A stretch of DNA of 64,000 nt from assembly GCA_009841255.1 (NCBI GenBank), contig VXMD01000038.1, positions 6,177-70,176 of the forward strand, written 5' to 3'. Below the pieces are notes generated by a model. That model saw nothing but the letters and a program-made list of their open reading frames with translations. It did no database searches and was not told where the DNA came from. This stretch comes from Candidatus Poribacteria bacterium (GTDB lineage Bacteria; Poribacteria; WGA-4E; WGA-3G). This document shows, piece by piece, positions 1 through 64,000 of the stretch. How positions within the stretch are numbered: the stretch's first letter is position 1; each line of letters starts with the position of its first letter. The translations under genes and the position numbers were made by a program.

Positions 1-377
1 CGTGGAACGACGTTACGACGAACCTCCCGTTCCCTGTTGCACATTTCAGGGGAGTAACCTTTGCTGGATCAACCGTTTGTGTCGCAACCGATAGAGGGGT
101 CGTCTATTCAAACGATGGCACGCACTGGCACGCGACAACAGATACAGAGGGCACACCCATCGTTATAGAAAGGTTTGCGGTAGACGGGACAATGCTGTAT
201 GGAACAAGCGAACGACAGGTGTACCAATTCAAAGAGAGCTCAGGTGTGTGGCAACAGGTCGCACCGGAAATCCTAATGCCTATTAAGGCTCTTGTTGTTG
301 ATGAGAACGTGCTTTATATCGGTGCCAGTGGCAGTGGTGTGCTTCGCTTCGCTCTGGACGAAAAGTATCGGCGTTGA
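1..377 (+). CDS. 3' end of a CDS that starts before the window (5'-partial). It encodes the C-terminal BNR/Asp-box beta-propeller blade of a paralog of the ECF-sigma/beta-propeller fusion protein at 12299..15433.
   Basis: Frame-3 translation from position 3 gives ...WNDVTTNLPFP...VATDRGVVYSNDGTHWHATTDTEGTPIVIERFAVDGTMLYGTSERQVYQFKESSGVWQQV...LYIGASGSGVLRFALDE*. This aligns nearly residue for residue with the last ~110 aa of the 1044-aa protein (...WNDVTADIPFS...VATDKGIAYSSDGTHWHATTDTEGRTPVISRLAVVGTTVYGQTDQHVYLLKEGSNIWKQATPEL...LYIGTANRGVLRFTLDE*). Confidence 0.8.
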   Translation, partial: WNDVTTNLPFPVAHFRGVTFAGSTVCVATDRGVVYSNDGTHWHATTDTEGTPIVIERFAVDGTMLYGTSERQVYQFKESSGVWQQVAPEILMPIKALVVDENVLYIGASGSGVLRFALDEKYRR

Positions 378-513
378 CGGAACTGAATATACTATTTTTC
401 ACAGTGACCTGCGGTGGTGCGCGGTTGAGAGGGTTCCTCACACCCCCGCATGCTCAGAATCTACAAATAACCCTCTAAAAAACTGGAATATACACAACTT
501 AAGGAGCATAAAA

Positions 514-1227
514 ATGTTAAAAACGATTCGACGATTCACACCGATTACGGTATTAGCAACTTTATTGATGGTAATAGGCATACAATTGCCCCTCCAGGCA
601 GGCACACATCAGTTACTCTTTGACGAAGATGCAATTCAAGACCCTGGTAGTTTGATCGTGAAACTACAAGACACGCGTGCACCAGTGTCCAAATTTATCG
701 CATCGCAATTGTCCGAAGATATGCAGTGGGTGTTACTCGGATACAATGGCGCAGGCACACCCTCCCCTCAGCAGCAGGAGGTATTGCTTTCAGACCTAAA
801 TCAACTGCTGCAAGCGGGTTCTCTCTACGATGCGCAACGGTTCGCCAGCATTGAACTCAGTGAACAGACGCAGGTGCTCATCGCAGAAAATCCGAAAAGT
901 GGGGAAGCATTGATTCGCCTAAACCGGTGCCTCTTAGTAGACGCCTATCCGCACGAACTTGCCTCACTTTCAGAGCAACAAAGTGCTGAGGCTTCCAAAG
1001 GGATTGAGACGTGCAGAGAAAATTTGCGGCAGATAAAACGCGCCCGTGATGATTATAGGGCTGCCAACGCCGATACAGATCCGCAATGGCTTTCTGATCT
1101 TTCTCCGCAGTATCTGGACGAAAAAGTTCTCCTCTGTCCAACGGACCCAACGACAGGCGTCCCTGGCGTTCTTACCGAAGATGCCTCGGATCCGATGCTG
1201 CCGTGCAGTTATCTCTACGAGATTTGA
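514..1227 (+). CDS. Hypothetical secreted or membrane-anchored protein. N-terminal hydrophobic segment MLKTIRRFTPITVLATLLMVIGIQLPLQAG.
   Basis: ATG at 514 preceded by AAGGAG at 501-506. The ORF-track start at 292 overlaps the upstream gene and lacks an RBS. Signal/TM-like N-terminus. No recognisable catalytic motif. Confidence 0.55.
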   Translation: MLKTIRRFTPITVLATLLMVIGIQLPLQAGTHQLLFDEDAIQDPGSLIVKLQDTRAPVSKFIASQLSEDMQWVLLGYNGAGTPSPQQQEVLLSDLNQLLQAGSLYDAQRFASIELSEQTQVLIAENPKSGEALIRLNRCLLVDAYPHELASLSEQQSAEASKGIETCRENLRQIKRARDDYRAANADTDPQWLSDLSPQYLDEKVLLCPTDPTTGVPGVLTEDASDPMLPCSYLYEI

Positions 1228-1251
1228 CCTTCTGAGAAAGAGGAGCAACAC

Positions 1252-1749
1252 ATGCTGTGGACACCGGAAGGTGATATGATACCTATCGTTCGTTGTGAAC
1301 ACCACCGTCTCAACCTAAGTCTGGGTGGGAAACTCTATCGCAACGGTCCGCAAAGGGGCATTTATAATAGCAACAAAATGGGGTTCTCCGCGCTCGCCGA
1401 CGTTGTGCGTGACTTACGTAAACAACACGGAGCCGCGTTTCTCAAGACCCAAGAAGGTCGAAAGAAACTCAAACAAGCGACTGAAGAAATAGTCTTGGGG
1501 AAATTTGTGCCAAAACTGCTGAGTGCTTTGGAGCATGAGATTCACACGCAGCTTGAAGCACAACTCGGAGAAGGTATTCTCGAGACCCCAATAGGGATGG
1601 GTATCCTCAAAGAAGCCATCCCGCAGGTGGAAAGCCAAGTAAAAGAACAACTACAGTCGCAACTTGAAGCACAGCTGGGAGCAGCCTTCCTGAAAACCGA
1701 AGAGGGTCAGGACCTCCTCCAGCAATTAACGGATCTGATATCCCTGTGA
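1252..1749 (+). CDS. Hypothetical protein with internal sequence repeats: (H/L)GAAFLKT(Q/E)EG and QLEAQLG(E/A) each occur twice.
   Basis: RBS AGGAGC 10 nt upstream of the ATG. 24-nt gap after the upstream gene suggests an operon. Repeats are visible in the translation. Confidence 0.5.
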   Translation: MLWTPEGDMIPIVRCEHHRLNLSLGGKLYRNGPQRGIYNSNKMGFSALADVVRDLRKQHGAAFLKTQEGRKKLKQATEEIVLGKFVPKLLSALEHEIHTQLEAQLGEGILETPIGMGILKEAIPQVESQVKEQLQSQLEAQLGAAFLKTEEGQDLLQQLTDLISL

Positions 1750-1797
1750 TGTACCACAACAAACACTGAGCTGACAAAAAACATAGGAGAAATTACC

Positions 1798-3246
1798 GTG
1801 TTAACGACATTGATTCAAAAAGAAATCATGCATCACATTCTCAGCGTCCGGTTCGCCGCGCTCTTATTAATGTGCGTGCTGCTCATCCCGCTCACCCTTT
1901 CGATCAATTATCGTAGGTATAGCCAGAACTTAACGGATTATCAAGAGTCGGTAAAACGTACACGGGCAGAAGCATCGAAAAATCCACCGAATGCCACAGA
2001 CCCAAACACGGAAGTTTCCAAATTCTTCCTTAAGCCCACGCCGCTAAGCGTCTTCGCGAACGGTTTAGAGGAAGCCCTGCCGACCTATCTTGGCATGACG
2101 CGTAACGGTGTGCGACAAGGTTCAGCAGGGGTTTCACAGGCATCCGTGGCGTATGCACTCGGGAACCTTGACTTCCTGTTTATTGTGGGGACGGTTTTCA
2201 GTCTGTTGGCACTTCTGTTTACGTGTGATGCGGTTGCGGGGGAAAAAGAGGCAGGCACGCTTCGGATAAACCTATCAAATCCGCTGCCGAGAGATGTGTT
2301 TCTGTGGAGCAAGCTGATCGGTGGATACATTGTGTTCGTTGTTCCATTTTTGGTATCCTTCCTCTTGGGATTACTCCTGCTCGTCGGGCAGGGATTCCCT
2401 TTAGGTGAACTCAATGTTGCGCTGCCTGTGCTGGGTCTGACACTTGTCTCGCTCCTCTATATTGCAGTCTTTTTTGCAATAGGTGTCGCAATTTCAACGT
2501 ATCTTGACAACTCCAAGACTGCGCTGATTGTGGCTTTTACGTTTTGGGTGTTTGCGGTGCTCATTGCGCCACGTGGCGCGTTTGTCGTCGCGAAACTCGT
2601 CGCTCCCACCCGGACACAACAGACTGTTTATATGGAGAAAACCGCACTTCGTAATAACCTGACAAAAGATAAGGAAGAGAAGATTTCGGAAAAAATGGCT
2701 TTAGCTTTCGCGAACGAGGATGGCACTATCGGTATCAACCTAAGCAATCCAGAGACGCAAAAAAAGATGGATAAACTCAGGGGACCGATTGATGAACAGT
2801 TTCGACTGGAGTTTCAGAACCAAGCCGGTAAAATTGACAGGGACTATCAGCGCGAACAGTTTCGGCAAGAGCAGATTGGTGAGATGCTTTCCCGGATCGC
2901 GCCAACGTCTTCACTCACCTATTTTGCGATGAACCTCACCCAAACCGGCAAGTTGAAAAGGGACACCTACTTTCAAACGGGTGAGCGATACTACGATCAA
3001 CTCGATGATTCGTATTTCAGCGAAATTTCAGGCGACGTGCTTGCACAGTTTATGCAGTTGGCAAGGCAGTCAGAGCATGATTCTTCTGAATCGGAAACAG
3101 AGAAAATCTTACCGCCTCCAACGCTGATAGAACCCACTTTATCGGACACAGTGCGTCGCTCTGCGGTGGATGTGCTCTTACTCGGTTTTTTTGCCTTAGC
3201 GTTTACAGCGGTGGCGTTCTTGAAGTTCTTCCGCTCCGATATCTGA
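1798..3246 (+). CDS. ABC-2 family transporter permease (NosY/GldF-like), with a long soluble insertion before the last TM helix.
   Basis: GTG start with AGGAGA RBS. N-terminus KEIMHHILSVRF. Signature DAVAGEKEAGTLRINLSNPLPRDVFLWSKLIGG matches the ABC-2 'GE.E.GTL..LLS.P..R..I..GK' motif. Multiple TM helices. No cognate ATPase gene is adjacent. Confidence 0.7.
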   Translation: MLTTLIQKEIMHHILSVRFAALLLMCVLLIPLTLSINYRRYSQNLTDYQESVKRTRAEASKNPPNATDPNTEVSKFFLKPTPLSVFANGLEEALPTYLGMTRNGVRQGSAGVSQASVAYALGNLDFLFIVGTVFSLLALLFTCDAVAGEKEAGTLRINLSNPLPRDVFLWSKLIGGYIVFVVPFLVSFLLGLLLLVGQGFPLGELNVALPVLGLTLVSLLYIAVFFAIGVAISTYLDNSKTALIVAFTFWVFAVLIAPRGAFVVAKLVAPTRTQQTVYMEKTALRNNLTKDKEEKISEKMALAFANEDGTIGINLSNPETQKKMDKLRGPIDEQFRLEFQNQAGKIDRDYQREQFRQEQIGEMLSRIAPTSSLTYFAMNLTQTGKLKRDTYFQTGERYYDQLDDSYFSEISGDVLAQFMQLARQSEHDSSESETEKILPPPTLIEPTLSDTVRRSAVDVLLLGFFALAFTAVAFLKFFRSDI

Positions 3247-3270
3247 TGCGAAGGATGTATTACCACCAGT

Positions 3271-3291
3271 GGCGGGGTTCCCAACCCCGCC
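3271..3291 (+). terminator. Perfect 9-bp GC-rich hairpin (GGCGGGGTT-CCC-AACCCCGCC), 25 nt after the ABC-2 permease stop. There is no U-tract, so it may be a Rho-dependent or stabilising structure.
   Basis: Inverted repeat read directly from the sequence. No T-run follows. Confidence 0.35.
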
Positions 3292-3554
3292 TACCCACAC
3301 CGTCAAAGTAATTCTGGATTTACGATAAAACGTGAATCTCCATAATTTTCCCCACCAAACACCCATTCTTCCTCCAATCGTTTTTTCACAACCCATTGCT
3401 GAAATATTTACACACCGACTTTTGGATAAATCTGTGCTATTGTTGACAAATATGCTAATCGCGTATCGGAAATCATCGGCAAAGACCGTATTGACGGCGG
3501 TATCTTGTTTGCTGACGCCTGACTGCTGATAGCTGAAAGTCGTTTGAAAAATAA

Positions 3555-3584
3555 TGCAACCTTTTAAAAACTAAGTTACGTCAC
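3555..3584 (+). promoter_or_regulatory. ECF-sigma-type promoter motif TGCAAC-N18-CGTCAC (copy C), 82 nt upstream of the 3666 gene.
   Basis: TGCAAC at 3555-3560 and CGTCAC at 3579-3584. The same hexamers with the same 18-nt spacing occur at 10612, 12230 and 19155. AAC in the -35 element and CGTC in the -10 element are ECF hallmarks. Confidence 0.55.
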
Positions 3585-3665
3585 CTAAATCAATGGCAAA
3601 AAATTACTTCAGAAATTCCAGAGGCTATTGTCTCTACCCCATTATTTATTGCAAGGAGATTAAAA

Positions 3666-4511
3666 ATGAAAACCTTAATGATCGGATTTCTCATTCTGGC
3701 GATGATGAGTGGACCCCTCAACGCTGCTGAGAACGATACACCTAACAAAAAAATTACACTTAACCTTGACAGCAGGTCAGAAGTGTCCGTCAAAGGCTTC
3801 ATTGCCCCGATTACGGATACCATGTCCAACTTCCACGTAACGTGGGAGGCATTGGCAAATCTACGCGCTGCTGAACCAGAGAAACAGCATCCGGCATCGG
3901 TCTTCCGCGCTTTTCTTCCAGACAAAGCCGTTTTGGTCGGCGAACTCTGGGAAATTGAGGAAACGGGTGTGTTAGAATTGCTGCGGCAACTTCATCCCAA
4001 TCCGAATTTGAAAATGCATATCAATGCAGGTGATTCCTATGGGTTGTGGGCATGCCTGCGCGCTTACAATGATACATTCGCCGACATCGTGTTTCGGATC
4101 CACGCAGAGTTCAAGTTAGAAAATGGATGGTTTACTCCGTCTCAGTTCACTGGACATCTTGTGATTGATCGGATTCAGGAGAGGGTGGCATTCTTTGAGA
4201 TGTCCGTCCCTGAAGGTGTTGTAAACTTCGATGTAAACAGAAGGCACAAAAACGCACGGAGTTTTGGAACCGATATGGGTTTTTGTCCGCAAGTAGAACT
4301 CCATGCTGGAACACCCGGTGTTCTGCGAGACACGCAATTCGCAGAAACTATCACCCAAGAAGCAGCGGAACGCGCCTTAGCCCTACGTTTCTATAGGTCA
4401 CAGCAGATTAACTGGGTATCCTTAGAGGAAGCGTTGAACATGGTACAAGCACAACAGAAGCCGATTCACGCTATCTCTATCGATGGACCGTTGGCTGATG
4501 AGGCGTGCTGA
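3666..4511 (+). CDS. Hypothetical secreted protein. Signal peptide MKTLMIGFLILAMMSGPLNAAEN.
   Basis: RBS GGAGA upstream. Clear N-terminal signal peptide. Ends ...DGPLADEAC followed by TGA. The same frame continues open into the next ORF. Confidence 0.6.
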   Translation: MKTLMIGFLILAMMSGPLNAAENDTPNKKITLNLDSRSEVSVKGFIAPITDTMSNFHVTWEALANLRAAEPEKQHPASVFRAFLPDKAVLVGELWEIEETGVLELLRQLHPNPNLKMHINAGDSYGLWACLRAYNDTFADIVFRIHAEFKLENGWFTPSQFTGHLVIDRIQERVAFFEMSVPEGVVNFDVNRRHKNARSFGTDMGFCPQVELHAGTPGVLRDTQFAETITQEAAERALALRFYRSQQINWVSLEEALNMVQAQQKPIHAISIDGPLADEAC

Positions 4512-4568
4512 GGGAGCGGCAAAAGCCTGAGGGCAGTTGTCCTCTCCAACAACCGAGTCATTGAGTTT

Positions 4569-5237
4569 TTGAATGAAAATTTCATCAACATCTGGGTGTC
4601 GAATGTCGAATTGGGACGTACGCCTAATAAGCAGGATTTTATCACGCTGAGACGCGAATATGGGTTTAGACTGTTTGACACAGCGAATCCCTTGGCACAG
4701 GCGATTATGAAAGGCTGGAAGAAAAACTCGCCATCGGATTCTTTGGTTATCTCGTCTGAATTCGAATTGATGGGTAGACAGCCCGTCAATGAACTTCCGG
4801 GCGCGAACAAAGCGCAATATTACCTAACGTTTCTCAAAGAAGCTTTAGCTGGACACCTTCCGGGATTTGGTGGGGAGATCCCAGAACTTCAACCCGAGAA
4901 ACCGGAGTCTGAAAAAGTGTCATCAGCACCGCAAGGGCAATCTGCAGAAGATGCCATGAACGCCTTCGTGAAGGCATTTAAGAATCTTGACGCAGAGGTA
5001 ATGCGTTCGATGCTTACAGGACATGCCAGAGAAACATTTGAAATTGATGCTGAAAACATGCCAGAGGATATACGGACACAGTTCAGTCAAATATTGAGGC
5101 ACATGAAGGTTTTAAACAGCCAATATGTGGGTGACGAATTCCACTTCCGATTGAGAGTCCCGGGGTCAACCCCGCCGGAGGTATCTGTTAAGATGCGAAA
5201 AATGGAAGGTGTGTGGCTCATTTATGAGGTCGAGTGA
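4569..5237 (+). CDS. Hypothetical protein. The TTG start is weak and the ORF is in the same frame as the upstream ORF.
   Basis: ORF of 222 aa. The only in-frame start candidate is TTG at 4569, with no good SD. 19 sense codons link it to the TGA of the upstream ORF. Confidence 0.45.
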   Translation: MNENFINIWVSNVELGRTPNKQDFITLRREYGFRLFDTANPLAQAIMKGWKKNSPSDSLVISSEFELMGRQPVNELPGANKAQYYLTFLKEALAGHLPGFGGEIPELQPEKPESEKVSSAPQGQSAEDAMNAFVKAFKNLDAEVMRSMLTGHARETFEIDAENMPEDIRTQFSQILRHMKVLNSQYVGDEFHFRLRVPGSTPPEVSVKMRKMEGVWLIYEVE

Positions 5238-5341
5238 TTCAAATGACAGAATGAAGGACAGCACACCCGTGTGTGGAGTGTCCGTGTTTTGGATAGATTA
5301 GGAAACCGCTTGTAGCATGAACTGTTAGTTTGCATGGTAGA

Positions 5342-5370
5342 TGACACAAACCGACAGTTTATGCTACAAT
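5342..5370 (+). promoter_or_regulatory. Putative sigma70 promoter TGACAC-N17-TACAAT upstream of the ABC exporter operon.
   Basis: Hexamers and 17-nt spacing read from the sequence, 55 nt upstream of the ATG at 5425. Confidence 0.35.
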
Positions 5371-5424
5371 AGCCACTTATAGAACTCATATTATTGTGAG
5401 GACGCAAATGAGGTATCATTGTAG

Positions 5425-7266
5425 ATGGCTTCCGATAATTCTCACGCCCCCAACACAGAATCAGTATCGCGTCCATCGGTACTGAAAACGCTCCGCCGCT
5501 TTTGTTTCGTGGCGTGGCACGTCAGCCCGTTCGGCGCGATTGTTCAGGCGCTCCTGACGCTCGTATACGGAGGCATTCCTATTGGCATACTTTGGGCAAG
5601 TCGAGGACTCGTAAACCTTATTGCCGCCATCCTCGCCAACGAAACAGAACCGAGTCTACAGACCGCCGCACCCTGGGTGATCGCATTGGTCCTTCTGGCG
5701 ATTCTCAGAAATGTAACAGGCACGTATGACAGTTACTTGCGATGGAAGATGCAGAACCGCATTAGACTCTACCAACAGTGTCTTCTGATCGAAGCCGCAA
5801 CCCATATCGATTTTGCCGTTTTCGACCAGCCACAGACCTACGATTTGATCCAACGGGCGCGACAGGCTCTGGACCATCGGCTCACCAATGTCCTACGATT
5901 TTTAACCGAGATCGGGCAACTCTGTGTAACACTCATCGGATACGGTGTCCTGCTTTGGATCGCAGATCCGCTACTTGTACTTGTGGTCGTCCTACCCGCA
6001 ATCCCGTCGGCGTGGCTGAAAATTAAGACTGCTAAAAGCGGATACATCCACGATTACGATGCCACACCCGTCCGCCGTATGATGGCGTATATGCTGAGTT
6101 TATTGCTCGGTCCATCGTCTGGACAGGAGGTCCGACTCTACGGTCTTTTCGATCCGCTTTTCGGACGCTGGCGAACGAACCATCAAAAATGGCGAGAAGA
6201 GTCGCTTGCAAAGGTCTGGCTCCAAGCAAAAGGCTCTATCGGCACAACGCTTGCTGAAGTGCTTGCCTATTCTGTCGCGATCTTCATACTTGCTGAACGG
6301 ATCGTAAATGGAGAATTGACGCTTGGAGATTATGTGGTTCTCATCGGCGCCGCTGGAACGTTTCAAGCGGATCTTGAGAGTTTGCTGAGTGCGATACGAG
6401 ACGTCTTTGAAGATCTGCCGTTGCTTCAAGATTTACACTTTTTCTTGGAACGTGCGAAACGGGATCAGAGCCAAGCGGGAACACAGCAATTTCCACAACC
6501 CTTACAAACGGGATTAGAGGTCCGAAATCTTCGCTTCCGGTACCCAGAGGCGACTGAGGACGTGCTGCAAGACATAAATTTTCATGTGCGTCCCGGAGAG
6601 GTCATCAGCATCGTCGGGGTCAACGGTGCGGGGAAGTCAACACTCATCAAATTGCTACTCGGTCTCTATCAACCCGATGTTGGAACAATCCGCTATGACG
6701 GTATGCACGTGAAGTCAATTGACCCCGAACAGATTGCCCTTAACTGTGCCGCCGTTTTTCAGGATTTTGCGCGGTTCCGTCGACCGGTCCGTGAGGAATT
6801 AGTGCCAGGTCCACCGAACTATCATATTGAGGAAGAAACGCTGCAGCGCGTTATCAATGCGGTCGGTCTTGAGGAGCGTTTTCAGACCTTTCCACGCGGT
6901 TTAGATACATTTCTCGATCCGTCGCTTGGAGAAGAGGGTGAAGGCGTCGAGTTATCTGGCGGAGAATGGCAAAAGGTCGCGTTGGCGCGGGCTTTGGTCC
7001 GAAACCCACAAGTCCTCGTCCTCGACGAACCGACCGCCGCCTTAGATCCCCAAGCCGAAGTAGAACTTTACCAACAATTTGTTGAACTTGCATCGGGACG
7101 GATGACGTTCCTCATCTCACACCGGATCGGATCCGCTCGTCTCGCAGACCGTATTTTAGTATTAGACGCTAGTCGTATCGTTGAAGATGGCACACATGAC
7201 GCACTCCTCGCTACCAACGGACGTTACGCCCAATTCTTCAGAGCACAGGCGCGTTGGTATCAGTAG
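5425..7266 (+). CDS. ABC exporter, fused TMD-NBD (MsbA/type I exporter fold), subunit 1 of a probable heterodimer.
   Basis: Six TM N-terminal half. Walker A GVNGAGKST. Signature LSGGEWQKVALARAL. Walker B LVLDEPTAALD. H-loop ISHR. Confidence 0.85.
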   Translation: MASDNSHAPNTESVSRPSVLKTLRRFCFVAWHVSPFGAIVQALLTLVYGGIPIGILWASRGLVNLIAAILANETEPSLQTAAPWVIALVLLAILRNVTGTYDSYLRWKMQNRIRLYQQCLLIEAATHIDFAVFDQPQTYDLIQRARQALDHRLTNVLRFLTEIGQLCVTLIGYGVLLWIADPLLVLVVVLPAIPSAWLKIKTAKSGYIHDYDATPVRRMMAYMLSLLLGPSSGQEVRLYGLFDPLFGRWRTNHQKWREESLAKVWLQAKGSIGTTLAEVLAYSVAIFILAERIVNGELTLGDYVVLIGAAGTFQADLESLLSAIRDVFEDLPLLQDLHFFLERAKRDQSQAGTQQFPQPLQTGLEVRNLRFRYPEATEDVLQDINFHVRPGEVISIVGVNGAGKSTLIKLLLGLYQPDVGTIRYDGMHVKSIDPEQIALNCAAVFQDFARFRRPVREELVPGPPNYHIEEETLQRVINAVGLEERFQTFPRGLDTFLDPSLGEEGEGVELSGGEWQKVALARALVRNPQVLVLDEPTAALDPQAEVELYQQFVELASGRMTFLISHRIGSARLADRILVLDASRIVEDGTHDALLATNGRYAQFFRAQARWYQ

Positions 7267-7322
7267 GAACTTTTGATTAAATGACCCTGCCACGCCATTT
7301 ACCCGCAAGGAACAATTGAAAA

Positions 7323-9155
7323 ATGCGAAACGCTAACGGACAATTGAAAACATGGGGATCAGCCGCCAAGGAAAGTTTCGTCGCTTATGCTCGAACTTTG
7401 GTTGTTATATGGCAAAGCGGTTCGCTCGCTGTCTTGGGTATGTTCCTGCTCACCTTATTGCCCGGTCTTGTGCCTGCTTGCCAGTTTTTTGTGACGGAAC
7501 GCTTAGTCAATGCAATCATCGATGCGGTCGGCGAGGCAAACTGGTGGCAAATGGTTTTGCCGTGGCTCATCGGATTGGTGGGTTTACGTATTCTTAGCAC
7601 GGGTGTCGATCTATTGCGAGAACCGCTGTATACGCACTTAGGTGAAAACATTGAAATCTGGATTAACGACGGTATCGCCCGGAAAGTCGATACAGCAGAA
7701 TTAATCGAAATCCAAACCGCAGAATTTCAAGATTCACTGGAACGGGCACGCGCTGTCTCGGGACTCGTACTCCAGAATGTCCTCTGGTATCTCGTTGACA
7801 GCCTTCAACAACTCATCAGTGTCGTCACACTTGGCATCGTGCTGTGGCAGTATCATCCACTCTTGGCATTGCTCCCTGCATTGACGGGGGTTGCCTCTTG
7901 GTGGAGTGACACGCGTTTTTCGGCGGATCTTTACGATTTTGACGTGGAGCAGACCGCCCAACGGCGCGAACAGGATGCCTTGGAAGGAATCCTAACGGAT
8001 CGCGGCACAGGCAAAGAAATTCGGTTATACCAAACCCAAAACGTATGGATAGCACACTGGCATCGCTTAGGACAATCGCTTATAGACGGTCAAATGGGCA
8101 TACGACGGAAGAAATTCTCAGTCTGTCTTGCGCTTGATACCACACGCGGCTTGTTATACGCAGGATCGCTCATTCTTTTATTGTTGGAAGTCTTTCGTGG
8201 CGAGTTGACCGTCGGCACATATATTGCCGCTGCCGCCGCCTTGGTCCAATTAGACGGCATCTGGGACGCTGTCGCCTTTCAATTTCAGGCGATCGTTGAA
8301 GAAATGCGTCCACTGTTTGGGGATCTGTATCGGTTTCTTGACAGACAGTCCGATACTCGGGCCCCTGACACAACCGGTGGAAAAATAAATGAATTCGACG
8401 GAGACAGTACGGTTCAAGATATTGCAGTAGAAGACATCTCATTTTTTTATCCAAATTCGGAAAAACCGGCGTTAACTGATATAACACTCACATTCAAAAA
8501 AGGCGAACGGGTTGCAATCGTTGGACCCAATGGTGCAGGGAAGACCACACTGGCACGTGTATTATTGGGACTCTACCGACCACACTCCGGCAGCGTTCGT
8601 GTCGGAGAGATACCCTTAACCAAAGAGAATCGTCGAGCGTGGCTCACACACTGCAGTGCCGTGTTTCAGGACTTTACGCAGTACCACCTTACCGCACGTG
8701 AGAACATTACCTTCGGTGACCTCGAACATCCAGAACGCATGGAAACGGCATCTATCGCCGGTGGTGCGGCTTCAGTTGTTGACGGACTCGCAGAAGGTTA
8801 CGAGACAATCCTCGGTCCCACTTTCGGTGGCCGTGATCTCTCCGGTGGTGAATGGCAACGTCTCGCAACAGCCCGGAGTTTCATGCGGGAAACCCCGTGG
8901 CTTGTTGTCCTCGATGAACCGACTGCCGCGCTCGATCCGCTCGCTGAACAGGCGGTCTATGAACGCTTTATTGAACGGAGTGTCGGGCAGACGTCCGTGC
9001 TCATCTCGCATCGGCTCTCTTCTGTCCGCACCTGTGATCGGATTCTCGTCCTTGACAACGGAAGCATTGTCGAAGACGGTGACCACGAAACGTTATTGGC
9101 AAAGGATGGGCTTTATGCCCAGTTCTTCAAAGCGCAAGCGCAATGGTATGTTTGA
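7323..9155 (+). CDS. ABC exporter, fused TMD-NBD, subunit 2 of the probable heterodimer.
   Basis: Walker A VGPNGAGKTTL. Signature LSGGEWQRLATARSF. Walker B VVLDEPTAALD. C-terminus AQFFKAQAQWYV matches the partner's AQFFRAQARWYQ. Confidence 0.85.
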   Translation: MRNANGQLKTWGSAAKESFVAYARTLVVIWQSGSLAVLGMFLLTLLPGLVPACQFFVTERLVNAIIDAVGEANWWQMVLPWLIGLVGLRILSTGVDLLREPLYTHLGENIEIWINDGIARKVDTAELIEIQTAEFQDSLERARAVSGLVLQNVLWYLVDSLQQLISVVTLGIVLWQYHPLLALLPALTGVASWWSDTRFSADLYDFDVEQTAQRREQDALEGILTDRGTGKEIRLYQTQNVWIAHWHRLGQSLIDGQMGIRRKKFSVCLALDTTRGLLYAGSLILLLLEVFRGELTVGTYIAAAAALVQLDGIWDAVAFQFQAIVEEMRPLFGDLYRFLDRQSDTRAPDTTGGKINEFDGDSTVQDIAVEDISFFYPNSEKPALTDITLTFKKGERVAIVGPNGAGKTTLARVLLGLYRPHSGSVRVGEIPLTKENRRAWLTHCSAVFQDFTQYHLTARENITFGDLEHPERMETASIAGGAASVVDGLAEGYETILGPTFGGRDLSGGEWQRLATARSFMRETPWLVVLDEPTAALDPLAEQAVYERFIERSVGQTSVLISHRLSSVRTCDRILVLDNGSIVEDGDHETLLAKDGLYAQFFKAQAQWYV

Positions 9156-9234
9156 AGACTAACCCATATGAGAAGAACTAACGTACATCCATCCAGTCTC
9201 CTGACCTTACACGCATTGGGGAGAGGACAAAGCA

Positions 9235-10488
9235 TTGAAACTATACGAAGGCATCTCAACAGGCCTCGCCTCCATTTTTCAGGAAAAACTTCGTTCGGCA
9301 CTCACAATGCTGGGTATCGTTATCGGTGTTGCGGCTGTCCTCGCAATGCTTGCTATCGGGGAAGGTGCGAAGCGTATCGTCACGCAAGAGTTTGAAAAGT
9401 TTGGCGGTCATTTTTTCGTCCGTCGGAATCCGTGGATATGGCGCGGCGACCGCGTATTTCCAAACCGCAGCGGCGAACACTTGAAATATGAAGATGTTTT
9501 AGCGATTGAAGCCGAATGTCCTGCTGTTGAATCTGTGATACCGAGTATTTCTAACGAAGTGCTGGCGCAGACTGAAGGGGGTGCAACAAAATGGACGGAG
9601 TATAATGGCGTCAATTCTTACTTCCCAATAGGGATGGCGTGGGAGATTCAGCAGGGACGTTTCTTTTCCGAGGATGAATTCAATAATCGACGAAAAGTCT
9701 GTGTGCTTGGCTTAGAAGTCGCGACGGAGTTGTTTGGGGATCAGCCTCCGATGGGCACAGAAATCAAGCTTTCGCTTCAAGGTGGAAGACCCGACCGTTT
9801 CCGCATCCTCGGCGTAATGGCGAAACGCGGCACAAGTCTTCAATACGGATTCAGTTGGGACGATGTTGTGTTTATACCTTTGACGACTGCCCAAGACAGA
9901 TTCAAAGGCAAACGCCACGTCAATTATCTTAACGTCAGGGCGGTGGACTCAGATTCCATTGAGAAAGCCGCTGAAGAAGTGACTGCCGTTCTAAAAAAAC
10001 GACATCGGAACCAAGACAATTTTTTCGATATTAGTTTCGCGACTGCGGCTGTCAAAGAACTGGATAAAATCAGTCGCATCATTAAAATCATGCTTAGCAG
10101 TATCGCCGGGTTTTCGCTGTTTGTCGGCAGTGTTGGCATTATGAATATGATGTTGGTTTCAGTGAACCAACGCACCCGTGAGATCGGAATCCGTCGAGCG
10201 ATTGGTGCGAAGCGGCGGGACATTTTCTTGCAGTTTTTGATTGAGGCGATCGTGATGTGCGGTATCGGCGGCTTATTCGGTATTGGACTGGGGATAGGCA
10301 CTGGGTATGTCTGTTCATACATTGCTGTCACAATCGTCAAAGTGATTCCGCAGTGGCCCGTCGTGATTTCACCATACTGGATGGTAGTTTCTGTTAGTAT
10401 CTCCGCTGGTATCGGTATTCTGTTTGGACTCTATCCTGCGATCCGCGCCTCACACATCTCGCCAATTGAGGCACTGAGAACGCAATAA
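9235..10488 (+). CDS. ABC transporter permease, MacB/FtsX family (MacB_PCD periplasmic domain plus FtsX 4-TM domain).
   Basis: TTG start with GGAGAGG RBS. N-terminus LASIFQEKLRSALTMLGIVIGVAAVLAMLAIGEGAK and C-terminal FtsX-like TM bundle are typical of MacB/LolE/DevC. No fused NBD. Confidence 0.8.
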   Translation: MKLYEGISTGLASIFQEKLRSALTMLGIVIGVAAVLAMLAIGEGAKRIVTQEFEKFGGHFFVRRNPWIWRGDRVFPNRSGEHLKYEDVLAIEAECPAVESVIPSISNEVLAQTEGGATKWTEYNGVNSYFPIGMAWEIQQGRFFSEDEFNNRRKVCVLGLEVATELFGDQPPMGTEIKLSLQGGRPDRFRILGVMAKRGTSLQYGFSWDDVVFIPLTTAQDRFKGKRHVNYLNVRAVDSDSIEKAAEEVTAVLKKRHRNQDNFFDISFATAAVKELDKISRIIKIMLSSIAGFSLFVGSVGIMNMMLVSVNQRTREIGIRRAIGAKRRDIFLQFLIEAIVMCGIGGLFGIGLGIGTGYVCSYIAVTIVKVIPQWPVVISPYWMVVSVSISAGIGILFGLYPAIRASHISPIEALRTQ

Positions 10489-10611
10489 AACCAAATTTCA
10501 CATCATTTGTCCCTCTGAAGTTCGACATAGCAAAGTAGCGGGGCTCTCCGCGCAATAGCGGTAGCATGATCTGTTACGCCGACTTAAATTTTCGCGTTAT
10601 TCCGAAAATAG

Positions 10612-10641
10612 TGCAACTTCTTGGAACCCAAAATCCGTCAC
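10612..10641 (+). promoter_or_regulatory. ECF-sigma-type promoter motif TGCAAC-N18-CGTCAC (copy A) upstream of the TlpA-like gene.
   Basis: GAAAATAGTGCAACTTCTTGGAACCCAAAATCCGTCACTTAAATTAA. Near-identical over ~48 nt to the copy at 12221-12268. Confidence 0.6.
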
Positions 10642-10718
10642 TTAAATTAACAGATATAAAATTTTACTCAAATTGCTACTTGCAAATTCAATGCAAGTTC
10701 TACTTTAAAGGGGAAAAA

Positions 10719-12122
10719 ATGCGCTTCGTAACGATTAACCTATTCCTTGTCTGTTTATTTCTGTTTGGCATCGGTCACCTCGCTTTTGGACATGATGAAA
10801 TTGAAACGGCTTCTGAATCACACGGTCCCTATATGGGCGACGCGTCTTGGGATGCCGCGCTTGAAACGTTCTATGAACTTCTCAAGACGGATCCAAAAGC
10901 GGCGCGCGTGGAACTCGAGAACGTTGCCAAAACGTTGTTCAACGAACATCCGCGGACAGAAGAGTGGGTGGAACTTTTTTACCAAGTCTTCTACCAAATC
11001 AGTCTAAAGGAAGCTCAAGAAAAAGAAACCGAGCCCCCCTGGCAGCTTATTTCGGAAATCAAACGTCTATATGAACTCGGACTCGAAATGCTAACTTCTA
11101 TGGATACAGAGAAGTACGCAAAGCAGATACAAGTTCACCAAGATGCCCTTGATTACTATACAGAACTCGCTGAATTCGCCGAGATTATGGGCGATAAATC
11201 ACTGAAATCTGAAGAGATCGCTCCGAACAAGCAGAACCACACTTCTCAATCTGAGTCAGCATTATCTGATGCGGAAGACCAAATCGCTCATCAGCAGTAT
11301 ATGGAGAAATTTTTCGAGTTGCTACCGACCGACCCAGAAGCCGCACGTCAGGAACTTGAAACCTATGCTGCAAAGTCATATCAGGGACATCCGCTTACAG
11401 AAGAATGGGTGGCACACTTTTTTCGTATGGGAAGTGACGGGGAAGCATCGGTTTCAGATATTACCCGTTTTATGGAAATGACAAAACAGATACGAACCGA
11501 TATGGATCCTGAAAAGTATGCTAAAGAAATCAAGGGATTAGAAGATAGTTTGACGCAACTGAAAATGGTTGCAACATTCTATGAACGCGACGGGATAACT
11601 GATGCAAAGATTCCATTCAACCCAAACGTAGGCGACAAGAAGCGTGAACAGAAAAGTGCTTCGGATGCCCCCAAGGTCTCCCATACTGAGAAAATCGGCA
11701 AACCTGCGATGGATTTTGAGGTAATAGACTTGAAGGGTCAGGAGCTCTCATTAAAGAAATACCGCGGACAGGTCGTGCTACTTGACTTCTGGGCGACATG
11801 GTGTTTTCCGTGTAGGGCAGAAATGCCGCATCTCAAAAGGGTTTATGATAAATACAAAGACCAAAAATTTGAGATTATTGGGATCAGTTTAGACCATGGA
11901 AGGGCAGTGCTTGATTCGTATGTTGAAAAACAGAATATCACCTGGCTTCAGTTTTTGGATGAGGGGGGTGCCGTTACACAAATGTATAACGTTAAAGGAA
12001 TTCCGGCGACCTTTCTGATTGATGGAGAAGGGATCGTTCGCAAAGTTGAACTCCGTGGGCGCGCGCTTGAGGCAGCTGTCGCGGAACTGGTGAAGGAGAA
12101 TCTGTCTCAGCAGACCAAATAG
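10719..12122 (+). CDS. TlpA/ResA-like periplasmic thiol-disulfide oxidoreductase (thioredoxin fold, WCFPC active site) with an N-terminal tandem-duplicated ~120-aa domain of unknown function.
   Basis: Signal peptide MRFVTINLFLVCLFLFGIGHLAFG. C-terminal LLDFWATWCFPCRAEMPHLKRVY...IIGISLD...GIPATFLIDGEGIV. Two N-terminal repeats share (DP)KAAR.ELE..A...(Q/N).HP.TEEWV and D.EKYAK(Q/E)I. Confidence 0.8.
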   Translation: MRFVTINLFLVCLFLFGIGHLAFGHDEIETASESHGPYMGDASWDAALETFYELLKTDPKAARVELENVAKTLFNEHPRTEEWVELFYQVFYQISLKEAQEKETEPPWQLISEIKRLYELGLEMLTSMDTEKYAKQIQVHQDALDYYTELAEFAEIMGDKSLKSEEIAPNKQNHTSQSESALSDAEDQIAHQQYMEKFFELLPTDPEAARQELETYAAKSYQGHPLTEEWVAHFFRMGSDGEASVSDITRFMEMTKQIRTDMDPEKYAKEIKGLEDSLTQLKMVATFYERDGITDAKIPFNPNVGDKKREQKSASDAPKVSHTEKIGKPAMDFEVIDLKGQELSLKKYRGQVVLLDFWATWCFPCRAEMPHLKRVYDKYKDQKFEIIGISLDHGRAVLDSYVEKQNITWLQFLDEGGAVTQMYNVKGIPATFLIDGEGIVRKVELRGRALEAAVAELVKENLSQQTK

Positions 12123-12130
12123 TTCTTGTA

Positions 12131-12161
12131 GGGAAATCGGGTTCTTGTGCCTCGGTTTCCC
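12131..12161 (+). terminator. Hairpin (GGGAAATCGG/CTCGGTTTCCC, 10-nt loop) immediately after the TlpA-like stop. Weak terminator candidate, no clean U-tract.
   Basis: Inverted repeat read from the sequence. Confidence 0.3.
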
Positions 12162-12229
12162 TATAAATCCAATTCGAAAGAATTTAGAAACCCACCAGAA
12201 ATTGATTTTTCACATTATTCTGAAAATGA

Positions 12230-12259
12230 TGCAACTTCTTAAAACCTAAAATCCGTCAC
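12230..12259 (+). promoter_or_regulatory. ECF-sigma-type promoter motif TGCAAC-N18-CGTCAC (copy B), 40 nt upstream of the ECF sigma-fusion gene. This is a putative autoregulatory promoter.
   Basis: GAAAATGATGCAACTTCTTAAAACCTAAAATCCGTCACTTAAGTTAA. Confidence 0.6.
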
Positions 12260-12298
12260 TTAAGTTAAAAGGTGTAATAATTCCGGAGGAGGCTGGTA

Positions 12299-15200
12299 GT
12301 GGAACACAGCGATGCTGAACTCATTCAACGGGTATTACAAGGCGATCAGGATGCGTTCGGTCCCTTAGTCGAAAAGTATCAGAAGGGAGTTCACGCGCTT
12401 GCTTGGCGAAAAATCGGCGATTTTCACATCGCACAAGAAATTGCGCAGGACGCGTTCTTCAAGGCATACCAGCAACTCGGAACCCTAAAAAACCATAACC
12501 AATTTGCGGGATGGCTGTATGTCATCGCGGCACACTTGTGTGCTGACTGGTTCCGAAAACATCGCCCACCGGAACAATCCTTAGAAGTTACTGATATGAG
12601 TGAGGTGAATGAAGTGTCATACTCTCGATACATCGCAGAAAAACAGGCAACCGAAGCCGATGAAGCGCGTCGTGAAGTCGTTAAGAAGCTGCTCCAGAAG
12701 TTACCAGAAAGCGAACGCACCGTGATGACGCTTTACTACCTCGGTGAAATGACGATCAAAGCCATTTCCGAGTTTCTCGGGGTCTCTCCGAACACCATCA
12801 AAAGCCGCCTGAGTCGCGCACGCGATCGTCTAAAGAAGGAAGAAGACCTGATTCGACAAAATCTCAGCAGTTTCCAACTGCCTGCTAACTTGACACAGGA
12901 TATCATGAACGAGATCTCACGTATCGTCCCTGCAGCACCCACTGCGAATAAACCTGTAGTGCCTTGGGTGTTTTCTGCGGCATCTGCTGTCTTAATTTTT
13001 CTTTTGATGGGGGTTGGCACACAATATCTCTCCCGTTTTCAGAAACCCTACGATTTGAACGCCACATCGGAACGAACAGTTGAACTCATTGAGGCGGTTT
13101 TGGTCTTAGATTCACCCACGAAACCTGCGGTGCGAAATCAGGCAGGAAGTTCATCGACGCCCGGTAGGAACCCGGGTGCAGGTCAGCAACCCGATGCGCG
13201 ACTTTTTGCCGCCGCACTTGTGGATGAAACCGAGGTTTCAACGCCAGAACCGCAGTGGATCCAAACGAAGGGACCCGCAGGCGGGCTTGTCAATACCCTC
13301 TTCACGACAAGGCGTGGAGACATTTACGCTGGAACTTCCACGAATTTTTACAAGATGGCAGACGACAGACATTCATGGAAACTCGTCATCGCTGGAGGTC
13401 CAACCTCACTCAGCCTGAAAGATTGGATAATGGGCGGCACACAACAAATGGCAGAGCGAGATGATACACTCTACGTTGCTATCAATGGAGAGGTATCGGC
13501 TTCTACAGATTATGGTGAGACATGGATGTCGCTCGATGCGCACCCAAAAGGACAACCCGTCGGGTTCGTCTTAACGGATGGGGTCCCTGGGGCAGAAGTC
13601 GACATGACCCTGAACCTTGCTCTCGTTGACGGTGTATTCCGTTCTGTGGACGCCGGCAAGTCGTGGATACCTCTGAACGATGGAAATTTGGCAGATCGAA
13701 AAATTCGTGCAATTGCCGCCGTTGAAAACACCCTGTTTGCTGGGACTGACAGTGGACTCTATCGACGCAACGAGGATACATGGGAAAGATTGACCATCCG
13801 TCCGGCAGAGACCTCCGAAAATCAATTCGCTATCCATGCCTTAGCCGTCGATGAACATCGTCTCTATGTTGCTGCGGGGGACGAACTCACAAATCAGAAT
13901 CAGCTTGGGATGCAATTTAGGGCTACGCTGACAGGAAGTGGCCAGTGGTCCCTTTACCGTTCAACCGATCGAGGCGATACATGGTATTCCATAGATCCAC
14001 GAAAAAGGCAAGAGCAGGAGGAAGAGAGACAACAGAGGGGACAATTTGGGGGAGGTTTCCCATTCCCTGGTGCAGAGGAAACAGAAATCTATATGCCCAG
14101 TGTCAAGCTCTTCGCGACGCCCGGTAGGATTGTCGTCGCAGATGCGTTTGGAGAACTTTTCTACTCCATGAATACTGGGGAAACCTGGACTGCTTTAGAT
14201 GTAAAGAGCGGGTCAGGTTACAACGTGCCGCCGCCTGTGCTGATGATGGACGAGAACACTTTCTACAAAGGAGGACCTTCTGGGGTTCAGACCACAATTG
14301 ATGGTGGCAAAACGTGGTCTGAGTTTAATAGCGGACTCGTGGGCACTCCCGTTCAGACGCTCATCGCTGTTAAGGGTGAGCTCTACGCAAATTCAACAAA
14401 TGGGTTTATCTCCTCAACGGATAGGGGTGAATCGTGGATGCCGCTTCCCAGTGAGATTGACCACGGTGTCATTATTGAGGCGTTTGACGATACTTTGTAT
14501 GTAAAGAGAGGGAATCACATGAATACCCCTTCACCTATAGCCCGTCTATCCACCGAGGACAATAGTCTAACGTTTATCCCCGGCATGCCTGCCTTTGAAA
14601 GCGTCACGTCACAAAATATGGACGAAGAAATGAACAAAATTATGATGGAAGCGTTTACCGACAAGGCTCAGCAAAGCCTTGAAAAAGGCGAGCCACCAAA
14701 TCCCGAGGATGTTGATTTTGACCAGTTAAATGAAGCCATGAATAAGGTTATGCAAGAACAAGCCTCGGCTGGTCTGCTGGCGTTTATTGGAAGATTTGCC
14801 GTGAGTGGCGATACCTACTATGTGGAATATGGGAAGGCGCTTTACAGATGGAAACCGGGTATGCGTGAATGGCACAACACGGGTTTAGTAGATCAAGGCG
14901 AAGACGCTTTTGCATCCCTATTCTCCGGTCCTTTTGATTATTCCACTGATGTCTCCACTTCTTATGATACCATTAATTCTAGCGGTTTCAAAATCGCCGT
15001 GTCGGACAGCACGGTTTACATCGGAAAACGGGAAGGGCACCTCTTTCAATCGTTTGATGAAGGGGACACATGGAACGATGTTACTGCAGATATCCCGTTC
15101 TCTTTTGAGAAATTCGATGCAATCGCTTTCGCAGGACCTACCGTCTACGTGGCAACCGACAAAGGCATTGCGTATTCGAGCGACGGCACGCACTGGCACG

Positions 15201-15433
15201 CCACAACCGATACCGAAGGGAGAACGCCTGTCATTTCCCGATTGGCAGTGGTAGGCACAACGGTATATGGGCAGACTGACCAACACGTGTATCTGTTGAA
15301 AGAGGGTTCTAATATATGGAAACAGGCAACACCCGAACTCCCAGGCTCGGTCATCTCTTTCGCTGTTGATGGCAACACACTGTATATCGGAACTGCGAAT
15401 CGTGGTGTCCTGCGTTTCACGCTTGATGAATAA
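12299..15433 (+). CDS. ECF (group IV) sigma-70 factor fused to a single TM helix and an ~800-aa extracytoplasmic BNR/Asp-box-repeat beta-propeller domain.
   Basis: GTG start with GGAGGA RBS. Sigma region 2: LIQRVLQGDQDAFGPLVEKYQKGVHALAWRKIGDFHIAQEIAQDAFFKAY. Sigma region 4: ERTVMTLYYLGEMTIKAISEFLGVSPNTIKSRLSRARDRL. TM helix VVPWVFSAASAVLIFLLMGVG. At least eight S-x-D-x-G-x-(T/S)-W Asp-boxes (STDYGETW, SVDAGKSW, STDRGDTW, SMNTGETW, TIDGGKTW, STDRGESW, SFDEGDTW, SSDGTHW). Confidence 0.85.
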   Translation: MEHSDAELIQRVLQGDQDAFGPLVEKYQKGVHALAWRKIGDFHIAQEIAQDAFFKAYQQLGTLKNHNQFAGWLYVIAAHLCADWFRKHRPPEQSLEVTDMSEVNEVSYSRYIAEKQATEADEARREVVKKLLQKLPESERTVMTLYYLGEMTIKAISEFLGVSPNTIKSRLSRARDRLKKEEDLIRQNLSSFQLPANLTQDIMNEISRIVPAAPTANKPVVPWVFSAASAVLIFLLMGVGTQYLSRFQKPYDLNATSERTVELIEAVLVLDSPTKPAVRNQAGSSSTPGRNPGAGQQPDARLFAAALVDETEVSTPEPQWIQTKGPAGGLVNTLFTTRRGDIYAGTSTNFYKMADDRHSWKLVIAGGPTSLSLKDWIMGGTQQMAERDDTLYVAINGEVSASTDYGETWMSLDAHPKGQPVGFVLTDGVPGAEVDMTLNLALVDGVFRSVDAGKSWIPLNDGNLADRKIRAIAAVENTLFAGTDSGLYRRNEDTWERLTIRPAETSENQFAIHALAVDEHRLYVAAGDELTNQNQLGMQFRATLTGSGQWSLYRSTDRGDTWYSIDPRKRQEQEEERQQRGQFGGGFPFPGAEETEIYMPSVKLFATPGRIVVADAFGELFYSMNTGETWTALDVKSGSGYNVPPPVLMMDENTFYKGGPSGVQTTIDGGKTWSEFNSGLVGTPVQTLIAVKGELYANSTNGFISSTDRGESWMPLPSEIDHGVIIEAFDDTLYVKRGNHMNTPSPIARLSTEDNSLTFIPGMPAFESVTSQNMDEEMNKIMMEAFTDKAQQSLEKGEPPNPEDVDFDQLNEAMNKVMQEQASAGLLAFIGRFAVSGDTYYVEYGKALYRWKPGMREWHNTGLVDQGEDAFASLFSGPFDYSTDVSTSYDTINSSGFKIAVSDSTVYIGKREGHLFQSFDEGDTWNDVTADIPFSFEKFDAIAFAGPTVYVATDKGIAYSSDGTHWHATTDTEGRTPVISRLAVVGTTVYGQTDQHVYLLKEGSNIWKQATPELPGSVISFAVDGNTLYIGTANRGVLRFTLDE

Positions 15434-15524
15434 GGTGGATAAGTGATGAGAGATATGAGTTATCACGCGCGAATCGTCAGTTTCGATGAATGAAGCAACC
15501 TGTAATTGCTAAGGAGGAACTAAA

Positions 15525-16094
15525 ATGATCCGATTTTTTATTTTTCTCACGTTTTTTGTCATCTTCACAGCTGGAAATACTGGCTGCGATCACGCCCCTG
15601 ATGGCGTGGATGAAGAAACGTCGGTCAGCACCGTCGAGAGGTTGAGTGAAGAAGACAAAGCAGCCCTTGCAAATAAGTTGAAATCTCTAGATTATCTGTT
15701 ATCTCGCCCACTCGAACAGCGAATAGCAAGGTCACAAGAATATGTGCGCAAGTATCTTGAACTCGAAGATAAAGACAGTGCGGAAGCATTAGAGACACTC
15801 ACAATGGCTTTGTATATCCACGCTAAGGGAGATCATCCTCTCTTGGAAGAATGGGTAGTTCTCGCACATAAGGTTTTCCGGGAAAAAGAAGCAACGGTGC
15901 CGGAGCTTCTGCGTGCGAAGCAGATAGAACTCCAAATCGCGCGCGATAACAATGAAAGTCGGAAGCATATTAAAGCTTTGGAAGAAGATGCTGAACTATT
16001 TGAACATCAGATTCAGGACCTTAAAGCACAGGGGGTAAACCCTCAAGAATTCAAAATTTCTGTAGAAGTCGAGGGTGATGAAGATGAAGAGTAA
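15525..16094 (+). CDS. Hypothetical lipoprotein carrying one copy of the 'EEWV' domain found duplicated in the TlpA-like protein. Acidic C-terminus.
   Basis: RBS AAGGAGGAAC. Signal plus Cys (FTAGNTGC). HPLLEEWVVLAHKVFREK resembles HPRTEEWVELFYQVF and HPLTEEWVAHFFRM in the 10719 protein. Confidence 0.6.
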   Translation: MIRFFIFLTFFVIFTAGNTGCDHAPDGVDEETSVSTVERLSEEDKAALANKLKSLDYLLSRPLEQRIARSQEYVRKYLELEDKDSAEALETLTMALYIHAKGDHPLLEEWVVLAHKVFREKEATVPELLRAKQIELQIARDNNESRKHIKALEEDAELFEHQIQDLKAQGVNPQEFKISVEVEGDEDEE

Positions 16095-16132
16095 CCCTAT
16101 TTTTTAGTGTTTCTAATGTGGAGGAAATTGAA

Positions 16133-16687
16133 ATGCGTCAGTTAAAAGGGTTATTTATCTGTTTGTCAGTTTTATTAACTGTATCGCTCATTTTTAAGTT
16201 TGGGTGTACCACCGAAGAATACGGTAAAACAGGATTTGATATTGTATTGGCAGTTACCGGCATGACACGAGTTACTTCTGCCTTCAGCGTTATGAACGCA
16301 TTGCAAAAGATTGATGCATTGGTTATTGATGATGCAACTTACAAGGTAATAGGAGCCACACTGCCGTTTGGTAGGGTGAAAAATGAGTCGCCAGTTACAA
16401 TAAAGTATCCTCATCACACTGAAAAGGTTAAGAATGAAATGACCGAGCCAGTTTTGGAAAACAAAATAGGCTGGAATCTGAAGCCTAATGAACCGAAATA
16501 CTTTATTGTTCAGGTAAGGGCACTCGCTGAGGCAGATCCCACTAATGATGTGAATGAAGTAATCTCAGAGCGTGTAAAAGCAGCTTTAATAGAAGTCGTC
16601 GAAAAAGTGGGGTTTGAAGCGCGTGTGGAGAGCATAGAAGCACTCGAAGCAACTTCTACGAAGCGTTACACATTCGGACCCAATTAG
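16133..16687 (+). CDS. Hypothetical lipoprotein (signal peptide, FKFGC lipobox-like).
   Basis: ATG at 16133 with GGAGGA 7 nt upstream. The ORF-track GTG at 16118 sits inside the RBS. Hydrophobic N-terminus LKGLFICLSVLLTVSLIFKFGC. Confidence 0.55.
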   Translation: MRQLKGLFICLSVLLTVSLIFKFGCTTEEYGKTGFDIVLAVTGMTRVTSAFSVMNALQKIDALVIDDATYKVIGATLPFGRVKNESPVTIKYPHHTEKVKNEMTEPVLENKIGWNLKPNEPKYFIVQVRALAEADPTNDVNEVISERVKAALIEVVEKVGFEARVESIEALEATSTKRYTFGPN

Positions 16688-16712
16688 CAATCCAAGAACT
16701 GTAGGCGTGCTT

Positions 16713-16743
16713 CCCGAGCACGCCTTTTTTATTCTGTAAACTC
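16713..16743 (+). terminator. Rho-independent terminator: AGGCGTGCT-tcccg-AGCACGCCT followed by TTTTTTATT.
   Basis: Perfect 9-bp stem, 5-nt loop and U-tract, 26 nt after the stop at 16687. Confidence 0.75.
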
Positions 16744-16807
16744 GCTTTGTAAACCCAGCGTTAAATCTTCTATACGAAATTTGACAATGAGACTTTAAGT
16801 TATTATA

Positions 16808-17048
16808 ATAACCCAAGTTACGACCTATTTATTCTCACTGCGAAGCAATAGCACCCCTACGGGGTGAAAAAGTGCATGAAAACCTTATTGAAATCCACAG
16901 AAATACCCAAGCAAGACCCCAATATTCATAGTGGGTTTCAGAATTACTGATACATTCTACATTGGCGACGTTAGGAAACCTCGATAGCGAGGCGGAAAGC
17001 GTGTCTATTTATTTTTGAATCCACCATAGTAATAGTAACTTGGGTTAT
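16808..17048. repeat. ~240-bp intergenic element bounded by perfect 14-bp inverted repeats ATAACCCAAGTTAC (16808-16821) and GTAACTTGGGTTAT (17035-17048). Candidate MITE or structured RNA.
   Basis: IRs read directly from the sequence. Internal hairpin CACCCC-tac-GGGGTG near 16852. Lies between the terminator at 16713 and the Omp85-like gene at 17096. Confidence 0.4.
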
Positions 17049-17095
17049 AACAGTCTTTAAAACCGCTGAAAACCAGATATGCCCAGAAAACAGAT

Positions 17096-19048
17096 ATGAA
17101 ATACATATTATATATCATAGTTTTTTTCACGCTTACTGTATCCCCACAAACGTTTGCTGAAACGCCAGACGGCACAATTCCTTTCGATTGCCCTGATATA
17201 CCAAACCCCAAGTTTCAATTCCACTTCACCCGTGAACTGATCGCGCTTGCTGTTACAACAGCACCCTTCAATACCGTGGACGATCTTTACATCCAAATTT
17301 ACGATGATGAAGCAGGTATTTATGATAAACTCGCGCAATACTACGGCGAGGAGGTGAAAGTAAAAAACTGGCACGGTGTCCAAGAAGATGATAGGGTCCG
17401 ACTCTATGTCCCGGACGGAACCGCTCTGCAAAATCCGCAGGCAGATGACACCTTCACGGGCATCTTTGCAGTCGTAAAAGGCGATGCGGCCATCTATCTG
17501 CTAAACATCGTTGGGAGTGTTCCAACGCAACAAACGGGTCGGCTCTTGGGGAGTCTCGGTGAACTCGGCATTGAGATCTCTGAATTGAAATCGCTTCCGG
17601 CGTTGGAGATTGATAAGCGATCTTTATCTTCACCGACAGGCTTCCGAATAGCCGATGGTTCCCCAATTCATGAAATTCAGATTAAAGGCAATCAGAAAAT
17701 TGATCGGACGGAGATTCTCGAAACGCTTGAAGCAGGTGACGAGGACATCGATAAAGCGGTGGAAGCACTACGAAAAAAAATGGGATACAGGTTAGAAGGC
17801 GTAGAAACATCAGTTAAACAGGAAAATGACAAGCATATTGCGGTCATTACTGTGAAGGAACGTCCTTCGCAGTCTGCCGGCTTTGGTGGTGGGGGACCTA
17901 TTATTAATTTTAACCGTGTCACAGGTTGGGAACTCGGTGCTGAACTCGAAAGTAGGCTTCCGGGTGCTCGTCTTCCAGACGGCACTTTGGCTTCAAAGCT
18001 TTTAGGATATATAGGCTACGGATTTGGAAACCGGCTGGTCAATTACGAGATTGGCGGAAAAACAATGCCTTTTTTGGCGTATACACACCGATCAGGAACA
18101 ACTACTTTTGGAGATAAATCTGACAAATGGTATCTTGGATTCGGAGTAGATGCCAAAGTCTACCGTGTCACGGACATCACAACACCGATTCTTGCTGTTG
18201 TTGATGACTATGGTTCCGCTTACTATGATTCCCCTTTTCGGCTACTGTATAGCCTTTTTGGTGGAACCGATCTTCATAATTATTATTCGAGAAGAGGATT
18301 TGAAATTGGCTTGCGATGGGAAAATTTACCACGACCCGTGCCTACTTCTATCCCAATGCACTTAGCGAAGTTGACGTTTCTTGTTGAAAACCACGAGAGT
18401 CTAAAAAAAAGCACAGATTGGCATTTCTTCAATTGGCATTCAACGTCAAAAGCGAGAGAGAATCCAGTAATAACACCCGGTCGCATGCGGAGCGTCATGT
18501 TTGAATACGATCTTAACACCCGCCGAGACTACTTGGGTTGGCATAATACTTTCTTTGTTGAGCATAGTAGATCCGCCTTCGGCTCGGATTTCGATTTTAC
18601 GCGCTATCAACTCCATCTCCGTTATGCACATCCACTCGGTAAACATCAGATACGGACCCGCGCGGTCGGCAGTTTTTCAACCGCCTCCCTACCGATCCAA
18701 CGCCAATTTACCATCGGGGGTCCAGGGGTATTGAACGGCTACCCGCTCTACGCTTTCGCGGGGGACCGTGGCTACCTCTTCAACATCGAATATTTCTACC
18801 CTTTCCCGGAACTACCCACCTGGAGAAACATGCAATTTGATTTTTTTACGCTCTTTCTGGTGTTTTTCCTTGATGCAGGTCAGGCATGGAACATAGATGA
18901 CGAAAGATCTACGTTTGTGCCGAAGACCGATGCCGGTATCGGTTTCCAGTTCGGTGAACGCGACTCCTTTCTACGCTTTAATGTTGCGCAGGCTTTTGAA
19001 GCAGAACAAGGTGTGCAATTCAACCTCCTCTGGTTTTATAGTTTTTAG
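17096..19048 (+). CDS. Omp85/BamA-TamA-family outer-membrane beta-barrel protein with POTRA-like module(s) and a distinctive ~180-aa N-terminal domain (paralog 1).
   Basis: Signal peptide MKYILYIIVFFTLTVSPQTFA. POTRA-like IHEIQIKGNQKIDRTEILETLEAGDEDIDKAVEALRKKMGY. C-terminal barrel motifs GGPGVLNGY..., FLDAGQAW, GIGFQFGERDSFLRFNVAQAF and the terminal ...WFYSF. Confidence 0.65.
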   Translation: MKYILYIIVFFTLTVSPQTFAETPDGTIPFDCPDIPNPKFQFHFTRELIALAVTTAPFNTVDDLYIQIYDDEAGIYDKLAQYYGEEVKVKNWHGVQEDDRVRLYVPDGTALQNPQADDTFTGIFAVVKGDAAIYLLNIVGSVPTQQTGRLLGSLGELGIEISELKSLPALEIDKRSLSSPTGFRIADGSPIHEIQIKGNQKIDRTEILETLEAGDEDIDKAVEALRKKMGYRLEGVETSVKQENDKHIAVITVKERPSQSAGFGGGGPIINFNRVTGWELGAELESRLPGARLPDGTLASKLLGYIGYGFGNRLVNYEIGGKTMPFLAYTHRSGTTTFGDKSDKWYLGFGVDAKVYRVTDITTPILAVVDDYGSAYYDSPFRLLYSLFGGTDLHNYYSRRGFEIGLRWENLPRPVPTSIPMHLAKLTFLVENHESLKKSTDWHFFNWHSTSKARENPVITPGRMRSVMFEYDLNTRRDYLGWHNTFFVEHSRSAFGSDFDFTRYQLHLRYAHPLGKHQIRTRAVGSFSTASLPIQRQFTIGGPGVLNGYPLYAFAGDRGYLFNIEYFYPFPELPTWRNMQFDFFTLFLVFFLDAGQAWNIDDERSTFVPKTDAGIGFQFGERDSFLRFNVAQAFEAEQGVQFNLLWFYSF

Positions 19049-19066
19049 AGACAATGAAATGCGCCG

Positions 19067-19087
19067 ACACGCACATCGTGTTTTTTC
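19067..19087 (+). terminator. Weak intrinsic terminator (ACACG-cacat-CGTGT plus T6) after Omp85 paralog 1.
   Basis: 5-bp stem with TTTTTT, 19 nt after the stop. Confidence 0.35.
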
Positions 19088-19154
19088 CTATCTGTTTGGT
19101 TTCAGGTTGTATCAACATTAGTAATATCGTCCCCTTTCGAGAGATGGAAAAAAA

Positions 19155-19184
19155 TGCAACCTTTGGGTCCCTAAGTGTCGTCAC
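19155..19184 (+). promoter_or_regulatory. ECF-sigma-type promoter motif TGCAAC-N18-CGTCAC (copy D) upstream of the PA14 membrane protein gene.
   Basis: GAAAAAAATGCAACCTTTGGGTCCCTAAGTGTCGTCACCTTATT. A second, decayed copy (TGCAAC at 19258-19263, -10 position TAGTAA) follows 100 nt downstream. Confidence 0.5.
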
Positions 19185-19373
19185 CTTATTCATAGGATGT
19201 TAAATTTTTTAGCGAAGTCGTGATAAACATGTTTATAATCTGAGAGAATGAAAAAACTGCAACTTTTTGGGAACTCGTTTGTAGTAATGTAAGGGATATA
19301 CTTGTTGGAGGTATCTCCGAATCCCGACCTCTTTTGTAGATACACCTGTCTCACACGCATGAGGAACACCAAA

Positions 19374-20546
19374 ATGCGAGGACGCACAAACCGAGCCTTA
19401 TTGCTATCCTTTGCGCTCCATATCGTGGGAATGTTGGCGATTTCGCCGTTTCTTATCACCCATTTCCATGTAGAGAAAGAGAGCATATCCGCTGAGATAT
19501 TGGAACCAGAATCCGAGCAGCGCGTGAGACAGCGGATTTTGCCGCCACGCACACCTGTGATCCCACAAGTAAGTGAGCCAGAGGCATCCCCCTCCTCCCC
19601 CGCTTCGCCGACGTATGCACGAGAGGTGACCGTTCCCAAGGCACCCCTTCACGCCGATGTAATTCCGGATGTGGTTACGCACGCCGATCTCCCCCAATCA
19701 GATGCTCCGAGTCCTGTATCCAATGCCAGTTTGGGAGAGGATGGCGAACTGTCGGGGCCCATTGTCGCTGAAGGACAGCGGGGAACCGGGGTTGGTGGAC
19801 TTGGACACCGTGGACGTGGGACCGGCGGGTATGGGACCGGAAGACACTTTGCCAAGGGGAGAGGTGTATCGGATGTGGAACTCGCAACGCTTGAGGGCAT
19901 AGGCACAGGACTCGGTATCTTCGACACAAATGTGATGTCCGGACACGGATTAATCGCTGAAGTTTACGTCCCAGGGGGTCGGATCCATCGAATGCCGGAT
20001 TTCGATCTTTTAACCCCTGTCTATACCTTTGTTACAGCAAACTTAGACATCTCTGAACGAGACTATACCGAGGGATTTCCGACACCAGAAATGCAGCATG
20101 TTGTTGAGGACTTTGCAATCCGATTCCGAGGAGAGTTAGCAATTGAGACCCCCGGGTTGTACCAGTTTGGGCTTTATTCAGATGACGGGGCAAAACTCTA
20201 TATTGATGGGACGCTTGTCGTGGACAACGATGGAATTCACGCGGGGAGAGGAAAACGGGGCAGTATAACGCTCTCAACAGGTGTATATCCCGTTGAGATT
20301 CAATACTTCCAAGGACCCCGATACTCTATCGCGCTACAGTGGTATTATGCCCCCCCGAATGAACCCTATTCTGAGACAAGGCGCTCCATTTCAATAACAA
20401 TCCCCACATGGGAATTGAGATCGGAGGAATATATACTCGGTAGGATTGTGCCACCCGAAGTTATCTATCGGCCCCACAAACCCCGCATTCCAGACGCATT
20501 GAGAAAACTACAACAGCGCCTGAAGAACATTGACAACGCACACTGA
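19374..20546 (+). CDS. Membrane-anchored, TonB-like protein (N-terminal TM, Pro-rich linker) with a C-terminal PA14 domain.
   Basis: ATG at 19374 with GAGGA RBS. TM LLLSFALHIVGMLAISPFLI. Pro-rich ILPPRTPVIPQVSEPEASPSSPASP. PA14 signature GLYQFGLYSDDGAKLYIDGTLVVDNDGIHAGRGKRGSITLSTGVYPVEIQYFQG. Confidence 0.7.
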   Translation: MRGRTNRALLLSFALHIVGMLAISPFLITHFHVEKESISAEILEPESEQRVRQRILPPRTPVIPQVSEPEASPSSPASPTYAREVTVPKAPLHADVIPDVVTHADLPQSDAPSPVSNASLGEDGELSGPIVAEGQRGTGVGGLGHRGRGTGGYGTGRHFAKGRGVSDVELATLEGIGTGLGIFDTNVMSGHGLIAEVYVPGGRIHRMPDFDLLTPVYTFVTANLDISERDYTEGFPTPEMQHVVEDFAIRFRGELAIETPGLYQFGLYSDDGAKLYIDGTLVVDNDGIHAGRGKRGSITLSTGVYPVEIQYFQGPRYSIALQWYYAPPNEPYSETRRSISITIPTWELRSEEYILGRIVPPEVIYRPHKPRIPDALRKLQQRLKNIDNAH

Positions 20547-20647
20547 AGGGATCTAACGCGAAAACCAAGCCCATAACGTAGTGGTAGGGTTTTTGATTGG
20601 GTGTTTCTGTGGATTGCTTCAACTCTTGAATGTGTACGGGACCTGTA

Positions 20648-20667
20648 GCCTGCAACACTGCGCAGGC
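20648..20667 (+). promoter_or_regulatory. Conserved hairpin GCCTGC-N8-GCAGGC (copy 1 of 3), 67 nt upstream of Omp85 paralog 2.
   Basis: GACCTGTAGCCTGCAACACTGCGCAGGCGGATATAA. Related copies lie at 59989-60008 and 62704-62723. Confidence 0.4.
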
Positions 20668-20733
20668 GGATATAAGGAATACGCGTCAAAGTTTCAAACT
20701 CACGTTGTTTCTCCGTAAGGTAAAATTTAAAAA

Positions 20734-23172
20734 ATGAAGTATACGATTACAAAAGCATTGATGGCACTTCTGCTTCTCATTAGCCCTGCAGTGCAATCAC
20801 AGTCGAATAACGGTACTGTCGCCTTTGATTGTCCAAATCTGCCATCCTCTGAATTCCAGTTTGACTTGGACAGGCGCGTCATTGCACTCGTAATGGAGGA
20901 GCCGACTTCTAATATTGCTCCCCTGTTTAACAACATAGATAATTTACATCTCCGCAACTATCGAAGTCGATCTGTCGATCTTAAGGAAGTTGTTCAATAT
21001 TACGGAGAGACCCTAAAAGCGCGCAGCTGGAACATATTGGGACACCCTTTGCAAGGCGATGTCGAAGACGACAATTTGCATCTCTACACCTTTCAAGTAA
21101 ATGAGACCCTTCAAGGGATCTTTGTTATTGTTAAAAGCGGTGGTGATGTATATCTGATAAATATCGTTGGCGAAATCCCCAAAAAGCAGCTCGGTGGATT
21201 GTTGCTCAATCTTCACCAACTCGGTATTGAGATTCCTGAACTCATGTCGCTGAAACCTCGCGATCTGGAAATCGCGCCCCCTCCACCGCTCCCAACGCCT
21301 AAAGTTGTCGAGCCAACGCCAGCACCTGTGGAAAAAGAAACACACAAGCAAAAACGCACCCATACTGCTGAAGAGGTATCCCCATCGTTACAAGAAACCC
21401 AAGAGCCGGCAACGTCATGGAATTGGACGTTTGATGGCGAGCAAATTCACGACATTCAAATCCAAGGTGTCAACGGGATTGAAAGTGCCAATATTGTGAA
21501 AATCCTTGAAAATGGGTCTGGTGATGTCACTGAGGTCATGCCTATCCTTACACGCGTGCTCCTCAATAGCTCGAAAAAAGCATCTTTACGTGTCGATGAA
21601 GCTGATGCTAAACGCGTTGCAATAATTAATGTGGAAGATATCCCCGTTACCCGAACAATATCTGTTCTGAGATCTTTAAATATTTCTGGCTCTCGCGGTG
21701 ACAAAGTCCACAAATCATCTTTTGATAAGTTGATTTTGCAAAAATTAGCAGAGGCGCAAATTCTGACGGACGGCACCCGCTTTCGAGCCGGGAATGCACC
21801 CATCCATGAAATACGCATCCAAGGAAATCAGAAGATATCCGAAGCACAGATTCAACAGGCACTTGAAAACGGTTCCGAGGATCTTGAACAAGCCCTCAAA
21901 ACACTCTATAAAGCGATGCCCTACTTTGAAGAGGTAAACCTAAAAGTCGATGAGGAAAATTCTAAATACATCGCCACAATTACTGTTGATGAGAAACCGC
22001 TTTCTAACACTTATCTCGGTCTTAATCCGCCGATACGCTTCGGATTTAATCGAGTAACCGGCTGGGAAATCGGTACCGGTTTTGAAGTGGGCAAACGAAA
22101 AGATTTGGGACCGCTTTGGGCATGGCGCGTCAGCAATTCAAGGAGTGAGCAAACTTCAAATTTCTTTGGAAAGGCAAGTTATGCATTCGGCAATCCGCAT
22201 GTCCATTATCGCATGGGCGGCACTGCGAATTGGGGAAAACCGTATATCTGGAATCTCGGGCTCACAGCGCAAATTCATCGCTTAACAGATGCAGTTGCCC
22301 CTGAAATGTTTCCAAACTACAACAATAACGCATCTATTTCTCAACGCGTCATTGGTATAGCAGACCTTCAAAATTACTATCTGCGACAAGGTGCGGAGAT
22401 CGCGTTGCGATGGGCACCGGTGCTGCCGACCCACGCGTTCAAATTGGCGATGGTTACAGAATCCCACGCGAGTCTACAGAAAAGCACGGATTGGTTTGTC
22501 GCCAATTGGAAATCGAACCTCCAGGTGAGGGACAACCCTCCCATAAGTCCCGGTCGAATGCGAAGTCTCACCCTCCAATACGACTTTAAGGATCAAGCAA
22601 GTCTCTTGGGATGGCATAATACCCTTCTCATTGAACATAGCAACGCCGCTGTCGGCTCCGATTTCGATTTCACACGCTTGCTGTTGCATCTTCGGTACGC
22701 TTTCCGACTCCAGAATAACCGAATCCGAACTCGATTTCTATTTGGGTTTTCCGACTCGACTTTACCAATTCAACGCCAATTTGTCATTGATGGGATGGGG
22801 GGACTCAGAGGGTATTCTTGGAGAAAACCGGCAAGTGAATCTGAAGGTCCAATAACTTACAAGAGTGGACACAGGTCTTCTCCATACACGTTTGCGGGAG
22901 ACCGCGGATTCCTCCTCAACATCGAATACCATCATCGTTTATCGAATCTACTCAGTTGGCGTATTTTCAGAAATGCCTTTGCTATTGTGTTTTTTGATGA
23001 GGGGCAAGTCTGGAACGTATCGGGTCCAAAGTATATCTTCGATCCGAAAGGGAATATCGGCCTCGGTTTACAATTTGGAGCAGGCGAGGATGTTTTCCGA
23101 GTCAACATTGCAAAAGCCTTTGAATCCAGCAGAGGTATCCACGTTACGACAGTCTGGTCCCAGCGTTTTTAG
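20734..23172 (+). CDS. Omp85/BamA-TamA-family outer-membrane beta-barrel protein (paralog 2) with a Pro-rich insertion and two POTRA-like modules.
   Basis: Signal peptide. N-terminal domain homologous to the 17096 protein (VAFDCPNLPSSEFQF / IPFDCPDIPNPKFQF; YLINIVGEIPKKQLGGLL / YLLNIVGSVPTQQTGRLL). C-terminal barrel ...FDEGQVWN...GIGLGLQFGAGEDVFRVNIAKAF...VWSQRF. Confidence 0.65.
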   Translation: MKYTITKALMALLLLISPAVQSQSNNGTVAFDCPNLPSSEFQFDLDRRVIALVMEEPTSNIAPLFNNIDNLHLRNYRSRSVDLKEVVQYYGETLKARSWNILGHPLQGDVEDDNLHLYTFQVNETLQGIFVIVKSGGDVYLINIVGEIPKKQLGGLLLNLHQLGIEIPELMSLKPRDLEIAPPPPLPTPKVVEPTPAPVEKETHKQKRTHTAEEVSPSLQETQEPATSWNWTFDGEQIHDIQIQGVNGIESANIVKILENGSGDVTEVMPILTRVLLNSSKKASLRVDEADAKRVAIINVEDIPVTRTISVLRSLNISGSRGDKVHKSSFDKLILQKLAEAQILTDGTRFRAGNAPIHEIRIQGNQKISEAQIQQALENGSEDLEQALKTLYKAMPYFEEVNLKVDEENSKYIATITVDEKPLSNTYLGLNPPIRFGFNRVTGWEIGTGFEVGKRKDLGPLWAWRVSNSRSEQTSNFFGKASYAFGNPHVHYRMGGTANWGKPYIWNLGLTAQIHRLTDAVAPEMFPNYNNNASISQRVIGIADLQNYYLRQGAEIALRWAPVLPTHAFKLAMVTESHASLQKSTDWFVANWKSNLQVRDNPPISPGRMRSLTLQYDFKDQASLLGWHNTLLIEHSNAAVGSDFDFTRLLLHLRYAFRLQNNRIRTRFLFGFSDSTLPIQRQFVIDGMGGLRGYSWRKPASESEGPITYKSGHRSSPYTFAGDRGFLLNIEYHHRLSNLLSWRIFRNAFAIVFFDEGQVWNVSGPKYIFDPKGNIGLGLQFGAGEDVFRVNIAKAFESSRGIHVTTVWSQRF

Positions 23173-23339
23173 TCAGTAAGCGTCAGGAATCGGAATTCCC
23201 TCCTACAAGAAAACTGAATCGTCCTGCCCAAATCTGGTTTAGAAGTGGATTAAATTCGTTCTATATGTTACACTCTTGTTCAGGGATTTAGGAACGAAAT
23301 TCATGTCCAAGCATTGAACCTACCTTCAAGCCAGAAAAA

Positions 23340-24068
23340 ATGCGAACCATCCAGTTGTTAGCCATTTTCATCGTGATGTCCTCGTCCGTTATCCTGTCGA
23401 ATTCAGCGGGTGATTCGGACAGATTCACCTTCGTCCGTCTAAAGTATGGCGGTCAACTCACGCGACGCAGTAGTTGGCGCGTCGATTGGCCCGCGTCTGA
23501 TCGGAATTTTATCTGGCAGCTCCGTAAACAGACGAATATTGATGCTGATCCCCGTGAAAAGATTATTGACGTTGGTGCGACGGAGTTGTTTGAATATCCG
23601 TTTGCATACATATTGGAGGTCGGGAGTTTGCGGTTAAGCCGAAGAGAAGCGAAGAACCTCCGTGAATATCTCCTACGCGGTGGCTTTATCTTCGTTGACG
23701 ATTTCCACGGCGAACGCGAATGGAAATGGTTCTATGCCGAGTTCAAGAAGATTTTTCCAGAACGAGATCCGGTGGACATCCCTATATCGCATCCGATCTT
23801 CCGATGCTTCTTCAAGATCGAGGAACTCGTCCAGATTCCTGGGCTCCGCTCACTTTTTAGTGGACGAACGTATGAGAGATATGACGGTTACCCCGCATAC
23901 TGCCGCGGGGTTTATGACGACAACGGACGGCTGATGATGATGATTAACTTCAATACTGACCTTGGGGACGCATGGGAACATGCCGCAGAGGAGTTCTACC
24001 CGCGCGAGTATTCAAATGTCGCATTGCAGATGGGTATCAATGCGGTTATCTATGCGCTCACGCATTAA
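23340..24068 (+). CDS. Hypothetical secreted protein, possibly DUF4159-like (class I glutamine-amidotransferase-like fold).
   Basis: Signal peptide MRTIQLLAIFIVMSSSVILSNSAG. Motif LLRGGFIFVDDFHGEREW. The family assignment is from memory only. Confidence 0.45.
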   Translation: MRTIQLLAIFIVMSSSVILSNSAGDSDRFTFVRLKYGGQLTRRSSWRVDWPASDRNFIWQLRKQTNIDADPREKIIDVGATELFEYPFAYILEVGSLRLSRREAKNLREYLLRGGFIFVDDFHGEREWKWFYAEFKKIFPERDPVDIPISHPIFRCFFKIEELVQIPGLRSLFSGRTYERYDGYPAYCRGVYDDNGRLMMMINFNTDLGDAWEHAAEEFYPREYSNVALQMGINAVIYALTH

Positions 24069-24221
24069 GGCTTCACGATCACGGAACATTGATGTTTGAT
24101 AAAGATCTTTTGGATATGTTATACTTAACGCATCATCAAAATCTTCTGCGTGGAAACCTTGCCCCTTAGGGTGGGGGACGTGACAAACTTTGGAAGGGTA
24201 GCACGCTTTAGTACCCGCAAA

Positions 24222-25010
24222 ATGGAGAAAGCATATATGCTCAGTCGTAAAGAGAAGTTAGAATTTTACGAAAACGGCTATATTTCTATCCCCGGTGTTG
24301 TACCACGGCTCATGATAGATGCTGCGCGGCAGGCGATTAATCACTCCATCGGTGCTGTCGGTATGAACGAAGGAGACTTAGAGCGCTATCGAGCGCAATC
24401 TTACTGCAGTGAACTTCGTGAAGCCCCTGAGATCGTCGATCTCTTCAGTAAAACACCGATCCTCAAGCTTTCAGAATCGTTGATGGGTGAAGGGAACGTT
24501 CAAACGCCAACTTCAGGACAGATAGCCCTGCGTTTCCCGGGTCCGTTGCACGTGGATCCAAACGAACCGCACGGACACCTTGACGGGCTGGGGAGTGGTG
24601 CAAATGGCATGGCAAAAGGGGTGTATCGGCGTGGATTTACCGCACTCGCTGTGATTTATCTCGCCGATGTTCCGGAACCGTATAGCGGGAACTTCACCGT
24701 TTGGCCGAAATCACACAGTTTCTTCGCCGACTATTTCAAAAGGGAAGGGCACGAAATATTGGCGAACGGGATGCCGAACCCGGAACTCCCGGACGGACCA
24801 ACGCAGATAGTCGGGAAAGCGGGCGATGTAGTCCTAACCCATCACCAGCTCGTTCACACGGCGGCACCAAACGCAGCGGCGGATATCCGCTATGCTGTCA
24901 TTTTCCGGCTGCGGCATGTCGATTGTGAGCAAAACGGATATGATGCCTACACCGACATTTGGAACGAATGGCCCGGTATTCGAGAAGCGATCATCGCGGC
25001 TGATGCTTAA
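24222..25010 (+). CDS. PhyH-family (phytanoyl-CoA dioxygenase-like) Fe(II)/2-oxoglutarate-dependent oxygenase, paralog 1 of 4.
   Basis: Motifs FTVWPKSHSF and HHQLVHTAAPNAAADIRYAVIFRL (H..xH...N.....R). The start could be ATG 24222 or 24237. Confidence 0.6.
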   Translation: MEKAYMLSRKEKLEFYENGYISIPGVVPRLMIDAARQAINHSIGAVGMNEGDLERYRAQSYCSELREAPEIVDLFSKTPILKLSESLMGEGNVQTPTSGQIALRFPGPLHVDPNEPHGHLDGLGSGANGMAKGVYRRGFTALAVIYLADVPEPYSGNFTVWPKSHSFFADYFKREGHEILANGMPNPELPDGPTQIVGKAGDVVLTHHQLVHTAAPNAAADIRYAVIFRLRHVDCEQNGYDAYTDIWNEWPGIREAIIAADA

Positions 25011-25035
25011 ACCACCGTTCAGGAAGCATAAAAAA

Positions 25036-25063
25036 AACGGGCGACACTGTGATGCCGCCCGTT
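25036..25063. terminator. Bidirectional intrinsic terminator (AACGGGCG-loop-CGCCCGTT flanked by A8 and T-rich runs). It serves convergent genes 24222..25010 (+) and 25076..25894 (-).
   Basis: 8-bp stem. A-run upstream (a T-run on the minus strand) and a T-rich tail downstream. Confidence 0.6.
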
Positions 25064-25075
25064 AACTTTCTATTT

Positions 25076-25894
25076 CTACTGGAGGTCTTTAATGTATCCC
25101 CAAGTGGTACTCAACTTGCCCTTGGGGTCAACGTCGAAGGGGTCGCCGGGCCCACTAGCAAGATGTTTAATTTCCTTTTCAGAGAGGGCGCGGTGGAATA
25201 ACATAAACTCATCCATAAGTCCATTGAATGCCCATGTAGGTCCTACAGCTGCGTCAAACGCAGCGGCTTCTGAACCAATTCCAAGAAATCCAAATCGTGC
25301 CGCTCCAGCCCCAATAACTTTCGTCGGGGCACCCACCTTTTCATCTAACTTTCCATCAACGTAGATGCGTTTCTCTTTTCCATCAAACGTTGCTACCAGA
25401 TGGTGCCACTTGTCATCCGCAACATCCGTTTTACCGAACCAATCGTGGACAGGACAACAATTGTCAAAAGCGACAAAAGTGGTTGCGGCGTTTCCGCCCA
25501 CGTCATCACCGACAGCAAAACGGAAGAATTCACTTCGATCCCACGAAGCAATCATCCCCCTCACTCCGGTTTTCGTCCAAGCGGCGAGGGTAATCTCTTC
25601 AATCGGGTCCTCATACATGTGTTCCCGCACTGAAATATATTGGGTCGAGTTGCCTGGAAATTCCATACACTCTCCTACTTTGCCTTTCACAATTTTTAAA
25701 TCTTTACCGTGTAGGAAACCATCATTTCCATTACCAGAAACATCTAAGACATCATCCTTCTTAAGAGTATCTTTGTTAAAACTGTAGTAGATGATGAGTT
25801 CTTCTTGACTGACACTCTGCGCGTGGCTTCCCATCACTATCCCTGCCAGCATCAAACCCACCACCATTAATCTGAATATAAGAGCAAGATTCAT
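25076..25894 (-). CDS. Secreted LamG/concanavalin-A-like lectin-fold protein.
   Basis: Start ATG at 25894 with AAGGAG RBS. Signal peptide MNLALIFRLMVVGLMLAGIVMGSHA. Jelly-roll motifs GNDGFLHG, ISVREH...ITLAAWTK...WHHLVATFDGKEKRIYVDGKL. Confidence 0.6.
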   Translation of the reverse strand: MNLALIFRLMVVGLMLAGIVMGSHAQSVSQEELIIYYSFNKDTLKKDDVLDVSGNGNDGFLHGKDLKIVKGKVGECMEFPGNSTQYISVREHMYEDPIEEITLAAWTKTGVRGMIASWDRSEFFRFAVGDDVGGNAATTFVAFDNCCPVHDWFGKTDVADDKWHHLVATFDGKEKRIYVDGKLDEKVGAPTKVIGAGAARFGFLGIGSEAAAFDAAVGPTWAFNGLMDEFMLFHRALSEKEIKHLASGPGDPFDVDPKGKLSTTWGYIKDLQ

Positions 25895-25977
25895 TGAGGA
25901 TCTCCTTCTACAGCAATAAACACGCACCATCGGCGTGTTTTTTACCCTTCCTTGTATTAAAAAACAAGAGGTTACTA

Positions 25978-26397
25978 TTAGGGTGCAACTCGCAATTCCA
26001 TTATACATAGATCCTTTTGACCTGTCGTTGGCAGAGGTTTTGTTTCTACAAAGTCCGTGAGTATGTAGAGCCAATAGTCACCGCACGGATCACGCTTGAT
26101 CGTGATACGACTGATATTTCCGTAAAACTCACGGTGTTTATGAAAAGTATAAGCGACTTTATCATATCGCCATTTTCCATTATCCCATTTCCGAAAGGTA
26201 AGGGTAATGCGATTGTCCTTCAAAGACCAGCCCGTTTGTTTCAGCGTGAAGGATTTAAACTTATGCCGTTTTTTGATTTTCGGCCTACCACCGAGTTTCT
26301 TGAAAAAACGATCATATGCCAAGTGAATCCGTTTCAGTTCTTCTTGGATCGCTTGACTCGGCAACGCTTTCCAATGTGGGTGCGTGGTGCGTTTCAA
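25978..26397 (-). mobile_element. tnpB: Decayed IS200/IS605-family TnpB (OrfB) fragment. It corresponds roughly to TnpB residues ~80-200 (WED/RuvC-I region). Both N- and C-terminal parts are missing.
   Basis: ALPSQAIQEELKRIHLAYDRFFKKLGGRPKIKKRHKFKSFTLKQTGWSLKDNRITLTFRKWDNGKWRY...ISRITIKRDPCGDYWLYILTDFVE matches the characteristic TnpB pattern (FPKFKKK, K..GW.v...i.LPK.G.v......i.G.I.svti.r...G.YY.sI..E). 139 aa against ~400 aa for intact TnpB. No tnpA nearby. Confidence 0.6.
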
Positions 26398-26417
26398 ATA
26401 ATAATCTTTCCTGCGAT

Positions 26418-27254
26418 TTAGGAATATCCACCGACACCTAATAGCATTCTTTCTTCTAGATCCGCATCTTCAAGAAAGGCGTGGGTTAACCCATCTTCGG
26501 GTTGGGCACCGCCGTGTGGCGATTTCCGCAGCCACGTTGGCGTATAACTTAAGATTAACATTCTCCGCTTGGCTTTGAGCGTTGGTAAGCCGCGGTGCCA
26601 CAGATTGCCGTGGATCAAGACACCGCCGCCCGCTTTCACCCGTAACTCGACTTCACCCTCTACCGATTCGTAACTATTCGGTGTTGCCTTGTTTAACCAA
26701 TCATGCGATCCAGGAACGACTGCGACCGCGCCGGTATCTTCGTTCAGATCATCGAGATAGATGAGGCAATCGATGCAGTGTGGACGTGAAAACCACGGCG
26801 GCAATGGGTTAGATACGACACGTAGATGTTGGTGCCACGGCGTTTGGTGCTCCCGATCATCACCCGGGTAAGTGATGCGCGCGCTCAGCCCCCGCAACCG
26901 CACAAGGGGTCCCATCATCGCACGCGCAATTGATAACGTCGGTTGGAATTTTAAGAGTTCCAAGAATGCTTCGTCTTTATCCATCAAGTGCCGTGGAATG
27001 AAGCCCCACCCTCGTTTACCAGCCATCGCACTATCCCGTTTTTCCCACTCACATTCCTCCAAACCATCGAGAGCATCCCGCAATTTTTGGAGTGCCTGTC
27101 CCTGAAAGAGTCCTTCCCGAACGAGGTAACCCGTCTCGGCAAATGTCTGCAACTCTTCAGGGTTCGCGTGCACCTCAATTTCCCAGTGCTGCCCTGTTTC
27201 CGAATTTGGGTTGTGGTCGTTCAGTACTTTGTACTGGAGTGTATGTCGTTCCAT
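26418..27254 (-). CDS. PhyH-family Fe(II)/2OG dioxygenase, paralog 2.
   Basis: HCIDCLIYLDDLNEDTGAVAVVPGSHDW and GGVLIHGNLWHRGLPTLKAKRRMLILSYTP. Confidence 0.7.
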   Translation of the reverse strand: MERHTLQYKVLNDHNPNSETGQHWEIEVHANPEELQTFAETGYLVREGLFQGQALQKLRDALDGLEECEWEKRDSAMAGKRGWGFIPRHLMDKDEAFLELLKFQPTLSIARAMMGPLVRLRGLSARITYPGDDREHQTPWHQHLRVVSNPLPPWFSRPHCIDCLIYLDDLNEDTGAVAVVPGSHDWLNKATPNSYESVEGEVELRVKAGGGVLIHGNLWHRGLPTLKAKRRMLILSYTPTWLRKSPHGGAQPEDGLTHAFLEDADLEERMLLGVGGYS

Positions 27255-27292
27255 ATTTTCCTCTTAAGTGTCAATGTCGGCTTGGGATATAA

Positions 27293-27688
27293 TCAGTTGT
27301 TCTCAAGACTTCTGAATAGTTCCCGATATATAGGTAAGGCAAGCTCCAATTTTAACGCCTGACTGATTCTGAACCATCCGATTATTGAGTGTTCCTCTGG
27401 TTGTAAACACTCTGGTTCACCTTTCCAATCTGTTACAACAAATACGTGGTAGGTGTGATCGTTATTGGAATCAAATAGGGTTGAAATGTGTTCAAACTGA
27501 ATGGGTGTAACACCAATTTCTTCTTGCAGTTCCCTGATGAGTGTCTGTGTTAGCGTTTCAGCACTTTCGCAGTGTCCACCAATCATGTCCCAAACATTCG
27601 GATAGGAAGTTCGGTGTTTAGCCCTTTTGCCCAACAGAATTTTGCCATTCCTGAACAAGATTCCGAGAGCACAAACTTTTAATTCCAC
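27293..27688 (-). CDS. NUDIX hydrolase.
   Basis: Nudix box GGHCESAETLTQTLIRELQEEIGV (G.5E.7REUxEExGU). Confidence 0.8.
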   Translation of the reverse strand: MELKVCALGILFRNGKILLGKRAKHRTSYPNVWDMIGGHCESAETLTQTLIRELQEEIGVTPIQFEHISTLFDSNNDHTYHVFVVTDWKGEPECLQPEEHSIIGWFRISQALKLELALPIYRELFRSLENN

Positions 27689-27750
27689 GGTTTATCCTTA
27701 CATCAGAGAAGAGTCTGAAACATCTACAGATAGAGTAGGTTTAAATTTTG

Positions 27751-28509
27751 TCAAATCGTGGGCATCACATTTCCACCGCACACCGGGATATATGCGCCCG
27801 TAATGTAACTTGCGAGGTCTGATGCGAGAAAAAGTACGACATTGGCGATCTCTTGGACAGTGCCACGGCGTTGCATCGGGACTTTACTCCAGTAATGTTC
27901 ATCGGCCGCACTCGCTTCACTCTTTTCACTGACAGTCCATCCAGGGGCAACTTGGTTGACGGTGACACCGTGTGCCCCCACCTCTTTGGCGAGCACGCGC
28001 AAAACACCGTCCATACCGCGCTTACCCGATGTGTAGGCACTCTGTCTTGCGAAGTTTTGCATTGAACATTCCGTATTAATGCTGACGACCCGCCCCCATC
28101 CGGCTTCTATCATCGCAGGGACAAACGCTTGTGCCATGTATACATTGTGCAGGACGCATGACTGGAACTGGCTCTCGTAGTCTTCAGCGGACTGTTCCAA
28201 AACCGAAGTCCAGTTATACTGAATGACGGCATTATTGACGATGATATCTGCCGAACCGAGCCTGTCTGAGACTGCATCACGCATGGCATTTATCGAATCC
28301 TGATCCGTGACATCCGCCTGTACGACCGCTGCCCGGACACCTTTAACGGTAACTTCGTCTTGTAGTAGGTGTGCTGTTTCTTGGTCCCGGTAGTAGCAGA
28401 TCGCAATATCCGCACCCGCTTCCGCCAAGGTCCGGACCATCACGCGCCCCAATGCCCCTGAACCGCCTGTAATTACCGCGACTTTATTGGAAAGGTCAAT
28501 CGGAATCAT
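27751..28509 (-). CDS. Short-chain dehydrogenase/reductase (SDR).
   Basis: N-terminal Rossmann VAVITGGSGALG. NNA motif NNAVI. Catalytic Y...K (YTSGKRG). Confidence 0.85.
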   Translation of the reverse strand: MIPIDLSNKVAVITGGSGALGRVMVRTLAEAGADIAICYYRDQETAHLLQDEVTVKGVRAAVVQADVTDQDSINAMRDAVSDRLGSADIIVNNAVIQYNWTSVLEQSAEDYESQFQSCVLHNVYMAQAFVPAMIEAGWGRVVSINTECSMQNFARQSAYTSGKRGMDGVLRVLAKEVGAHGVTVNQVAPGWTVSEKSEASAADEHYWSKVPMQRRGTVQEIANVVLFLASDLASYITGAYIPVCGGNVMPTI

Positions 28510-28542
28510 TTCCGCTCCATCTCCTAAAAATAGCGCGCCGTG

Positions 28543-29331
28543 TTATGGCTGTAACAAGTCACCAGGAATACGAGACATCGGATAATTTGCGTCTTCGTCG
28601 CGATTCGCGATGATTTCCGGGATTTCGCGATCCCAATAGCCTGGCACAGTATTCGGACGGCTATGCCATGCGAGAATGAGCGTTCGTCGAACATCGGTAA
28701 AATTCCTATGGGCGGAATGTAAAATGCGCGCATCTGCCATTACCAACGAACCCGCTTTCGCACAGACATCTACCTGATCCGGATGATCGCTAAACATGAT
28801 GGGGTGATCTTCATCAATAAACCGCGCCCCCTGCTCATGTGCTGGCACCAATATATCGTGTAAATCGATGCGCTTGCGGTGTGTTCCCGGAATAACCTTT
28901 AAACAGCCATTTTCCCGATTCGTATCCGTAAGATAATAATTAAGGAAAATCGTTTGGGGCCACGGTGCGCAACTCAACGGATCGTTCCAGCGCATCCAAT
29001 CTTGGTGCCAATAGAGTGGGGGTCCCCCAGATTCCTTCGTGAGAATAATGATCCCGCCGGATGTAACAAAATCTCCGAATCCGATTTGCTCCAACGCATC
29101 ACGTGAGGGTTGCCACTCCAGCAATTTTTGAATATGTGCGTTATCCTCACCGCGGACGTTGACGTGCTGTCCTTGATAGATAACATCTTCGGGTTCCACG
29201 TGCCCTGCGATAAGTCGTTCCGATTCGTCTCGAAGTTCCTGTAGAAATTCCGCTGTCAGAACATCATCAACAACACAGAACCCCTCTTCAATCATCTGTT
29301 CCCGTTTTTCTAAAGCGACTTCAGGTGTCAT
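28543..29331 (-). CDS. PhyH-family Fe(II)/2OG dioxygenase, paralog 3.
   Basis: WHQDW, LKVIPGTHRK and GSLVMADARILHSAHRNFTDVRRTLILAWH. Confidence 0.7.
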   Translation of the reverse strand: MTPEVALEKREQMIEEGFCVVDDVLTAEFLQELRDESERLIAGHVEPEDVIYQGQHVNVRGEDNAHIQKLLEWQPSRDALEQIGFGDFVTSGGIIILTKESGGPPLYWHQDWMRWNDPLSCAPWPQTIFLNYYLTDTNRENGCLKVIPGTHRKRIDLHDILVPAHEQGARFIDEDHPIMFSDHPDQVDVCAKAGSLVMADARILHSAHRNFTDVRRTLILAWHSRPNTVPGYWDREIPEIIANRDEDANYPMSRIPGDLLQP

Positions 29332-29467
29332 TGCACGCTCCTTTAACTATAAATGTGATTCTGAAATTGACGCCAGTAAGGTACAATTTATTCTATACGA
29401 ATTCGTAGGAGAAAACAACAATTTTTTGTTCGTCATATCCGTTTCCGTTTCGCTATAGCAATGAATC

Positions 29468-29496
29468 TTGACCGACTTCACATTTTATGTTATACT
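29468..29496 (+). promoter_or_regulatory. Putative sigma70 promoter TTGACC-N17-TATACT in the divergent region between PhyH paralogs 3 and 4.
   Basis: Hexamers and spacing read from the sequence. ~25 nt upstream of the uORF at 29521. Confidence 0.45.
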
Positions 29497-29520
29497 TTGA
29501 AAAAAATAGGAGACAAGCAG

Positions 29521-29577
29521 ATGATCACTCAGGAAGACCTCCAACAAACCTATCAGAAAGGCAGGCTTAGCACATGA
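29521..29577 (+). CDS. 18-codon upstream ORF (MITQEDLQQTYQKGRLST) with a strong SD. Its TGA overlaps the ATG of the downstream PhyH gene (ATGA), giving putative translational coupling or a leader peptide.
   Basis: AGGAGA at 29509-29514, 6 nt before the ATG at 29521. Stop TGA at 29575-29577 overlaps ATG 29574-29576. Confidence 0.35.
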   Translation: MITQEDLQQTYQKGRLST

Positions 29578-30395
29578 AAACCGCAGGACGTACAATCAAT
29601 ATTCCGAAACTGGAAATCTCCGATCAGGAACGTGCAGAAAATAAACTCACACCAGAAAGCGTCGATGCAGGCGTCCGTCTGTTGCGCGAGGCAGGATTGG
29701 TCGTTATTGAAAGCGTGCTCCCACGCGATTGGATCGCGGAACTTGACGTCGCTATGGAAACCGTGCTGAGCAATGAAGAGAACGGTCATGAAGGTGAACA
29801 CCCAATGTTGAAAATGCCGTTCATGGATCCGCGCATCATTGATAGTCCGTTCGCGATGCCGATTCTGAAAGCGGCGATGGGTGAAAAAGTGTACGCGTAT
29901 CTGCCTTACGGTTGTAACTCAACTCGTCCTGGTAACGAAATTCAATGGATTCATCGAGATTCGGGACAACTCTTCCCTGAACTCCCGTTTGCCCTGCCGG
30001 TTTCAACGATTGTCGTTAACATTCCGCTTGTTGATTTCACAGTGGAAAACGGCGCGACAGAGGTGTGGCCCGGATCACATCTTATTATTGATGACGAGGC
30101 GGTGCGTAACTCCCCATACAACGTCTGTGAACCGGAACGCGCCGCAAATTACCCGTCATTTCAGTTAGAGATGCCTGCGGGTTCAGTCGTCGTGCGTGAT
30201 ATGCGATGCTGGCACCGGGCAATGCCGAATCGGACAAAAAATACTGTCCGGCACATGCTTGCACTCGTCTATTTTCGACGGTTTCACCATGCCCCCGACG
30301 CCCCGGGAATCTTCCGCGCACGGATTCCAAAAGAGATATGGAACACCATGTCTGAGGACGCACAAGAGGTCTATCGGTTCCAGACCCACGATTGA
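29574..30395 (+). CDS. PhyH-family Fe(II)/2OG dioxygenase, paralog 4.
   Basis: IQWIHRDSG, TEVWPGSHLII and GSVVVRDMRCWHRAMPNRTKNTVRHMLALVYF. Confidence 0.7.
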   Translation: MKTAGRTINIPKLEISDQERAENKLTPESVDAGVRLLREAGLVVIESVLPRDWIAELDVAMETVLSNEENGHEGEHPMLKMPFMDPRIIDSPFAMPILKAAMGEKVYAYLPYGCNSTRPGNEIQWIHRDSGQLFPELPFALPVSTIVVNIPLVDFTVENGATEVWPGSHLIIDDEAVRNSPYNVCEPERAANYPSFQLEMPAGSVVVRDMRCWHRAMPNRTKNTVRHMLALVYFRRFHHAPDAPGIFRARIPKEIWNTMSEDAQEVYRFQTHD

Positions 30396-30403
30396 GGAGA
30401 AAT

Positions 30404-31291
30404 ATGAAACGAACATTGTTAATTCATCCCGACATGCCTGAGATTGACAGAGAGCACGGTTTTTCGAATATTAATGGACCGTCACTCGTTCGCGTGCCAG
30501 AATGGGTAAAAAACCCTATGGGAAAATACTACCTCTACTTCGCACATCATCGCGGTGCCTATATCCGATTGGCTTATGCCGATGCAGTTGAAGGTCTCTA
30601 CACCATCTATCGTCCGGGGGCGTTGCATCGGGACAATACAGTGTTTCAGGGACGCGACCACATCGCCTCGCCGGATGTCCACATAGATGAAGAAAATCGT
30701 CGTTTCTTTATGTATTTTCACGGAACCTACGGGGGCGGGCAGGCAAGCTGTTGGGCGACCTCCACTGACGGCGTGAATTATATCGCTTCGGATACACTGG
30801 ATAAACGGAACGGTGCCTATTTTCGAGTCTTTTGGTGGCAGGGACACCCCTACGCGACGTATCACGGGTGGATAAGTCGTGCGGAAACACCGGAATGGAC
30901 ATCAGGGTTCATTCCGCGAGATACGCCGCTCTTTCCTCGTAAATCCGCTGAAGACAACACCGGTTTCCCGCGCCACACAGCGAACCTCCTTGAAGAGGAT
31001 ACCTTGACGGTCTATTATTCACTTTACGGCGATAGTCCTGAGCGGATCCGTAAAAGCACTGTGCAGTTGACAGACGATTGGAACGATTGGCATCCATCTG
31101 AACCGGCAGAAGTCATCGCGCCAAAATACGATTTTGAGGGCGCGGATCTACCGATTAGACCTTCGACGGGTGGGTTAGATCGCGAACGCGTGCATGAACT
31201 TCGCGACCCTGCTATCTATTGTGAGGATGGAAAAACGTGGATGCTTTATTCGGTCGCAGGCGAACAAGGTATTGCAATGATTCGCCTATGA
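30404..31291 (+). CDS. Hypothetical protein, possibly a glycoside-hydrolase-like 5-bladed beta-propeller (GH43/GH32/GH130 superfamily).
   Basis: ATG at 30404 with GAGGAG RBS. Motifs YLYFAHH and LRDPAIYCEDGKTWMLYS are reminiscent of beta-propeller glycosidases. Low certainty. Confidence 0.4.
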   Translation: MKRTLLIHPDMPEIDREHGFSNINGPSLVRVPEWVKNPMGKYYLYFAHHRGAYIRLAYADAVEGLYTIYRPGALHRDNTVFQGRDHIASPDVHIDEENRRFFMYFHGTYGGGQASCWATSTDGVNYIASDTLDKRNGAYFRVFWWQGHPYATYHGWISRAETPEWTSGFIPRDTPLFPRKSAEDNTGFPRHTANLLEEDTLTVYYSLYGDSPERIRKSTVQLTDDWNDWHPSEPAEVIAPKYDFEGADLPIRPSTGGLDRERVHELRDPAIYCEDGKTWMLYSVAGEQGIAMIRL

Positions 31292-31342
31292 TGGGAGTTA
31301 ATCAGGACCTATGTAAAACGTAGTCTTTTCGTCTACAAACCG

Positions 31343-34300
31343 CTACCCTTTGGCCTCTGGAAGCCTGTAAACACCCCGTCGAATTTTTACAATTTTACCG
31401 AGCCCCACAAGGCGCGTGAGTTCCGTATTTATTGCTTTTGGGTGTCCTCGAATCGCCTCCGTGAGTTCCGGTGTTTTTTTCTCGCCATTGGTGAGAAGTT
31501 CGAGAATTTGCTCGCGGAAAGTAACACGTGCCTTCCCACCCCTCATCCTTTGTAACATTCGGTTCGCTTGCCTTGGGGAACATCCGAGAACCCGCTCTAC
31601 TTCCATTCTGCTGGATTCAACTGTCAGATTGTCGCGTTCGATCTCAAATCGTTGACGTATCGCTATCGCCTCCGAGAGTTTGTCTAACCCACCGGCGACA
31701 TCAAAATCTCTCCAGTCAAATAGGAGCGTTTCAGGTCTGTCGGTGATATCAGGGATTCGGAACCCCGTAATCAACATAACCGTCTTGTTTGCCGAACGGT
31801 GCAGTTGAACCAGTTCCATAATTTCTGTGAATATACGGGTGACTACTTTTTCCTGAACGCTCTGGACGCGCGCGTCCTTGTAACGGTAGGACTCAGGTTC
31901 CATTTCATAAGAGAGGGGTTCCTCGTCGTTTCCAAAGTAAGTCTGTGTGAGTTCCAACATGGTGCCTGCGCCTATTTCCGGCATGCCAACAATCCAAATG
32001 ACCTGTGCCTCTTGAAAAGCGGTTTCCAATCCATCCAGCGTTCGGACCTCCGCCAAGAAACAGACATTCTCGTTTTTCTCGATACTCTTCAGCTGATCAA
32101 GGTCATACAAATCGGTTAGAATCCCATGCTTAATATTCGGATCCCTTTCTATTTCCGCTTGAATTCTGGAAAAGATGTGCTGCCCCGTTTCAGACATCCC
32201 AATAACGTCCCAAGTGCTGCTGAAGTCTAAAATTGTCTCCCGTGGATAAATATTGGTCCGAATCTGAAAAACACGGTTTCCGGGACCCCAAGCCATCGGT
32301 TGCATGCGAAGACTCTCGGTTTCCGCACCTAAGAACGCCCGATGTAAATGTTCACCGTAGAGGATCGGCCCATTGACCAAAAGGTGTTTGACGCTCGGAT
32401 GGAGTACCGGGGGCACCCGGAACTGCAGTGCTTCGTCCTCCCATCGCATCGGTGCATCAGCGTCCCGCGTGTAATGTGTAAAGAAACGCTTGAGTTGATG
32501 CCAAAACGTCCAGCTTGGATCCGCACAAACCGTTGGAAACTCCTGAATGCTTTCAACAGCCTCCGCATCCAAAATGCCCAACCTAACAGCCTCCGCGATT
32601 GACATCAGGATTTTCATATCTTCGTTAGGTACAAAAGCGTCGAACGGGAAAAAGGGCAACCCTTGCGCCGCCAGCCTATCGGCAGCCGCCGCATCGACAG
32701 GAATATAAGCAGATATCCCTCCCTCAAACTCAATTGTAAAACGTGCTAATTCCGCGCCGGTCTCGGCGTCAATCACCTCGCGTGCGATCACTCTCCCCTG
32801 TATATTGATGTGGCACATCTGTTGGATGAGATCTTTTTCCAGCCATTCAAACGTCTGGACCACTGTTCGGAGGCGTTTGATAGCGGTACCGTGGGATCCG
32901 TCTCTGATTTCTATCGCATTCAGTAAGGCTATCGCAAAGTTGCCTAAGGTGCTGCCTTGCCAGTTGACAACCCACTCCTTCAATGTGGTTTTGGGGAGTT
33001 TGCATCTAAGAAACGGTGCATTCTCTCTCTTGACATTGATGATACAGAGGGGGTGTGTTCCATCGCGGGCTTCGAGGAGTTGTTCCACTCTTTTGGCATG
33101 CTGTGGATCCAAAAACAGTCGAAAATCCCCTAATATTTGTGCGTAAGTCGTTTGAAATGTAGAGAATTGGGATAGATAGCCACGCTCGCGACAGGCTGTA
33201 TAGACAGGACATTGTGGACAGATAATTTCGCTCGGATTCCCACCTTTTTCCTCAAGTGCTTCGCACCGCTCAGGATCCTCGCAGACGTTTCCATGTTGAA
33301 AGGGAGTTGCCATGCGTACATCGACAGGGATATCTTTCACCTGATCCCATAGATACATCCGATCCCGCCACTCTGCAACCGGTCCCACATTTCGGTCTTC
33401 AAGAAATTGTGCAGTTGCTGTCGTAAGTTCAGTGCTGGGTACTCTTAAACAGATTGACTTACGCAGAAAGGGTGCTACTTCACGGTTTTTCTCTGCATCT
33501 GTCTCGGGAGTACATCCGAGGACGCGCACGTTTCTATCGAAAGCACGCTGCACCTGAACGCTAATTTCTTCCAGCGTTTCATCGACCTCTTCCGTAGGTT
33601 TGGACTTGTGTAGCACCGGACGCGGACGTTTGAGTGATAGTGGGCTGAGGTTCCCTTCCCGAACCGCAAGCACCTTATCGTCTATGGGAAGCCCCGTCTT
33701 GGGAATCGGCGGTAGGATACCCGTATCCTTCCAAACATCTGTGATGAGGGTTGCCGCCATAGGGATATCCGTATCTGATGTAGATGCAGACACCCACACG
33801 CCATCTTCATCCTCCCACAAGGCTACCTCTGTGTTGCCACTTGCATCCCCTTGTCGGTGCCAATAGTGAAAGCCATTCTCTTGCCTGACATAGGAAAACC
33901 CATACGTGAAAAACGCCTCTTTGGCGAGATCAAGTTTACCCGAACCTAGAGAGTAGGGCGCGTCGAGGATGCTCTGCGTGCGTTGTAGACTTTGGGAAAC
34001 GGGTTCGTGAAGTTTGGCGCGAAGGGCATCGATAGGGGCAAAGAGAACCTCTTTAGGAATCACAGGCGGATCTAACAAATTTCCGAGTAGGATCTCATAA
34101 CGGCCATCCCAGCAGTTGTGTCCTTTCTCGCCTACAATTTCAAGATACGCATCGTAGTGGTACGGATTCTCTTCTGATGGGTTCTCTTTATAGGCATACA
34201 CCCGTGTCTGCTCGGTATGCGGGTGCAGGTACCCCGGTATCCTACAAGAAAAGCGCAACCCCCCCGACTTTGACAGCGTCAACAACGGGTTCGCAACGGC

Positions 34301-34732
34301 GTTAACAAGCCCCTGAACGCAAGCAAACACGGCATCGGGTGCGGCACAGATGGCTTCATATTTAAAGTCAATGTCATGCCAAGACGCGCCGTCGCGTGCC
34401 GAGGGAATACCTGTATAGATTTGCATCCCCCATGACTTATGCCATCGGGTGATATCCCAGTCCATCGCCTGTTGACGTTTCAAGAACCGTTCACCCCCAA
34501 AAGAGCGCGGGGGACGGTCGGCTCCAGGAGCCTGTCCTATCGGCATAAAGGAAATGTCTGCCGCTTCCAAATCTTGAAGCATCACCGGGTATCTGTACGC
34601 ACAATGAACTGTGAAGTGGTAAGGAAACCCTTTGTAAGGCAGAGGTGTTACGATCGTCTTCCGTTGCTTAAGGGGCTTCTCATGCCGCTGGTGGCAGCGG
34701 GCAATAATATCTTGCAAGACGTCGGTTGTCAT
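31343..34732 (-). CDS. Large (1129 aa) orphan protein of unknown function with a C-terminal winged-helix/HTH-like domain, a CxxC...C cluster and a possible divergent primase-polymerase-like N-terminal region.
   Basis: Uninterrupted 3.39-kb ORF. C-terminus ...GGKARVTFREQILELLTNGEKKTPELTEAIRGHPKAINTELTRLVGLGKIVKIRRGVYRL. ICPQCPVYTAC. N-terminus contains WHDIDFK (hDhD-like) and TLSKSGGLRF. Followed on its 5' side by a ~900-bp AT-rich gap. Confidence 0.6.
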   Translation of the reverse strand: MTTDVLQDIIARCHQRHEKPLKQRKTIVTPLPYKGFPYHFTVHCAYRYPVMLQDLEAADISFMPIGQAPGADRPPRSFGGERFLKRQQAMDWDITRWHKSWGMQIYTGIPSARDGASWHDIDFKYEAICAAPDAVFACVQGLVNAVANPLLTLSKSGGLRFSCRIPGYLHPHTEQTRVYAYKENPSEENPYHYDAYLEIVGEKGHNCWDGRYEILLGNLLDPPVIPKEVLFAPIDALRAKLHEPVSQSLQRTQSILDAPYSLGSGKLDLAKEAFFTYGFSYVRQENGFHYWHRQGDASGNTEVALWEDEDGVWVSASTSDTDIPMAATLITDVWKDTGILPPIPKTGLPIDDKVLAVREGNLSPLSLKRPRPVLHKSKPTEEVDETLEEISVQVQRAFDRNVRVLGCTPETDAEKNREVAPFLRKSICLRVPSTELTTATAQFLEDRNVGPVAEWRDRMYLWDQVKDIPVDVRMATPFQHGNVCEDPERCEALEEKGGNPSEIICPQCPVYTACRERGYLSQFSTFQTTYAQILGDFRLFLDPQHAKRVEQLLEARDGTHPLCIINVKRENAPFLRCKLPKTTLKEWVVNWQGSTLGNFAIALLNAIEIRDGSHGTAIKRLRTVVQTFEWLEKDLIQQMCHINIQGRVIAREVIDAETGAELARFTIEFEGGISAYIPVDAAAADRLAAQGLPFFPFDAFVPNEDMKILMSIAEAVRLGILDAEAVESIQEFPTVCADPSWTFWHQLKRFFTHYTRDADAPMRWEDEALQFRVPPVLHPSVKHLLVNGPILYGEHLHRAFLGAETESLRMQPMAWGPGNRVFQIRTNIYPRETILDFSSTWDVIGMSETGQHIFSRIQAEIERDPNIKHGILTDLYDLDQLKSIEKNENVCFLAEVRTLDGLETAFQEAQVIWIVGMPEIGAGTMLELTQTYFGNDEEPLSYEMEPESYRYKDARVQSVQEKVVTRIFTEIMELVQLHRSANKTVMLITGFRIPDITDRPETLLFDWRDFDVAGGLDKLSEAIAIRQRFEIERDNLTVESSRMEVERVLGCSPRQANRMLQRMRGGKARVTFREQILELLTNGEKKTPELTEAIRGHPKAINTELTRLVGLGKIVKIRRGVYRLPEAKG

Positions 34733-34953
34733 TGACCTATTTTCCTATTAGGTTTTGAGAAAACGGGGAAATGCAGGAAGAGTAGAAAAACTACCCTATT
34801 CGTTATCTCCCGAACTTCCACCCTTCCAACTTTCTAACCCACTTACGGATCCAAAACTTGAATGCTACTTAAACTTACTATGAAGTACTGGCATTTTCAC
34901 GTAACTTAATAGTATATGTTATCAAAAATCTTATTTTTTGTCAAAGTTTTAAA

Positions 34954-34968
34954 TTGACATAAAGTCAA
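34954..34968. promoter_or_regulatory. Perfect palindrome TTGAC-ATAAA-GTCAA in the AT-rich intergenic region. Operator-like site.
   Basis: Read from the sequence. A half-site-like TTGTCAAAG lies 14 nt upstream. Confidence 0.3.
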
Positions 34969-35863
34969 TAATAACAAGGGTTTAAGGGCAAGTTGTATTA
35001 GGGCGTTATATTTTTAAATTAAATAATTATGCGTCAACACCCCAACCAAACTGCTTGAGATTTCTTCCTGTTTTTTTCCAAACCCATCCGATGAACGTTT
35101 CACATCGGTTCCGAATTTGTGCTGCCTCATCGAATTGTAGGAGGAAAGAAATACACAGAGACCCCTCGCCAACTCCTGAGTGTCCATTTATGATAGATTT
35201 TAGAATGACTTAGACCCTCTAAAGAGGCAAGGTTAGAAGCCTCGCTAGCGGAGAAGGGGCGTTGTTTTTTTATGATGTCTATTTACTTTTACGGTTCACC
35301 ATAAATGACCCTGTTTTTAACTTGACTAATATTTAAGATTGATCTATTATAACTATATAGTGCTTCAACTGCCTCCCGATCAGCCCCAAGACTCCGAATT
35401 TCGGCGTTTTTGTTAATACTTTTTTTATAACATTTCACACCCGGTTTACGCAAATTGCAACCTATCAGGTTTCATGTAACTTGCTGAACGGAGTTCGAGG
35501 AGGCGGTAGAGTCAATCGGGAGCAGTTCCGGGGATAGGTTCACATGCTCGGCGTTGGGGTTGTATTCTGCATGCTGAGTGTTGTTTTCGAGACGGATATT
35601 AGGGTTCTCAACGAGTGAGGTATGATTCTATGAAACTGCGTATGAGAGATGTGCTAATTGAGACCGATCACATCGAGATCGTCGAACGGGTGGCACCCCA
35701 CACGGTTAAGTTGTTTTTCGTATCAGGAAAAGTGTTAGAGGTTCATTGTGGTGTTAAGTCAGATGCGGCTGCGGTTTGGGATCAAGATGCAAATGGGCTC
35801 ATCCAAACCGTCCAGAACACGGATGCGGTTAAGCACTTCGGTAAGGAGTGAACTTACACCATT

Positions 35864-36046
35864 TTATTGACGTTTTTCAATGAGTCTTCCGACAAAAAAA
35901 ACCAAAACGCCGAGTGTTAGGAAACCCATCTCAACACCCATTGCTTTGGATTCACTATAGCCATACGGGTTGAAACAGCCTAAGTAGAGTCCTGCGCCTA
36001 AGCAGGCTATGCCCATCAGTTCCAAAGTTTTACCGATATAATACAC
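35864..36046 (-). CDS. Small (60 aa) two-TM membrane protein, hypothetical.
   Basis: Co-directional with and 80 nt downstream of the CBM9-like gene. Strongly hydrophobic (LMGIACLGAGLYLGCF ... FLTLGVLVFFVG). Confidence 0.3.
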   Translation of the reverse strand: MYYIGKTLELMGIACLGAGLYLGCFNPYGYSESKAMGVEMGFLTLGVLVFFVGRLIEKRQ

Positions 36047-36127
36047 GAATTCTCCACGGCTATTTAGGGGTATTTTATTTAATAACCATAAGGACGAGGT
36101 TTTCAGCCCTCGCCCTATCGTTGCGAA

Positions 36128-36841
36128 CTAATAAAGACTTTTGATGCGTCCCCACTGGATTAATTTTTGTTGCCGAGTCGGTTCGATCCTCGCCGTGAAA
36201 GCAAGATCGGGAAGGTCCTGGTTTTCTTCGGTGAAACCTTCAGGTGCCCAGGCGATTTTATGTCGAAGATGTCCACTATCGACATCGTTATAGGCGATGA
36301 AGAACCCAATACTATTGCCCTTCCTTGCGAGATTATCGAGACGAAAACTTAACTCACACGTCTGTCCATCGTTGCCCCATTCGACTCGCGTCAACGGTGA
36401 TTTTAGCGTCCCCATCTCTTTTTCAATCGGGATATCAAAACGGTAGAGGTCTTCCATTCTGCCCGAGTGATGTGGATCCACGTAAACGATAAGATGATCC
36501 TCGCGCAGCAGCTTCCGTTGCCGGTTCTCCAGTTGGTCGTCGATTAATTTAACCCCGACATAAAGGAAACCGTTTCGCCACACAGCGGCGAAGGTTCCTG
36601 TAAAATCGGGCGATTCGCGCCAGCGGTCTCCACTCATCAAGTTCTGTTCGAGTTTCCCAAGAACCGCTCGATCCCAAGCAGGATCGTCAAGATATCCATC
36701 TACGATCGGTGCAACCGGTGCGAGTTCTGCATTATATTGAAAATTTTGAAGGTTTCTACCTGTGACATGCCCTAATGCATAAGATGCCGTAATAATCAGC
36801 AGGAGGGTAGCTATCGCAAGTATCTGTTTGTTAAAGTTCAT
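36128..36841 (-). CDS. Secreted CBM9/DOMON-like carbohydrate-binding-domain protein.
   Basis: Signal peptide MNFNKQILAIATLLLIITASYA. Motifs DGYLDDPAWDRA...WRNGFLYVGVKLID are typical of CBM9-like modules. Confidence 0.5.
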   Translation of the reverse strand: MNFNKQILAIATLLLIITASYALGHVTGRNLQNFQYNAELAPVAPIVDGYLDDPAWDRAVLGKLEQNLMSGDRWRESPDFTGTFAAVWRNGFLYVGVKLIDDQLENRQRKLLREDHLIVYVDPHHSGRMEDLYRFDIPIEKEMGTLKSPLTRVEWGNDGQTCELSFRLDNLARKGNSIGFFIAYNDVDSGHLRHKIAWAPEGFTEENQDLPDLAFTARIEPTRQQKLIQWGRIKSLY

Positions 36842-37138
36842 AAACTCCTCCCTTCCCAGGATAGCCTGTAGGATCGGATTTTATGTGCGATTGGATTTCA
36901 AGGCACGCTATGCCGCTCTGTACGTGAGGAATTTTATCTACGCACTCAGTAATGAACGCTATTCTATTATTACCGCGCGGACACATGTTGTAAACATACC
37001 AACGCGAATTTAAACATTTTGTCGCGCCTATCACCTATTTCTTCATTATATAGTATATCTTAATCGCAATTATTTATCCAATTAAAATTTGGTACGAACG
37101 CATTCATGGTTCAGAAATAGGTGTTTTTTTAAATTCAG

Positions 37139-37167
37139 TTGAAATTTGGGAAAAAATTTGTTATACT
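37139..37167 (+). promoter_or_regulatory. Sigma70 promoter TTGAAA-N17-TATACT upstream of ftsH.
   Basis: Hexamers and 17-nt spacing read from the sequence, ~80 nt upstream of the ftsH start. Confidence 0.5.
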
Positions 37168-37245
37168 TTTAAACGTAAACGAAATAAATGCAATACGTTT
37201 TGAAATCAATTTTTTATAAGTGCTCAGAATTTAACAGAGAGGCAA

Positions 37246-39168
37246 TTGGTTGTGAATAAAAGTACAAGAAGCATGGTGATTTGGTGGGTAGTTGTTGCCG
37301 GACTCGTCGTCCTCGGCATTTACCAGCTATTCAACCGCAGAGATCCAGTGTATCAGCTGGCGACCTCTGATTTTCATCAATACATAACGCGCGGTTCATC
37401 CCTGTTCGAAGGATACTTGGTTTTAGATGAAGAATGGGTTGAAGGACAATTTAATAAAAATAGACTCAATGAGATCCGCACCGAAATCCTGCAGAGCATA
37501 GATCCTAAAGACCAAGAAACCCATCTCCCGCCAAAGTGGCAAGGCGAATTTAGAGCAAGCCGCGATGCCATCGATGATTATGACATCCAAGCGAAACTTG
37601 ACGAGTTTGGCATTAATTATAACGTCAAGCCCCCGTCTAAATTCCCACAAGGCTTGCTTATTTTTGGGACAACCGTTGTACCACTCCTTATTTTCTTAGG
37701 ATTGATGATTTTCCTGTCGCGTCAGATGCAGGGGAGCGGCAATCGGGCTCTATCTTTTGGTAAAAGCCGTGCCAGACTCCACTCCGAGAACCAAACGAAA
37801 GTGACATTTGAGGATGTCGCCGGTGTCGATGAGGCGAAAGAAGCACTTGAGGAAGTTATCGAATTTCTGAAGGCACCGAAAAAATTTGAACGGCTCGGCG
37901 GCAAAATCCCTAAAGGTGTCCTCCTTATGGGACCGCCAGGCACCGGTAAAACAATGCTTGCCCAAGCTGTTGCGGGTGAAGCAGACGTCCCTTTCTACAG
38001 TATTAGCGGCTCAGACTTCGTCGAAATGTTCGTGGGTGTAGGCGCGTCCCGTGTCAGAGACCTGTTTGAAACTGGGAAGAAGAATGCCCCTTGTATTATT
38101 TTTATTGATGAGTTAGATGCTGTGGGCAGACATCGTGGGGCTGGTATCGGCGGTGGGCACGATGAACGCGAACAAACCTTAAACCAGCTCCTCGTTGAGA
38201 TGCAAGGTTTTGAGGCATCCGAAGGTGTAATCCTCATCGCCGCGACAAACCGTCCCGACGTTTTAGATCCCGCCCTCCTGCGTCCGGGGCGATTTGACCG
38301 ACAGATTGTTGTTGACTTGCCGGACGTTCGCGGTAGGGAAGCGATCCTCAAGGTCCATACAAAGCACCCTTATAAACTCGCTGAGAACGTTGATTTGGAA
38401 ATCTTAGCGAAGGCAACACCCGGGTTCTCAGGGGCAGACCTTGAGAATATGGCAAACGAAGCCGCCCTGCTTGCCGCACGATGTGACAAAGAAGAAATCG
38501 ACATGATGTGCTTCGACGACGCCAAAGATCGTGTGCTTATGGGACCCGAACGGCGGAGTCTCGTCATTAGCGATGAAGAAAGGCGAGTTACGGCGTATCA
38601 CGAAGCGGGACACGCCCTTATGCTACACTTCGTCCCAGAAAGCGATCCAAACTACAAGTGCACTATTGTTCCACGCGGTCGGGCTCTTGGGGTCACAGCG
38701 AAACTTCCTCTCGAAGAACGGCACAATATGAGCAAAAAACGGCTCCTCGCCCATATCATTTTTGCCCTCGGCGGCAGAGTTGCTGAAGAAATTATATTTG
38801 GCGAACAGACGACCGGCGCGCAAAACGATTTTGAGCAAGCGACAAGCCTCGCACGCCGAATGGTTACACAGTGGGGGATGAGCCACATGGGACCTCTCAC
38901 CTACGGTAGACGCGACGAACAGGTCTTCCTCGGTAAAGAATTAAGTGTCCATCAGGATTATAGTGAAAAAACTGCCATTGAAATCGACAAAGCGGTCCAT
39001 GATATCGTAACGGAGTGTTATAATAAGGCACGAGAAATCCTGGACACGAACCTTGAAGGCTTAAAGCTACTCGCCGACGCATTATTAGAACGCGAAACGC
39101 TTGTCACTGAAGAGATTGATGAGATCCTCGGACCCCGGCCACAACTACCCGCGAAACCGATCGTATGA
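37246..39168 (+). CDS. ftsH: ATP-dependent zinc metalloprotease FtsH.
   Basis: N-terminal TM. Walker A GPPGTGKT. Walker [38 protein letters not shown] zinc motif. Confidence 0.95.
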
Positions 39169-39989
39169 ACTGTCGTGGCAAACCGCTCACTTTCGGTCAA
39201 CGGACACATGTAATGGGCATCTTGAACGTTACACCCGATTCCTTTTCTGACGGAGGGTGTTATCTTGATGTCGAACGGGCGGTCGCATATGCCGAACAGA
39301 TGGCTGCGGAAGGTGCGACCCTCATTGATATTGGAGGAGAATCATCCCGCCCTGGGGCATCTCCGGTGTCCGTCAACGAGGAATTAACGCGAATCCTACC
39401 CGTCATTCATGCTATCGTTGACACTGTTGATGTTCTTCTTTCCGTTGACACATATAAAGCCGAGGTGGCTCGTCACGCACTTGAAGCCGGTGCCCATCTT
39501 ATCAATGACATCACAGCGTTGCGTGGGGATACAGCAATGACAGCGGTTGTATCAGAAATGGAAGCGGGACTCATTCTGATGCACATGAAAGGCACACCGC
39601 GCACGATGCAACAAGCCCCTCAATATGACGATGTCGTCAGCGAGATCTGTGATTCACTTCAGAAGCGTATCGACACTGCCGAATCCGAAGGTATTCGCAC
39701 CGATCGCATCATTATCGACCCAGGGATCGGATTTGGCAAGACGATAGAACACAACCTTGAAATCCTAAAACGCCTCGCGGAATTCCGAGGGCTACACAAA
39801 CCGCTACTTGTTGGAACGTCACGGAAATCATTTATCGGTAACATTTTAGACCTTCCTGTGACCGAGCGCGTTGAAGGAACAACCGCGACGGTGTGTTGGG
39901 CTATCGCACACGGCGCGGATATTGTGCGCGTCCACGACGTCAAAGCAAACGTTCGTGCCGCCCAAATGACGGATGCACTTTATAGATAA
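39165..39989 (+). CDS. folP: Dihydropteroate synthase.
   Basis: HVMGILNVTPDSFSDGG and GATLIDIGGESSRPG. Overlaps the ftsH stop by 4 nt, indicating an operon. Confidence 0.9.
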   Translation: MNCRGKPLTFGQRTHVMGILNVTPDSFSDGGCYLDVERAVAYAEQMAAEGATLIDIGGESSRPGASPVSVNEELTRILPVIHAIVDTVDVLLSVDTYKAEVARHALEAGAHLINDITALRGDTAMTAVVSEMEAGLILMHMKGTPRTMQQAPQYDDVVSEICDSLQKRIDTAESEGIRTDRIIIDPGIGFGKTIEHNLEILKRLAEFRGLHKPLLVGTSRKSFIGNILDLPVTERVEGTTATVCWAIAHGADIVRVHDVKANVRAAQMTDALYR

Positions 39990-39993
39990 TCTG

Positions 39994-40389
39994 ATGTACC
40001 AGCAAAAAATTCAAGGAATCGGTATTGATATTGTTGAAGTCGAACGGATCCGAGACGCCTCCCGCCGGTGGGGGGCGCGGTTTGAACAACGGGTTTACAC
40101 ACAGCAAGAGCTCGCTTATTGTGGAGATACGCCGTCTCGATACTGGCGGCTTGCCGCTCGTTTTGCTGCGAAAGAGGCAACGCTCAAAGCACTCGGTACA
40201 GGCTTAACGACAGGTATGCGCTGGCAAGATGTCGAGATTCGGGCGAATAGTATAGGAAAACCGGAACTTATCCTACACGGCGAAGTCCAACGCTACGCAC
40301 AGGAGCGCAATATTAGCGCATCTTTCGTCTCTATGTCCCATACAAATGATTATGCTGTCGCACAAGTTACACTCTGTTCCACGAGGTAA
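39994..40389 (+). CDS. acpS: Holo-[acyl-carrier-protein] synthase.
   Basis: GIGIDIVEVERI and RFAAKEATLKALGTG. Confidence 0.85.
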   Translation: MYQQKIQGIGIDIVEVERIRDASRRWGARFEQRVYTQQELAYCGDTPSRYWRLAARFAAKEATLKALGTGLTTGMRWQDVEIRANSIGKPELILHGEVQRYAQERNISASFVSMSHTNDYAVAQVTLCSTR

Positions 40390-40392
40390 GAA

Positions 40393-41505
40393 GTGAAATA
40401 CGTCCAAAATTGTATAGCGACTGTCCTATCGTGCATAGTAAGCCTCTCTTTCCTTTTAAGCGGTACCCCCTCAATGGCAAACACAAGAGCATCTGCCGAT
40501 GGATTCCTTAAAGAGTTGCTTGGCGCCGAACATTATGGGATGGGCGGAAGTTTTGTCGGCGCGACCCGCGGTGCGAACGCTTTGGGGAGTAACCCTGCGG
40601 GTGTCAGTGAAACAGAGGGAAACCGATTTGTTGTTCACGCAACCCGTTTCCCACGCACTATCGCCCTGCTTTCCAAACCGAACCGAGATGCGAATTATGA
40701 GGATTATAGCCGGTACGAGCAGCACTCGTCCGGTGTTGAAACTTTAAATTGGGCATTCCCAATGGGCAGATTCGGAACGCTTGGATTGGGATTCGCTTTT
40801 GAACAAGCCGGCGCGTTTCGCCGAGTGGACTACCTTGGAAAGGCTCTTAACAGTTTTCCTGAAAATAATCTTGCGCTCGGTCTCAGTTACGGAGTAAATC
40901 TATTCGGTGGCACAGTCGTCGGGGTTGACACGAAATGGTTGCGCTCTAAGGTAATCGACACCACTGGCAAGGAAGACATCGGACACGGATATGCCTATAA
41001 CGTCGGTCTTATCCAACAGATTGGAAAGGCAATTCAGATAGGCGCAGTCGTCCAAAATTTAAGTAATGGACTCTCGTTTTCTGATCCGTCTATTCCGGAT
41101 ACAATGGAACGCAGTATTGTAACCGGTATCGCATACCAGCGTGAAATATCGGACGTGGCTTTGAGGTTCGGTTTAGACGCGCACCCCCCTTTCGACGACG
41201 GTCTTCGAGTAAATATCGGGGCTGAAGCCTGGTATCGCTACCGAATTGGGATTAGAATTGGGTACCTCAGAGATACACAAAAACGTTACACATCGGTGTT
41301 TCTTTTGCAAGACACTTCGTTTGAGACGGAAGAACGGCTCTGGAAAGCAGAAGGACTCTGCTTCGGAATCGGTTTCAGATTCGGAAACATCATCTTCAAT
41401 GCCGCATATACGCCGCAATTTACACCGGTTGTGATAGATGAAGAACGTATCCATATCGTACAAGGGAAAGCCGTGTATGCCTTTTCGATAGGGCAAACTT
41501 TTTAG
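40393..41505 (+). CDS. Putative outer-membrane beta-barrel protein (hypothetical).
   Basis: Signal peptide. Alternating amphipathic segments. C-terminal ...AFSIGQTF with a terminal Phe. Confidence 0.45.
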   Translation: MKYVQNCIATVLSCIVSLSFLLSGTPSMANTRASADGFLKELLGAEHYGMGGSFVGATRGANALGSNPAGVSETEGNRFVVHATRFPRTIALLSKPNRDANYEDYSRYEQHSSGVETLNWAFPMGRFGTLGLGFAFEQAGAFRRVDYLGKALNSFPENNLALGLSYGVNLFGGTVVGVDTKWLRSKVIDTTGKEDIGHGYAYNVGLIQQIGKAIQIGAVVQNLSNGLSFSDPSIPDTMERSIVTGIAYQREISDVALRFGLDAHPPFDDGLRVNIGAEAWYRYRIGIRIGYLRDTQKRYTSVFLLQDTSFETEERLWKAEGLCFGIGFRFGNIIFNAAYTPQFTPVVIDEERIHIVQGKAVYAFSIGQTF

Positions 41506-41528
41506 CAATTAAGCTACCATCGTGATGT

Positions 41529-42122
41529 ATGTCTGACCAATATAAAACGATAGTAGGAATCTCGCACGCGTCGCACGTTGTAAAGAAATCTCGATTTCTG
41601 GGAGAAGCGACGGCTATCTATACCCAAGCAGCAGTGAAAGATTTTCTGAGTCAAGTACAAGAACGAAGCCCACGGGCATCACACTACTGCTATGCTTACA
41701 TCATTGGCAGCGATGTCACACTGCGTGAGTATGCTACAGATGCAGGAGAACCTACGCATTCTGCCGGTCCGCCTATTCTTTCAGCGATTCGCGCTTTTGG
41801 CGTGTCCAATGTTATCTGTGTCGTCACTCGATATTATGGGGGTATCAACCTCGGTATCGGTGGATTAATTCGCGCTTACGGTCAATGTGCAAGGGAATGC
41901 CTCCAAAATGCGACAATTGAAAACCGTATCTTTTACCAAAACATGTATCTAAAGGTCAAATATCCGGACATCGGGACTGTCGTCACTCTGTGCAAACGCG
42001 TTGGCGGAAAAGTCATAGATATAAAATATGAGCCAGATCCGATTATCCAGATGCAGATTCGGCAAAACGCGCTCGAACCCTTCCAAGCACAACTTCAAGG
42101 TCTTGGAATCGTCAAGCGATAG
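41529..42122 (+). CDS. YigZ/IMPACT-family protein (UPF0029).
   Basis: KSRFLGEA, H.CYAY and DAGEPTHSAGPPIL...VVTRYYGGINLGIGGLIRAY. Confidence 0.8.
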   Translation: MSDQYKTIVGISHASHVVKKSRFLGEATAIYTQAAVKDFLSQVQERSPRASHYCYAYIIGSDVTLREYATDAGEPTHSAGPPILSAIRAFGVSNVICVVTRYYGGINLGIGGLIRAYGQCARECLQNATIENRIFYQNMYLKVKYPDIGTVVTLCKRVGGKVIDIKYEPDPIIQMQIRQNALEPFQAQLQGLGIVKR

Positions 42123-42152
42123 GGGCTATCTAGTTTTCATGGGAGGAGGTTC

Positions 42153-42596
42153 ATGATGACGAACATTGATATAAAGTACACAACAACACACGAATGGATT
42201 GAATTTCTCAGTTCAAGGGAGTGTAATGTTGGGATTACCGAACAGATTCAAGAGATTTACAGTAGTATCATTTTTATAGAGTTACCGGTTCTTGGCGAAT
42301 ATGAACAGGGTGAAATTATTGGACGCCTTGAGACATCAGACGGAAGAAATTTCTATATTTATGCCCCTGTAACCGGCGAAGTTTACGAAATCAACGCGGC
42401 TCTTGAAGATGATGTTGAACTCCTTAACCGTTTTCCAGAAGGAGATGGATGGATTTGTAAATTCCGGCTTGAGAATCCAAATGAAATAGACACGCTCCTC
42501 AACCGGAAAGAATACGAAGCACATGAAGAAGAAGAACTCAACGAAGACGAGTACTTGCCAGAAACGAATTTTTACGATAACATTGAGGACTATTGA
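42153..42596 (+). CDS. Glycine-cleavage H-protein (GcvH)-like protein lacking the lipoyl-lysine, with an acidic C-terminal tail.
   Basis: Aligns with GcvH (HEW...VGIT...IYAPVTGEV.EIN...GDGW..K..L). The position of the lipoylated K in ESVKA is occupied by ETSDG (K to D). Confidence 0.7.
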   Translation: MMTNIDIKYTTTHEWIEFLSSRECNVGITEQIQEIYSSIIFIELPVLGEYEQGEIIGRLETSDGRNFYIYAPVTGEVYEINAALEDDVELLNRFPEGDGWICKFRLENPNEIDTLLNRKEYEAHEEEELNEDEYLPETNFYDNIEDY

Positions 42597-43528
42597 GTCG
42601 AGGTAATAAAAATACGCCGTACAATGCTCAATTTTGGTACTGGCAGAACAGTCTCAATTTGGTAACCAAGGTCGGTCAGTATTTTACTGATATCCCGGAG
42701 ATCAATGAACGCCGCTCTCGGGGCACCTGTCCGTAAATTTGACAAAATTTCTATCTCTTGCGTGCTGTCTCTGACCAAATTAATGCCGTAGGGCAGATCT
42801 GTTGCAATAGCGTCATACCGCCCCTCAATTTGTCTCGCATCACCGAGTGCTACGTCTGCTGAGAGTCCGAAATGCTGAAGATTTTTCGTCGTTGCCCCAA
42901 TCATGCGGGGATTGATATCGTAGCCAACTGCGTGGATGCCGCTATGTGCCGCAGACATCACAATAGTGCCGGTTCCACAGCACGGGTCAAGCAGACGATC
43001 TCCTGGAGACGCCACTAAATTAACGAGCACACGTGCAAGCCGAGCCGGTAACGAACTCGATGTCACATACGGACGTTGGTTATGTGAAAGCCAAACGCCA
43101 TCAGACTTGGAAAGGAGTCGTCCAAACCACATTTTATCAGCCGTCACAACTGTTAGAAAAGTCGTTCGTGGTTGACATAGATTTGCACGCCCACCGATGG
43201 CATTTCCAACGTCCCGCGCGAGGGTCATAGAGTTTATCTTCAGATTGCGGGGCTTTTTTTCAACAGAAACTCGAAATTCGTCGGCGTGTAAACCTATGGA
43301 CCTAATGTTCGCGCAAAGTTCAGTGAGACGGGTTGATTCAAAAAGGATTTCACTGCAACTTTTCAGATACGCACCCCGACGGACATCAACGCACCTGTCT
43401 GAAATCGCGATACCCTTCGTATCTGGCGCGGATCCTGTCAGAGCGACGCATTCCGCAGCCACTAACGCTGTGAGTCCTTGCGGAGTCGCCGTGAGATAAA
43501 GGTATTTAGGCATTGCTTTCACACTCAT
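42590..43528 (-). CDS. THUMP-domain SAM-dependent RNA (guanine-N2/adenine-N6) methyltransferase (RlmL/Trm14-like).
   Basis: SAM motif LLDPCCGTGTIVMSAA. Catalytic DLPYG. Confidence 0.75.
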   Translation of the reverse strand: MSVKAMPKYLYLTATPQGLTALVAAECVALTGSAPDTKGIAISDRCVDVRRGAYLKSCSEILFESTRLTELCANIRSIGLHADEFRVSVEKKPRNLKINSMTLARDVGNAIGGRANLCQPRTTFLTVVTADKMWFGRLLSKSDGVWLSHNQRPYVTSSSLPARLARVLVNLVASPGDRLLDPCCGTGTIVMSAAHSGIHAVGYDINPRMIGATTKNLQHFGLSADVALGDARQIEGRYDAIATDLPYGINLVRDSTQEIEILSNLRTGAPRAAFIDLRDISKILTDLGYQIETVLPVPKLSIVRRIFITSTQ

Positions 43529-43579
43529 TTATATTACTCTTTGAAGAAAAACTACAATCCAATATTAAAAAGGAATACT

Positions 43580-44419
43580 ATGTCACAGACAGAAAAAATT
43601 CGGATTGGACACAGCCCAGACTCCGATGATGCTTTTATGTTCTATGCCCTTGCCAAAGGGGTGATTCCGACTGGTCCCTACGAGATTGTTCACGTTATTG
43701 AAGATATTGAAACTCTTAACCAACGCGCACTTGCCGCAGAACTTGAGGTTACAGCAATCTCCGTTCACGCCTACGCTTACGTCGCGAAGGATTATGTGTT
43801 CATGCCTTGCGGCGCGAGTATTGGCGATCGGTACGGTCCGCTTGTTGTTTCCAAGACACCGATAGACACACTCGCCGGTAAACGTATTGCTATTCCCGGC
43901 AAAATGACGACCGCCTATCTCACACTTAGCCTCTTCCAGCCAGATTTTGAGGCAGAGCCCCGTCCCTTTGATAAAATATTGGATGCCGTCCAACAGGATG
44001 AAGTAGATGCCGGACTCATTATCCATGAGGGACAGTTAACTTACGCACGTGAGGGGCTTCACAAAGTCATTGATTTGGGGGAGTGGTGGTATGAGGAAAC
44101 CGGACTCCCGTTGCCTCTCGGTGCCAATGTGATTCGTCGCAACCTCGGCACTGAAAAAATCCGCAAAATAACAGCATTACTTAAACAGAGCATACAATAC
44201 TCACTCGAACATCGAGAACGCGGGTTAGAATACGCCATGACTTACGCACGCGACATGGAGACCGCGCTCGCCGATAAATTTGTAGGCATGTACGTCAATG
44301 ATTACACGCTTGATTACGGAGAAAAGGGTAGAGCAGGTGTGCGAGAATTGCTTCACCGCGGTAACGCCGCTGGGATTATTCCACATCGTGTAGATGCTGA
44401 TTTCGTCTCACTTGAATAG
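43580..44419 (+). CDS. MqnA/MqnD-family protein (futalosine-pathway 1,4-dihydroxy-6-naphthoate synthase-like).
   Basis: ATG at 43580 with AAAAGGA RBS. N-terminus IRIGHSPDSDDAFMFYALAKG resembles the MqnD LGFSPCPNDTFIFYAL motif. Confidence 0.55.
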   Translation: MSQTEKIRIGHSPDSDDAFMFYALAKGVIPTGPYEIVHVIEDIETLNQRALAAELEVTAISVHAYAYVAKDYVFMPCGASIGDRYGPLVVSKTPIDTLAGKRIAIPGKMTTAYLTLSLFQPDFEAEPRPFDKILDAVQQDEVDAGLIIHEGQLTYAREGLHKVIDLGEWWYEETGLPLPLGANVIRRNLGTEKIRKITALLKQSIQYSLEHRERGLEYAMTYARDMETALADKFVGMYVNDYTLDYGEKGRAGVRELLHRGNAAGIIPHRVDADFVSLE

Positions 44420-44723
44420 CTTCTTCGTTTTGTTTGTATCATGGTGGGATCCCATATCTCACCATTTTGATATATTCACGAACATCATGGATGCAAAACG
44501 CCGCAGATATTTCCACTTAGAAAATATTGATGGTAAGAGACTCGCCTACGGGGTTCTTTATGATGAAGGAAACGTACAAATCCTATGGCGCGACGATTGT
44601 GGGCATACAGCAGAACAGTATGCCTCCATTAATCTGGTATTAGATTTGATGCCAGGGGTTATTGTGCTGCGCTTTGAGGACGATGCGGCGAAAAAAGATT
44701 AGAAGATGGGGAAGTCGGAACAT

Positions 44724-45599
44724 TCAGCGAAGCCGCCGATCCGCCAATTTGATAATTTCTCCGTTCTCCTGTGCAATGTACATATAGCCGAGTCCGTCTA
44801 ACACCACTCCTTCCTGTTCGTCACCCGGTAAGAGGTATTGCCTTAGAATAGTGCCTTCGCGTTTGAGTTCCACCAAGAGGTTGGTTGTATCGCTGATTAA
44901 TACCAGAAAATCGCCTTGAGTATCGTAAGCCAAGCCTGAAATGTCAATGAAGTTCATTTTGTAAGCGTGGATGATCTCTCCGTCTGCCCGTTTTGCTGTT
45001 GTGGAACGTAGTGGCACGACGACTTCGCATACGACCGAGGGTTCATCTTTCGCTTTAAGACTGAAGGATTGGTTGCCGACCCAAAACGTACCGCCTTCCG
45101 GATGTGAGGCATCTGGAACGAAAGCGATCGCTTCAATACCCATGCCCCCTTTCCTGAGGAGTTGTTCGCCTTTAAAATTTCTGCCGATTCTAAATTCCCT
45201 TTGAAGCGTGAGATCTTCTGGGCCAAGTTCCAGGATCACTTCTTCGTCTTCCACAGCGGCGTACAGCAAGCCTGTCCCCGGATCCACGGTAATCCCTTCA
45301 ATGTCCCGCCCGCTTAATCCTTTCGACTGGATGAGCCGACCTTCGAGACTTACCTCATGGACACTCCCTGAATCATCAGCAATAAACAGACTCCGTCGAG
45401 TTGGGTGGTAGGTGATACCAGAGGGCTCCGCTATCTGTTTTTGCGTTATATTCCCAACCCAATTATACGGAAGTGGGACTGGACGTGAGGCGACTGTTTC
45501 TTTTCTCACCGATTGCTCCATTCGGACGAGAAAATATACTAATGCGATACATATAACCGTGATTAAAAAAATCAGAAACACTCTTGTGTAAGACATCAC
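44724..45599 (-). CDS. Membrane-anchored YjiK/SdiA-regulated-like six-bladed beta-propeller protein.
   Basis: N-terminal TM. EPSGITYHP...LFIADDSG...DIEGITVDPGTG pattern. Confidence 0.5.
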   Translation of the reverse strand: MMSYTRVFLIFLITVICIALVYFLVRMEQSVRKETVASRPVPLPYNWVGNITQKQIAEPSGITYHPTRRSLFIADDSGSVHEVSLEGRLIQSKGLSGRDIEGITVDPGTGLLYAAVEDEEVILELGPEDLTLQREFRIGRNFKGEQLLRKGGMGIEAIAFVPDASHPEGGTFWVGNQSFSLKAKDEPSVVCEVVVPLRSTTAKRADGEIIHAYKMNFIDISGLAYDTQGDFLVLISDTTNLLVELKREGTILRQYLLPGDEQEGVVLDGLGYMYIAQENGEIIKLADRRLR

Positions 45600-45730
45600 A
45601 TTCCCTCCATCTTACATTTTCAAAGAGTTTTTTCCAAGGCTCTTATCTATACTTTATCATATCCTCTCCAGAAATGCAAGAAAAATAGGCGGATCTATTA
45701 ATTTTAATGCTACAAGATCGTTACCGCATC

Positions 45731-45759
45731 TTGACATCCAGAAGAATTTAGGTTATAAT
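45731..45759 (+). promoter_or_regulatory. Perfect consensus sigma70 promoter TTGACA-N17-TATAAT, ~190 nt upstream of the beta-gamma-crystallin gene.
   Basis: cTTGACAtccagaagaatttaggtTATAATg read from the sequence. Confidence 0.6.
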
Positions 45760-45864
45760 GTGGAAAAGGTGGCGCATAGGTATTCAGGCAATCAATTGAG
45801 CAAGATTGAGAAGTTCTCAATTGGGTATTGAAATGATTGGCGGCAAGTTCTTGATGTTTTCCCT

Positions 45865-45893
45865 TGACAAACCACTTTTGCTAATGATATTTT
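45865..45893 (+). promoter_or_regulatory. Second putative promoter TTGACA-N17-TATTTT (with TGn, extended -10-like) proximal to the same gene.
   Basis: ccTTGACAaaccacttttgctaaTGaTATTTTaat. Confidence 0.4.
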
Positions 45894-45946
45894 AATTAAA
45901 CTTGCGATTTCGTTTGCGAGTCACGCCTGAAAACAAGGAGCGGCTT

Positions 45947-47362
45947 ATGACCAACATGCCGAGGCTCGTCGTTGAAGTCTTTGAACACGTAAATTTTCAT
46001 GGACGTAAGGTCACGCTGGTGAATTCTATCCCGAACACTGGAGAGATTGGTGCCCAAGATATTATCTCTTCGATTAAAATCTACAAGGGACCCGGGTTCA
46101 ACGCGTCCCCCAACTACAAAGCCGTCTTTCATGAGCATGATAACTATAAGGGACGCCGGTTGGTGCTTGCTCCAGGGTTTTATCCAAATATTCATGACAT
46201 CCCCTACAACTTCGGAGACGCGATTACGTCTATCAGTTTTAGCCCATCGGCGCATCCAACACCGCCAGAGTATGGCGCGGTGCCTGTAATCATCGAAGTG
46301 TTTCAGGACGTGGATTATAACGGGCAACGGAGTGTGATCATGCGCGATGTTAGTTCGATGTTCGATATCGGTATGAACGACACCGTTTCGTCAATTCGCA
46401 TCCAGCGCGGTCCCAGTTTTCCGTTCAGCGGCTGTCACGTCATTTTCTATGAGCACGTTAACTTTGAAGGGCGGCGGTTGAACCTAAACCTAAGTTCACA
46501 AGAATTTCAGTTGGCACTTCGGAACCTCAGGGCACTTCCACATTCGCAATCATTTTCAGATATTATTTCTTCGATAAAAATTGTGCCGTTAGGCGTATTC
46601 CGTGTGCTGATTGTTGTGGGTGATAATGCAACAGGCGAGCCAGCAATATTGGAGTCTCTCACCTCTGTTGAAGGGTTAGAATTCCAATTTACGACCGTGC
46701 ACATTAATGACAATCCTGACAATCGTGGGGACCCTAACAATGCCATCAAGCTCTCAAGCATTACACTTTCAGAGTATGACATCATCTGGTTTACTTGGAA
46801 CGCAACCGGGCATAATGGAGAATACTTTGTTGAAGATGCAGATCAGGCAATTCAGGAGTTCGTTCGGAAGGGCGGAATTGTTTGGGCTTCCGCAATGGAT
46901 AACAATATCACACCCCCCGATGGTGTCCATACGACGGAGCCTGCCTGGCGTGGCGACTGGTTACCGGTGAATCGCCACCCAATTCGTGTAATTAATTCTC
47001 AGGATGGAAACGTGAAGATCACCGATGACGGTCAAAAAACAGGTATGTTTACCTGGCCCCATAAGGTGAATGTAGATACACTCGTAACCGATGATCACTG
47101 GGTGACAAACGACGGAAGCTACCGAAGATTGGCTGTCAGAGAGGATAACGAGGATCCGATCAGTGTGCAGTTACAATGGGGAGACGGATATTATGTTGCT
47201 TTTGCAGTGGATACCCGTGATACATATCGGACGACTATCGCGAGACCTCTCATTGAGAATGCTCTCTGTTACTTAGCAAATCTTGCATGGCAGACGTCCC
47301 CACGCCAACCGCTCAAAGGGCGGTACCGGACCCATCTCAGTAGCGAGACAATTTTTCGGTAA
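45947..47362 (+). CDS. Protein with two beta-gamma-crystallin (Greek-key) domains and a C-terminal ThuA/GATase1-like domain. No signal peptide.
   Basis: ATG at 45947 with AAGGAG RBS. VVEVFEHVNFHGRKVTL...IISSIKIY...AVFHEHDNYKGRRLVL and VIIEVFQDVDYNGQRSVI...TVSSIRIQ...VIFYEHVNFEGRRLNL. Ca-binding-like (N/D)(N/D)xxSS motifs. Confidence 0.7.
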   Translation: MTNMPRLVVEVFEHVNFHGRKVTLVNSIPNTGEIGAQDIISSIKIYKGPGFNASPNYKAVFHEHDNYKGRRLVLAPGFYPNIHDIPYNFGDAITSISFSPSAHPTPPEYGAVPVIIEVFQDVDYNGQRSVIMRDVSSMFDIGMNDTVSSIRIQRGPSFPFSGCHVIFYEHVNFEGRRLNLNLSSQEFQLALRNLRALPHSQSFSDIISSIKIVPLGVFRVLIVVGDNATGEPAILESLTSVEGLEFQFTTVHINDNPDNRGDPNNAIKLSSITLSEYDIIWFTWNATGHNGEYFVEDADQAIQEFVRKGGIVWASAMDNNITPPDGVHTTEPAWRGDWLPVNRHPIRVINSQDGNVKITDDGQKTGMFTWPHKVNVDTLVTDDHWVTNDGSYRRLAVREDNEDPISVQLQWGDGYYVAFAVDTRDTYRTTIARPLIENALCYLANLAWQTSPRQPLKGRYRTHLSSETIFR

Positions 47363-47433
47363 AATTTTTTAGATGCGTATCGAACGATGCCCAGATTTTA
47401 ATAGTTAGAAAATCATTCTATAGGAGAGATTGA

Positions 47434-49734
47434 ATGCGTTTCATTGCTGCTATCGTTTTCTTAATAGCTGTAGCAATCGCTGTTGGTTGGTTTGCATATC
47501 AAAACCTTGACCGTTTTGGACAGAACCAAGTCATACGGTGGTTAACAGTTATTCTCTTCGTATTATTCGCGAGTCTGGCTACCTTTGCGGCGACAGTTAT
47601 CCGCTACCGTATACCCAAAGCCGATATTGCACTCGTGCGGACAGGTGGTGCGAGAGAGAAAATTCGTATTACCGGGGGTCTCTGGGTTAACACCATCATC
47701 CATGAAATCAAAGAGATCTCTCTCAATACGATGCGAATTGAAGTGATTCGAGAAGGTCCAGAGGCTCTGATTACCTACGACTTTAACCGCGGTGATGTCG
47801 AGGTGGTTTTCTACCTTAAGGTCGAACCTGAAGAAACCGATATTTTACGCGCTGCGCAAGCACTCGGCGATAAATCTATGACCCCAGAAACCGTCCGCGA
47901 ATTAATTGAACCGAAGCTTGAGGGTGCCTTGCGAAGTGTCGCAGCCGAAAGTGATATTCAAGACCTCCTCCAGAAACGCCAAGAGTTTGCTGACAAAGTG
48001 CAATCCGCATGCGGTGAGGATCTCGAAATCCAAAACGGATTAACCCTCGAAACCGTATCTATTATACGAGTAGATCAGACCCCTGTCGAAACCCTTGATG
48101 CCGAAAACCGATTTGATGCTGTTGGTATCCGTGAAATCACCGAAATTACGGCTGAGCAGGAACGCGAAAAAGAACGGATTGTACAGGAAAAAGAGGTCGC
48201 CATTGTCCAAATCGAGGTCGATGCCCGTATACAGAAACTTGAAGCCGAACAACAACAGGCATGGGCAGAATCCGATCAACAGAAAAATATTGCTATCTAT
48301 GCGGCTGAACGGGAAGCAGAGACCCTTAAATTCCAATTTGAGATGGAACAGGGTGTGCAGGAACGTGAATACGAGATGAAGCAAGAGGTTGAACGCGCCC
48401 GTATCAGACAGGAACAAGTCATCCAGGAACGCGAGATCGAGATGAACCGTGACATCGAAGTCGCTCGCGTCCAGCAGGAACAGATCGTCGCCGAGCGTGA
48501 AATTGAGAAGAACCTCATTGTTGAGACACAACAGATTGAGCAATCCAAAGTTGTACAACTCGCCGAAATTGAACAACACCTCGTCGTCCAAATGCAGCGA
48601 ATCGCGCAGGAACAGACGATTGCTGTTCGCGAAATTGAGAAAGTCTTGACGGTCGAGAAAGCCCGTATTGCCCAGGAAGAAGGGGTGATGTTACGGGATA
48701 TTGAGCGCGAGTTGGCAGTGCAAACGGCACGTCTGAGTCAAGAACAGCAGGTCCAACAACGCGAAATTGAGAAGAACCTCGTCGTTGAAACCGCACAGAT
48801 TGACCAGATGCGTCAAGTCGAACTCGCAGAAGTTGCCAAAACCTTGACTGTAGAGATAGCACGAATCGCCCAAGAGCAACAGATTGAAACCCGCGATATT
48901 GAAAAACAACTCGCCGTAGAAAGGGCACGTATCGCCCAAGAAGAGGGCATCTCCTTGCGGGATATTGAGCGAGACCTCACAGTGCAGACGACACGTTTCA
49001 GTCAAGAGCAACAGGTCCAACAGCGTGAAATTGAGAAGAACCTCGTCATTGAAACCGCACAGATTGATCAGATGCGACAGGTTTCACTCGCCGAGATTGC
49101 TAAAACCTTGACAGTGGAGCAGACTCGCATCAATCAGGAATTACAGGTCGCCTTAACCGACGAGGATCGGAAGATCGATGTTGCCAACAAACAGCAGGTA
49201 ACGGCACTTGCGGAGAAAGAACAGTTAGTTGCGGAAGCTGAACGCATGGGCGCAGAAGTGAATGTGACGGCAACAGAACAGGTGAAAGAGGCTGAATGGC
49301 AGCGCGAGGTCGCAATCATTGGTGCGGAAGCACAAGCACAGCCGATCGAACGTCTTGCCGATGCTGTCCTTGCCGAGGCGCGTGCGAAAGCACAAGGCGA
49401 GATGGCAGAATATGAAGCTCGAAATGTTGCTGAACAACGCGTCCTCGTCCAAGAGGCAATTATGGAACTCATTGATGAAGCTCCTGATATTATTGAGGAG
49501 CTCATGAAACCTGTTGAAAAAATCGACAGCATCAAGATCCTGGATATGGGGAATAATGACGGACAAGGCGGGATCAACCGGAGCAATATGGGGAGACTTG
49601 CAAATGCCTTGCTCGATACGGGTGCTATCTCTCCTATGCTTAAGGAACTGTTTAACTTCGCGGACGTAGATGCACAACAGATTACGGACAAAATCGCTGA
49701 ATATCTATCGGATCTCGTCAATCGTCCGAGTTAA
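47434..49734 (+). CDS. Flotillin/SPFH (band-7) family protein (YqiK/FloT-like) with an expanded coiled-coil repeat region.
   Basis: N-terminal two TM plus SPFH domain (IALVRTGGAREKIRITGGLWVNTIIHE). About three tandem 88-aa (264-nt) repeats QVQQREIEKNLV(V/I)ETAQIDQMRQV.LAE(V/I)AKTLTVE... across ~48490-49270. Confidence 0.8.
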   Translation: MRFIAAIVFLIAVAIAVGWFAYQNLDRFGQNQVIRWLTVILFVLFASLATFAATVIRYRIPKADIALVRTGGAREKIRITGGLWVNTIIHEIKEISLNTMRIEVIREGPEALITYDFNRGDVEVVFYLKVEPEETDILRAAQALGDKSMTPETVRELIEPKLEGALRSVAAESDIQDLLQKRQEFADKVQSACGEDLEIQNGLTLETVSIIRVDQTPVETLDAENRFDAVGIREITEITAEQEREKERIVQEKEVAIVQIEVDARIQKLEAEQQQAWAESDQQKNIAIYAAEREAETLKFQFEMEQGVQEREYEMKQEVERARIRQEQVIQEREIEMNRDIEVARVQQEQIVAEREIEKNLIVETQQIEQSKVVQLAEIEQHLVVQMQRIAQEQTIAVREIEKVLTVEKARIAQEEGVMLRDIERELAVQTARLSQEQQVQQREIEKNLVVETAQIDQMRQVELAEVAKTLTVEIARIAQEQQIETRDIEKQLAVERARIAQEEGISLRDIERDLTVQTTRFSQEQQVQQREIEKNLVIETAQIDQMRQVSLAEIAKTLTVEQTRINQELQVALTDEDRKIDVANKQQVTALAEKEQLVAEAERMGAEVNVTATEQVKEAEWQREVAIIGAEAQAQPIERLADAVLAEARAKAQGEMAEYEARNVAEQRVLVQEAIMELIDEAPDIIEELMKPVEKIDSIKILDMGNNDGQGGINRSNMGRLANALLDTGAISPMLKELFNFADVDAQQITDKIAEYLSDLVNRPS
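48490..49270 (+). repeat. Coding tandem repeat, period 264 nt (88 aa), about three copies within the flotillin gene.
   Basis: caacgcgaaattgagaagaacctcgtcgttgaaaccgcacagattgaccagatgcg at ~48758 and cagcgtgaaattgagaagaacctcgtcattgaaaccgcacagattgatcagatgcg at ~49021. This also explains the many spurious antisense ORFs here. Confidence 0.7.
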
Positions 49735-49766
49735 CCCTCTTCACTGATTCCCTTTTTAGAAGAAAT

Positions 49767-51062
49767 ATGCGACATCAGCGATACCAAACTTCAAACAGAA
49801 AGCCTAAGCGCCAACGATGTCGGACGTGTCGTTCAGATAATGGTAAGCGGATCTGTCCGGCACTCAGCGGTATGTTAATTTGCCCGGAATGTTGTAGAGC
49901 CAAACGTGCCAAGATCCCCGGCTGCGATGAGAAATGCCGATATTACGCACCACTTCTTGTCTCAAGTAGAGCTCATAAAACACCTGATTTTCCATTGCAT
50001 CGGTGCCTCATCAGTCGTTCTAAGGATACCGGCATGTTAATCGTGGTGGGTACCCGGAAACGCCCAGACGGGAATCTGAAGGCAATGTTCCTGCTCCTGG
50101 ACCTCTGGAAGAAAGGCATCCGAGATTGTTTTTTTGACGCAAAGCTTTCTGAGAAACAGTTTGAGAAGGTATCACAACGGATTGCGAAGAATTACAATCT
50201 CATGGAACCCACAGAACCCGATGATGAGGAACCTAAAGAACTCGTTCGCCTCCCAAAGGATACACTTGTCATTGAAGCGGATGCCGCGATTCATCTCGAT
50301 AAGGGGGTGAGAATGGTTGGGCATGAAGAAGCTTCCGGTGGAAAAGCCATCGACAGTTTGAAGGGGGCGCGGGCAATACACGAAATTTATATCCCTAAAA
50401 CGGGAAGGTGGTACCTCTGGGCGCGGGCATTTTTTGAATGGAGTAAAGACTCATATTGGATCGGTATGGATGACGCCCTCGCAAAACCGTGGGATAGAGA
50501 TGGTGGACCAGGGGCGATTCGCATTTGTCCCGACCCGGACGATACTTCTAAATGGCATCGCTGGTTATGGAATACTGGACCCGATAGTGTCGTAAATACC
50601 AAGCAAGGGATCAATCCAGCTTTTTTCCAGATTAAACGGGCAGGCTACTACCGTCTCTGGTCGAAAGGAAGGGAAGCCGGTTCACGCTTGGACCAGATTT
50701 TGCTTACCCGTGCTCGCGATTTTAACACGCAAACTGAAACAGAAGGGAAATCGCTTCCAGTTAAGTACGCACCCCACCCATACGAGCCTGCTTCCATCCA
50801 CGAATGCCAAACACTCATCCGCCACGCTGTGCAGATCGCGACCGCCGTCAACACCGAACTCCCTTGGGAATTTAAATACTGGCTTCAGGATGTATGGGGG
50901 GACATTACGCAATTCCCAGAAACGGAAGGTTCACTTTACAAATGTCCCAAATGTGCAGCCGATCTGCCGCAACAGGCAGTCGATCTCATGATACAACATG
51001 CCCAATCCGATGATATCCAGTTCTATATCTTGTGCAGGAAGTGCGGAGGCGAGTTTGATTAA
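49767..51062 (+). CDS. Hypothetical Cys-rich protein with N-terminal basic CxxC clusters and a C-terminal zinc-ribbon (CPKC...CRKC).
   Basis: RCRTCRSDNGKRICPALSGMLICPECCRAKRAKIPGCDEKCRYY at the N-terminus. YKCPKCAAD...ILCRKCGGEFD at the C-terminus. The stop overlaps the start of the next gene. Confidence 0.5.
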   Translation: MRHQRYQTSNRKPKRQRCRTCRSDNGKRICPALSGMLICPECCRAKRAKIPGCDEKCRYYAPLLVSSRAHKTPDFPLHRCLISRSKDTGMLIVVGTRKRPDGNLKAMFLLLDLWKKGIRDCFFDAKLSEKQFEKVSQRIAKNYNLMEPTEPDDEEPKELVRLPKDTLVIEADAAIHLDKGVRMVGHEEASGGKAIDSLKGARAIHEIYIPKTGRWYLWARAFFEWSKDSYWIGMDDALAKPWDRDGGPGAIRICPDPDDTSKWHRWLWNTGPDSVVNTKQGINPAFFQIKRAGYYRLWSKGREAGSRLDQILLTRARDFNTQTETEGKSLPVKYAPHPYEPASIHECQTLIRHAVQIATAVNTELPWEFKYWLQDVWGDITQFPETEGSLYKCPKCAADLPQQAVDLMIQHAQSDDIQFYILCRKCGGEFD

Positions 51063-53217
51063 GCGCGTTTTAGTTCTGCATTGCCTCTCTTCGTCTATAC
51101 GCATAATCTTGCAGAGTGTGACTGTCGGTCTCATCGCCTTTGTCCTCTTTCCCTCTCTAAGCATCGCTGCACCGCCAAATCCATATCTCTATTTTAATAA
51201 AGATTCAGCAAGTGGGGAATTCGTGCCGAAAACACCTCAAAGCAGGGCAGCGTTTTTTGAGGCTCTTGAGGGATGCTGCTTCGCCAGAGAACAAGGAGTC
51301 TTGCAGTCGGATGGCATAGAATATGTTCTCGCTTTGAAAATAGATTTTGCTGATATGCCCGGACGTAGGGAAGGGGCAGCGTTCGATAAATATCTTTTTG
51401 CATCGGAAGGTATTTCCCTCAAAACGTATTATCGTGAAAATTCTTATGGACAGATGGATATCCAACCCGGTCCGATGGGGGGAGTTATCCCAAAAGGCAA
51501 CACATGGATTCGTGCCAAAAAACCGATGACTTACTACGGCGAAGGCGTAAGAATCCTTGGACGCTACCGAGAATTGGTCCGTGAAGCGTGCGCGGCTGTA
51601 GACGCAACCGTTGACTTTTCAAAATATGACAGGGACAATGACGGAATCGTCGACCACGTTATCCTTATCCATTCAGGTAATGACCAAGCCTCCACAGGTG
51701 TTATTGATTATGACATCCAATCGCTTCTCATATCCGCCGTCAATGCTGTTCATGATGGCGTCCGTGTCAATACCGCTGCCATTGTCGCTGAGGAACCCGA
51801 TTTTGAACACCCTCACTTGGGAATCTATTTCCACGAGTTCTTCCACGACTTCGGTGCTCCCGACGTTTATAACTTTGACTTCACAGATGCCCGCGACCAT
51901 AAATGGGGATTGATGAGCCAATTTGGGCCCTATCAAGGTCCGGAGGCATTAGGGATCGGGAACGGTTTACAGCCGAGCCATATTATGGGATACCTCAAAT
52001 GGGATTTTGATGCGCGCCCCCAAAATGGGCGTCTCGGTTGGATTCAACCCGTTCAGATAACGCAAAACCAACAGATTGATGTTCCGAGTTTTGAACTTGG
52101 ACCTAAAACCGATAAGCTTTTCAAAATTGATATTCATTCGTCAACGACTCCCGTTCGTGGAGAAGCGGTAGAATTCTTTCTCATAGAACATCGGAACAAA
52201 GCATCAGGGGCGACTTTTGATACCTATCTTCCTGAATCGGGTATCCTGATTTGGCATATTGACGAGACGAACCCTTATCCGATTGGGACGTTCGATGCCT
52301 CTCAACAGATTTGGCTTGAAGATCCATCAGATCCAGAACATCTCGGTATCTATCAGCAAGATGATGTCGAACTTATAGATATACAAACAGTAACTGACGG
52401 TGCCGCATACTCCGCGAATGATCAACAGACGGCTTTTACACCTGGAACCGTCCCAAATAGTAACGCCAACGACGGCACTGTAACCGGTATTTCTATCACG
52501 AATATCGGACCGGAAGGTCCTACAATTCCGATTCTTGTGTCGTTCGGTGATACTTACGAACCGAACGACACATTTGCGATTGCTTTCCCTATTACATACG
52601 GACAGACGTATGAATCTTTTCTGTTCGATTTAGACGATACGCGTGATGTCTACAAATTGGAAGCAACTCGCGGCATTACAATTTTGGTGACATTGGCAGA
52701 CATCCCGCCGGGCAAAAACTACCGCTTGTTTCTCCATGCAGCAACCGGTGAGATCGTCGCTACTGGGGAAAATGCAACCGACATCGGCGGACTGAAACTC
52801 ATCTATCAACCCAGTACGACAGATACATTCTATATTGTCGTGGAATCAGAAGGTGGATTCAGCAATGTTGATTCTTACCGTTTGCGTGTAGAGCAACTTC
52901 AGGCAGGAGATTTCGCACTTGATGCAATAAAGGTATATCCAAACCCCCTCTTTATCGGCGATTCAGCCGTAACATTTGCCTATCAGTTGTCTGCTTCGCA
53001 GGTTGCTGATAATATTAGCCTCGAGATTTTCATCCCGACGGGGGATCTTGTCTATAATGAAACGCGCGAAATTGTGGGGACGCAAGGTAAATTTGAATGG
53101 CACCCTGTAACACGCAATGGTACCTCTCTGGCACCCGGCATTTATATCTATCGTATTTCTGCGATGCAGGCGGAGGTACTCGTCCAAGAAATTGGGAAGT
53201 TGAGTATTGTAAAATGA
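51055..53217 (+). CDS. Secreted M6 (immune-inhibitor-A-like) zinc metalloprotease with a PPC domain and a T9SS-type C-terminal sorting domain.
   Basis: Probable TTG start at 51055 with GGAGG 5 nt upstream, overlapping the previous stop. The ORF-track ATG at 50998 is an alternative. HEFFHDFGAPDVYN (HExxH...D.Y). PPC-like region (YKLEATRGITILV...DSYRLRV). C-terminal YPNPL...GIYIYRISA...KLSIVK. Confidence 0.7.
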   Translation: MIKRVLVLHCLSSSIRIILQSVTVGLIAFVLFPSLSIAAPPNPYLYFNKDSASGEFVPKTPQSRAAFFEALEGCCFAREQGVLQSDGIEYVLALKIDFADMPGRREGAAFDKYLFASEGISLKTYYRENSYGQMDIQPGPMGGVIPKGNTWIRAKKPMTYYGEGVRILGRYRELVREACAAVDATVDFSKYDRDNDGIVDHVILIHSGNDQASTGVIDYDIQSLLISAVNAVHDGVRVNTAAIVAEEPDFEHPHLGIYFHEFFHDFGAPDVYNFDFTDARDHKWGLMSQFGPYQGPEALGIGNGLQPSHIMGYLKWDFDARPQNGRLGWIQPVQITQNQQIDVPSFELGPKTDKLFKIDIHSSTTPVRGEAVEFFLIEHRNKASGATFDTYLPESGILIWHIDETNPYPIGTFDASQQIWLEDPSDPEHLGIYQQDDVELIDIQTVTDGAAYSANDQQTAFTPGTVPNSNANDGTVTGISITNIGPEGPTIPILVSFGDTYEPNDTFAIAFPITYGQTYESFLFDLDDTRDVYKLEATRGITILVTLADIPPGKNYRLFLHAATGEIVATGENATDIGGLKLIYQPSTTDTFYIVVESEGGFSNVDSYRLRVEQLQAGDFALDAIKVYPNPLFIGDSAVTFAYQLSASQVADNISLEIFIPTGDLVYNETREIVGTQGKFEWHPVTRNGTSLAPGIYIYRISAMQAEVLVQEIGKLSIVK

Positions 53218-53461
53218 TTGCAATAAATTCTTCTTACATATTCCTTGACTAAAAATTGCAGTTATGCTATTCTAAAAACATAAAATCAGTTTTGATGCAC
53301 CATTTTTATCGAATTTTCCGAGTCTAAAAACCGAATTTCAATCGGTGGATACAGGCTCGCCTTCGTAAATAAATCTATGGCATTTGGATTTGTAAGAGTG
53401 ACTCTCAATAGTCAACAGTTTTGCCATTCGGAGAATGGTAACCAAGGAGGCAATATCATCA

Positions 53462-54514
53462 ATGAAATGGTTGAATAAATTCACAGTACTCAATCTTGGA
53501 CTGCTATTTGCGCTCGCCTTTAGCGTTGCGGGTTGTGGTACGGCACTCAGCAACTTATCACCGATTCAACCCGTGCATAACATAGCGGCAGCATTGGAGC
53601 AACAAAGTGCAAACCCGACTGAAGAGGTCATTGTTCCGGCTGTCCCTTCTGAGGCACTCGCGAAGCCAGTGCTTGACCAATTTGGTATGAGTACCGTCGG
53701 ATTCCGAATTGGGAAAGCGCGCGATGCCAATATGGAAGCATTAACCTATATATTTGCGTTCGACGAATATGCACACGCCGAGGAGCAGTGGAGTGATTTC
53801 CTCAATGCGTGGACGGACACGCAAACAGTGATTGAAAGGGGCACCGGTGAAGATAGGAAGGTCGTCGATGTCATCATGCTGTCTGACCATCCGGAACTGT
53901 TTGATGTGCAGTCGAGACAGCCCATTCTAACGAAGACTGAAGATGGGATTACCGTTTCTATCGCGTACTGGCGGCGACCCGATCTCGACCGGAAGTACAA
54001 TCGCGGAAATGCTTTTTCACCTTTTTATGAGACGGAAGCACTCCATCAAGGCGACAAAACAGATGTGTTTTACGTGAAGATTACTAACAATCGGAGTGAA
54101 CACGTTATCTTTGATGTGAAAAAATGCAAAATCATCGACCAAGACGAAAACATCTATAACGGTATGAATTACGATGATTTAAAGGAACGTTTCACGTACA
54201 TGGCGCGCGCAACAGGGCTCTATGTCACAAATGGGCTTGAAACTGCACGGCGGATCCTCATCGAAAAACGGATGCCTATTGTTGAAAAACAGGTGGGTAC
54301 ACGCCGAACAGGTATTCCGCCCGGTGAGAGTTCAGAAGGGTTCCTTCCATTTGTGCAGACGAAGCTGAATGCGCTCGAATTAAAGGTTGTGCTCCCCATC
54401 GAAAAGGCACCACCTCCAGGAGCCGCACAGCGCTATCGAACGATAGAATTTGATTTCCCCTTCACCCATGATCGAGGGATTCGCGTCGCTCAACCATCTC
54501 CTAAACGCTATTAA
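53462..54514 (+). CDS. Hypothetical lipoprotein.
   Basis: ATG at 53462 with AAGGAGG RBS. Lipobox LAFSVAGC. Confidence 0.5.
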   Translation: MKWLNKFTVLNLGLLFALAFSVAGCGTALSNLSPIQPVHNIAAALEQQSANPTEEVIVPAVPSEALAKPVLDQFGMSTVGFRIGKARDANMEALTYIFAFDEYAHAEEQWSDFLNAWTDTQTVIERGTGEDRKVVDVIMLSDHPELFDVQSRQPILTKTEDGITVSIAYWRRPDLDRKYNRGNAFSPFYETEALHQGDKTDVFYVKITNNRSEHVIFDVKKCKIIDQDENIYNGMNYDDLKERFTYMARATGLYVTNGLETARRILIEKRMPIVEKQVGTRRTGIPPGESSEGFLPFVQTKLNALELKVVLPIEKAPPPGAAQRYRTIEFDFPFTHDRGIRVAQPSPKRY

Positions 54515-54570
54515 TTAGAGTAGCGTTCGCTGACAGAAAATAGCATTTCGGGCTATTTACAAGCAATAAA

Positions 54571-54606
54571 GATGCCCGTGGCATACGGACCACGGGCATC
54601 TTTTTT
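54571..54606. terminator. Bidirectional Rho-independent terminator: GATGCCCGTGG-catacgga-CCACGGGCATC plus TTTTTTATT.
   Basis: 11-bp perfect stem. Lies between convergent genes 53462..54514 (+) and 54605..56593 (-). Confidence 0.75.
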
Positions 54607-56593
54607 ATTTCTCAACAATCTCGCAGTCAGGGAGCGATTCTAAGAATTGTCTCCCATAATTCGCCGTTCTAATCCGCGGATCAAGAATCACAACAATTCC
54701 GTTGTCGGTCTGTGTCCGGATGAGCCGTCCAAATCCTTGCTTTAAGCGCAATATCGCTTCCGGTAAACTGAATTCAAAGAACTCGTTGCCGCCGGCTTCC
54801 TTAATCTGTTTCACACGTGCTTCCATCACCGGGTGTGTCGGAACTTCAAACGGGAGTCTTGTAATAATAACATTACTGAGTGATGCCCCGCGAACGTCAA
54901 CACCTTCCCAGAAACTGGAAGTCCCAAATAGGACGGAGTCTGTATCCTCACGAAACGCCTGAAGCATTGCCGTTCGCGAAAGTTCGCCTCCCTGTTTGAA
55001 AGTCTCAATCCCGATTTCCTCCAACTCAGGTGCGACAGCGTCGTAAACTTCGTCCATCATTTTGTAACTTGTAAAAAGGACAAAGGCTTTACCATGGGTC
55101 AGCTTGAGGTAGTGTTTAATTTTCTCAATCGCTGCCGACACATATCCATAACTCCTCGGATCCGGCATATCGCGTGGGATATGGATCTGGACTTGCCGTT
55201 TAAAGTCGAACGGCGACTTTACAAGCAGTTCACGGCACTCATTTATACCGACCCGTTTTTTAAAGTAAGCGAAGTTACGATTTGTAGCAAGTGTGGCACT
55301 CGTCATCACAACGCTATTTTTTATTGTGAACAGCTGATCTTGCAACATCTGATTCACATTCGCGGGTGTGGCATTGAGAAGGATGCGCGGGGTTCGTCCC
55401 CGCGTCGATATATCCGCCCAATAGACATAATCAGGATCGGTTTGTCGGATGATCATATCCAATTCGTCTCGAAGGCGTCGACAATAGTGTTGATGCGCCA
55501 CAATTTCCTGTTCATCATCGTCCGTCATGGCATCGTCGCGGAGACGTTTCAAGGTTTTTTCTATATCAACAAGAGGAGCATCCAGTACATTTTTGACGAA
55601 ATTGCTTTTATGGATGCGCGGCGTTAGGGTATTACCGTTCACTTCGCTACCGGTATCTTCTTGCATAGCCTCTATAATCGTTCTGAAGAGGACATTTGCC
55701 TGTTCGCGCGCTGTTTGCGTCTGAGTTTTCAAATGTGGTGAATTGAAATGTTTCGCTAAGCCGTCTTCACTCCGTTCATTATATAGAGAATCCAAGAGCC
55801 ATTTGACGCGAGTATTGCTGAAGTCGATGCTAGCGTGATTCGTGGCTGTCGCTTCCAAGTGGTGTGCCTCATCAATGATGAGATAATCGTAATCAGGTAA
55901 TACCCCCATAGCCGCCTCACTATTTTTTCGAATTGCGAGATCGCTAAAGAGTAAATGATGATTTACAATAAGCAGGTCGGCGTTGTACATTTCTCTTCGG
56001 GCTTTGAAATAGAAACAAGTATCATAAGTCTCACAATTACGTCCGAGACAATTATCTCTATCAGAAACGACCTTATCCCAAACCTGCGCTTGAGGTTGCC
56101 AAGGCAGGTCAGCCCTGCTGCCATCGACTGTGGAATTCACCCACGCTTCAATTTCTACGATCTCTTCCACCTCTTCACGCGTATCAAACAATCCGCGCTC
56201 ATAACTCATCAGATTTTTGAGTCTTCTCCGTGAGAGGTAATTACGTCGTCCCTTTGCCAGAACAACATTAAAATCGCGTGGGAGGACACGCTGAAGAAAA
56301 GGAATATCTTTCGTGACGAGTTGCTCTTGTAGGCTAATTGTATTCGTCGAAATAACGACCTTCTGTTCCGACTTCAGCGCGAGGGAAATCGCAGGAATCA
56401 AATAAGCAAAACTCTTACCAACACCTGTCCCGGCTTCAACAATCAGATGCTCAGATGCCGTAAAGGCACGAGCCACTTCGTGTGCCATTTGCAATTGTTC
56501 TTGTCGAAACTCGTATGCCTCAAGTTGTTGGGAAATGAGGCCGCCGGGACTAAAAATTTCTCTGAGGGTGACATTTTCTGATGTTTGTGTCAT
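54605..56593 (-). CDS. dinG: DinG/Rad3-family ATP-dependent DNA helicase (FeS-cluster type).
   Basis: Walker A TGVGKS. DEAH box IIDEAHHLE. Four-Cys FeS cluster CLGRNCETYDTCFYFKARR. Confidence 0.85.
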   Translation of the reverse strand: MTQTSENVTLREIFSPGGLISQQLEAYEFRQEQLQMAHEVARAFTASEHLIVEAGTGVGKSFAYLIPAISLALKSEQKVVISTNTISLQEQLVTKDIPFLQRVLPRDFNVVLAKGRRNYLSRRRLKNLMSYERGLFDTREEVEEIVEIEAWVNSTVDGSRADLPWQPQAQVWDKVVSDRDNCLGRNCETYDTCFYFKARREMYNADLLIVNHHLLFSDLAIRKNSEAAMGVLPDYDYLIIDEAHHLEATATNHASIDFSNTRVKWLLDSLYNERSEDGLAKHFNSPHLKTQTQTAREQANVLFRTIIEAMQEDTGSEVNGNTLTPRIHKSNFVKNVLDAPLVDIEKTLKRLRDDAMTDDDEQEIVAHQHYCRRLRDELDMIIRQTDPDYVYWADISTRGRTPRILLNATPANVNQMLQDQLFTIKNSVVMTSATLATNRNFAYFKKRVGINECRELLVKSPFDFKRQVQIHIPRDMPDPRSYGYVSAAIEKIKHYLKLTHGKAFVLFTSYKMMDEVYDAVAPELEEIGIETFKQGGELSRTAMLQAFREDTDSVLFGTSSFWEGVDVRGASLSNVIITRLPFEVPTHPVMEARVKQIKEAGGNEFFEFSLPEAILRLKQGFGRLIRTQTDNGIVVILDPRIRTANYGRQFLESLPDCEIVEK

Positions 56594-56620
56594 AATCCGA
56601 ATCTATTTCTAAGTCTATCC

Positions 56621-57994
56621 CTAATTTCCGAGATTAACTGTTATCTTCTCCGCGCCATGACTGCTTTTAATGTTAAGGATTAATTCTTCGGCATCCTGCT
56701 TCGTCTGAAGAAATGCCTCAAAAGCCCGCACGTCCGTGATTTTCTGATCATTAATCGCAATAATAAGGGCACCAGTGGGTATCCTTGCCTTGTATCCAGG
56801 TGCCTCTACCTTAACCCTTTCAACAATAACACCACGATCTTCCTCGGTGAGGTACGTATACCTCTCAAAGTCGCCTGCCTCTAATTTTCGCACCGATAGA
56901 CCCAGCATTTCCCAAGCTACAGACTGAATTTCAACAGCTTGTCCCGTAAATTCAGGTGGCATTTCACCGATAGTCACATTGAGTATTCTTTCGTGCCCCT
57001 GTCTTAAAACCTTGATGACAGATCGCTCACCTACTTGTGATTCCGCAACAAGCATTTGGAACTCAACAGGTTTTATCACCCTTTTGCCATTGTATTCAAA
57101 AACAATATCGTTGCGTCGTAAACCGCCGAGATATGCTGGTGTATCTCTACCGATAGGCCTGACGCGAATGCCACCTTTCACCTCTTGCATTTTTACGCCG
57201 AGATAACCGCGGATGACTCGCCCATTCGCGATGAGCTGATCGCCGATGCTCTTAACGAGATTAATCGGAATCGCGAACCCCGCGCCTGCCATCGCTGGAG
57301 CCGGTGCATTTTCATTACGTCGAATGAGTGCATTGATACCGATCACCTCACCTCGGATATTCAATAACGGACCTCCACTACTCCCGGTATTAATCCAGGC
57401 GTCCGTTTGAATAAAATCTTGGTATCGAATAAAACTAAAGCCTTGGAGAATCGAACGACTTTTACCACTCACAACCCCTGTTGTCACGGTGTAATCAAGT
57501 CCAAATGGATTGCCGATAGCAATAGCGAATTGCCCCACCCGAACCTTCGAGGAATCAGCCAATGGAATGACAGAAAACGCTTCAGCTCGCTTAATTTTTA
57601 GGACCGCGACATCCGTGTTCTGATCCGTCCCGACGAGCTCCGCCTCAAGCCTACTACCGTCTAATAATGTTACAAGGATGTGTCTCGCATCATAAACAAC
57701 ATGGTGGTTCGTAAGAATGTAACCCTCTTTGCGAAAAATAAAGCCAGAACCAACGCGATTTTGAGATTGAGAATCTTCCATACCTCTGACTAAAACCCCA
57801 ACAATTGCGGGCTTACTCCGAGTTACGACATTCACAAACGCATTTTCAATAGAAGTCAACAGTTTCAGGTCGCTCTGTTGGTTAATCGGTTGGGCACAAG
57901 AAGAAACCAAGACCACAGTAGATAACAAAAGAATACAGAAATCTATACTTCTCCTCATCAAATCGTCCCCTTCGTCAAATGCTCTTAATATCAC
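56621..57994 (-). CDS. htrA: HtrA/DegP/DegQ-family periplasmic serine protease with two PDZ domains.
   Basis: TNHHVV, DVAVLK and GSSGGPLLNIRGEVIGIN. Two PDZ-like regions follow. Confidence 0.9.
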   Translation of the reverse strand: MILRAFDEGDDLMRRSIDFCILLLSTVVLVSSCAQPINQQSDLKLLTSIENAFVNVVTRSKPAIVGVLVRGMEDSQSQNRVGSGFIFRKEGYILTNHHVVYDARHILVTLLDGSRLEAELVGTDQNTDVAVLKIKRAEAFSVIPLADSSKVRVGQFAIAIGNPFGLDYTVTTGVVSGKSRSILQGFSFIRYQDFIQTDAWINTGSSGGPLLNIRGEVIGINALIRRNENAPAPAMAGAGFAIPINLVKSIGDQLIANGRVIRGYLGVKMQEVKGGIRVRPIGRDTPAYLGGLRRNDIVFEYNGKRVIKPVEFQMLVAESQVGERSVIKVLRQGHERILNVTIGEMPPEFTGQAVEIQSVAWEMLGLSVRKLEAGDFERYTYLTEEDRGVIVERVKVEAPGYKARIPTGALIIAINDQKITDVRAFEAFLQTKQDAEELILNIKSSHGAEKITVNLGN

Positions 57995-58151
57995 ACTCTA
58001 TTTCAGGAGGCACACGGACACTTTTTCCTGCTTTCAGAGAGGAGAGATGTCCTTGTGCAGTGTAATTGCAACCAATTAATCTGCCGCTAATCTCCACCTT
58101 TGTGTAATTTATTTTAACATAGTTTCCCTGAATTTGTCAAAGCGTTCTTCG

Positions 58152-59765
58152 CTACCGAAAAATTGCCAATTTCTCCAGATACGTGTAGGTCTCTCCCTTT
58201 GAAACAACTGAAATATGGCAGACATAAACACCTGGAGACACCGCCAACCCATAGGAAGTTTGTTGATTCCACCACGTCCGCCAGATACGCTGATCCCGCC
58301 TGTCAGCGACCCCTTCAATTCGCTTTATCAAATTACCACCCGAATCATAGATAAGTACCAGTAGGTCTGTTATATCTACATTCGCGGCAACCCGAAATTC
58401 AGTCAACCCATCTGAGCGTGCTGGGTTCGGAAACACAATCACATCTTCCCAAGCAAATGGCTGCGTCAAAATGATGGACTTCTCGACGGAGACCGCACCC
58501 AACGGATATCGCACTGTCACGCGGAGGGTGTTCTCGCCGGGGTATAATGGCACTGTTGCAGTATAAGTTTGCGTCTCTCGATCCAAAACCGCTAGCGTTT
58601 GACTTGGATAAACAATAACATCAATTGGAAAATCTGAACGAAAGGTCCCCTTAATTTCCAATTGATTCTCTTTGGTGCTCAATGGAACTTCCAATGTTAC
58701 TTGTGGAATCTGCCGCGTTGGATGAAACATAGCCGTGAGGAGACTGTCCATCGTAACGAGCACAAGTTGCGTTACTTTTCTCACCAAACCGAAATTAACT
58801 TTATCCACGGTATCGTTAGACGTGTGATAGAAAGGATTGGCATCGTAGTTTTGAGAATCCCGCCACGGCGTAGAACTCTCCGTTAAAGTGACAGCATCGT
58901 ACCCCCTATCCCAGAACGATTTGTGGGACGAGATATCAACGAATTCATCTTGAGACCGGCGAGTCTTTAGGCCGATATTATACCATGTGTTTGCAATTAC
59001 GAGAGCGCGGCTTATCCAGGCAGAATCGTTGTTGGTAACAATTTCAACAAGGTCTGTTTTCCAATTAAAACCCAACATGTCCAGATTAAAAACACCAACG
59101 ATTTTTCCGGGAGCAGGAACAGGATCACTCTTATCACTCCGTCCTATAGCGGAAGCCTCTCGAACATAGTGTCGACTCCCAAGGAAACCGAGCTCCTCGC
59201 CCCCTAACGCGATGAACCTTATCTCGTGTTCATATTCATAGCGACTTAAAAGGTAAGCGATTTCCAGCATCGCAGCGACACCTGTCCCGTTATCATTTGC
59301 CCCAGGGGCAGTGGACGTTAATGGATTCCAATTCGGTTCACGCACCGCTTGCGTGTCATAATGTGCACAGATGATAAAAACACGCTTGCTGGATGAAGTC
59401 GGTATCGCTGGTAGGACAGCCATTACGTTTCTGATACCCCCAAACACCTGTTCACTGACTTTTAGACGTGGAGAACGGCGAAACTCACGCATAATGTAAT
59501 GCACAATGTCGTCCGTTGCCTCGCGGTGGTGCGCGTTACGTGTACGGTGGGGTCGCAAGTTATATCCCGATGCGAAATTCTCCTGCAACGCCAAAACCTG
59601 CGCTTCAAGTGCCTCGGACTGCACTAACGTGAGCAGTTCATCACCACGACTCAAGGGGTGGGTGCCCTCTTGCGCCATAATTGGAAAAGGGATAAATACA
59701 ACGAGAAGGAAAATTATGTGTGTCTTTAGAGTCGCGTGTAGACCCCGTCTTAATTGCCTTGACAT
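58152..59765 (-). CDS. M28-family zinc aminopeptidase with a T9SS-type C-terminal sorting domain.
   Basis: ICAHYDT, GANDNGTGVAAMLE and GGEELGFLGSRHYV. C-terminal FPNPA...LIYDSGGNLI...GVYVCHI...KLAIFR. Confidence 0.8.
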   Translation of the reverse strand: MSRQLRRGLHATLKTHIIFLLVVFIPFPIMAQEGTHPLSRGDELLTLVQSEALEAQVLALQENFASGYNLRPHRTRNAHHREATDDIVHYIMREFRRSPRLKVSEQVFGGIRNVMAVLPAIPTSSSKRVFIICAHYDTQAVREPNWNPLTSTAPGANDNGTGVAAMLEIAYLLSRYEYEHEIRFIALGGEELGFLGSRHYVREASAIGRSDKSDPVPAPGKIVGVFNLDMLGFNWKTDLVEIVTNNDSAWISRALVIANTWYNIGLKTRRSQDEFVDISSHKSFWDRGYDAVTLTESSTPWRDSQNYDANPFYHTSNDTVDKVNFGLVRKVTQLVLVTMDSLLTAMFHPTRQIPQVTLEVPLSTKENQLEIKGTFRSDFPIDVIVYPSQTLAVLDRETQTYTATVPLYPGENTLRVTVRYPLGAVSVEKSIILTQPFAWEDVIVFPNPARSDGLTEFRVAANVDITDLLVLIYDSGGNLIKRIEGVADRRDQRIWRTWWNQQTSYGLAVSPGVYVCHISVVSKGETYTYLEKLAIFR

Positions 59766-59988
59766 AAGAATGAAAATTAGGTATCCTATTTAAGAATTGC
59801 TTCACATTATAACAGATTCCATTGGCATTGTAAATAGGAGAGAACCAAATCATTAGGACCATTCAATTTTCGGTTTTTGGGCATTTTCTGGGAATCATCG
59901 CGCCCGGGAGATTGTTTCTACAGCGGTGCGTCGGGAAGCTAAAGGCTTGTCTGCGTATCTCCAAAGCAAAAATAACTCCGAAAACGCA

Positions 59989-60008
59989 GCCTGCAACAAC
60001 ACGCAGGC
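59989..60008 (+). promoter_or_regulatory. Conserved hairpin GCCTGC-aacaacac-GCAGGC (copy 2 of 3), 67 nt upstream of the GTPase gene.
   Basis: AAAACGCAGCCTGCAACAACACGCAGGCGACTCAAACACGAAAAC. Confidence 0.4.
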
Positions 60009-60074
60009 GACTCAAACACGAAAACTGTCAAAGTTCAAACCTACTCCATTAAACCACAAGGAATCATTAAAAGA

Positions 60075-61028
60075 ATGCCAGCAAATCTACCCCCGACCTA
60101 CTATAAACTCAAACACCAGCACGAAGCCGCCAAAACGGACGAAGAGCGACTGAGCCTGTTAGAGGAAATGTTACGCATCATTCCGAAACATAAAGGTTCA
60201 GAAAAGGTGGTCTCTGATATCCGTCGTCGTATTGCTAGCCACAAAAGAGCTCCGTCAGAAAAAGGAGGCAAGGGATCCAGTAAAAGAACTCATAGCGAGC
60301 ATATTCCAAAGCAGGGCGCAGGACAGATAGTCCTCATAGGACCACCGAATGGCGGTAAATCACAAATTCTATCAAACTTTACGAATGCCAAGCCTGAAGT
60401 CTCGCCAACCCCCTATACGACGACTCTGCCAACGATCGGAATGCTACGCTATGAAAACATCCAATTTCAACTCATTGATACTCCTTCTATTCTGCTGGAC
60501 TTCATTTCCTCAACAGTCCTAACGCTCACCCGCAATGCTGATCTTGTCTTACCGATTGTGAGCCTCGCAAGCGATAACCTATTGGATGATCTCGATATGG
60601 TAGTAGCGTTCCTTAAGGAGACAGACTGCGACACCCCAGAAAACGGACATCTCGTTGTCGCCAATCAACTCGACGCGTCAGGAGCAGAGGAGCGACTGGA
60701 AATTCTCAAAGAATTCTACGACGATACGTTTCAGATTCATCCGATTTCTGCCGAAACCGGTGCAGGCAAAGAGACTTTATCGCAAGCAATCTATACGGAA
60801 TTAGACATTTTGCGCATTTATCCCAAGGCACCTGGCAAACCCATAGAACGTGATGATCCCATCGTTCTCCCGATAGGTTCAACCGTGCTTGACGCCGCTA
60901 TGGAATTACACAAAGATTTTGCCGAATTCAGGTTCGCACGGATATGGGGACCTCAATGGCACGATGGACAGTCTGTCAGTCGCAATGATGTTATTTACGA
61001 TGGGGATGTCGTTGAATTTCACTTGTAG
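60075..61028 (+). CDS. DRG/Rbg-like (Obg-superfamily) GTPase with a C-terminal TGS domain.
   Basis: G1 GPPNGGKS. G2 YTTT. G3 DTPS. G4 NQLD. C-terminal TGS-like ILRIYPKAPGK...VLPIGSTVLDAAMELHKDFAEFRFARIWG. Confidence 0.65.
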   Translation: MPANLPPTYYKLKHQHEAAKTDEERLSLLEEMLRIIPKHKGSEKVVSDIRRRIASHKRAPSEKGGKGSSKRTHSEHIPKQGAGQIVLIGPPNGGKSQILSNFTNAKPEVSPTPYTTTLPTIGMLRYENIQFQLIDTPSILLDFISSTVLTLTRNADLVLPIVSLASDNLLDDLDMVVAFLKETDCDTPENGHLVVANQLDASGAEERLEILKEFYDDTFQIHPISAETGAGKETLSQAIYTELDILRIYPKAPGKPIERDDPIVLPIGSTVLDAAMELHKDFAEFRFARIWGPQWHDGQSVSRNDVIYDGDVVEFHL

Positions 61029-61042
61029 TGCAGGTTGATATA

Positions 61043-62620
61043 ATGAGAAATAGAAAAACGTCCGTGTATTTAATATACTCGCTCATTATCCATGTTACAC
61101 TGCTATTCGTCATGTGGTGGGTGGCTCCACAGCAAGTTCCTGTGCTGCCGTTCTATGACGAGATAGAAGCTTCAATAACCCACGTCGAGCGACCACCACT
61201 CCCGATTAAACAACTACCCGTTGTTGAACCTATCCCACCCGTCGTCGAAAAAGAGAAGCCCAAACCACCCCCGAAACCGAAAGCAGGTTTGAGCACCGCT
61301 TGGCAATTAGAGAATCAAGACATATCAGAAGTTTCAAAACCCGAAACACGTAGACAGGAAAACGCAAAGCGAGCGCGACAGATCGGAGATGGATTATCAC
61401 AATTGAGTCCTGTCGTAGGCAAGTCATCTAACTATGCATCTGGAAGTCGAGTAGGGGTTGGGTTACCCAACCCCTACGATCAGCCAACGGTTGCGTTGCC
61501 TTCTACATCAGAAACAGACTACGTGGCACCGCAAGGAGAAACCAGCTCGGTTTCCTTAGATACCGATAGGACCCTATTAGATGGTACTTCGCCAACTGTT
61601 GACGCGCCGAAGATTCATTATGGCAGCGAACGTGGGGACGCGCTCCGAGCAACCGGCATGGGCAACTCTTGGGGAGGCGGTGGATCCTCTGGCGGAGGCA
61701 ACGTAGGTGGCATTTTCGTCTATATGATGAAAGACATCGCTCGGACACTCGCAGAAGCAAGCCTGACGAGAAAAGTTGATGTTGTTTTTGTGCTTGATGA
61801 AACGGCAAGTATGATAGATAACATCCGCGGGATTCGTGCATACGTTGATTTCCTCTTTGAGGCATTCGAGCGGGAAAATCGTGATGCCACTTTTGGATTG
61901 GTGACGTTCACGGATGAAACAAGGAAATATGGACGCACTGACGACCTCGGAACCTTCAAAAACTGGCTTTTTAAAATAGGCGTTGACGGCGGTGGAGACA
62001 TTGCAGAAGCCGGTTTAGACGGACTCATGACCGCGGTAACAGAGACTAAATTCCGAAAAGGCGCGCAGCGGTTCATTCTGCTCGCAAGTGATGGGGCTTT
62101 TCACGATGCCGATTACGATGGAAGGTCCATTTACAGTCTCGATCAGGTTATTGAAACGCTACAAAAGGCAGACGTCCGTGTTGATGTCATCGGAATCGAT
62201 TATTTACCGATCCGCCAAATCGCGCTTGCGACAGGGGGCACATGGCGAGCGATTCCCGGTAGAGGCTATCTGGAATATGTGCCGCCGCTCACATTGACGG
62301 TGAAGTTGTTCTCTAAATTGGGAACCCTCAACCTCGAAAACGGGCAGATGGACGATAAAATTACCGTCTACATCAATAACCCACCCCGGCCTAAGCACCT
62401 CACCTTGACATGGAAAGTCCTTAACCCCTTAGGAGAAAAGTGTTACGGCCCATTCACTGAGAAAAAAACCATTCCAGATGATGGTTCCTCAAAAGTGGAA
62501 CTCAGACCTGTCTTGGAGCGTGAGGTTTTTCAGACAATACCTGGGGTTTATACGATCATCTATCGACTTGAAAACGAACAAGGTCATCAAGGTATCCTGC
62601 GTCGGACACTCATGTTCTAA
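61043..62620 (+). CDS. Membrane-anchored von Willebrand factor type-A (vWA) domain protein.
   Basis: N-terminal TM (VYLIYSLIIHVTLLFVMWWV). Pro/Lys-rich linker. vWA with MIDAS VDVVFVLDETASM...LLASDG. The start is either ATG 61043 or GTG 61028, which overlaps the upstream stop. Confidence 0.7.
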   Translation: MRNRKTSVYLIYSLIIHVTLLFVMWWVAPQQVPVLPFYDEIEASITHVERPPLPIKQLPVVEPIPPVVEKEKPKPPPKPKAGLSTAWQLENQDISEVSKPETRRQENAKRARQIGDGLSQLSPVVGKSSNYASGSRVGVGLPNPYDQPTVALPSTSETDYVAPQGETSSVSLDTDRTLLDGTSPTVDAPKIHYGSERGDALRATGMGNSWGGGGSSGGGNVGGIFVYMMKDIARTLAEASLTRKVDVVFVLDETASMIDNIRGIRAYVDFLFEAFERENRDATFGLVTFTDETRKYGRTDDLGTFKNWLFKIGVDGGGDIAEAGLDGLMTAVTETKFRKGAQRFILLASDGAFHDADYDGRSIYSLDQVIETLQKADVRVDVIGIDYLPIRQIALATGGTWRAIPGRGYLEYVPPLTLTVKLFSKLGTLNLENGQMDDKITVYINNPPRPKHLTLTWKVLNPLGEKCYGPFTEKKTIPDDGSSKVELRPVLEREVFQTIPGVYTIIYRLENEQGHQGILRRTLMF

Positions 62621-62703
62621 CTTGATATGATCCATCACTACAAAAGCGACCTGTAGGAGAGAACTCGGATTCCCAATTTCATTCACATTAAACTAAAACG
62701 CAA

Positions 62704-62723
62704 GCCTGCAACAACACGCAGGC
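62704..62723 (+). promoter_or_regulatory. Conserved hairpin GCCTGC-aacaacac-GCAGGC (copy 3 of 3), 36 nt upstream of the M20 amidohydrolase gene.
   Basis: AAAACGCAAGCCTGCAACAACACGCAGGCGACCCGAATATAAAAAC. The upstream GACCTGTAG is shared with copy 1. Confidence 0.4.
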
Positions 62724-62758
62724 GACCCGAATATAAAAACCGTTAACTCACAGATGCT

Positions 62759-63976
62759 ATGACTTATCCGCAAGGTAAAATTAAAAAACAGATTTTTGAA
62801 CAGTGCCATCGTCATTTCAATGACATCGTTGCCATCCGACGCGACATCCATCAGTATCCTGAATTGGGATTCGATGTACATCGGACAGCAGGTATCGCTG
62901 CGGATGCACTGCAAGCACTCGAAATCCCTGTTAAGACGGGTATCGGTCGGACAGGTGTCGTCGGAGATTTAGAGGTGCCGGGCGCAACAAAGCGGATAGC
63001 CCTACGAGCAGATATGGACGCGCTCCCGATTCAAGAACTCACCGACGTTCCCTTTAAATCTAAGATTGATGGAAAGGCACACCTCTGTGGGCATGATGCA
63101 CACACGGCAATGCTTATCGGCACAGCCCGAATCCTTTCAGAATTCCGAAACAGTCTTAAAACACACATTCGATTCATTTTCCAACCGAGCGAAGAGGCAT
63201 TACCCGGCGGCGCACCAGCGATGATCGCAGACGGTGCGCTGGAAAACGTAGATGAAATCTATGGTATACACGTCTTTCCACTCTTTGCTGTTGGAGAGTA
63301 CGCTACGTGTTCTGGTCCAATGCTCGCACAGTCTGATACTTTTCACGTTACACTCACCGGCAGAGGCGGACATGCCGCGTTCCCGCACCTCACTGTTGAT
63401 CCAATTGTTATTGGTGCGCAGTTTGTGGCAGCCCTCCAGTCTATCATTGCGAGGAACGTGAATCCATTGGACTCGGCAGTGGTCAGTGTTACACAACTCC
63501 ACGGAGGCGATGCAAACTTGCAAAACGGGCTTACGGGTGCCGCCCTTAACGTTATCCCCCCTAAAGTCTTGATAGGTGGGACGGTCCGGACCCTCCAAAA
63601 AGCGGTGCAGACACGTGTCCGAGAACAATTAGAGAACCTGCTCGCGGGATTAGCAGAGGCACACGACGCAACTTATACATTCGACTACCGAGAAGGGTAT
63701 CCAGTAACATATAACCACGAACCGTGTGTTAACACAGCTATTTCCACAGCACAAGGGTTAGTTGGCGAGGATAATCTCATATTCCCAATGTCCCCAATAC
63801 TTGGCGGCGAGGATTTCGGATACTACTCACAGGAAATTCCCGCTTGCTTCGTGATGGTAGGTGCAGGCAATGAAGAGAAAGGGATTGTGAATATGTGTCA
63901 TCACCCACAGTTCGACATTGACGAAACCTCTATGATTTACGGTATGGCATTGCTCACAAATCTCGCGATGCGCTAA
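62759..63976 (+). CDS. M20D-family amidohydrolase (N-acyl-amino-acid/hippurate hydrolase-like).
   Basis: HLCGHDAHTAMLIGTA and FQPSEE. Confidence 0.85.
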   Translation: MTYPQGKIKKQIFEQCHRHFNDIVAIRRDIHQYPELGFDVHRTAGIAADALQALEIPVKTGIGRTGVVGDLEVPGATKRIALRADMDALPIQELTDVPFKSKIDGKAHLCGHDAHTAMLIGTARILSEFRNSLKTHIRFIFQPSEEALPGGAPAMIADGALENVDEIYGIHVFPLFAVGEYATCSGPMLAQSDTFHVTLTGRGGHAAFPHLTVDPIVIGAQFVAALQSIIARNVNPLDSAVVSVTQLHGGDANLQNGLTGAALNVIPPKVLIGGTVRTLQKAVQTRVREQLENLLAGLAEAHDATYTFDYREGYPVTYNHEPCVNTAISTAQGLVGEDNLIFPMSPILGGEDFGYYSQEIPACFVMVGAGNEEKGIVNMCHHPQFDIDETSMIYGMALLTNLAMR

Positions 63977-64000
63977 TACTCGGAGTTTTTGGGAAATCTG

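Follow-up and report, generated by a model that had tools for sequence, protein, structure and literature searches.

Four sites in the window, a 64-kb stretch of DNA from an uncultured Poribacteria bacterium, each at the head of one of four neighbouring cell-envelope gene groups, are probably promoters for an RNA polymerase that uses a group 4 (ECF) sigma factor. The family to which this sigma would belong is expanded in Poribacteria, and one of its members is encoded at 12299-15433. This reading, put forward in an earlier note on the sequence, is supported by the intergenic, co-oriented placement of the sites, by their conservation at orthologous genes, and by an anatomy like that of published ECF promoters. 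Comparison with about 100 related genomes points to a genuine, if rather unremarkable, circuit for stress or sensing that activates itself, in a phylum of uncultured bacteria.

Exact matches to TGCAAC-N18-CGTCAC were found in the whole window at 3555-3584, 10612-10641, 12230-12259 and 19155-19184, all on the + strand, and these are the four copies with identical hexamers and an 18-nt spacer that had been reported from a first inspection. By chance 0.01 exact sites are expected, and none of 100 shuffles reached four. Widening the spacer to a range of 16 to 20 in the window search revealed no additional TGCAAC/CGTCAC sites. When up to two mismatches were permitted, the window held 8 sites compared to 5.4 expected, which leaves the four exact copies as the only ones to rise above chance. 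A position weight matrix trained on sites from related genomes scored the four (designated promoters A to D) at 53-69 bits, compared to -24 for the next best site in the window and a maximum of -5.6 in shuffles. The minus strand, from which the earlier note had reported the motif to be absent, yielded no convincing copy: a one-mismatch match at 12-41 had neither the flanks nor a matrix score. All four sites are intergenic and lie 39-189 nt 5' of a + strand gene, in agreement with the 40-190 nt first given. Between the -10 hexamer and the start codon lie 81 nt for the gene at 3666, 77 nt for that at 10719, 39 nt for that at 12299 and 189 nt for that at 19374. The ATG at 19374 is the start kept in relatives; an alternative TTG at 19302 would give a distance of 117.

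The promoter block spans about 60 nt and consists of an A-rich tract, TGCAAC with a T-tract, the 18-nt spacer, CGTCAC and an AAT-rich start region, and its flanks, rich in GAAAA(T/A) on the 5' side and with (C/T)T(T/A)A on the 3' side, are as previously described. Judging from this arrangement, transcription should start about 6-9 nt 3' of CGTCAC. The spacer carries a partly conserved TAAG; this element and the conserved start region go beyond the classical two-element model.

Promoter A (3545-3594, + strand; 69 bits) comprises the A-tract GAAAAATAA, TGCAAC (3555-3560), CTTTT, the 18-nt spacer, CGTCAC (3579-3584) and CTAAATCAAT. It heads a gene group at 3666-10488, a probable operon (operon A) that lies on the + strand throughout with short gaps and encodes a 281-aa signal-peptide protein with no family match (3666-4511), a 222-aa protein (4569-5237), two ABC proteins, each with a C-terminal match to the ABC ATPase domain (5425-7266 and 7323-9155), and a MacB/FtsX-type permease (9235-10488). 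The ABC genes might also be fed from a weak sigma-70-like site at 5341-5370. Promoter B (10602-10651, + strand; 54 bits), with GAAAATAG, TGCAAC (10612-10617), TTCTT, the spacer, CGTCAC (10636-10641) and TTAAATTAA, precedes the + strand gene for a secreted ResA/TlpA-like thiol-disulfide oxidoreductase of 467 aa (10719-12122); the N-terminal region of this protein is long, and its signal peptide, MRFVTINLFLVCLFLFGIGHLAFG, is conserved.

Promoter C (12220-12269, + strand; 53 bits), the putative autoregulatory site, comprises GAAAATGA, TGCAAC (12230-12235), TTCTT, the spacer, CGTCAC (12254-12259) and TTAAGTTAAAAG. Its end lies 39 nt 5' of the start codon of sigma, and its spacer and downstream sequence are nearly identical to those of promoter B. 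That the sigma gene has its own promoter copy fits the autoregulation proposed earlier. Two + strand genes for predicted lipoproteins (15525-16094, and 16118 or 16133-16687) are predicted to be co-transcribed with sigma; the second has relatives in many other sigma-fusion loci. A strong terminator-like hairpin of 10 pairs and then a T-run (16703-16725, + strand) ends the sigma operon. Omp85a (17096-19048) is probably not an ECF-set target, because a perfect sigma-70-type promoter of its own, TTGACA-17-TATAAT (16781-16809, + strand), sits behind this hairpin. The standard sigma-70-type consensus, outside the ECF set and distinct from its motif, is thus present in the cluster too. Promoter D (19145-19194, + strand; 57 bits), with GGAAAAAAA, TGCAAC (19155-19160), CTTTG, the spacer, CGTCAC (19179-19184) and CTTATTCATAGG, precedes a probable operon D (19374-24068, + strand) of a PA14-domain membrane protein (19374-20546), Omp85b with DUF4252 and POTRA matches (20734-23172) and possibly a DUF4159 protein (23340-24068); PA14, Omp85 and DUF4159 genes are also clustered in the related loci L003 and L004. 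The gene identities first assigned (an ECF sigma fusion, a TlpA-like thioredoxin, a secreted protein, and a PA14 protein with an Omp85 gene on either side) were all borne out.

The gene at 12299-15433 (+ strand) encodes a sigma fusion of 1044 aa. Sigma2 and sigma4 occupy about residues 1-185. Next come a linker of 35-40 aa, a single transmembrane helix (about 220-245) and a stretch rich in Pro and Gly, ahead of about 720 aa that are extracytoplasmic. The sigma domain, which has a single cysteine, scored 90.9 bits against TIGR02937 (cutoff 42.9) and matched SigW (5wuq) with an E of 6e-28. Its best specific profile matches were SigW, RpoE and SigM, all below their own cutoffs, and its sequence places the protein among ECF-type sigma factors, closest to these three. 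No FecR, zinc-binding anti-sigma or carbohydrate-binding module was detected in the fusion protein. In a structure model of low confidence in the sigma part, the outside domain matched the two-propeller GH74 fold (TM about 0.6 to GH74 xyloglucanases), and this modelled part probably senses a ligand, perhaps a glycan.

The 5' position of the motif is kept at sigma, thioredoxin and PA14 orthologs, with flanks beyond about 60 nt scrambled. Sites at the position of promoter C are kept in the orthologs of L003 (82%), L004 (73%, TGTCAC), L005 (61%, TGTCAC), L126 (81%), L035 and L057. Sigma-fusion genes in L003-L005 were picked by protein similarity and not by the motif, and all five of those with upstream DNA carry TGCAAC-N18-YGTCAC just 5' of the start, with spacers that differ; at the three sigma orthologs among them the motif lies 39 nt before the start. 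Counterparts of promoter B were located 75-78 nt 5' of thioredoxin orthologs (74-92% identity) in L021, L027 and L091, and upstream of the ortholog in L106, and counterparts of promoter D 5' of PA14 orthologs in L014/L003, L031, L085 and L102. Only about -13 to +47 relative to the motif carries information, a block roughly the size of a polymerase footprint, and 123 of 124 spacers measure 18 nt.

A genome-wide pattern search had been proposed as a check, with coding or random placement named as evidence against the motif; the computational checks put forward there all favoured the promoter reading. The extended pattern, run against 185,579 species genomes, gave 120 tiles. Poribacteria, or bins encoding the same sigma fusion, supplied about 94 of these, and among the genomes returned the motif is largely confined to Poribacteria. 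The Poribacteria sites were intergenic and co-oriented with downstream genes: scored against ORFs of at least 120 aa, none of 100 evaluable sites fell inside an ORF and 88 of the 100 had a same-strand ORF start within 400 nt. Matches in other phyla were inside ORFs in 17 of 25 cases. The genes downstream of sites included more than 54 sigma-fusion paralogs together with thioredoxin, PA14, ABC ATPase, STAS, MoxR and propeller proteins. In a motif-blind sample of 74 metagenome sigma-fusion genes, 22 carried the motif with at most one mismatch in the 400 nt 5' of the gene, in most cases 23-58 nt from the start, compared to about 0.003 matches expected per locus. About 20 of 86 family sigma genes in related genome loci, some with 74-76% sigma-domain identity, had no recognisable motif.

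The hexamers, previously called strictly conserved, vary across the sigma family: in a sample chosen by protein similarity, more distant paralogs used variants such as TGCACC or TATCTT with unchanged spacing. The change from AAC to ACC in the -35 element goes together with S172-to-R and P164-to-V/A in the recognition helix of sigma4, in counts that ignore shared ancestry. Among 44 paralogs sigma2 and sigma4 hardly vary, and the driver of each site is ambiguous because the hexamers are shared by paralogous fusions with near-identical sigma2/sigma4 (the first 200 aa are 69-88% identical). The proposal of a regulon stands as far as ECF-type promoters are concerned, but its assignment to this one sigma was too specific, since several paralogs share the hexamers; the window's sigma need not be their only driver.

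It is a serious possibility, somewhat short of an even chance, that the sites are ECF-type but that the sigma of 12299-15433 is not their only or main reader, and that some or all of them are read by paralogous fusions elsewhere in the genome, or by a conventional ECF sigma of small size. In that case they would lie in overlapping regulons, with spacer or start-region signatures tuning which sigma acts. Besides the near invariance of sigma2/sigma4, this is suggested by the related genome OY762722.1, which carries at least three sigma fusions with identical hexamers within 45 kb. Promoters B and C fall in the spacer class of the window's own sigma orthologs, and A and D in classes found elsewhere ahead of other paralogs or genes. 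The spacer and 3' signature of promoter A resemble those of a second sigma paralog's putative autoregulatory promoter in L003, where an A-like promoter drives a 943-aa paralog ahead of the same ABC1-ABC2-MacB genes. In Bacillus subtilis, recognition is documented to overlap in this way, with the spacer as a modulator (PMC5758882). However, the 64-kb window has one sigma fusion, placed in the middle of the four sites, and class-specific spacers could be mere orthology.

That the block is a site for another DNA-binding regulator, or a transcribed RNA element, rather than a promoter is very unlikely. Conservation does take in the TAAG of the spacer and about 17 nt beyond the -10 element, and the PA14 leader holds a further conserved block, but neither hexamer repeats the other, directly or inverted, which gives the site the asymmetry of a promoter. 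Moreover, its orientation always agrees with the downstream gene, its elements match ECF promoters piece by piece, the 39 nt to the sigma start codon leave room only for a short leader and a ribosome-binding site, and an Rfam search of 1-24000 gave no match, which counts against an RNA element. A promoter, leader and signal-peptide cassette (MRF.MINL...) recurs ahead of unrelated genes, which suggests spread by duplication, yet it is exceedingly improbable that the four copies are just recent duplicates (a repeat or mobile cassette) of no regulatory meaning. Their spacers differ, while hexamers, spacing and flanks are kept across species with proteins 40-90% identical; the sites are orthologous across genomes, with no information outside the block of about 60 nt. 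The duplicate reading is contradicted by this conservation pattern.

The sigma-W consensus is TGAAAC-N16-CGTA, and sigma-E of Streptomyces coelicolor is under the control of a two-component system, not of a fused sensor. ECF promoters of B. subtilis (sigma-W, -M, -X and -V) follow tgaAACnTTTT ... CGTC/CGTA, with overlapping recognition by related sigmas (PMC5758882). The window's sites share with them the AAC of the -35 element, the T-tract directly after it and the CGTC core of the -10 element, as well as a copy upstream of the sigma gene itself and cell-envelope targets (PMC5758882); SigW is also nearest in sequence to the window's sigma domain. Optimal ECF spacers are 14-17 bp (PMC5758882), whereas the AAC-to-CGTC distance here is 18 nt, at the long end of published examples. 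B. subtilis has a separate anti-sigma factor, whereas here one polypeptide joins the sigma to a membrane helix and a large domain outside. The S. coelicolor sigma-E targets (nnnAAC-N17/18-CGTCnn, some validated ones N18; PMC6767563 Table 1) are alike in element layout, overlapping spacing and envelope regulon (PMC6767563), but N17 is dominant there and N18 essentially invariant in the Poribacteria sites.

Sigma and sensor in one polypeptide, and several copies per genome, are known elsewhere: IutY (ECF243) and ECF52/53 (SCO4117 is ECF52) have membrane-spanning C-terminal extensions, and ECF57 of Planctomycetes, with 5.3 per planctomycete genome, has WD40-like, propeller-type repeats (PMC8999054; PMC7826278). 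Unlike these, the window's protein has no detected FecR, zinc-binding anti-sigma or carbohydrate-binding module, and only about 35-40 aa of linker precede its membrane helix. The two-cysteine feature of ECF57 is absent because the sigma domain has only one cysteine, and the modelled outside domain resembles GH74, not WD40. This model also matched, at ranks 15-33, the double-propeller periplasmic domains of the Bacteroides hybrid two-component sensors BT4663 and BT4673, although more weakly (TM about 0.2-0.3) than GH74 enzymes; the output there is a kinase with a response regulator, and here a sigma factor.

In the proposed circuit the window's sigma is tethered to the membrane via one helix with the GH74-like part outside, and a signal would free or activate the sigma domain, most likely by proteolysis, by analogy with other sigma fusions. 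The freed or activated domain would turn on its own gene and envelope genes. Promoter C would drive the sigma gene, and thus positive feedback, together with the two lipoprotein genes; the other promoters would drive the secreted thiol-disulfide oxidoreductase, the ABC/MacB-type exporter group and the PA14/Omp85 outer-envelope group.

The conserved block in the PA14 leader (19258-19335, + strand) opens with TGCAAC-N18-TAGTAA (19258-19287). The earlier note had described this as a fifth, decayed copy; TGCAAC at 19258 and TAGTAA (19282-19287) are present as reported, but the element is kept in four related loci (L014, L031, L085 and L102) with spacers that differ at no more than about two positions, and is thus a conserved variant and not the product of random decay. 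In L085, a 150-nt insertion parts it from the intact promoter, and the element still adjoins the gene.

A pattern search of the 64-kb window for TGCAAC-N18-CGTCAC returned four exact matches, sites A, B, C and D at 3555, 10612, 12230 and 19155, all on the + strand, against an expectation of 0.01 from shuffled sequence. The search and the shuffles bear out the earlier note, which had described four exact + strand copies with a fixed 18-nt spacer. Allowing spacers of 16-20 nt added no site in the window, and with up to two mismatches permitted the window held 8 sites versus 5.4 expected, a number not above chance. When the window was scored with a position weight matrix built from related genomes, sites A-D reached 53-69 bits, compared to -24 for the runner-up in the window and -5.6 for the top shuffle. 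All four sites lie in intergenic gaps, 39 to 189 nt ahead of a + strand start codon, in agreement with the 40-190 nt proposed previously, and the A-rich tract 5' and the YTWA 3' of the motif were likewise seen in the site sequences. The remaining 40 kb of the window, which contains housekeeping and metabolic genes, carries no copy of the motif.

Alignment of sites on the motif placed nearly all information content between about -13 and +47 (counted from the T of TGCAAC), and within this interval the consensus was tttt..aAAATAA-TGCAAC-CTTTtga.atcTAAg.t.-CGTCAC-tt.AATcAA..gatgt. The spacer measured 18 nt in 123 of 124 hexamer pairs from 842 kb of Poribacteria DNA. A -35 element with an AAC core is a feature of ECF promoters (PMC5758882), and TGCAAC is present in all four copies as well as in the orthologs found via protein; CGTCAC, which supplies the CGT(C) core of an ECF -10 element, follows at exactly N18 in A-D, and the sites are intergenic and face genes, as ECF promoters do. 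The ECF promoters of Bacillus subtilis have the same AAC-core -35 with a T-tract directly after it (AACnTTTT) and a CGTC -10 (PMC5758882), and the validated sigma-E targets of Streptomyces coelicolor have the same layout, nnnAAC-N17/18-CGTCnn, N18 included (PMC6767563 Table 1). The N18 spacer falls at the long end of published examples, 1-2 nt beyond the best-studied ECF cases, and the partly conserved TAAG of the spacer and the conserved start region found here are absent from the classical ECF description. As far as sequence comparison goes, the anatomy of the element, its placement and its conservation support the ECF-type promoter reading put forward in the earlier note.

Other identities were considered for the four sites. 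A housekeeping sigma-70 promoter would require a TTGACA-17-TATAAT-like sequence, and no good match was present on any of them; on these sites a sigma-70 consensus scan gave just one 9/12 match, which overlapped the A-tract belonging to copy A, and across the scan hits were as numerous as in shuffles. The standard sigma-70-type consensus does occur in the cluster, at 16781-16809, where it is distinct from the motif. A known RNA element was rejected as well, since Rfam gave no match in 1-24000. Chance occurrence was addressed by searching a single genome from each of 185,579 species for the extended form AWRRTGCAACYTYT-N14-YGTCAC, which gave at least 120 tiles, approximately 94 of them from Poribacteria or from bins encoding the same sigma fusion. 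Among the matches listed, 17 of 25 in non-Poribacteria phyla were inside ORFs, as expected of chance matches. The earlier note had stated that equal frequency in coding DNA would count against a promoter; among the matches listed, none of the 100 evaluable Poribacteria sites was inside an ORF of at least 120 aa, and 88 of 100 had a same-strand ORF start within 400 nt, so that the motif withstands this check.

The motif was also recovered when loci were fetched by protein alone. In these protein-anchored loci, with orthologs 82, 73 and 61% identical, TGCAAC-N18-YGTCAC was located just upstream of 5/5 sigma-fusion genes that had upstream DNA, and in the three orthologs the motif lies 39 nt ahead of the start; the spacers differ. 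The sigma protein is found on a 79-kb metagenome scaffold, and its named close homologs are all from Candidatus Poribacteria. Genes that the Poribacteria sites face include, among the matches listed, more than 54 paralogs of the sigma fusion, together with orthologs of the thioredoxin and PA14 proteins, an ABC ATPase, STAS, MoxR, PD40 and Reg_prop propeller proteins, and a DUF4097 protein. The STAS-domain protein, 113 aa in length, follows the motif in two genomes (L039 1242-1583 and L109 7527-7868), and we read it as being of the anti-sigma-antagonist type.

In the window, the genes behind the sites are all on the + strand. Site A precedes 3666-10488, which encodes a 281-aa signal-peptide protein, a 222-aa protein, two ABC proteins, each with an ABC ATPase domain match in its C-terminal part, and a MacB/FtsX-type permease. 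Among the loci examined, homologs of the 281-aa gene were not found with a motif copy of their own; the one in L044 sits after a sigma fusion, and those in L028 and L100 have no motif upstream. Site B precedes the gene for a secreted ResA/TlpA-like thiol-disulfide oxidoreductase (467 aa, 10719-12122). Behind site C come the gene for the 1044-aa ECF sigma fusion (12299-15433) and then two genes for predicted lipoproteins (15525-16094 and 16118-16687), likely co-transcribed with it. The second lipoprotein, with relatives in more than 12 further sigma-fusion loci, is a candidate partner or regulator of the sigma; a region of ~90 aa in the first also occurs near the N-terminus of the thioredoxin protein. 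The sigma operon is closed by a strong hairpin of terminator-like form (16703-16725). The sigma-70-type promoter at 16781-16809, a perfect TTGACA-17-TATAAT, comes after the hairpin and ahead of the first Omp85 gene, Omp85a (17096-19048), which with a promoter of its own behind the terminator-like hairpin is probably not a target of the ECF set. Site D precedes 19374-24068, with genes for a PA14 membrane protein and an Omp85 protein and possibly one for a DUF4159 protein. Further downstream, a short-chain dehydrogenase and a Laminin_G_3 protein are encoded within 24150-30395 alongside four PhyH-type (phytanoyl-CoA dioxygenase family) paralogs.

The sigma fusion comprises, in residues 1 to ~185, sigma2 and sigma4 regions only, without sigma1 or sigma3. 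PF04542, PF08281 and PF04545 matched above their cutoffs, and TIGR02937 scored 90.9 bits versus a cutoff of 42.9. Scores for the SigW, RpoE and SigM equivalogs were below the membership cutoffs (SigW, the best, 123.5 vs 209 bits; RpoE 92 vs 236), so the domain is a relative of these sigma factors that falls outside their families; among solved structures, that of B. subtilis SigW is nearest by sequence. A single membrane helix follows after a linker of 35-40 aa (~186-221) that contains neither Cys nor His. Neither Pfam nor inspection of the sequence revealed a FecR or zinc-binding (HxxxCxxC) anti-sigma domain between sigma4 and the membrane helix, and the linker is too short for a standard one. 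In contrast, the IutY (FecI-FecR) and ECF52/53 (zinc-binding anti-sigma) fusions carry an anti-sigma domain. The protein was also distinguished, by described features and TIGR scores, from ECF57 of Planctomycetes, which has two conserved cysteines linking sigma2 and sigma4 and WD40-like repeats: the only cysteine in residues 1-200 is C81, the repeats are of the BNR/Sortilin/GH74 type, and the Rhodopirellula/Verrucomicrobium sigma family TIGR02989 scored 73.9, below its cutoff of 124.6. The outside part (residues 320-1044) gave a structure model of fair confidence that matched GH74 xyloglucanases with TM ~0.6 and, more weakly, the double-propeller glycan sensors of Bacteroides hybrid two-component systems; it is thus predicted to resemble the GH74 two-propeller fold. 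The sigma-linker part of the model is unreliable (pLDDT below 50), and its behavior is therefore modeled on other fused sigmas: the sigma may be held inactive and then released, as in IutY and SCO4117 (PMC8999054).

The -10 element of site C occupies 12254-12259 and ends 39 nt before the sigma start at 12299. The genome loci contain 86 sigma genes of this family; a motif copy precedes 66 of them and is missing from about 20. This retention supports the suggested autoregulation, in that the sigma gene appears to carry its own promoter copy. L021, from a genome whose sigma domain is 89% identical, is among the loci with no copy at the sigma gene: around 7500-7700 the promoter C stretch has been lost, and the sigma gene begins ~50 nt after the thioredoxin gene, which retains its own motif copy, so that the sigma would be transcribed from the thioredoxin promoter.

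Whether the sites are read by this sigma alone is a separate matter. The 44 distinct sigma fusions in motif-found loci are 38-87% identical overall and 69-88% identical over the first 200 residues, with sigma2 and sigma4 regions almost invariant, and one related genome has at least 3 sigma fusions with the same hexamers within 45 kb. Given near-invariant DNA-facing regions and shared hexamers among paralogs, the sigma of the window need not be the sole reader. B and C hardly differ from each other in spacer and downstream sequence, and both fall in the class seen at orthologs of the window's sigma. The classes of A and D are found elsewhere ahead of different paralogs or different genes; L003 has an A-like promoter before a 943-aa paralog, which in turn precedes the ABC genes also found behind site A. 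The paralogs probably share the regulon; of the earlier proposal, the ECF-type promoter set is supported, and its assignment to the window's sigma alone is probably too narrow.

Identical hexamers in all paralogs proved to be an ascertainment artefact of loci found through the motif. In a motif-blind sample, 80 sigma-fusion loci were drawn from metagenomes by protein similarity alone, and 74 had usable upstream DNA. The best match within 400 nt upstream had no mismatch in 5/74, one in 17/74 and two in 7/74; 22/74 loci were thus within one mismatch, where ~0.003 per locus would be expected by chance. Distant paralogs retained the architecture with other hexamers, namely TGCACC-N18-CGTCAC, TGCAAC-N18-CGTCAT and TGCACC-N18-TATCTT. 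The motif called strictly conserved in the earlier note is therefore identical in the four window copies but not across the sigma-fusion family: by sequence, the exact hexamers hold for the closer subfamilies and others carry variants. The change from AAC to ACC went with S172 to R (18/21) and P164 to V/A, counts that take no account of shared ancestry. Of ~200 columns, these two, both within the recognition helix of sigma4, are among the five that carry the most information, and this covariation, with kinship ignored, supports recognition by the sigma itself. On the 552-kb metagenomic contig Ga0209543_1000003, at least 8 sigma-fusion paralogs were observed (L149, L152, L160, L165, L166, L170, L172 and L186), several with variant promoters such as TGCACC-N18-CGTCAC or TGCAAC-N18-CGTCAT.

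A fifth copy, TGCAAC at 19258 with TAGTAA in the -10 position, had been regarded as decayed. Both elements are present, but decay is contradicted by their conservation: TGCAAC-N18-TAGTAA occurs upstream of the PA14 orthologs in L014, L031, L085 and L102, with spacers differing at no more than ~2 positions. The conserved block, 19258-19335, consists of the fifth copy and ~50 nt 3' of it, and in one of the four genomes a 150-nt insertion separates it from the intact promoter and the block still adjoins the gene. From this pattern the fifth copy is best described as a conserved element of the PA14 leader and not as random decay. It could be a second promoter with another -10, or a leader signal; our guess is that TGTAGTAAT could be the extended -10 element of a housekeeping promoter. 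A structured RNA was not convincing, as the consensus fold of two leaders (window and L031) was weak.

Differing ORFs behind the motif begin with an almost identical signal peptide, MRF(L/V/M)MINL(F/L)LVCLLLFGIGYLAFG, found in the window at 10719-10790 and in L009, L026, L090, L092, L101, L074, L095 and L112. The carriers include the 467-aa thioredoxin protein, a 283-aa DUF4097 protein, short ORFs of 90-120 aa, and conserved 63-64-aa ORFs resembling the first 58 residues of the thioredoxin protein. A near-identical signal peptide on differing ORFs suggests that promoter, leader and signal peptide were copied as a cassette ahead of different genes.

Circuits in which an ECF sigma activates its own gene and an envelope regulon are familiar and would not surprise a specialist; this one is of a well-known type, in a phylum for which no description of one was found. 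The literature search found no paper joining Poribacteria with ECF sigma factors, and the phylum is absent from the main text of the ECF reclassification paper. Possibly more novel are the membrane tether of a sigma that lacks an anti-sigma domain, its GH74-like sensor, and the many paralogs whose promoters vary to match. It is conceivable, if on balance doubtful, that Poribacteria carry a large, apparently undescribed ECF group, in which a membrane-tethered sigma without recognisable anti-sigma domain is fused to a GH74-like double propeller (possibly a glycan sensor). In such a group the paralogs would share the fixed-N18 architecture and would be insulated from one another in part through minor changes in the hexamers (AAC to ACC together with S172R; CGTCAC to TATCTT) and in part through spacer and start-region sequences typical of each subfamily, and the regulon would have expanded by copying of the promoter-leader-signal-peptide cassette.

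Poribacteria are uncultured, and their gene regulation is thus readable only from sequence; the motif provides a concrete promoter code for one of their largest signalling-protein families. The envelope functions switched on would include a thiol-disulfide oxidoreductase, an ABC/MacB-type exporter and PA14/Omp85 outer-membrane proteins, and in other Poribacteria STAS, MoxR and propeller proteins would join this list. The paralogs and their matching promoter variants form a natural series, useful for work on the evolution of sigma specificity and cross-talk, and the family is a source of orthogonal sigma-promoter pairs. The window also encodes, at 56621-57994 (-) and with the motif absent upstream, a DegP/HtrA-like serine protease with two PDZ domains; cleavage of envelope proteins, the tethered sigma included, is a possible role for it.

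Follow-up and report, generated by a model that had tools for sequence, protein, structure and literature searches.

A putative transmembrane ECF sigma factor with a tandem Asp-box propeller ectodomain, and its family with varied ectodomains, in Candidatus Poribacteria

We analysed a 64-kb window (the whole stretch of DNA studied here) from Candidatus Poribacteria, a sponge-symbiont-type bacterium, in which one gene codes for a predicted ECF sigma factor, a transmembrane (TM) helix and a propeller ectodomain (Table 1). An earlier sequence-only reading had proposed that these parts form one 1044-residue polypeptide, and the uninterrupted frame, preceded by a good ribosome-binding site, bears this out. 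A check for a frameshift that would split the sigma and propeller parts found none, and the full-length protein is kept, with equal length and architecture and 61-87% identity, in more than 100 Candidatus Poribacteria protein clusters.

Table 1. Features of the sigma-TM-propeller locus and of the related genes and promoters in the window
Feature	Position	Strand	Characteristics
Paralogous propeller gene, C-terminal 120 aa, cut by window edge	3..377	+	55% identical to aa 925-1044; shared ...LRFxLDE ending
Promoter copy, ABC/MacB operon	3555..3584	+	55.9 bits, top weight-matrix score in the window; exact pattern
ABC/MacB operon	3666..4511, 4569..5237, two ABC ATPase genes, MacB-type permease gene to 10488	+	Assigned from gene content
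TlpA-like thiol:disulfide oxidoreductase ORF	10566..12122		AhpC-TSA domain, 102 bits; true start probably Met at about 10719
Promoter copy, TlpA-like gene	10612..10641	+	Weight matrix and exact pattern
Candidate autoregulatory ECF-type promoter, sigma gene	12230..12259	+	TGCAAC-N18-CGTCAC; -35-like 12230-12235, -10-like 12254-12259
Shine-Dalgarno GGAGGAGG	12285..12292	+	6 nt 5' of GTG start; read off the sequence
Sigma-TM-propeller gene	12299..15433	+	1044 aa, GTG start, uninterrupted ORF
ECF sigma factor domain, aa 1-182, cytoplasmic (predicted)	12299..12844	+	sigma2 aa 23-89, sigma4 aa 127-178
Cytoplasmic linker, aa 183-218	12845..12952	+	36 aa; one conserved helix ~196-207, LPANLTxxIMxEI
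Single TM segment, aa 219-241	12953..13021	+	K-P-x-x-P-W, fixed 15-residue hydrophobic core, G238-x-G/S240
Extracytoplasmic juxtamembrane segment, aa 242-283	13022..13147	+	QYLxRFQxPYxxxAxSExTVExIxA...KPxVRNQxG; conserved, ~40 aa
Low-complexity linker, probably disordered, aa 284 to ~325	13148..13273	+	pLDDT <50; low family conservation
First seven-bladed Asp-box propeller (modelled), aa ~326-680	13274..14338	+	Asp-boxes 402, 449, 555, 623, 666; disordered insert 570-597
Second seven-bladed Asp-box propeller (modelled), aa ~681-1044	14339..15433 (incl. stop)	+	Asp-boxes 706, 918, ~960; helical insert 771-829
Predicted lipoprotein, co-transcribed	15525..16094	+	189 aa; N-terminus ...TAGNTGC; no Pfam match
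Membrane-anchored or lipoprotein, co-transcribed	16118..16687	+	189 aa; no Pfam match
Intrinsic terminator ending sigma operon	16703..16735	+	10-bp stem, 6 G-C pairs, T-run
Promoter copy, PA14/Omp85 operon	19155..19184	+	Weight matrix and exact pattern
PA14/Omp85 operon	PA14 19302..20546, DUF4252/POTRA/Omp85 20734..23172, DUF4159 23340..24068	+	Assigned from gene content
HtrA gene	56621..57994	-	

As judged from profile searches, residues 1-182 form a genuine ECF (group 4) sigma factor of the SigW/RpoE-like type. Regions 2 and 4, both claimed by the sequence-only reading, are recovered by Pfam Sigma70_r2 (45 bits, cutoff 24) and Sigma70_r4_2 (57 bits, cutoff 25.7), and the Sigma70_ECF (26 bits, cutoff 21) and TIGR02937 sigma70-ECF (90.9 bits, cutoff 42.9) profiles also score above their cutoffs, while the same kind of search gave no match to region 3 or 1.1 in the sigma part. 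The nearest solved structures are SigW (E 5e-33) and RpoE, and the AlphaFold model has pLDDT values of 80-92 in sigma2 and 73-83 in sigma4. Across 124 relatives conservation is 0.75 in sigma2 and 0.65 in the cytoplasmic linker, in which AlphaFold places helices at 182-191 and 196-207 with low confidence. No Pfam or NCBIfam anti-sigma domain matched between the end of sigma4 (around residue 182) and the start of the TM segment (residue 219), and a linker of only 36 residues does not offer enough room for a class I anti-sigma domain.

The TM segment was called from hydropathy, conservation and charge bias. Residues 219-241 form the only window of the protein with a Kyte-Doolittle value above the threshold of 1.6, in agreement with the single helix proposed earlier, and the mean charges of its flanks, +1.05 for the cytoplasmic and -0.91 for the outer one (124 relatives), fit a predicted N-in/C-out topology. 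The frame of the helix is strongly kept, with P219 in 123, P222 in all and G238 in 121 of the 124 relatives, small residues at both 238 and 240 in 121, and a hydrophobic core of exactly 15 residues in 119. The juxtamembrane segment that follows has a conservation of 0.68, against 0.38 for the next 47 residues, and carries the motif FQ[KQR]PY in 105 of the 124 relatives. Like the TM region it has no confident fold in the AlphaFold model (pLDDT <36), and it is common to family members irrespective of their ectodomain. That it is nearly as conserved as sigma2, whatever ectodomain follows, points to a partner or a processing step that the members have in common at this place.

The ectodomain is, in the AlphaFold model, a GH74-like tandem of two seven-bladed Asp-box propellers, which in the predicted topology would face the periplasm or the cell surface. 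The eight blades and ~800 residues of the sequence-only reading thus give way to about 14 blades and about 720 residues (aa ~326-1044), but its S-x-D-x-G-x-T-W repeats were recovered as five strict and three degenerate Asp-boxes that are kept in orthologs. The strict S-x-D-x-G-x-x-W form is found at 402, 449, 555, 706 and 918, a relaxed form at 623 and 666 and, read from the sequence, a one-residue-short SSDGTHW at ~960; by our own reading of the model, the boxes fall late in the blades. The strand pattern of the first propeller is modelled mostly at pLDDT 70-90. Profile matches to the ectodomain were all below threshold: Pfam BNR reached 18 bits, the NCBIfam F510_1955 glycosylhydrolase-like profile 86 bits over aa 898-1038 (cutoff 175), and sortilin/Vps10 (PF15902) 31.7 bits (cutoff 33). 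A sortilin-type assignment was rejected on this score and on the model, which has two seven-bladed propellers and not one ten-bladed propeller; five paralogs in one genome pass the PF15902 cutoff, with 39-59 bits. Profile searches gave no match that would place the protein in GH74 by sequence, and matches to GH74 chains are local and at the level of the repeats (E 1e-5 to 6e-3).

Considering the protein as a one-off had to be abandoned, since it is a member of a large family in Poribacteria whose paralogs are clustered, and hundreds of related Candidatus Poribacteria genes place sensor and switch in one protein. An exhaustive search of cluster representatives at 50% identity returned about 50 full-length matches and more than 90 further representatives, of 400-1283 residues, that match only aa 1 to ~300-320 with 50-58% identity. 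Among these N-terminal-module-only relatives WD40 C-termini occur in 32 of 55, and the same sigma-TM-juxtamembrane module is elsewhere followed by LRR, Kelch, C-type lectin, LamG, Reg_prop, GHL15 or transglutaminase domains and, in one member, by a Trypsin_2 plus TPR ectodomain. Family genes often form tandem arrays, and orthologous loci carry two or three full sigma-TM-propeller genes side by side.

A candidate ECF-type promoter of the 'AAC ... CGT' kind precedes the sigma gene, which may therefore be autoregulated. The exact pattern TGCAAC-N18-CGTCAC occurs four times in the 64-kb window, where 0.01 occurrences are expected, and all four copies are intergenic and upstream of co-oriented genes. 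A weight matrix built from the sites that precede family genes scored 47.7 bits at the sigma gene (match 12222-12263), compared with 9 bits or less in shuffles. Over roughly 1 Mb, made up of the loci and the window, all 85 matrix matches lie on the strand of the sigma gene, 61 of them directly upstream of family genes; loci and window combined, the motif precedes TlpA-like genes five times and PA14 genes four times. Of 79 family genes in other genomes, 41 are preceded by the strict form TGCAAC-N17-19-CGTC. Because of how the matrix was trained, independent evidence comes only from the non-sigma sites and the exact-pattern count. A single promoter motif appears to be common to all paralogs.

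The two genes co-transcribed with the sigma gene differ in their distribution. The first, a predicted lipoprotein, is 33% identical over 93 aa to the TlpA-like protein, the two having an HPLxEEWV repeat in common, and has a clear counterpart only at locus L001, plus one weak match at L040. Homologs of the second (47-82% identity) lie directly 3' of BNR-type sigma genes at 10 other loci. The window contains no anti-sigma Pfam domain, as the earlier statement that no separate anti-sigma gene is nearby had anticipated, nor does it contain another sigma gene. Neither S2P nor a site-1 protease is encoded in linkage with the locus, S2P is absent from the 64-kb window, and the proteases encoded there (HtrA, FtsH and M28/M6/M20 peptidases only) are all unlinked to the sigma locus. 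A role for HtrA, suggested by the sequence-only reading, found no positional, motif or context support, its gene being 41 kb away, on the opposite strand and devoid of the family promoter motif.

The collapse of sigma factor and sensor into one protein, as originally suggested, is in line with the conservation of the fusion, with the family-wide promoter and with the fusion of the same module to other ligand-binding domains. With confidence evenly balanced, we favour a one-component transmembrane sigma receptor whose sigma domain would be released by regulated proteolysis, a step that we infer from the IutY precedent. The tethered sigma factor would be held at the membrane in an inactive or poorly active state until a ligand binds the propeller; the fold of the ectodomain makes a glycan or glycoconjugate the most plausible ligand. 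Binding would open the protein to site-1 cleavage, either in the juxtamembrane region or where the TM helix ends on the outer side, an S2P/RseP-type intramembrane protease would then cut the helix, and the freed sigma domain would activate its own promoter and a local envelope regulon (TlpA-like, ABC/MacB and PA14/Omp85/DUF4159 genes). More speculatively, G238-x-G/S240 after the 15-residue core could be a masked site of the signal-peptidase type, as in RsiV. Several points count against this reading: a linked S2P or site-1 protease gene is missing, AlphaFold models the TM and juxtamembrane region with no confident structure, no anti-sigma domain is fused here, unlike in IutY and ECF52, so that tethering alone would have to silence the sigma factor, and paralogs that apparently all use one promoter motif raise the question of how signal specificity is kept.

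A wider reading, which we hold tentatively, is that of a Poribacteria-specific expanded receptor system, with a conserved chassis, swappable ectodomains of which many are 'eukaryote-like' (WD40, LRR, Kelch, TPR, C-type lectin, sortilin-like propellers), anti-sigma-free release and one promoter type controlling the envelope. Release in such a system would possibly start with a masked cleavage of the signal-peptidase type at G-x-G/S, with S2P acting next. If true, many repeat proteins of sponge symbionts would not stand alone but form the sensor part of transmembrane sigma factors.

In a ToxR/CadC-like alternative, which we regard as rather unlikely, the sigma factor is never released and recruits RNA polymerase to read promoters at the membrane, and the ligand would alter oligomerisation or conformation, relayed via the juxtamembrane segment and the rigid P-x-x-P-W frame. 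The missing silencing domain and the missing linked protease gene suit such a scheme, as does the conservation of the cytoplasmic linker and TM frame in both sequence and length, expected if geometry matters; its target promoters adjoin family genes, and coupled transcription, translation and insertion could hold this DNA near the membrane. To our knowledge, however, no sigma factor functions while membrane-anchored, and on a tether of 36 residues sigma2 and sigma4 would have little space to insert into RNA polymerase. With its short core of 15 residues and its small-x-small motif, the TM segment also resembles a processing site more than a stable signalling helix, and IutY, the sole characterised membrane-fused ECF, requires proteolytic release (PMC8999054).

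The same core followed by small-x-small (121 of 124 relatives) resembles the h-region and c-region of a signal peptide, which favours another possibility, namely export-coupled or constitutive cleavage by signal peptidase after G238-x-G/S240 upon translocation of the ectodomain. The propeller would then be a free periplasmic or surface protein, possibly glycan-binding or glycan-cleaving, and the sigma stub, released about one for one, would report or amplify production of the secreted domain and sense no ligand. Propeller-only relatives of ~725-790 residues with short N-termini (P0135, P0234, P0256, P0268) and the resemblance of the fold to GH74 enzymes fit this scheme, but sequence-level GH74 membership is lacking and most paralogs bear binding scaffolds (WD40, LRR, Kelch, TPR) and not enzymes. 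Moreover, constitutive release would run away under positive autoregulation, and the strongly conserved segment right after the putative site suggests regulated access; we consider cleavage of this kind distinctly improbable. Finally, that an assembly or sequencing error joins separate sigma and propeller genes, or that the sigma part is a non-functional remnant, is extremely improbable and effectively already refuted: nothing was found in its favour beyond the rarity of such fusions, whereas the 1040-1066-residue architecture recurs in over 100 independent clusters from many assemblies, complete chromosomes included, no part of the protein is more conserved than the sigma domain, and a matching ECF-type promoter is conserved upstream.

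Among known systems, the proteolytic release that we favour has its closest precedent in IutY (ECF243) of Pseudomonas putida, a sigma/anti-sigma hybrid freed by Prc and RseP and the only experimentally characterised membrane-fused ECF activated by regulated intramembrane proteolysis; release by proteolysis has also been proposed for ECF48/52/53 (PMC8999054). Like IutY, the protein described here is a single polypeptide with an N-terminal ECF sigma factor, one TM helix and an extracytoplasmic C-terminal part, but in IutY an entire anti-sigma factor is part of the fusion, and its partner in iron signalling is a TonB-dependent receptor. The present protein differs in its 36-residue linker with no anti-sigma domain, in its tandem Asp-box propeller and in its membership of a large modular paralog family. 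The actinobacterial ECF52/53/48 proteins (for example SCO4117) share a membrane-spanning C-terminal extension with an extracytoplasmic domain, carbohydrate-binding in SCO4117; their ZAS-type zinc-finger anti-sigma domain with 1-2 TM helices and their extensions of up to ~400 residues have no equivalent in our protein. Membership among the IutY/ECF48/52/53-type hybrids was rejected, an anti-sigma domain of the N-terminal or ZAS type being absent before the TM helix.

The SigI/RsgI systems of Clostridia and Bacilli comprise autoregulated sigma factors with many paralogs per genome and intramembrane cleavage by RseP/RasP (PMC10556640, PMC10328401, PMC12203970). They resemble the present family in combining a TM helix, a conserved juxtamembrane element, a disordered linker and a variable ligand-binding, often carbohydrate-binding, module outside, but there the SigI-type sigma factor and its anti-sigma protein, RsgI, are separate. 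The juxtamembrane element of RsgI is a folded, autoproteolytic SEAL domain, largely confined to Firmicutes and cut at a conserved Asn-Pro hairpin; a SEAL-type module was rejected here, as the segment has ~40 residues at pLDDT <36 and Asn-Pro occurs in 38 of 124 relatives with no conserved position. On the side of the ectodomain, GH74 xyloglucanases likewise have tandem seven-bladed propellers, at an identity of only 13-17%, too low to map catalytic residues such as the aspartate pair in the cleft between the propellers. The periplasmic tandem-propeller glycan sensors of Bacteroides hybrid two-component systems also match in their ectodomain, with poor superposition (TM-score 0.2-0.3), and their output is a kinase plus regulator, whereas here it is a sigma factor.

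ECF57 (formerly ECF01-Gob) of Planctomycetes, with 5.3 copies per genome on average, is marked by C-terminal extensions of great length in which WD40-like repeats abound; its regulation is described without an anti-sigma factor, and it is grouped with ECFs governed by their own regulatory extension. Many Poribacteria relatives bear WD40 arrays on the same sigma chassis, but the protein studied here has a BNR/GH74-like double propeller instead and the host phylum differs, the comparison being with the description of ECF57 only. Of the ECF57 cysteines in sigma2 and sigma4, our protein has C81 only, which is nearly invariant, position 153 being Ile; a second Cys at ~153 is present in only ~40% of the relatives examined. 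The earlier proposal that a BNR propeller on an ECF sigma factor is undescribed agrees with the literature searched, in which no paper combining Poribacteria, ECF and sigma factor was found and the main text of the ECF reclassification paper contains none of the terms 'BNR', 'propeller' and 'Poribacteria', but must be tempered by the propeller-type, WD40-like extensions of ECF57. ECF sigma factors with fused C-terminal extensions are already known (IutY, ECF52 and ECF57 among them); what is new here, as far as sequence comparison indicates, is one sigma-TM-juxtamembrane module fused to many different ectodomains in Poribacteria.

The fusion of an ECF sigma factor to a propeller in one protein is genuine. 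A Shine-Dalgarno sequence (GGAGGAGG) lies six nucleotides 5' of the GTG start, and Sigma70_r2 (aa 23-89), Sigma70_r4_2 (aa 127-178) and Sigma70_ECF all exceed their curated Pfam cutoffs. With TIGR02937, the general ECF model of NCBIfam, the score is 90.9 bits (cutoff 42.9), which bears out the sequence-only reading of ECF regions 2 and 4 within one 1044-aa polypeptide. No equivalog-level NCBIfam model was reached by the protein, SigW being the closest (123 bits against 209), and a profile of its orthologs matches the solved structures of SigW (E 5e-33) and RpoE. Among 5.8 billion proteins searched, more than 100 clusters matched at 61-87% identity and 100% coverage, all of them 1014-1070 aa long with the identical domain set, and the organism names given among them are Candidatus Poribacteria without exception. 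A frameshift or fusion artefact, a possibility that the sequence-only reading had itself raised, is ruled out by the preservation of this architecture in these clusters and in complete chromosomes. Conservation among the orthologs peaks in the sigma region and in the stretch directly after the TM helix.

The single TM helix noticed earlier was recovered as the predicted TM segment in the sole strongly hydrophobic stretch of the protein (aa ~219-241), and the net charge of its flanks in 124 relatives, +1.05 for the sigma-facing flank and -0.91 for the opposite one, fits an N-in/C-out topology. The frame of this segment is highly regular: K218-P219-x-x-P222-W223 is followed by a hydrophobic core, exactly 15 residues long in 119 of the 124 relatives, and by G238-x-G/S240, with a small residue at both 238 and 240 in 121 of them. 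Next comes the motif [S/N/T]-Q-Y-L-x-R-F-Q-x-P-Y, 105 relatives having FQ[KQR]PY. The full-length AlphaFold model assigned low confidence to the sigma, TM and juxtamembrane parts; in a second model, limited to aa 1-335 and built from a mixed, more diverse alignment, sigma2 and sigma4 became confident, with the TM and juxtamembrane parts still devoid of confident structure. A SEAL-type autoproteolytic juxtamembrane domain was unsupported by this second model and by the alignment of relatives. The linker from sigma4 to the TM segment is only 36 aa long and therefore has no room for a class I anti-sigma domain.

Features of the window, of the studied protein (aa; conservation across 124 diverse family members) and of locus L081 from another genome
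Feature	Position	Strand	Remarks
Sigma-TM-propeller ORF	12299..15433	+	single ORF, 1044 aa, GTG start
Sigma2	aa 1-90		conservation 0.75
Sigma4	aa 126-182		conservation 0.80
Cytoplasmic linker	aa 183-218		conservation 0.65
TM segment	aa 219-241		conservation 0.59
Juxtamembrane segment	aa 242-283		conservation 0.68
Linker after juxtamembrane segment	aa 284-330		conservation 0.38
Family promoter	3555	+	5' of two unknown genes and ABC/MacB operon
Family promoter	10612-10641	+	5' of TlpA-like gene, within its longest ORF 10566..12122
Family promoter	12230	+	5' of sigma gene
Family promoter	19155	+	5' of PA14, DUF4252/POTRA/Omp85, DUF4159
Perfect sigma-70 promoter, TTGACA-17-TATAAT	16781-16809		5' of first Omp85 gene (17096..19048)
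Paralogous propeller gene, C-terminal 120 aa	3..377	+	cut by window edge; 55% identical to aa 925-1044
Sigma-TM-Trypsin_2-TPR member	L081:6001-8994		trypsin-like peptidase aa 334-463, then ~ten TPR repeats

The C-terminal part contains five strict and three degenerate Asp-boxes, and its Pfam matches to Sortilin-Vps10, BNR and DUF6242 are all sub-threshold. About 14 four-stranded blades can be counted from the strand groups of the full-length AlphaFold model, whose mean pLDDT is 62 and whose propeller region mostly reaches 70-90; residues 570-597 form a disordered insert and residues 771-829 a helical one. The top PDB matches in Foldseek were GH74 xyloglucanases (E ~6e-24, target-normalised TM-score 0.55-0.61, 13-16% identity). 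Next in rank, though poorly superposed overall, were the periplasmic tandem-propeller sensors of Bacteroides hybrid two-component systems. The blade count and the GH74 matches led us to replace the eight-bladed propeller initially proposed by a tandem of two Asp-box propellers, each seven-bladed, a predicted GH74-like double propeller; by sequence, no match places the ectodomain in GH74.

The studied protein belongs to a family in which one chassis carries different ectodomains. An exhaustive HMMER search of 1.84 billion cluster representatives gave 427 matches at E <= 1e-30; among the representatives listed, ~50 align over the full length (35-57% identity) and more than 90 only over aa 1 to ~300-320 (50-58% identity, 400-1283 aa in total). 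WD40 arrays sit on the sigma-linker-TM-juxtamembrane module in 32 of 55 representatives, and others carry LRR, Kelch, C-type lectin with CarboxypepD_reg, Laminin_G_3, Reg_prop, GHL15 or transglutaminase domains. With the WD40-type module as query, 2133 clusters were found at E <= 1e-20, the commonest type being a short form of ~442 aa (the representative P0308, for example) that adds to the sigma-TM-juxtamembrane module ~140 aa with no Pfam match; one such cluster has 96 member sequences. At the protein level, 72,556 plasmids searched with a sigma-WD40 query yielded only matches to the WD40 part and no sigma-WD40 fusion. Species-representative genomes hold at least 574 loci for the module, and the best 80 of these are nearly all labelled Poribacteria. 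For ten divergent full-length relatives, the one organism name obtained was again Poribacteria. Seen through these specific search patterns, the family is a large, modular one of Poribacteria, and members may also occur in other phyla.

Two or three module matches occur in 32 of 82 sequences (81 loci plus the window), a count that includes three loci (L020, L026 and L027) in which a stand-alone conventional ECF sigma gene, 33-35% identical and comprising the sigma part only, lies ~300-900 nt 5' of the family gene or close to it. One related-genome locus encodes two sigma-TM-propeller proteins (943 and 1044 aa) and another three (1009, 1051 and 1049 aa), and these multi-gene loci share ABC, Omp85, PA14, DUF4159 and TlpA-like neighbours with the window. 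A single 6.1-Mb chromosome has at least nine family members at four loci, six of BNR/sortilin type, two unassignable and one, at L081, in which the sigma factor is joined in cis to a predicted periplasmic protease-type domain.

In many genomes, family genes are preceded by AAAATAATGCAAC-N18-CGTCAC, ~35-75 nt before the start codon, and the strict form TGCAAC-N17-19-CGTC was found upstream of 41 of 79. A weight matrix built from the family sites has only four matches above 12 bits in the window, scoring 42-56 bits against a maximum of 9 in shuffled sequence, and the exact TGCAAC-N18-CGTCAC has four occurrences where 0.01 would be expected. All four window sites are on the plus strand and each lies directly 5' of genes; since one falls inside the longest TlpA-like ORF, the true start of that gene is probably the Met at ~10719 (MRFVTINLF...). 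Across ~1 Mb of loci plus the window, 85 matches of at least 22 bits are all on the sigma-gene strand: five precede TlpA-like genes, four PA14 genes and 61 family sigma genes, 39 of the latter being training sites of the matrix, so the independent evidence comes from the sites not preceding sigma genes and from the exact-pattern statistics. This distribution looks like that of an autoregulated ECF sigma factor with a candidate envelope-related regulon.

Within the 64-kb window no second sigma gene occurs, nor does any anti-sigma domain, in agreement with the reading that no separate anti-sigma gene is nearby. Downstream of the sigma gene are two 189-aa proteins followed by a strong terminator at 16703-16725. 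We considered them as hidden anti-sigma factors and rejected them: neither has a Pfam match, and the hydrophobic, signal/lipoprotein-like start of both leaves no cytoplasmic N-terminal domain. Only the 16118-type gene of the two recurs, at 10 other loci. Upstream are a TlpA-like thiol:disulfide oxidoreductase, a MacB-type permease, two ABC ATPases and two unknown genes. The TlpA-like protein (10566..12122 +) has an N-terminal region of ~320 aa with two HP(L/R)TEEWV repeats, a repeat that also occurs in the predicted lipoprotein at 15525..16094. The ATPase paralogs (5425..7266 and 7323..9155, +), between the family promoter at 3555 and the permease gene, are 32% identical, each with a ~380-aa N-terminal extension matching nothing in Pfam. 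The Omp85-family paralogs (17096..19048 and 20734..23172, +) are 39% identical, the second adding DUF4252 and POTRA, and the propeller fragment at the window edge fits neither of the two identity tiers among close homologs. Farther away, four PhyH (phytanoyl-CoA dioxygenase) genes (24150..25010; 26418..27254, -; 28543..29331, -; 29574..30395) form a cluster that includes a short-chain dehydrogenase gene. A single-cell genomics paper on Poribacteria (PMC3909097) has supplementary tables given over to phyH genes and their clusters. A 1129-aa ORF without significant Pfam match lies at 31343..34732 (-), and a flotillin/SPFH-family gene (47434..49734, +) overlaps a marked A-over-T skew (0.23, 48-50 kb). 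No S2P protease gene was found in the 64-kb window. The HtrA suggested at the outset as a possible releasing protease is indeed encoded, with its domains, at 56621..57994 (-); its link to the sigma protein did not hold, as it is encoded on the other strand at a distance of 41 kb and has no family promoter, and HtrA is missing from the 10-kb flanks of the family gene in both loci with gene content examined (L001 and L002).

Beyond the demonstrated anatomy, family modularity, conserved membrane-proximal signature and promoter distribution, we propose a mechanism to which we give about an even chance. Tethering would keep the sigma factor inactive; ligand on the propeller would make the protein accessible to site-1 cleavage, either close to the outer end of the TM helix or within the juxtamembrane segment; cutting by an S2P protease would then free the sigma factor, which would switch on its own and neighbouring promoters. 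More speculatively, the small-x-small motif after the short, fixed hydrophobic core could be a signal-peptidase-type site-1, as in RsiV. That the sigma factor is never released and acts while tethered, in a ToxR-like manner, seems to us unlikely, and constitutive processing coupled to export slightly less likely still; an artefact is so improbable that it can be set aside.

ECF sigma factors joined to their own transmembrane sensor had already been catalogued, and a 2014 paper on Poribacteria noted that WD40, LRR and similar repeat proteins with TM helices abound there, with sigma factors never mentioned (PMC3909097). In the literature on Poribacteria and ECF sigma factors we found no paper combining both, and in that on membrane-bound, -tethered or -anchored sigma factors nothing relevant; the database label of family proteins is only "sigma-70 family RNA polymerase sigma factor". 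What is new here is a tethered ECF sigma factor free of an anti-sigma domain, its predicted GH74-like double Asp-box propeller, the modular Poribacteria family and the common promoter. Poribacteria are dominant, uncultivated sponge symbionts. If many of their repeat domains feed transcription, testable hypotheses follow on what they sense, host or matrix glycans for example, with envelope, export and outer-membrane functions as candidate responses. For synthetic biology, the family provides a small and potentially orthogonal part that joins sensor to sigma factor and comes with its own defined promoter. If confirmed, the family-level reading would merit more attention.

The proposed proteolytic release is inferred from known systems. 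IutY is the single experimentally characterised case that a review (PMC8999054) names for proteolytic activation of an ECF sigma factor fused to a TM sensor, and release by proteolysis is proposed there for ECF48, ECF52 and ECF53. The RsgI anti-sigma factors, which RseP/RasP cut, offer a parallel: they join a TM helix to a juxtamembrane element that is conserved, a linker that is disordered and a module that varies and often binds carbohydrate (PMC10556640, PMC10328401, PMC12203970). By analogy, the studied protein would function most like IutY and the ECF52-type fused sigma receptors, with an outer side like that of RsgI, but it lacks the anti-sigma domain that defines the former and, unlike RsgI, is negative in the SEAL/Asn-Pro test. 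As a family, these proteins differ from IutY in three respects: the absence of an anti-sigma domain, a sharp membrane/juxtamembrane signature, and natural domain swaps on one chassis, which constitute a ready-made experiment on signal transmission by such receptors. The nearest published group, compared by description, is ECF57 of Planctomycetes, which has WD40-like extensions, a pair of conserved cysteines and ~five copies per genome; the studied protein has only one cysteine of that pair and a propeller of another type.
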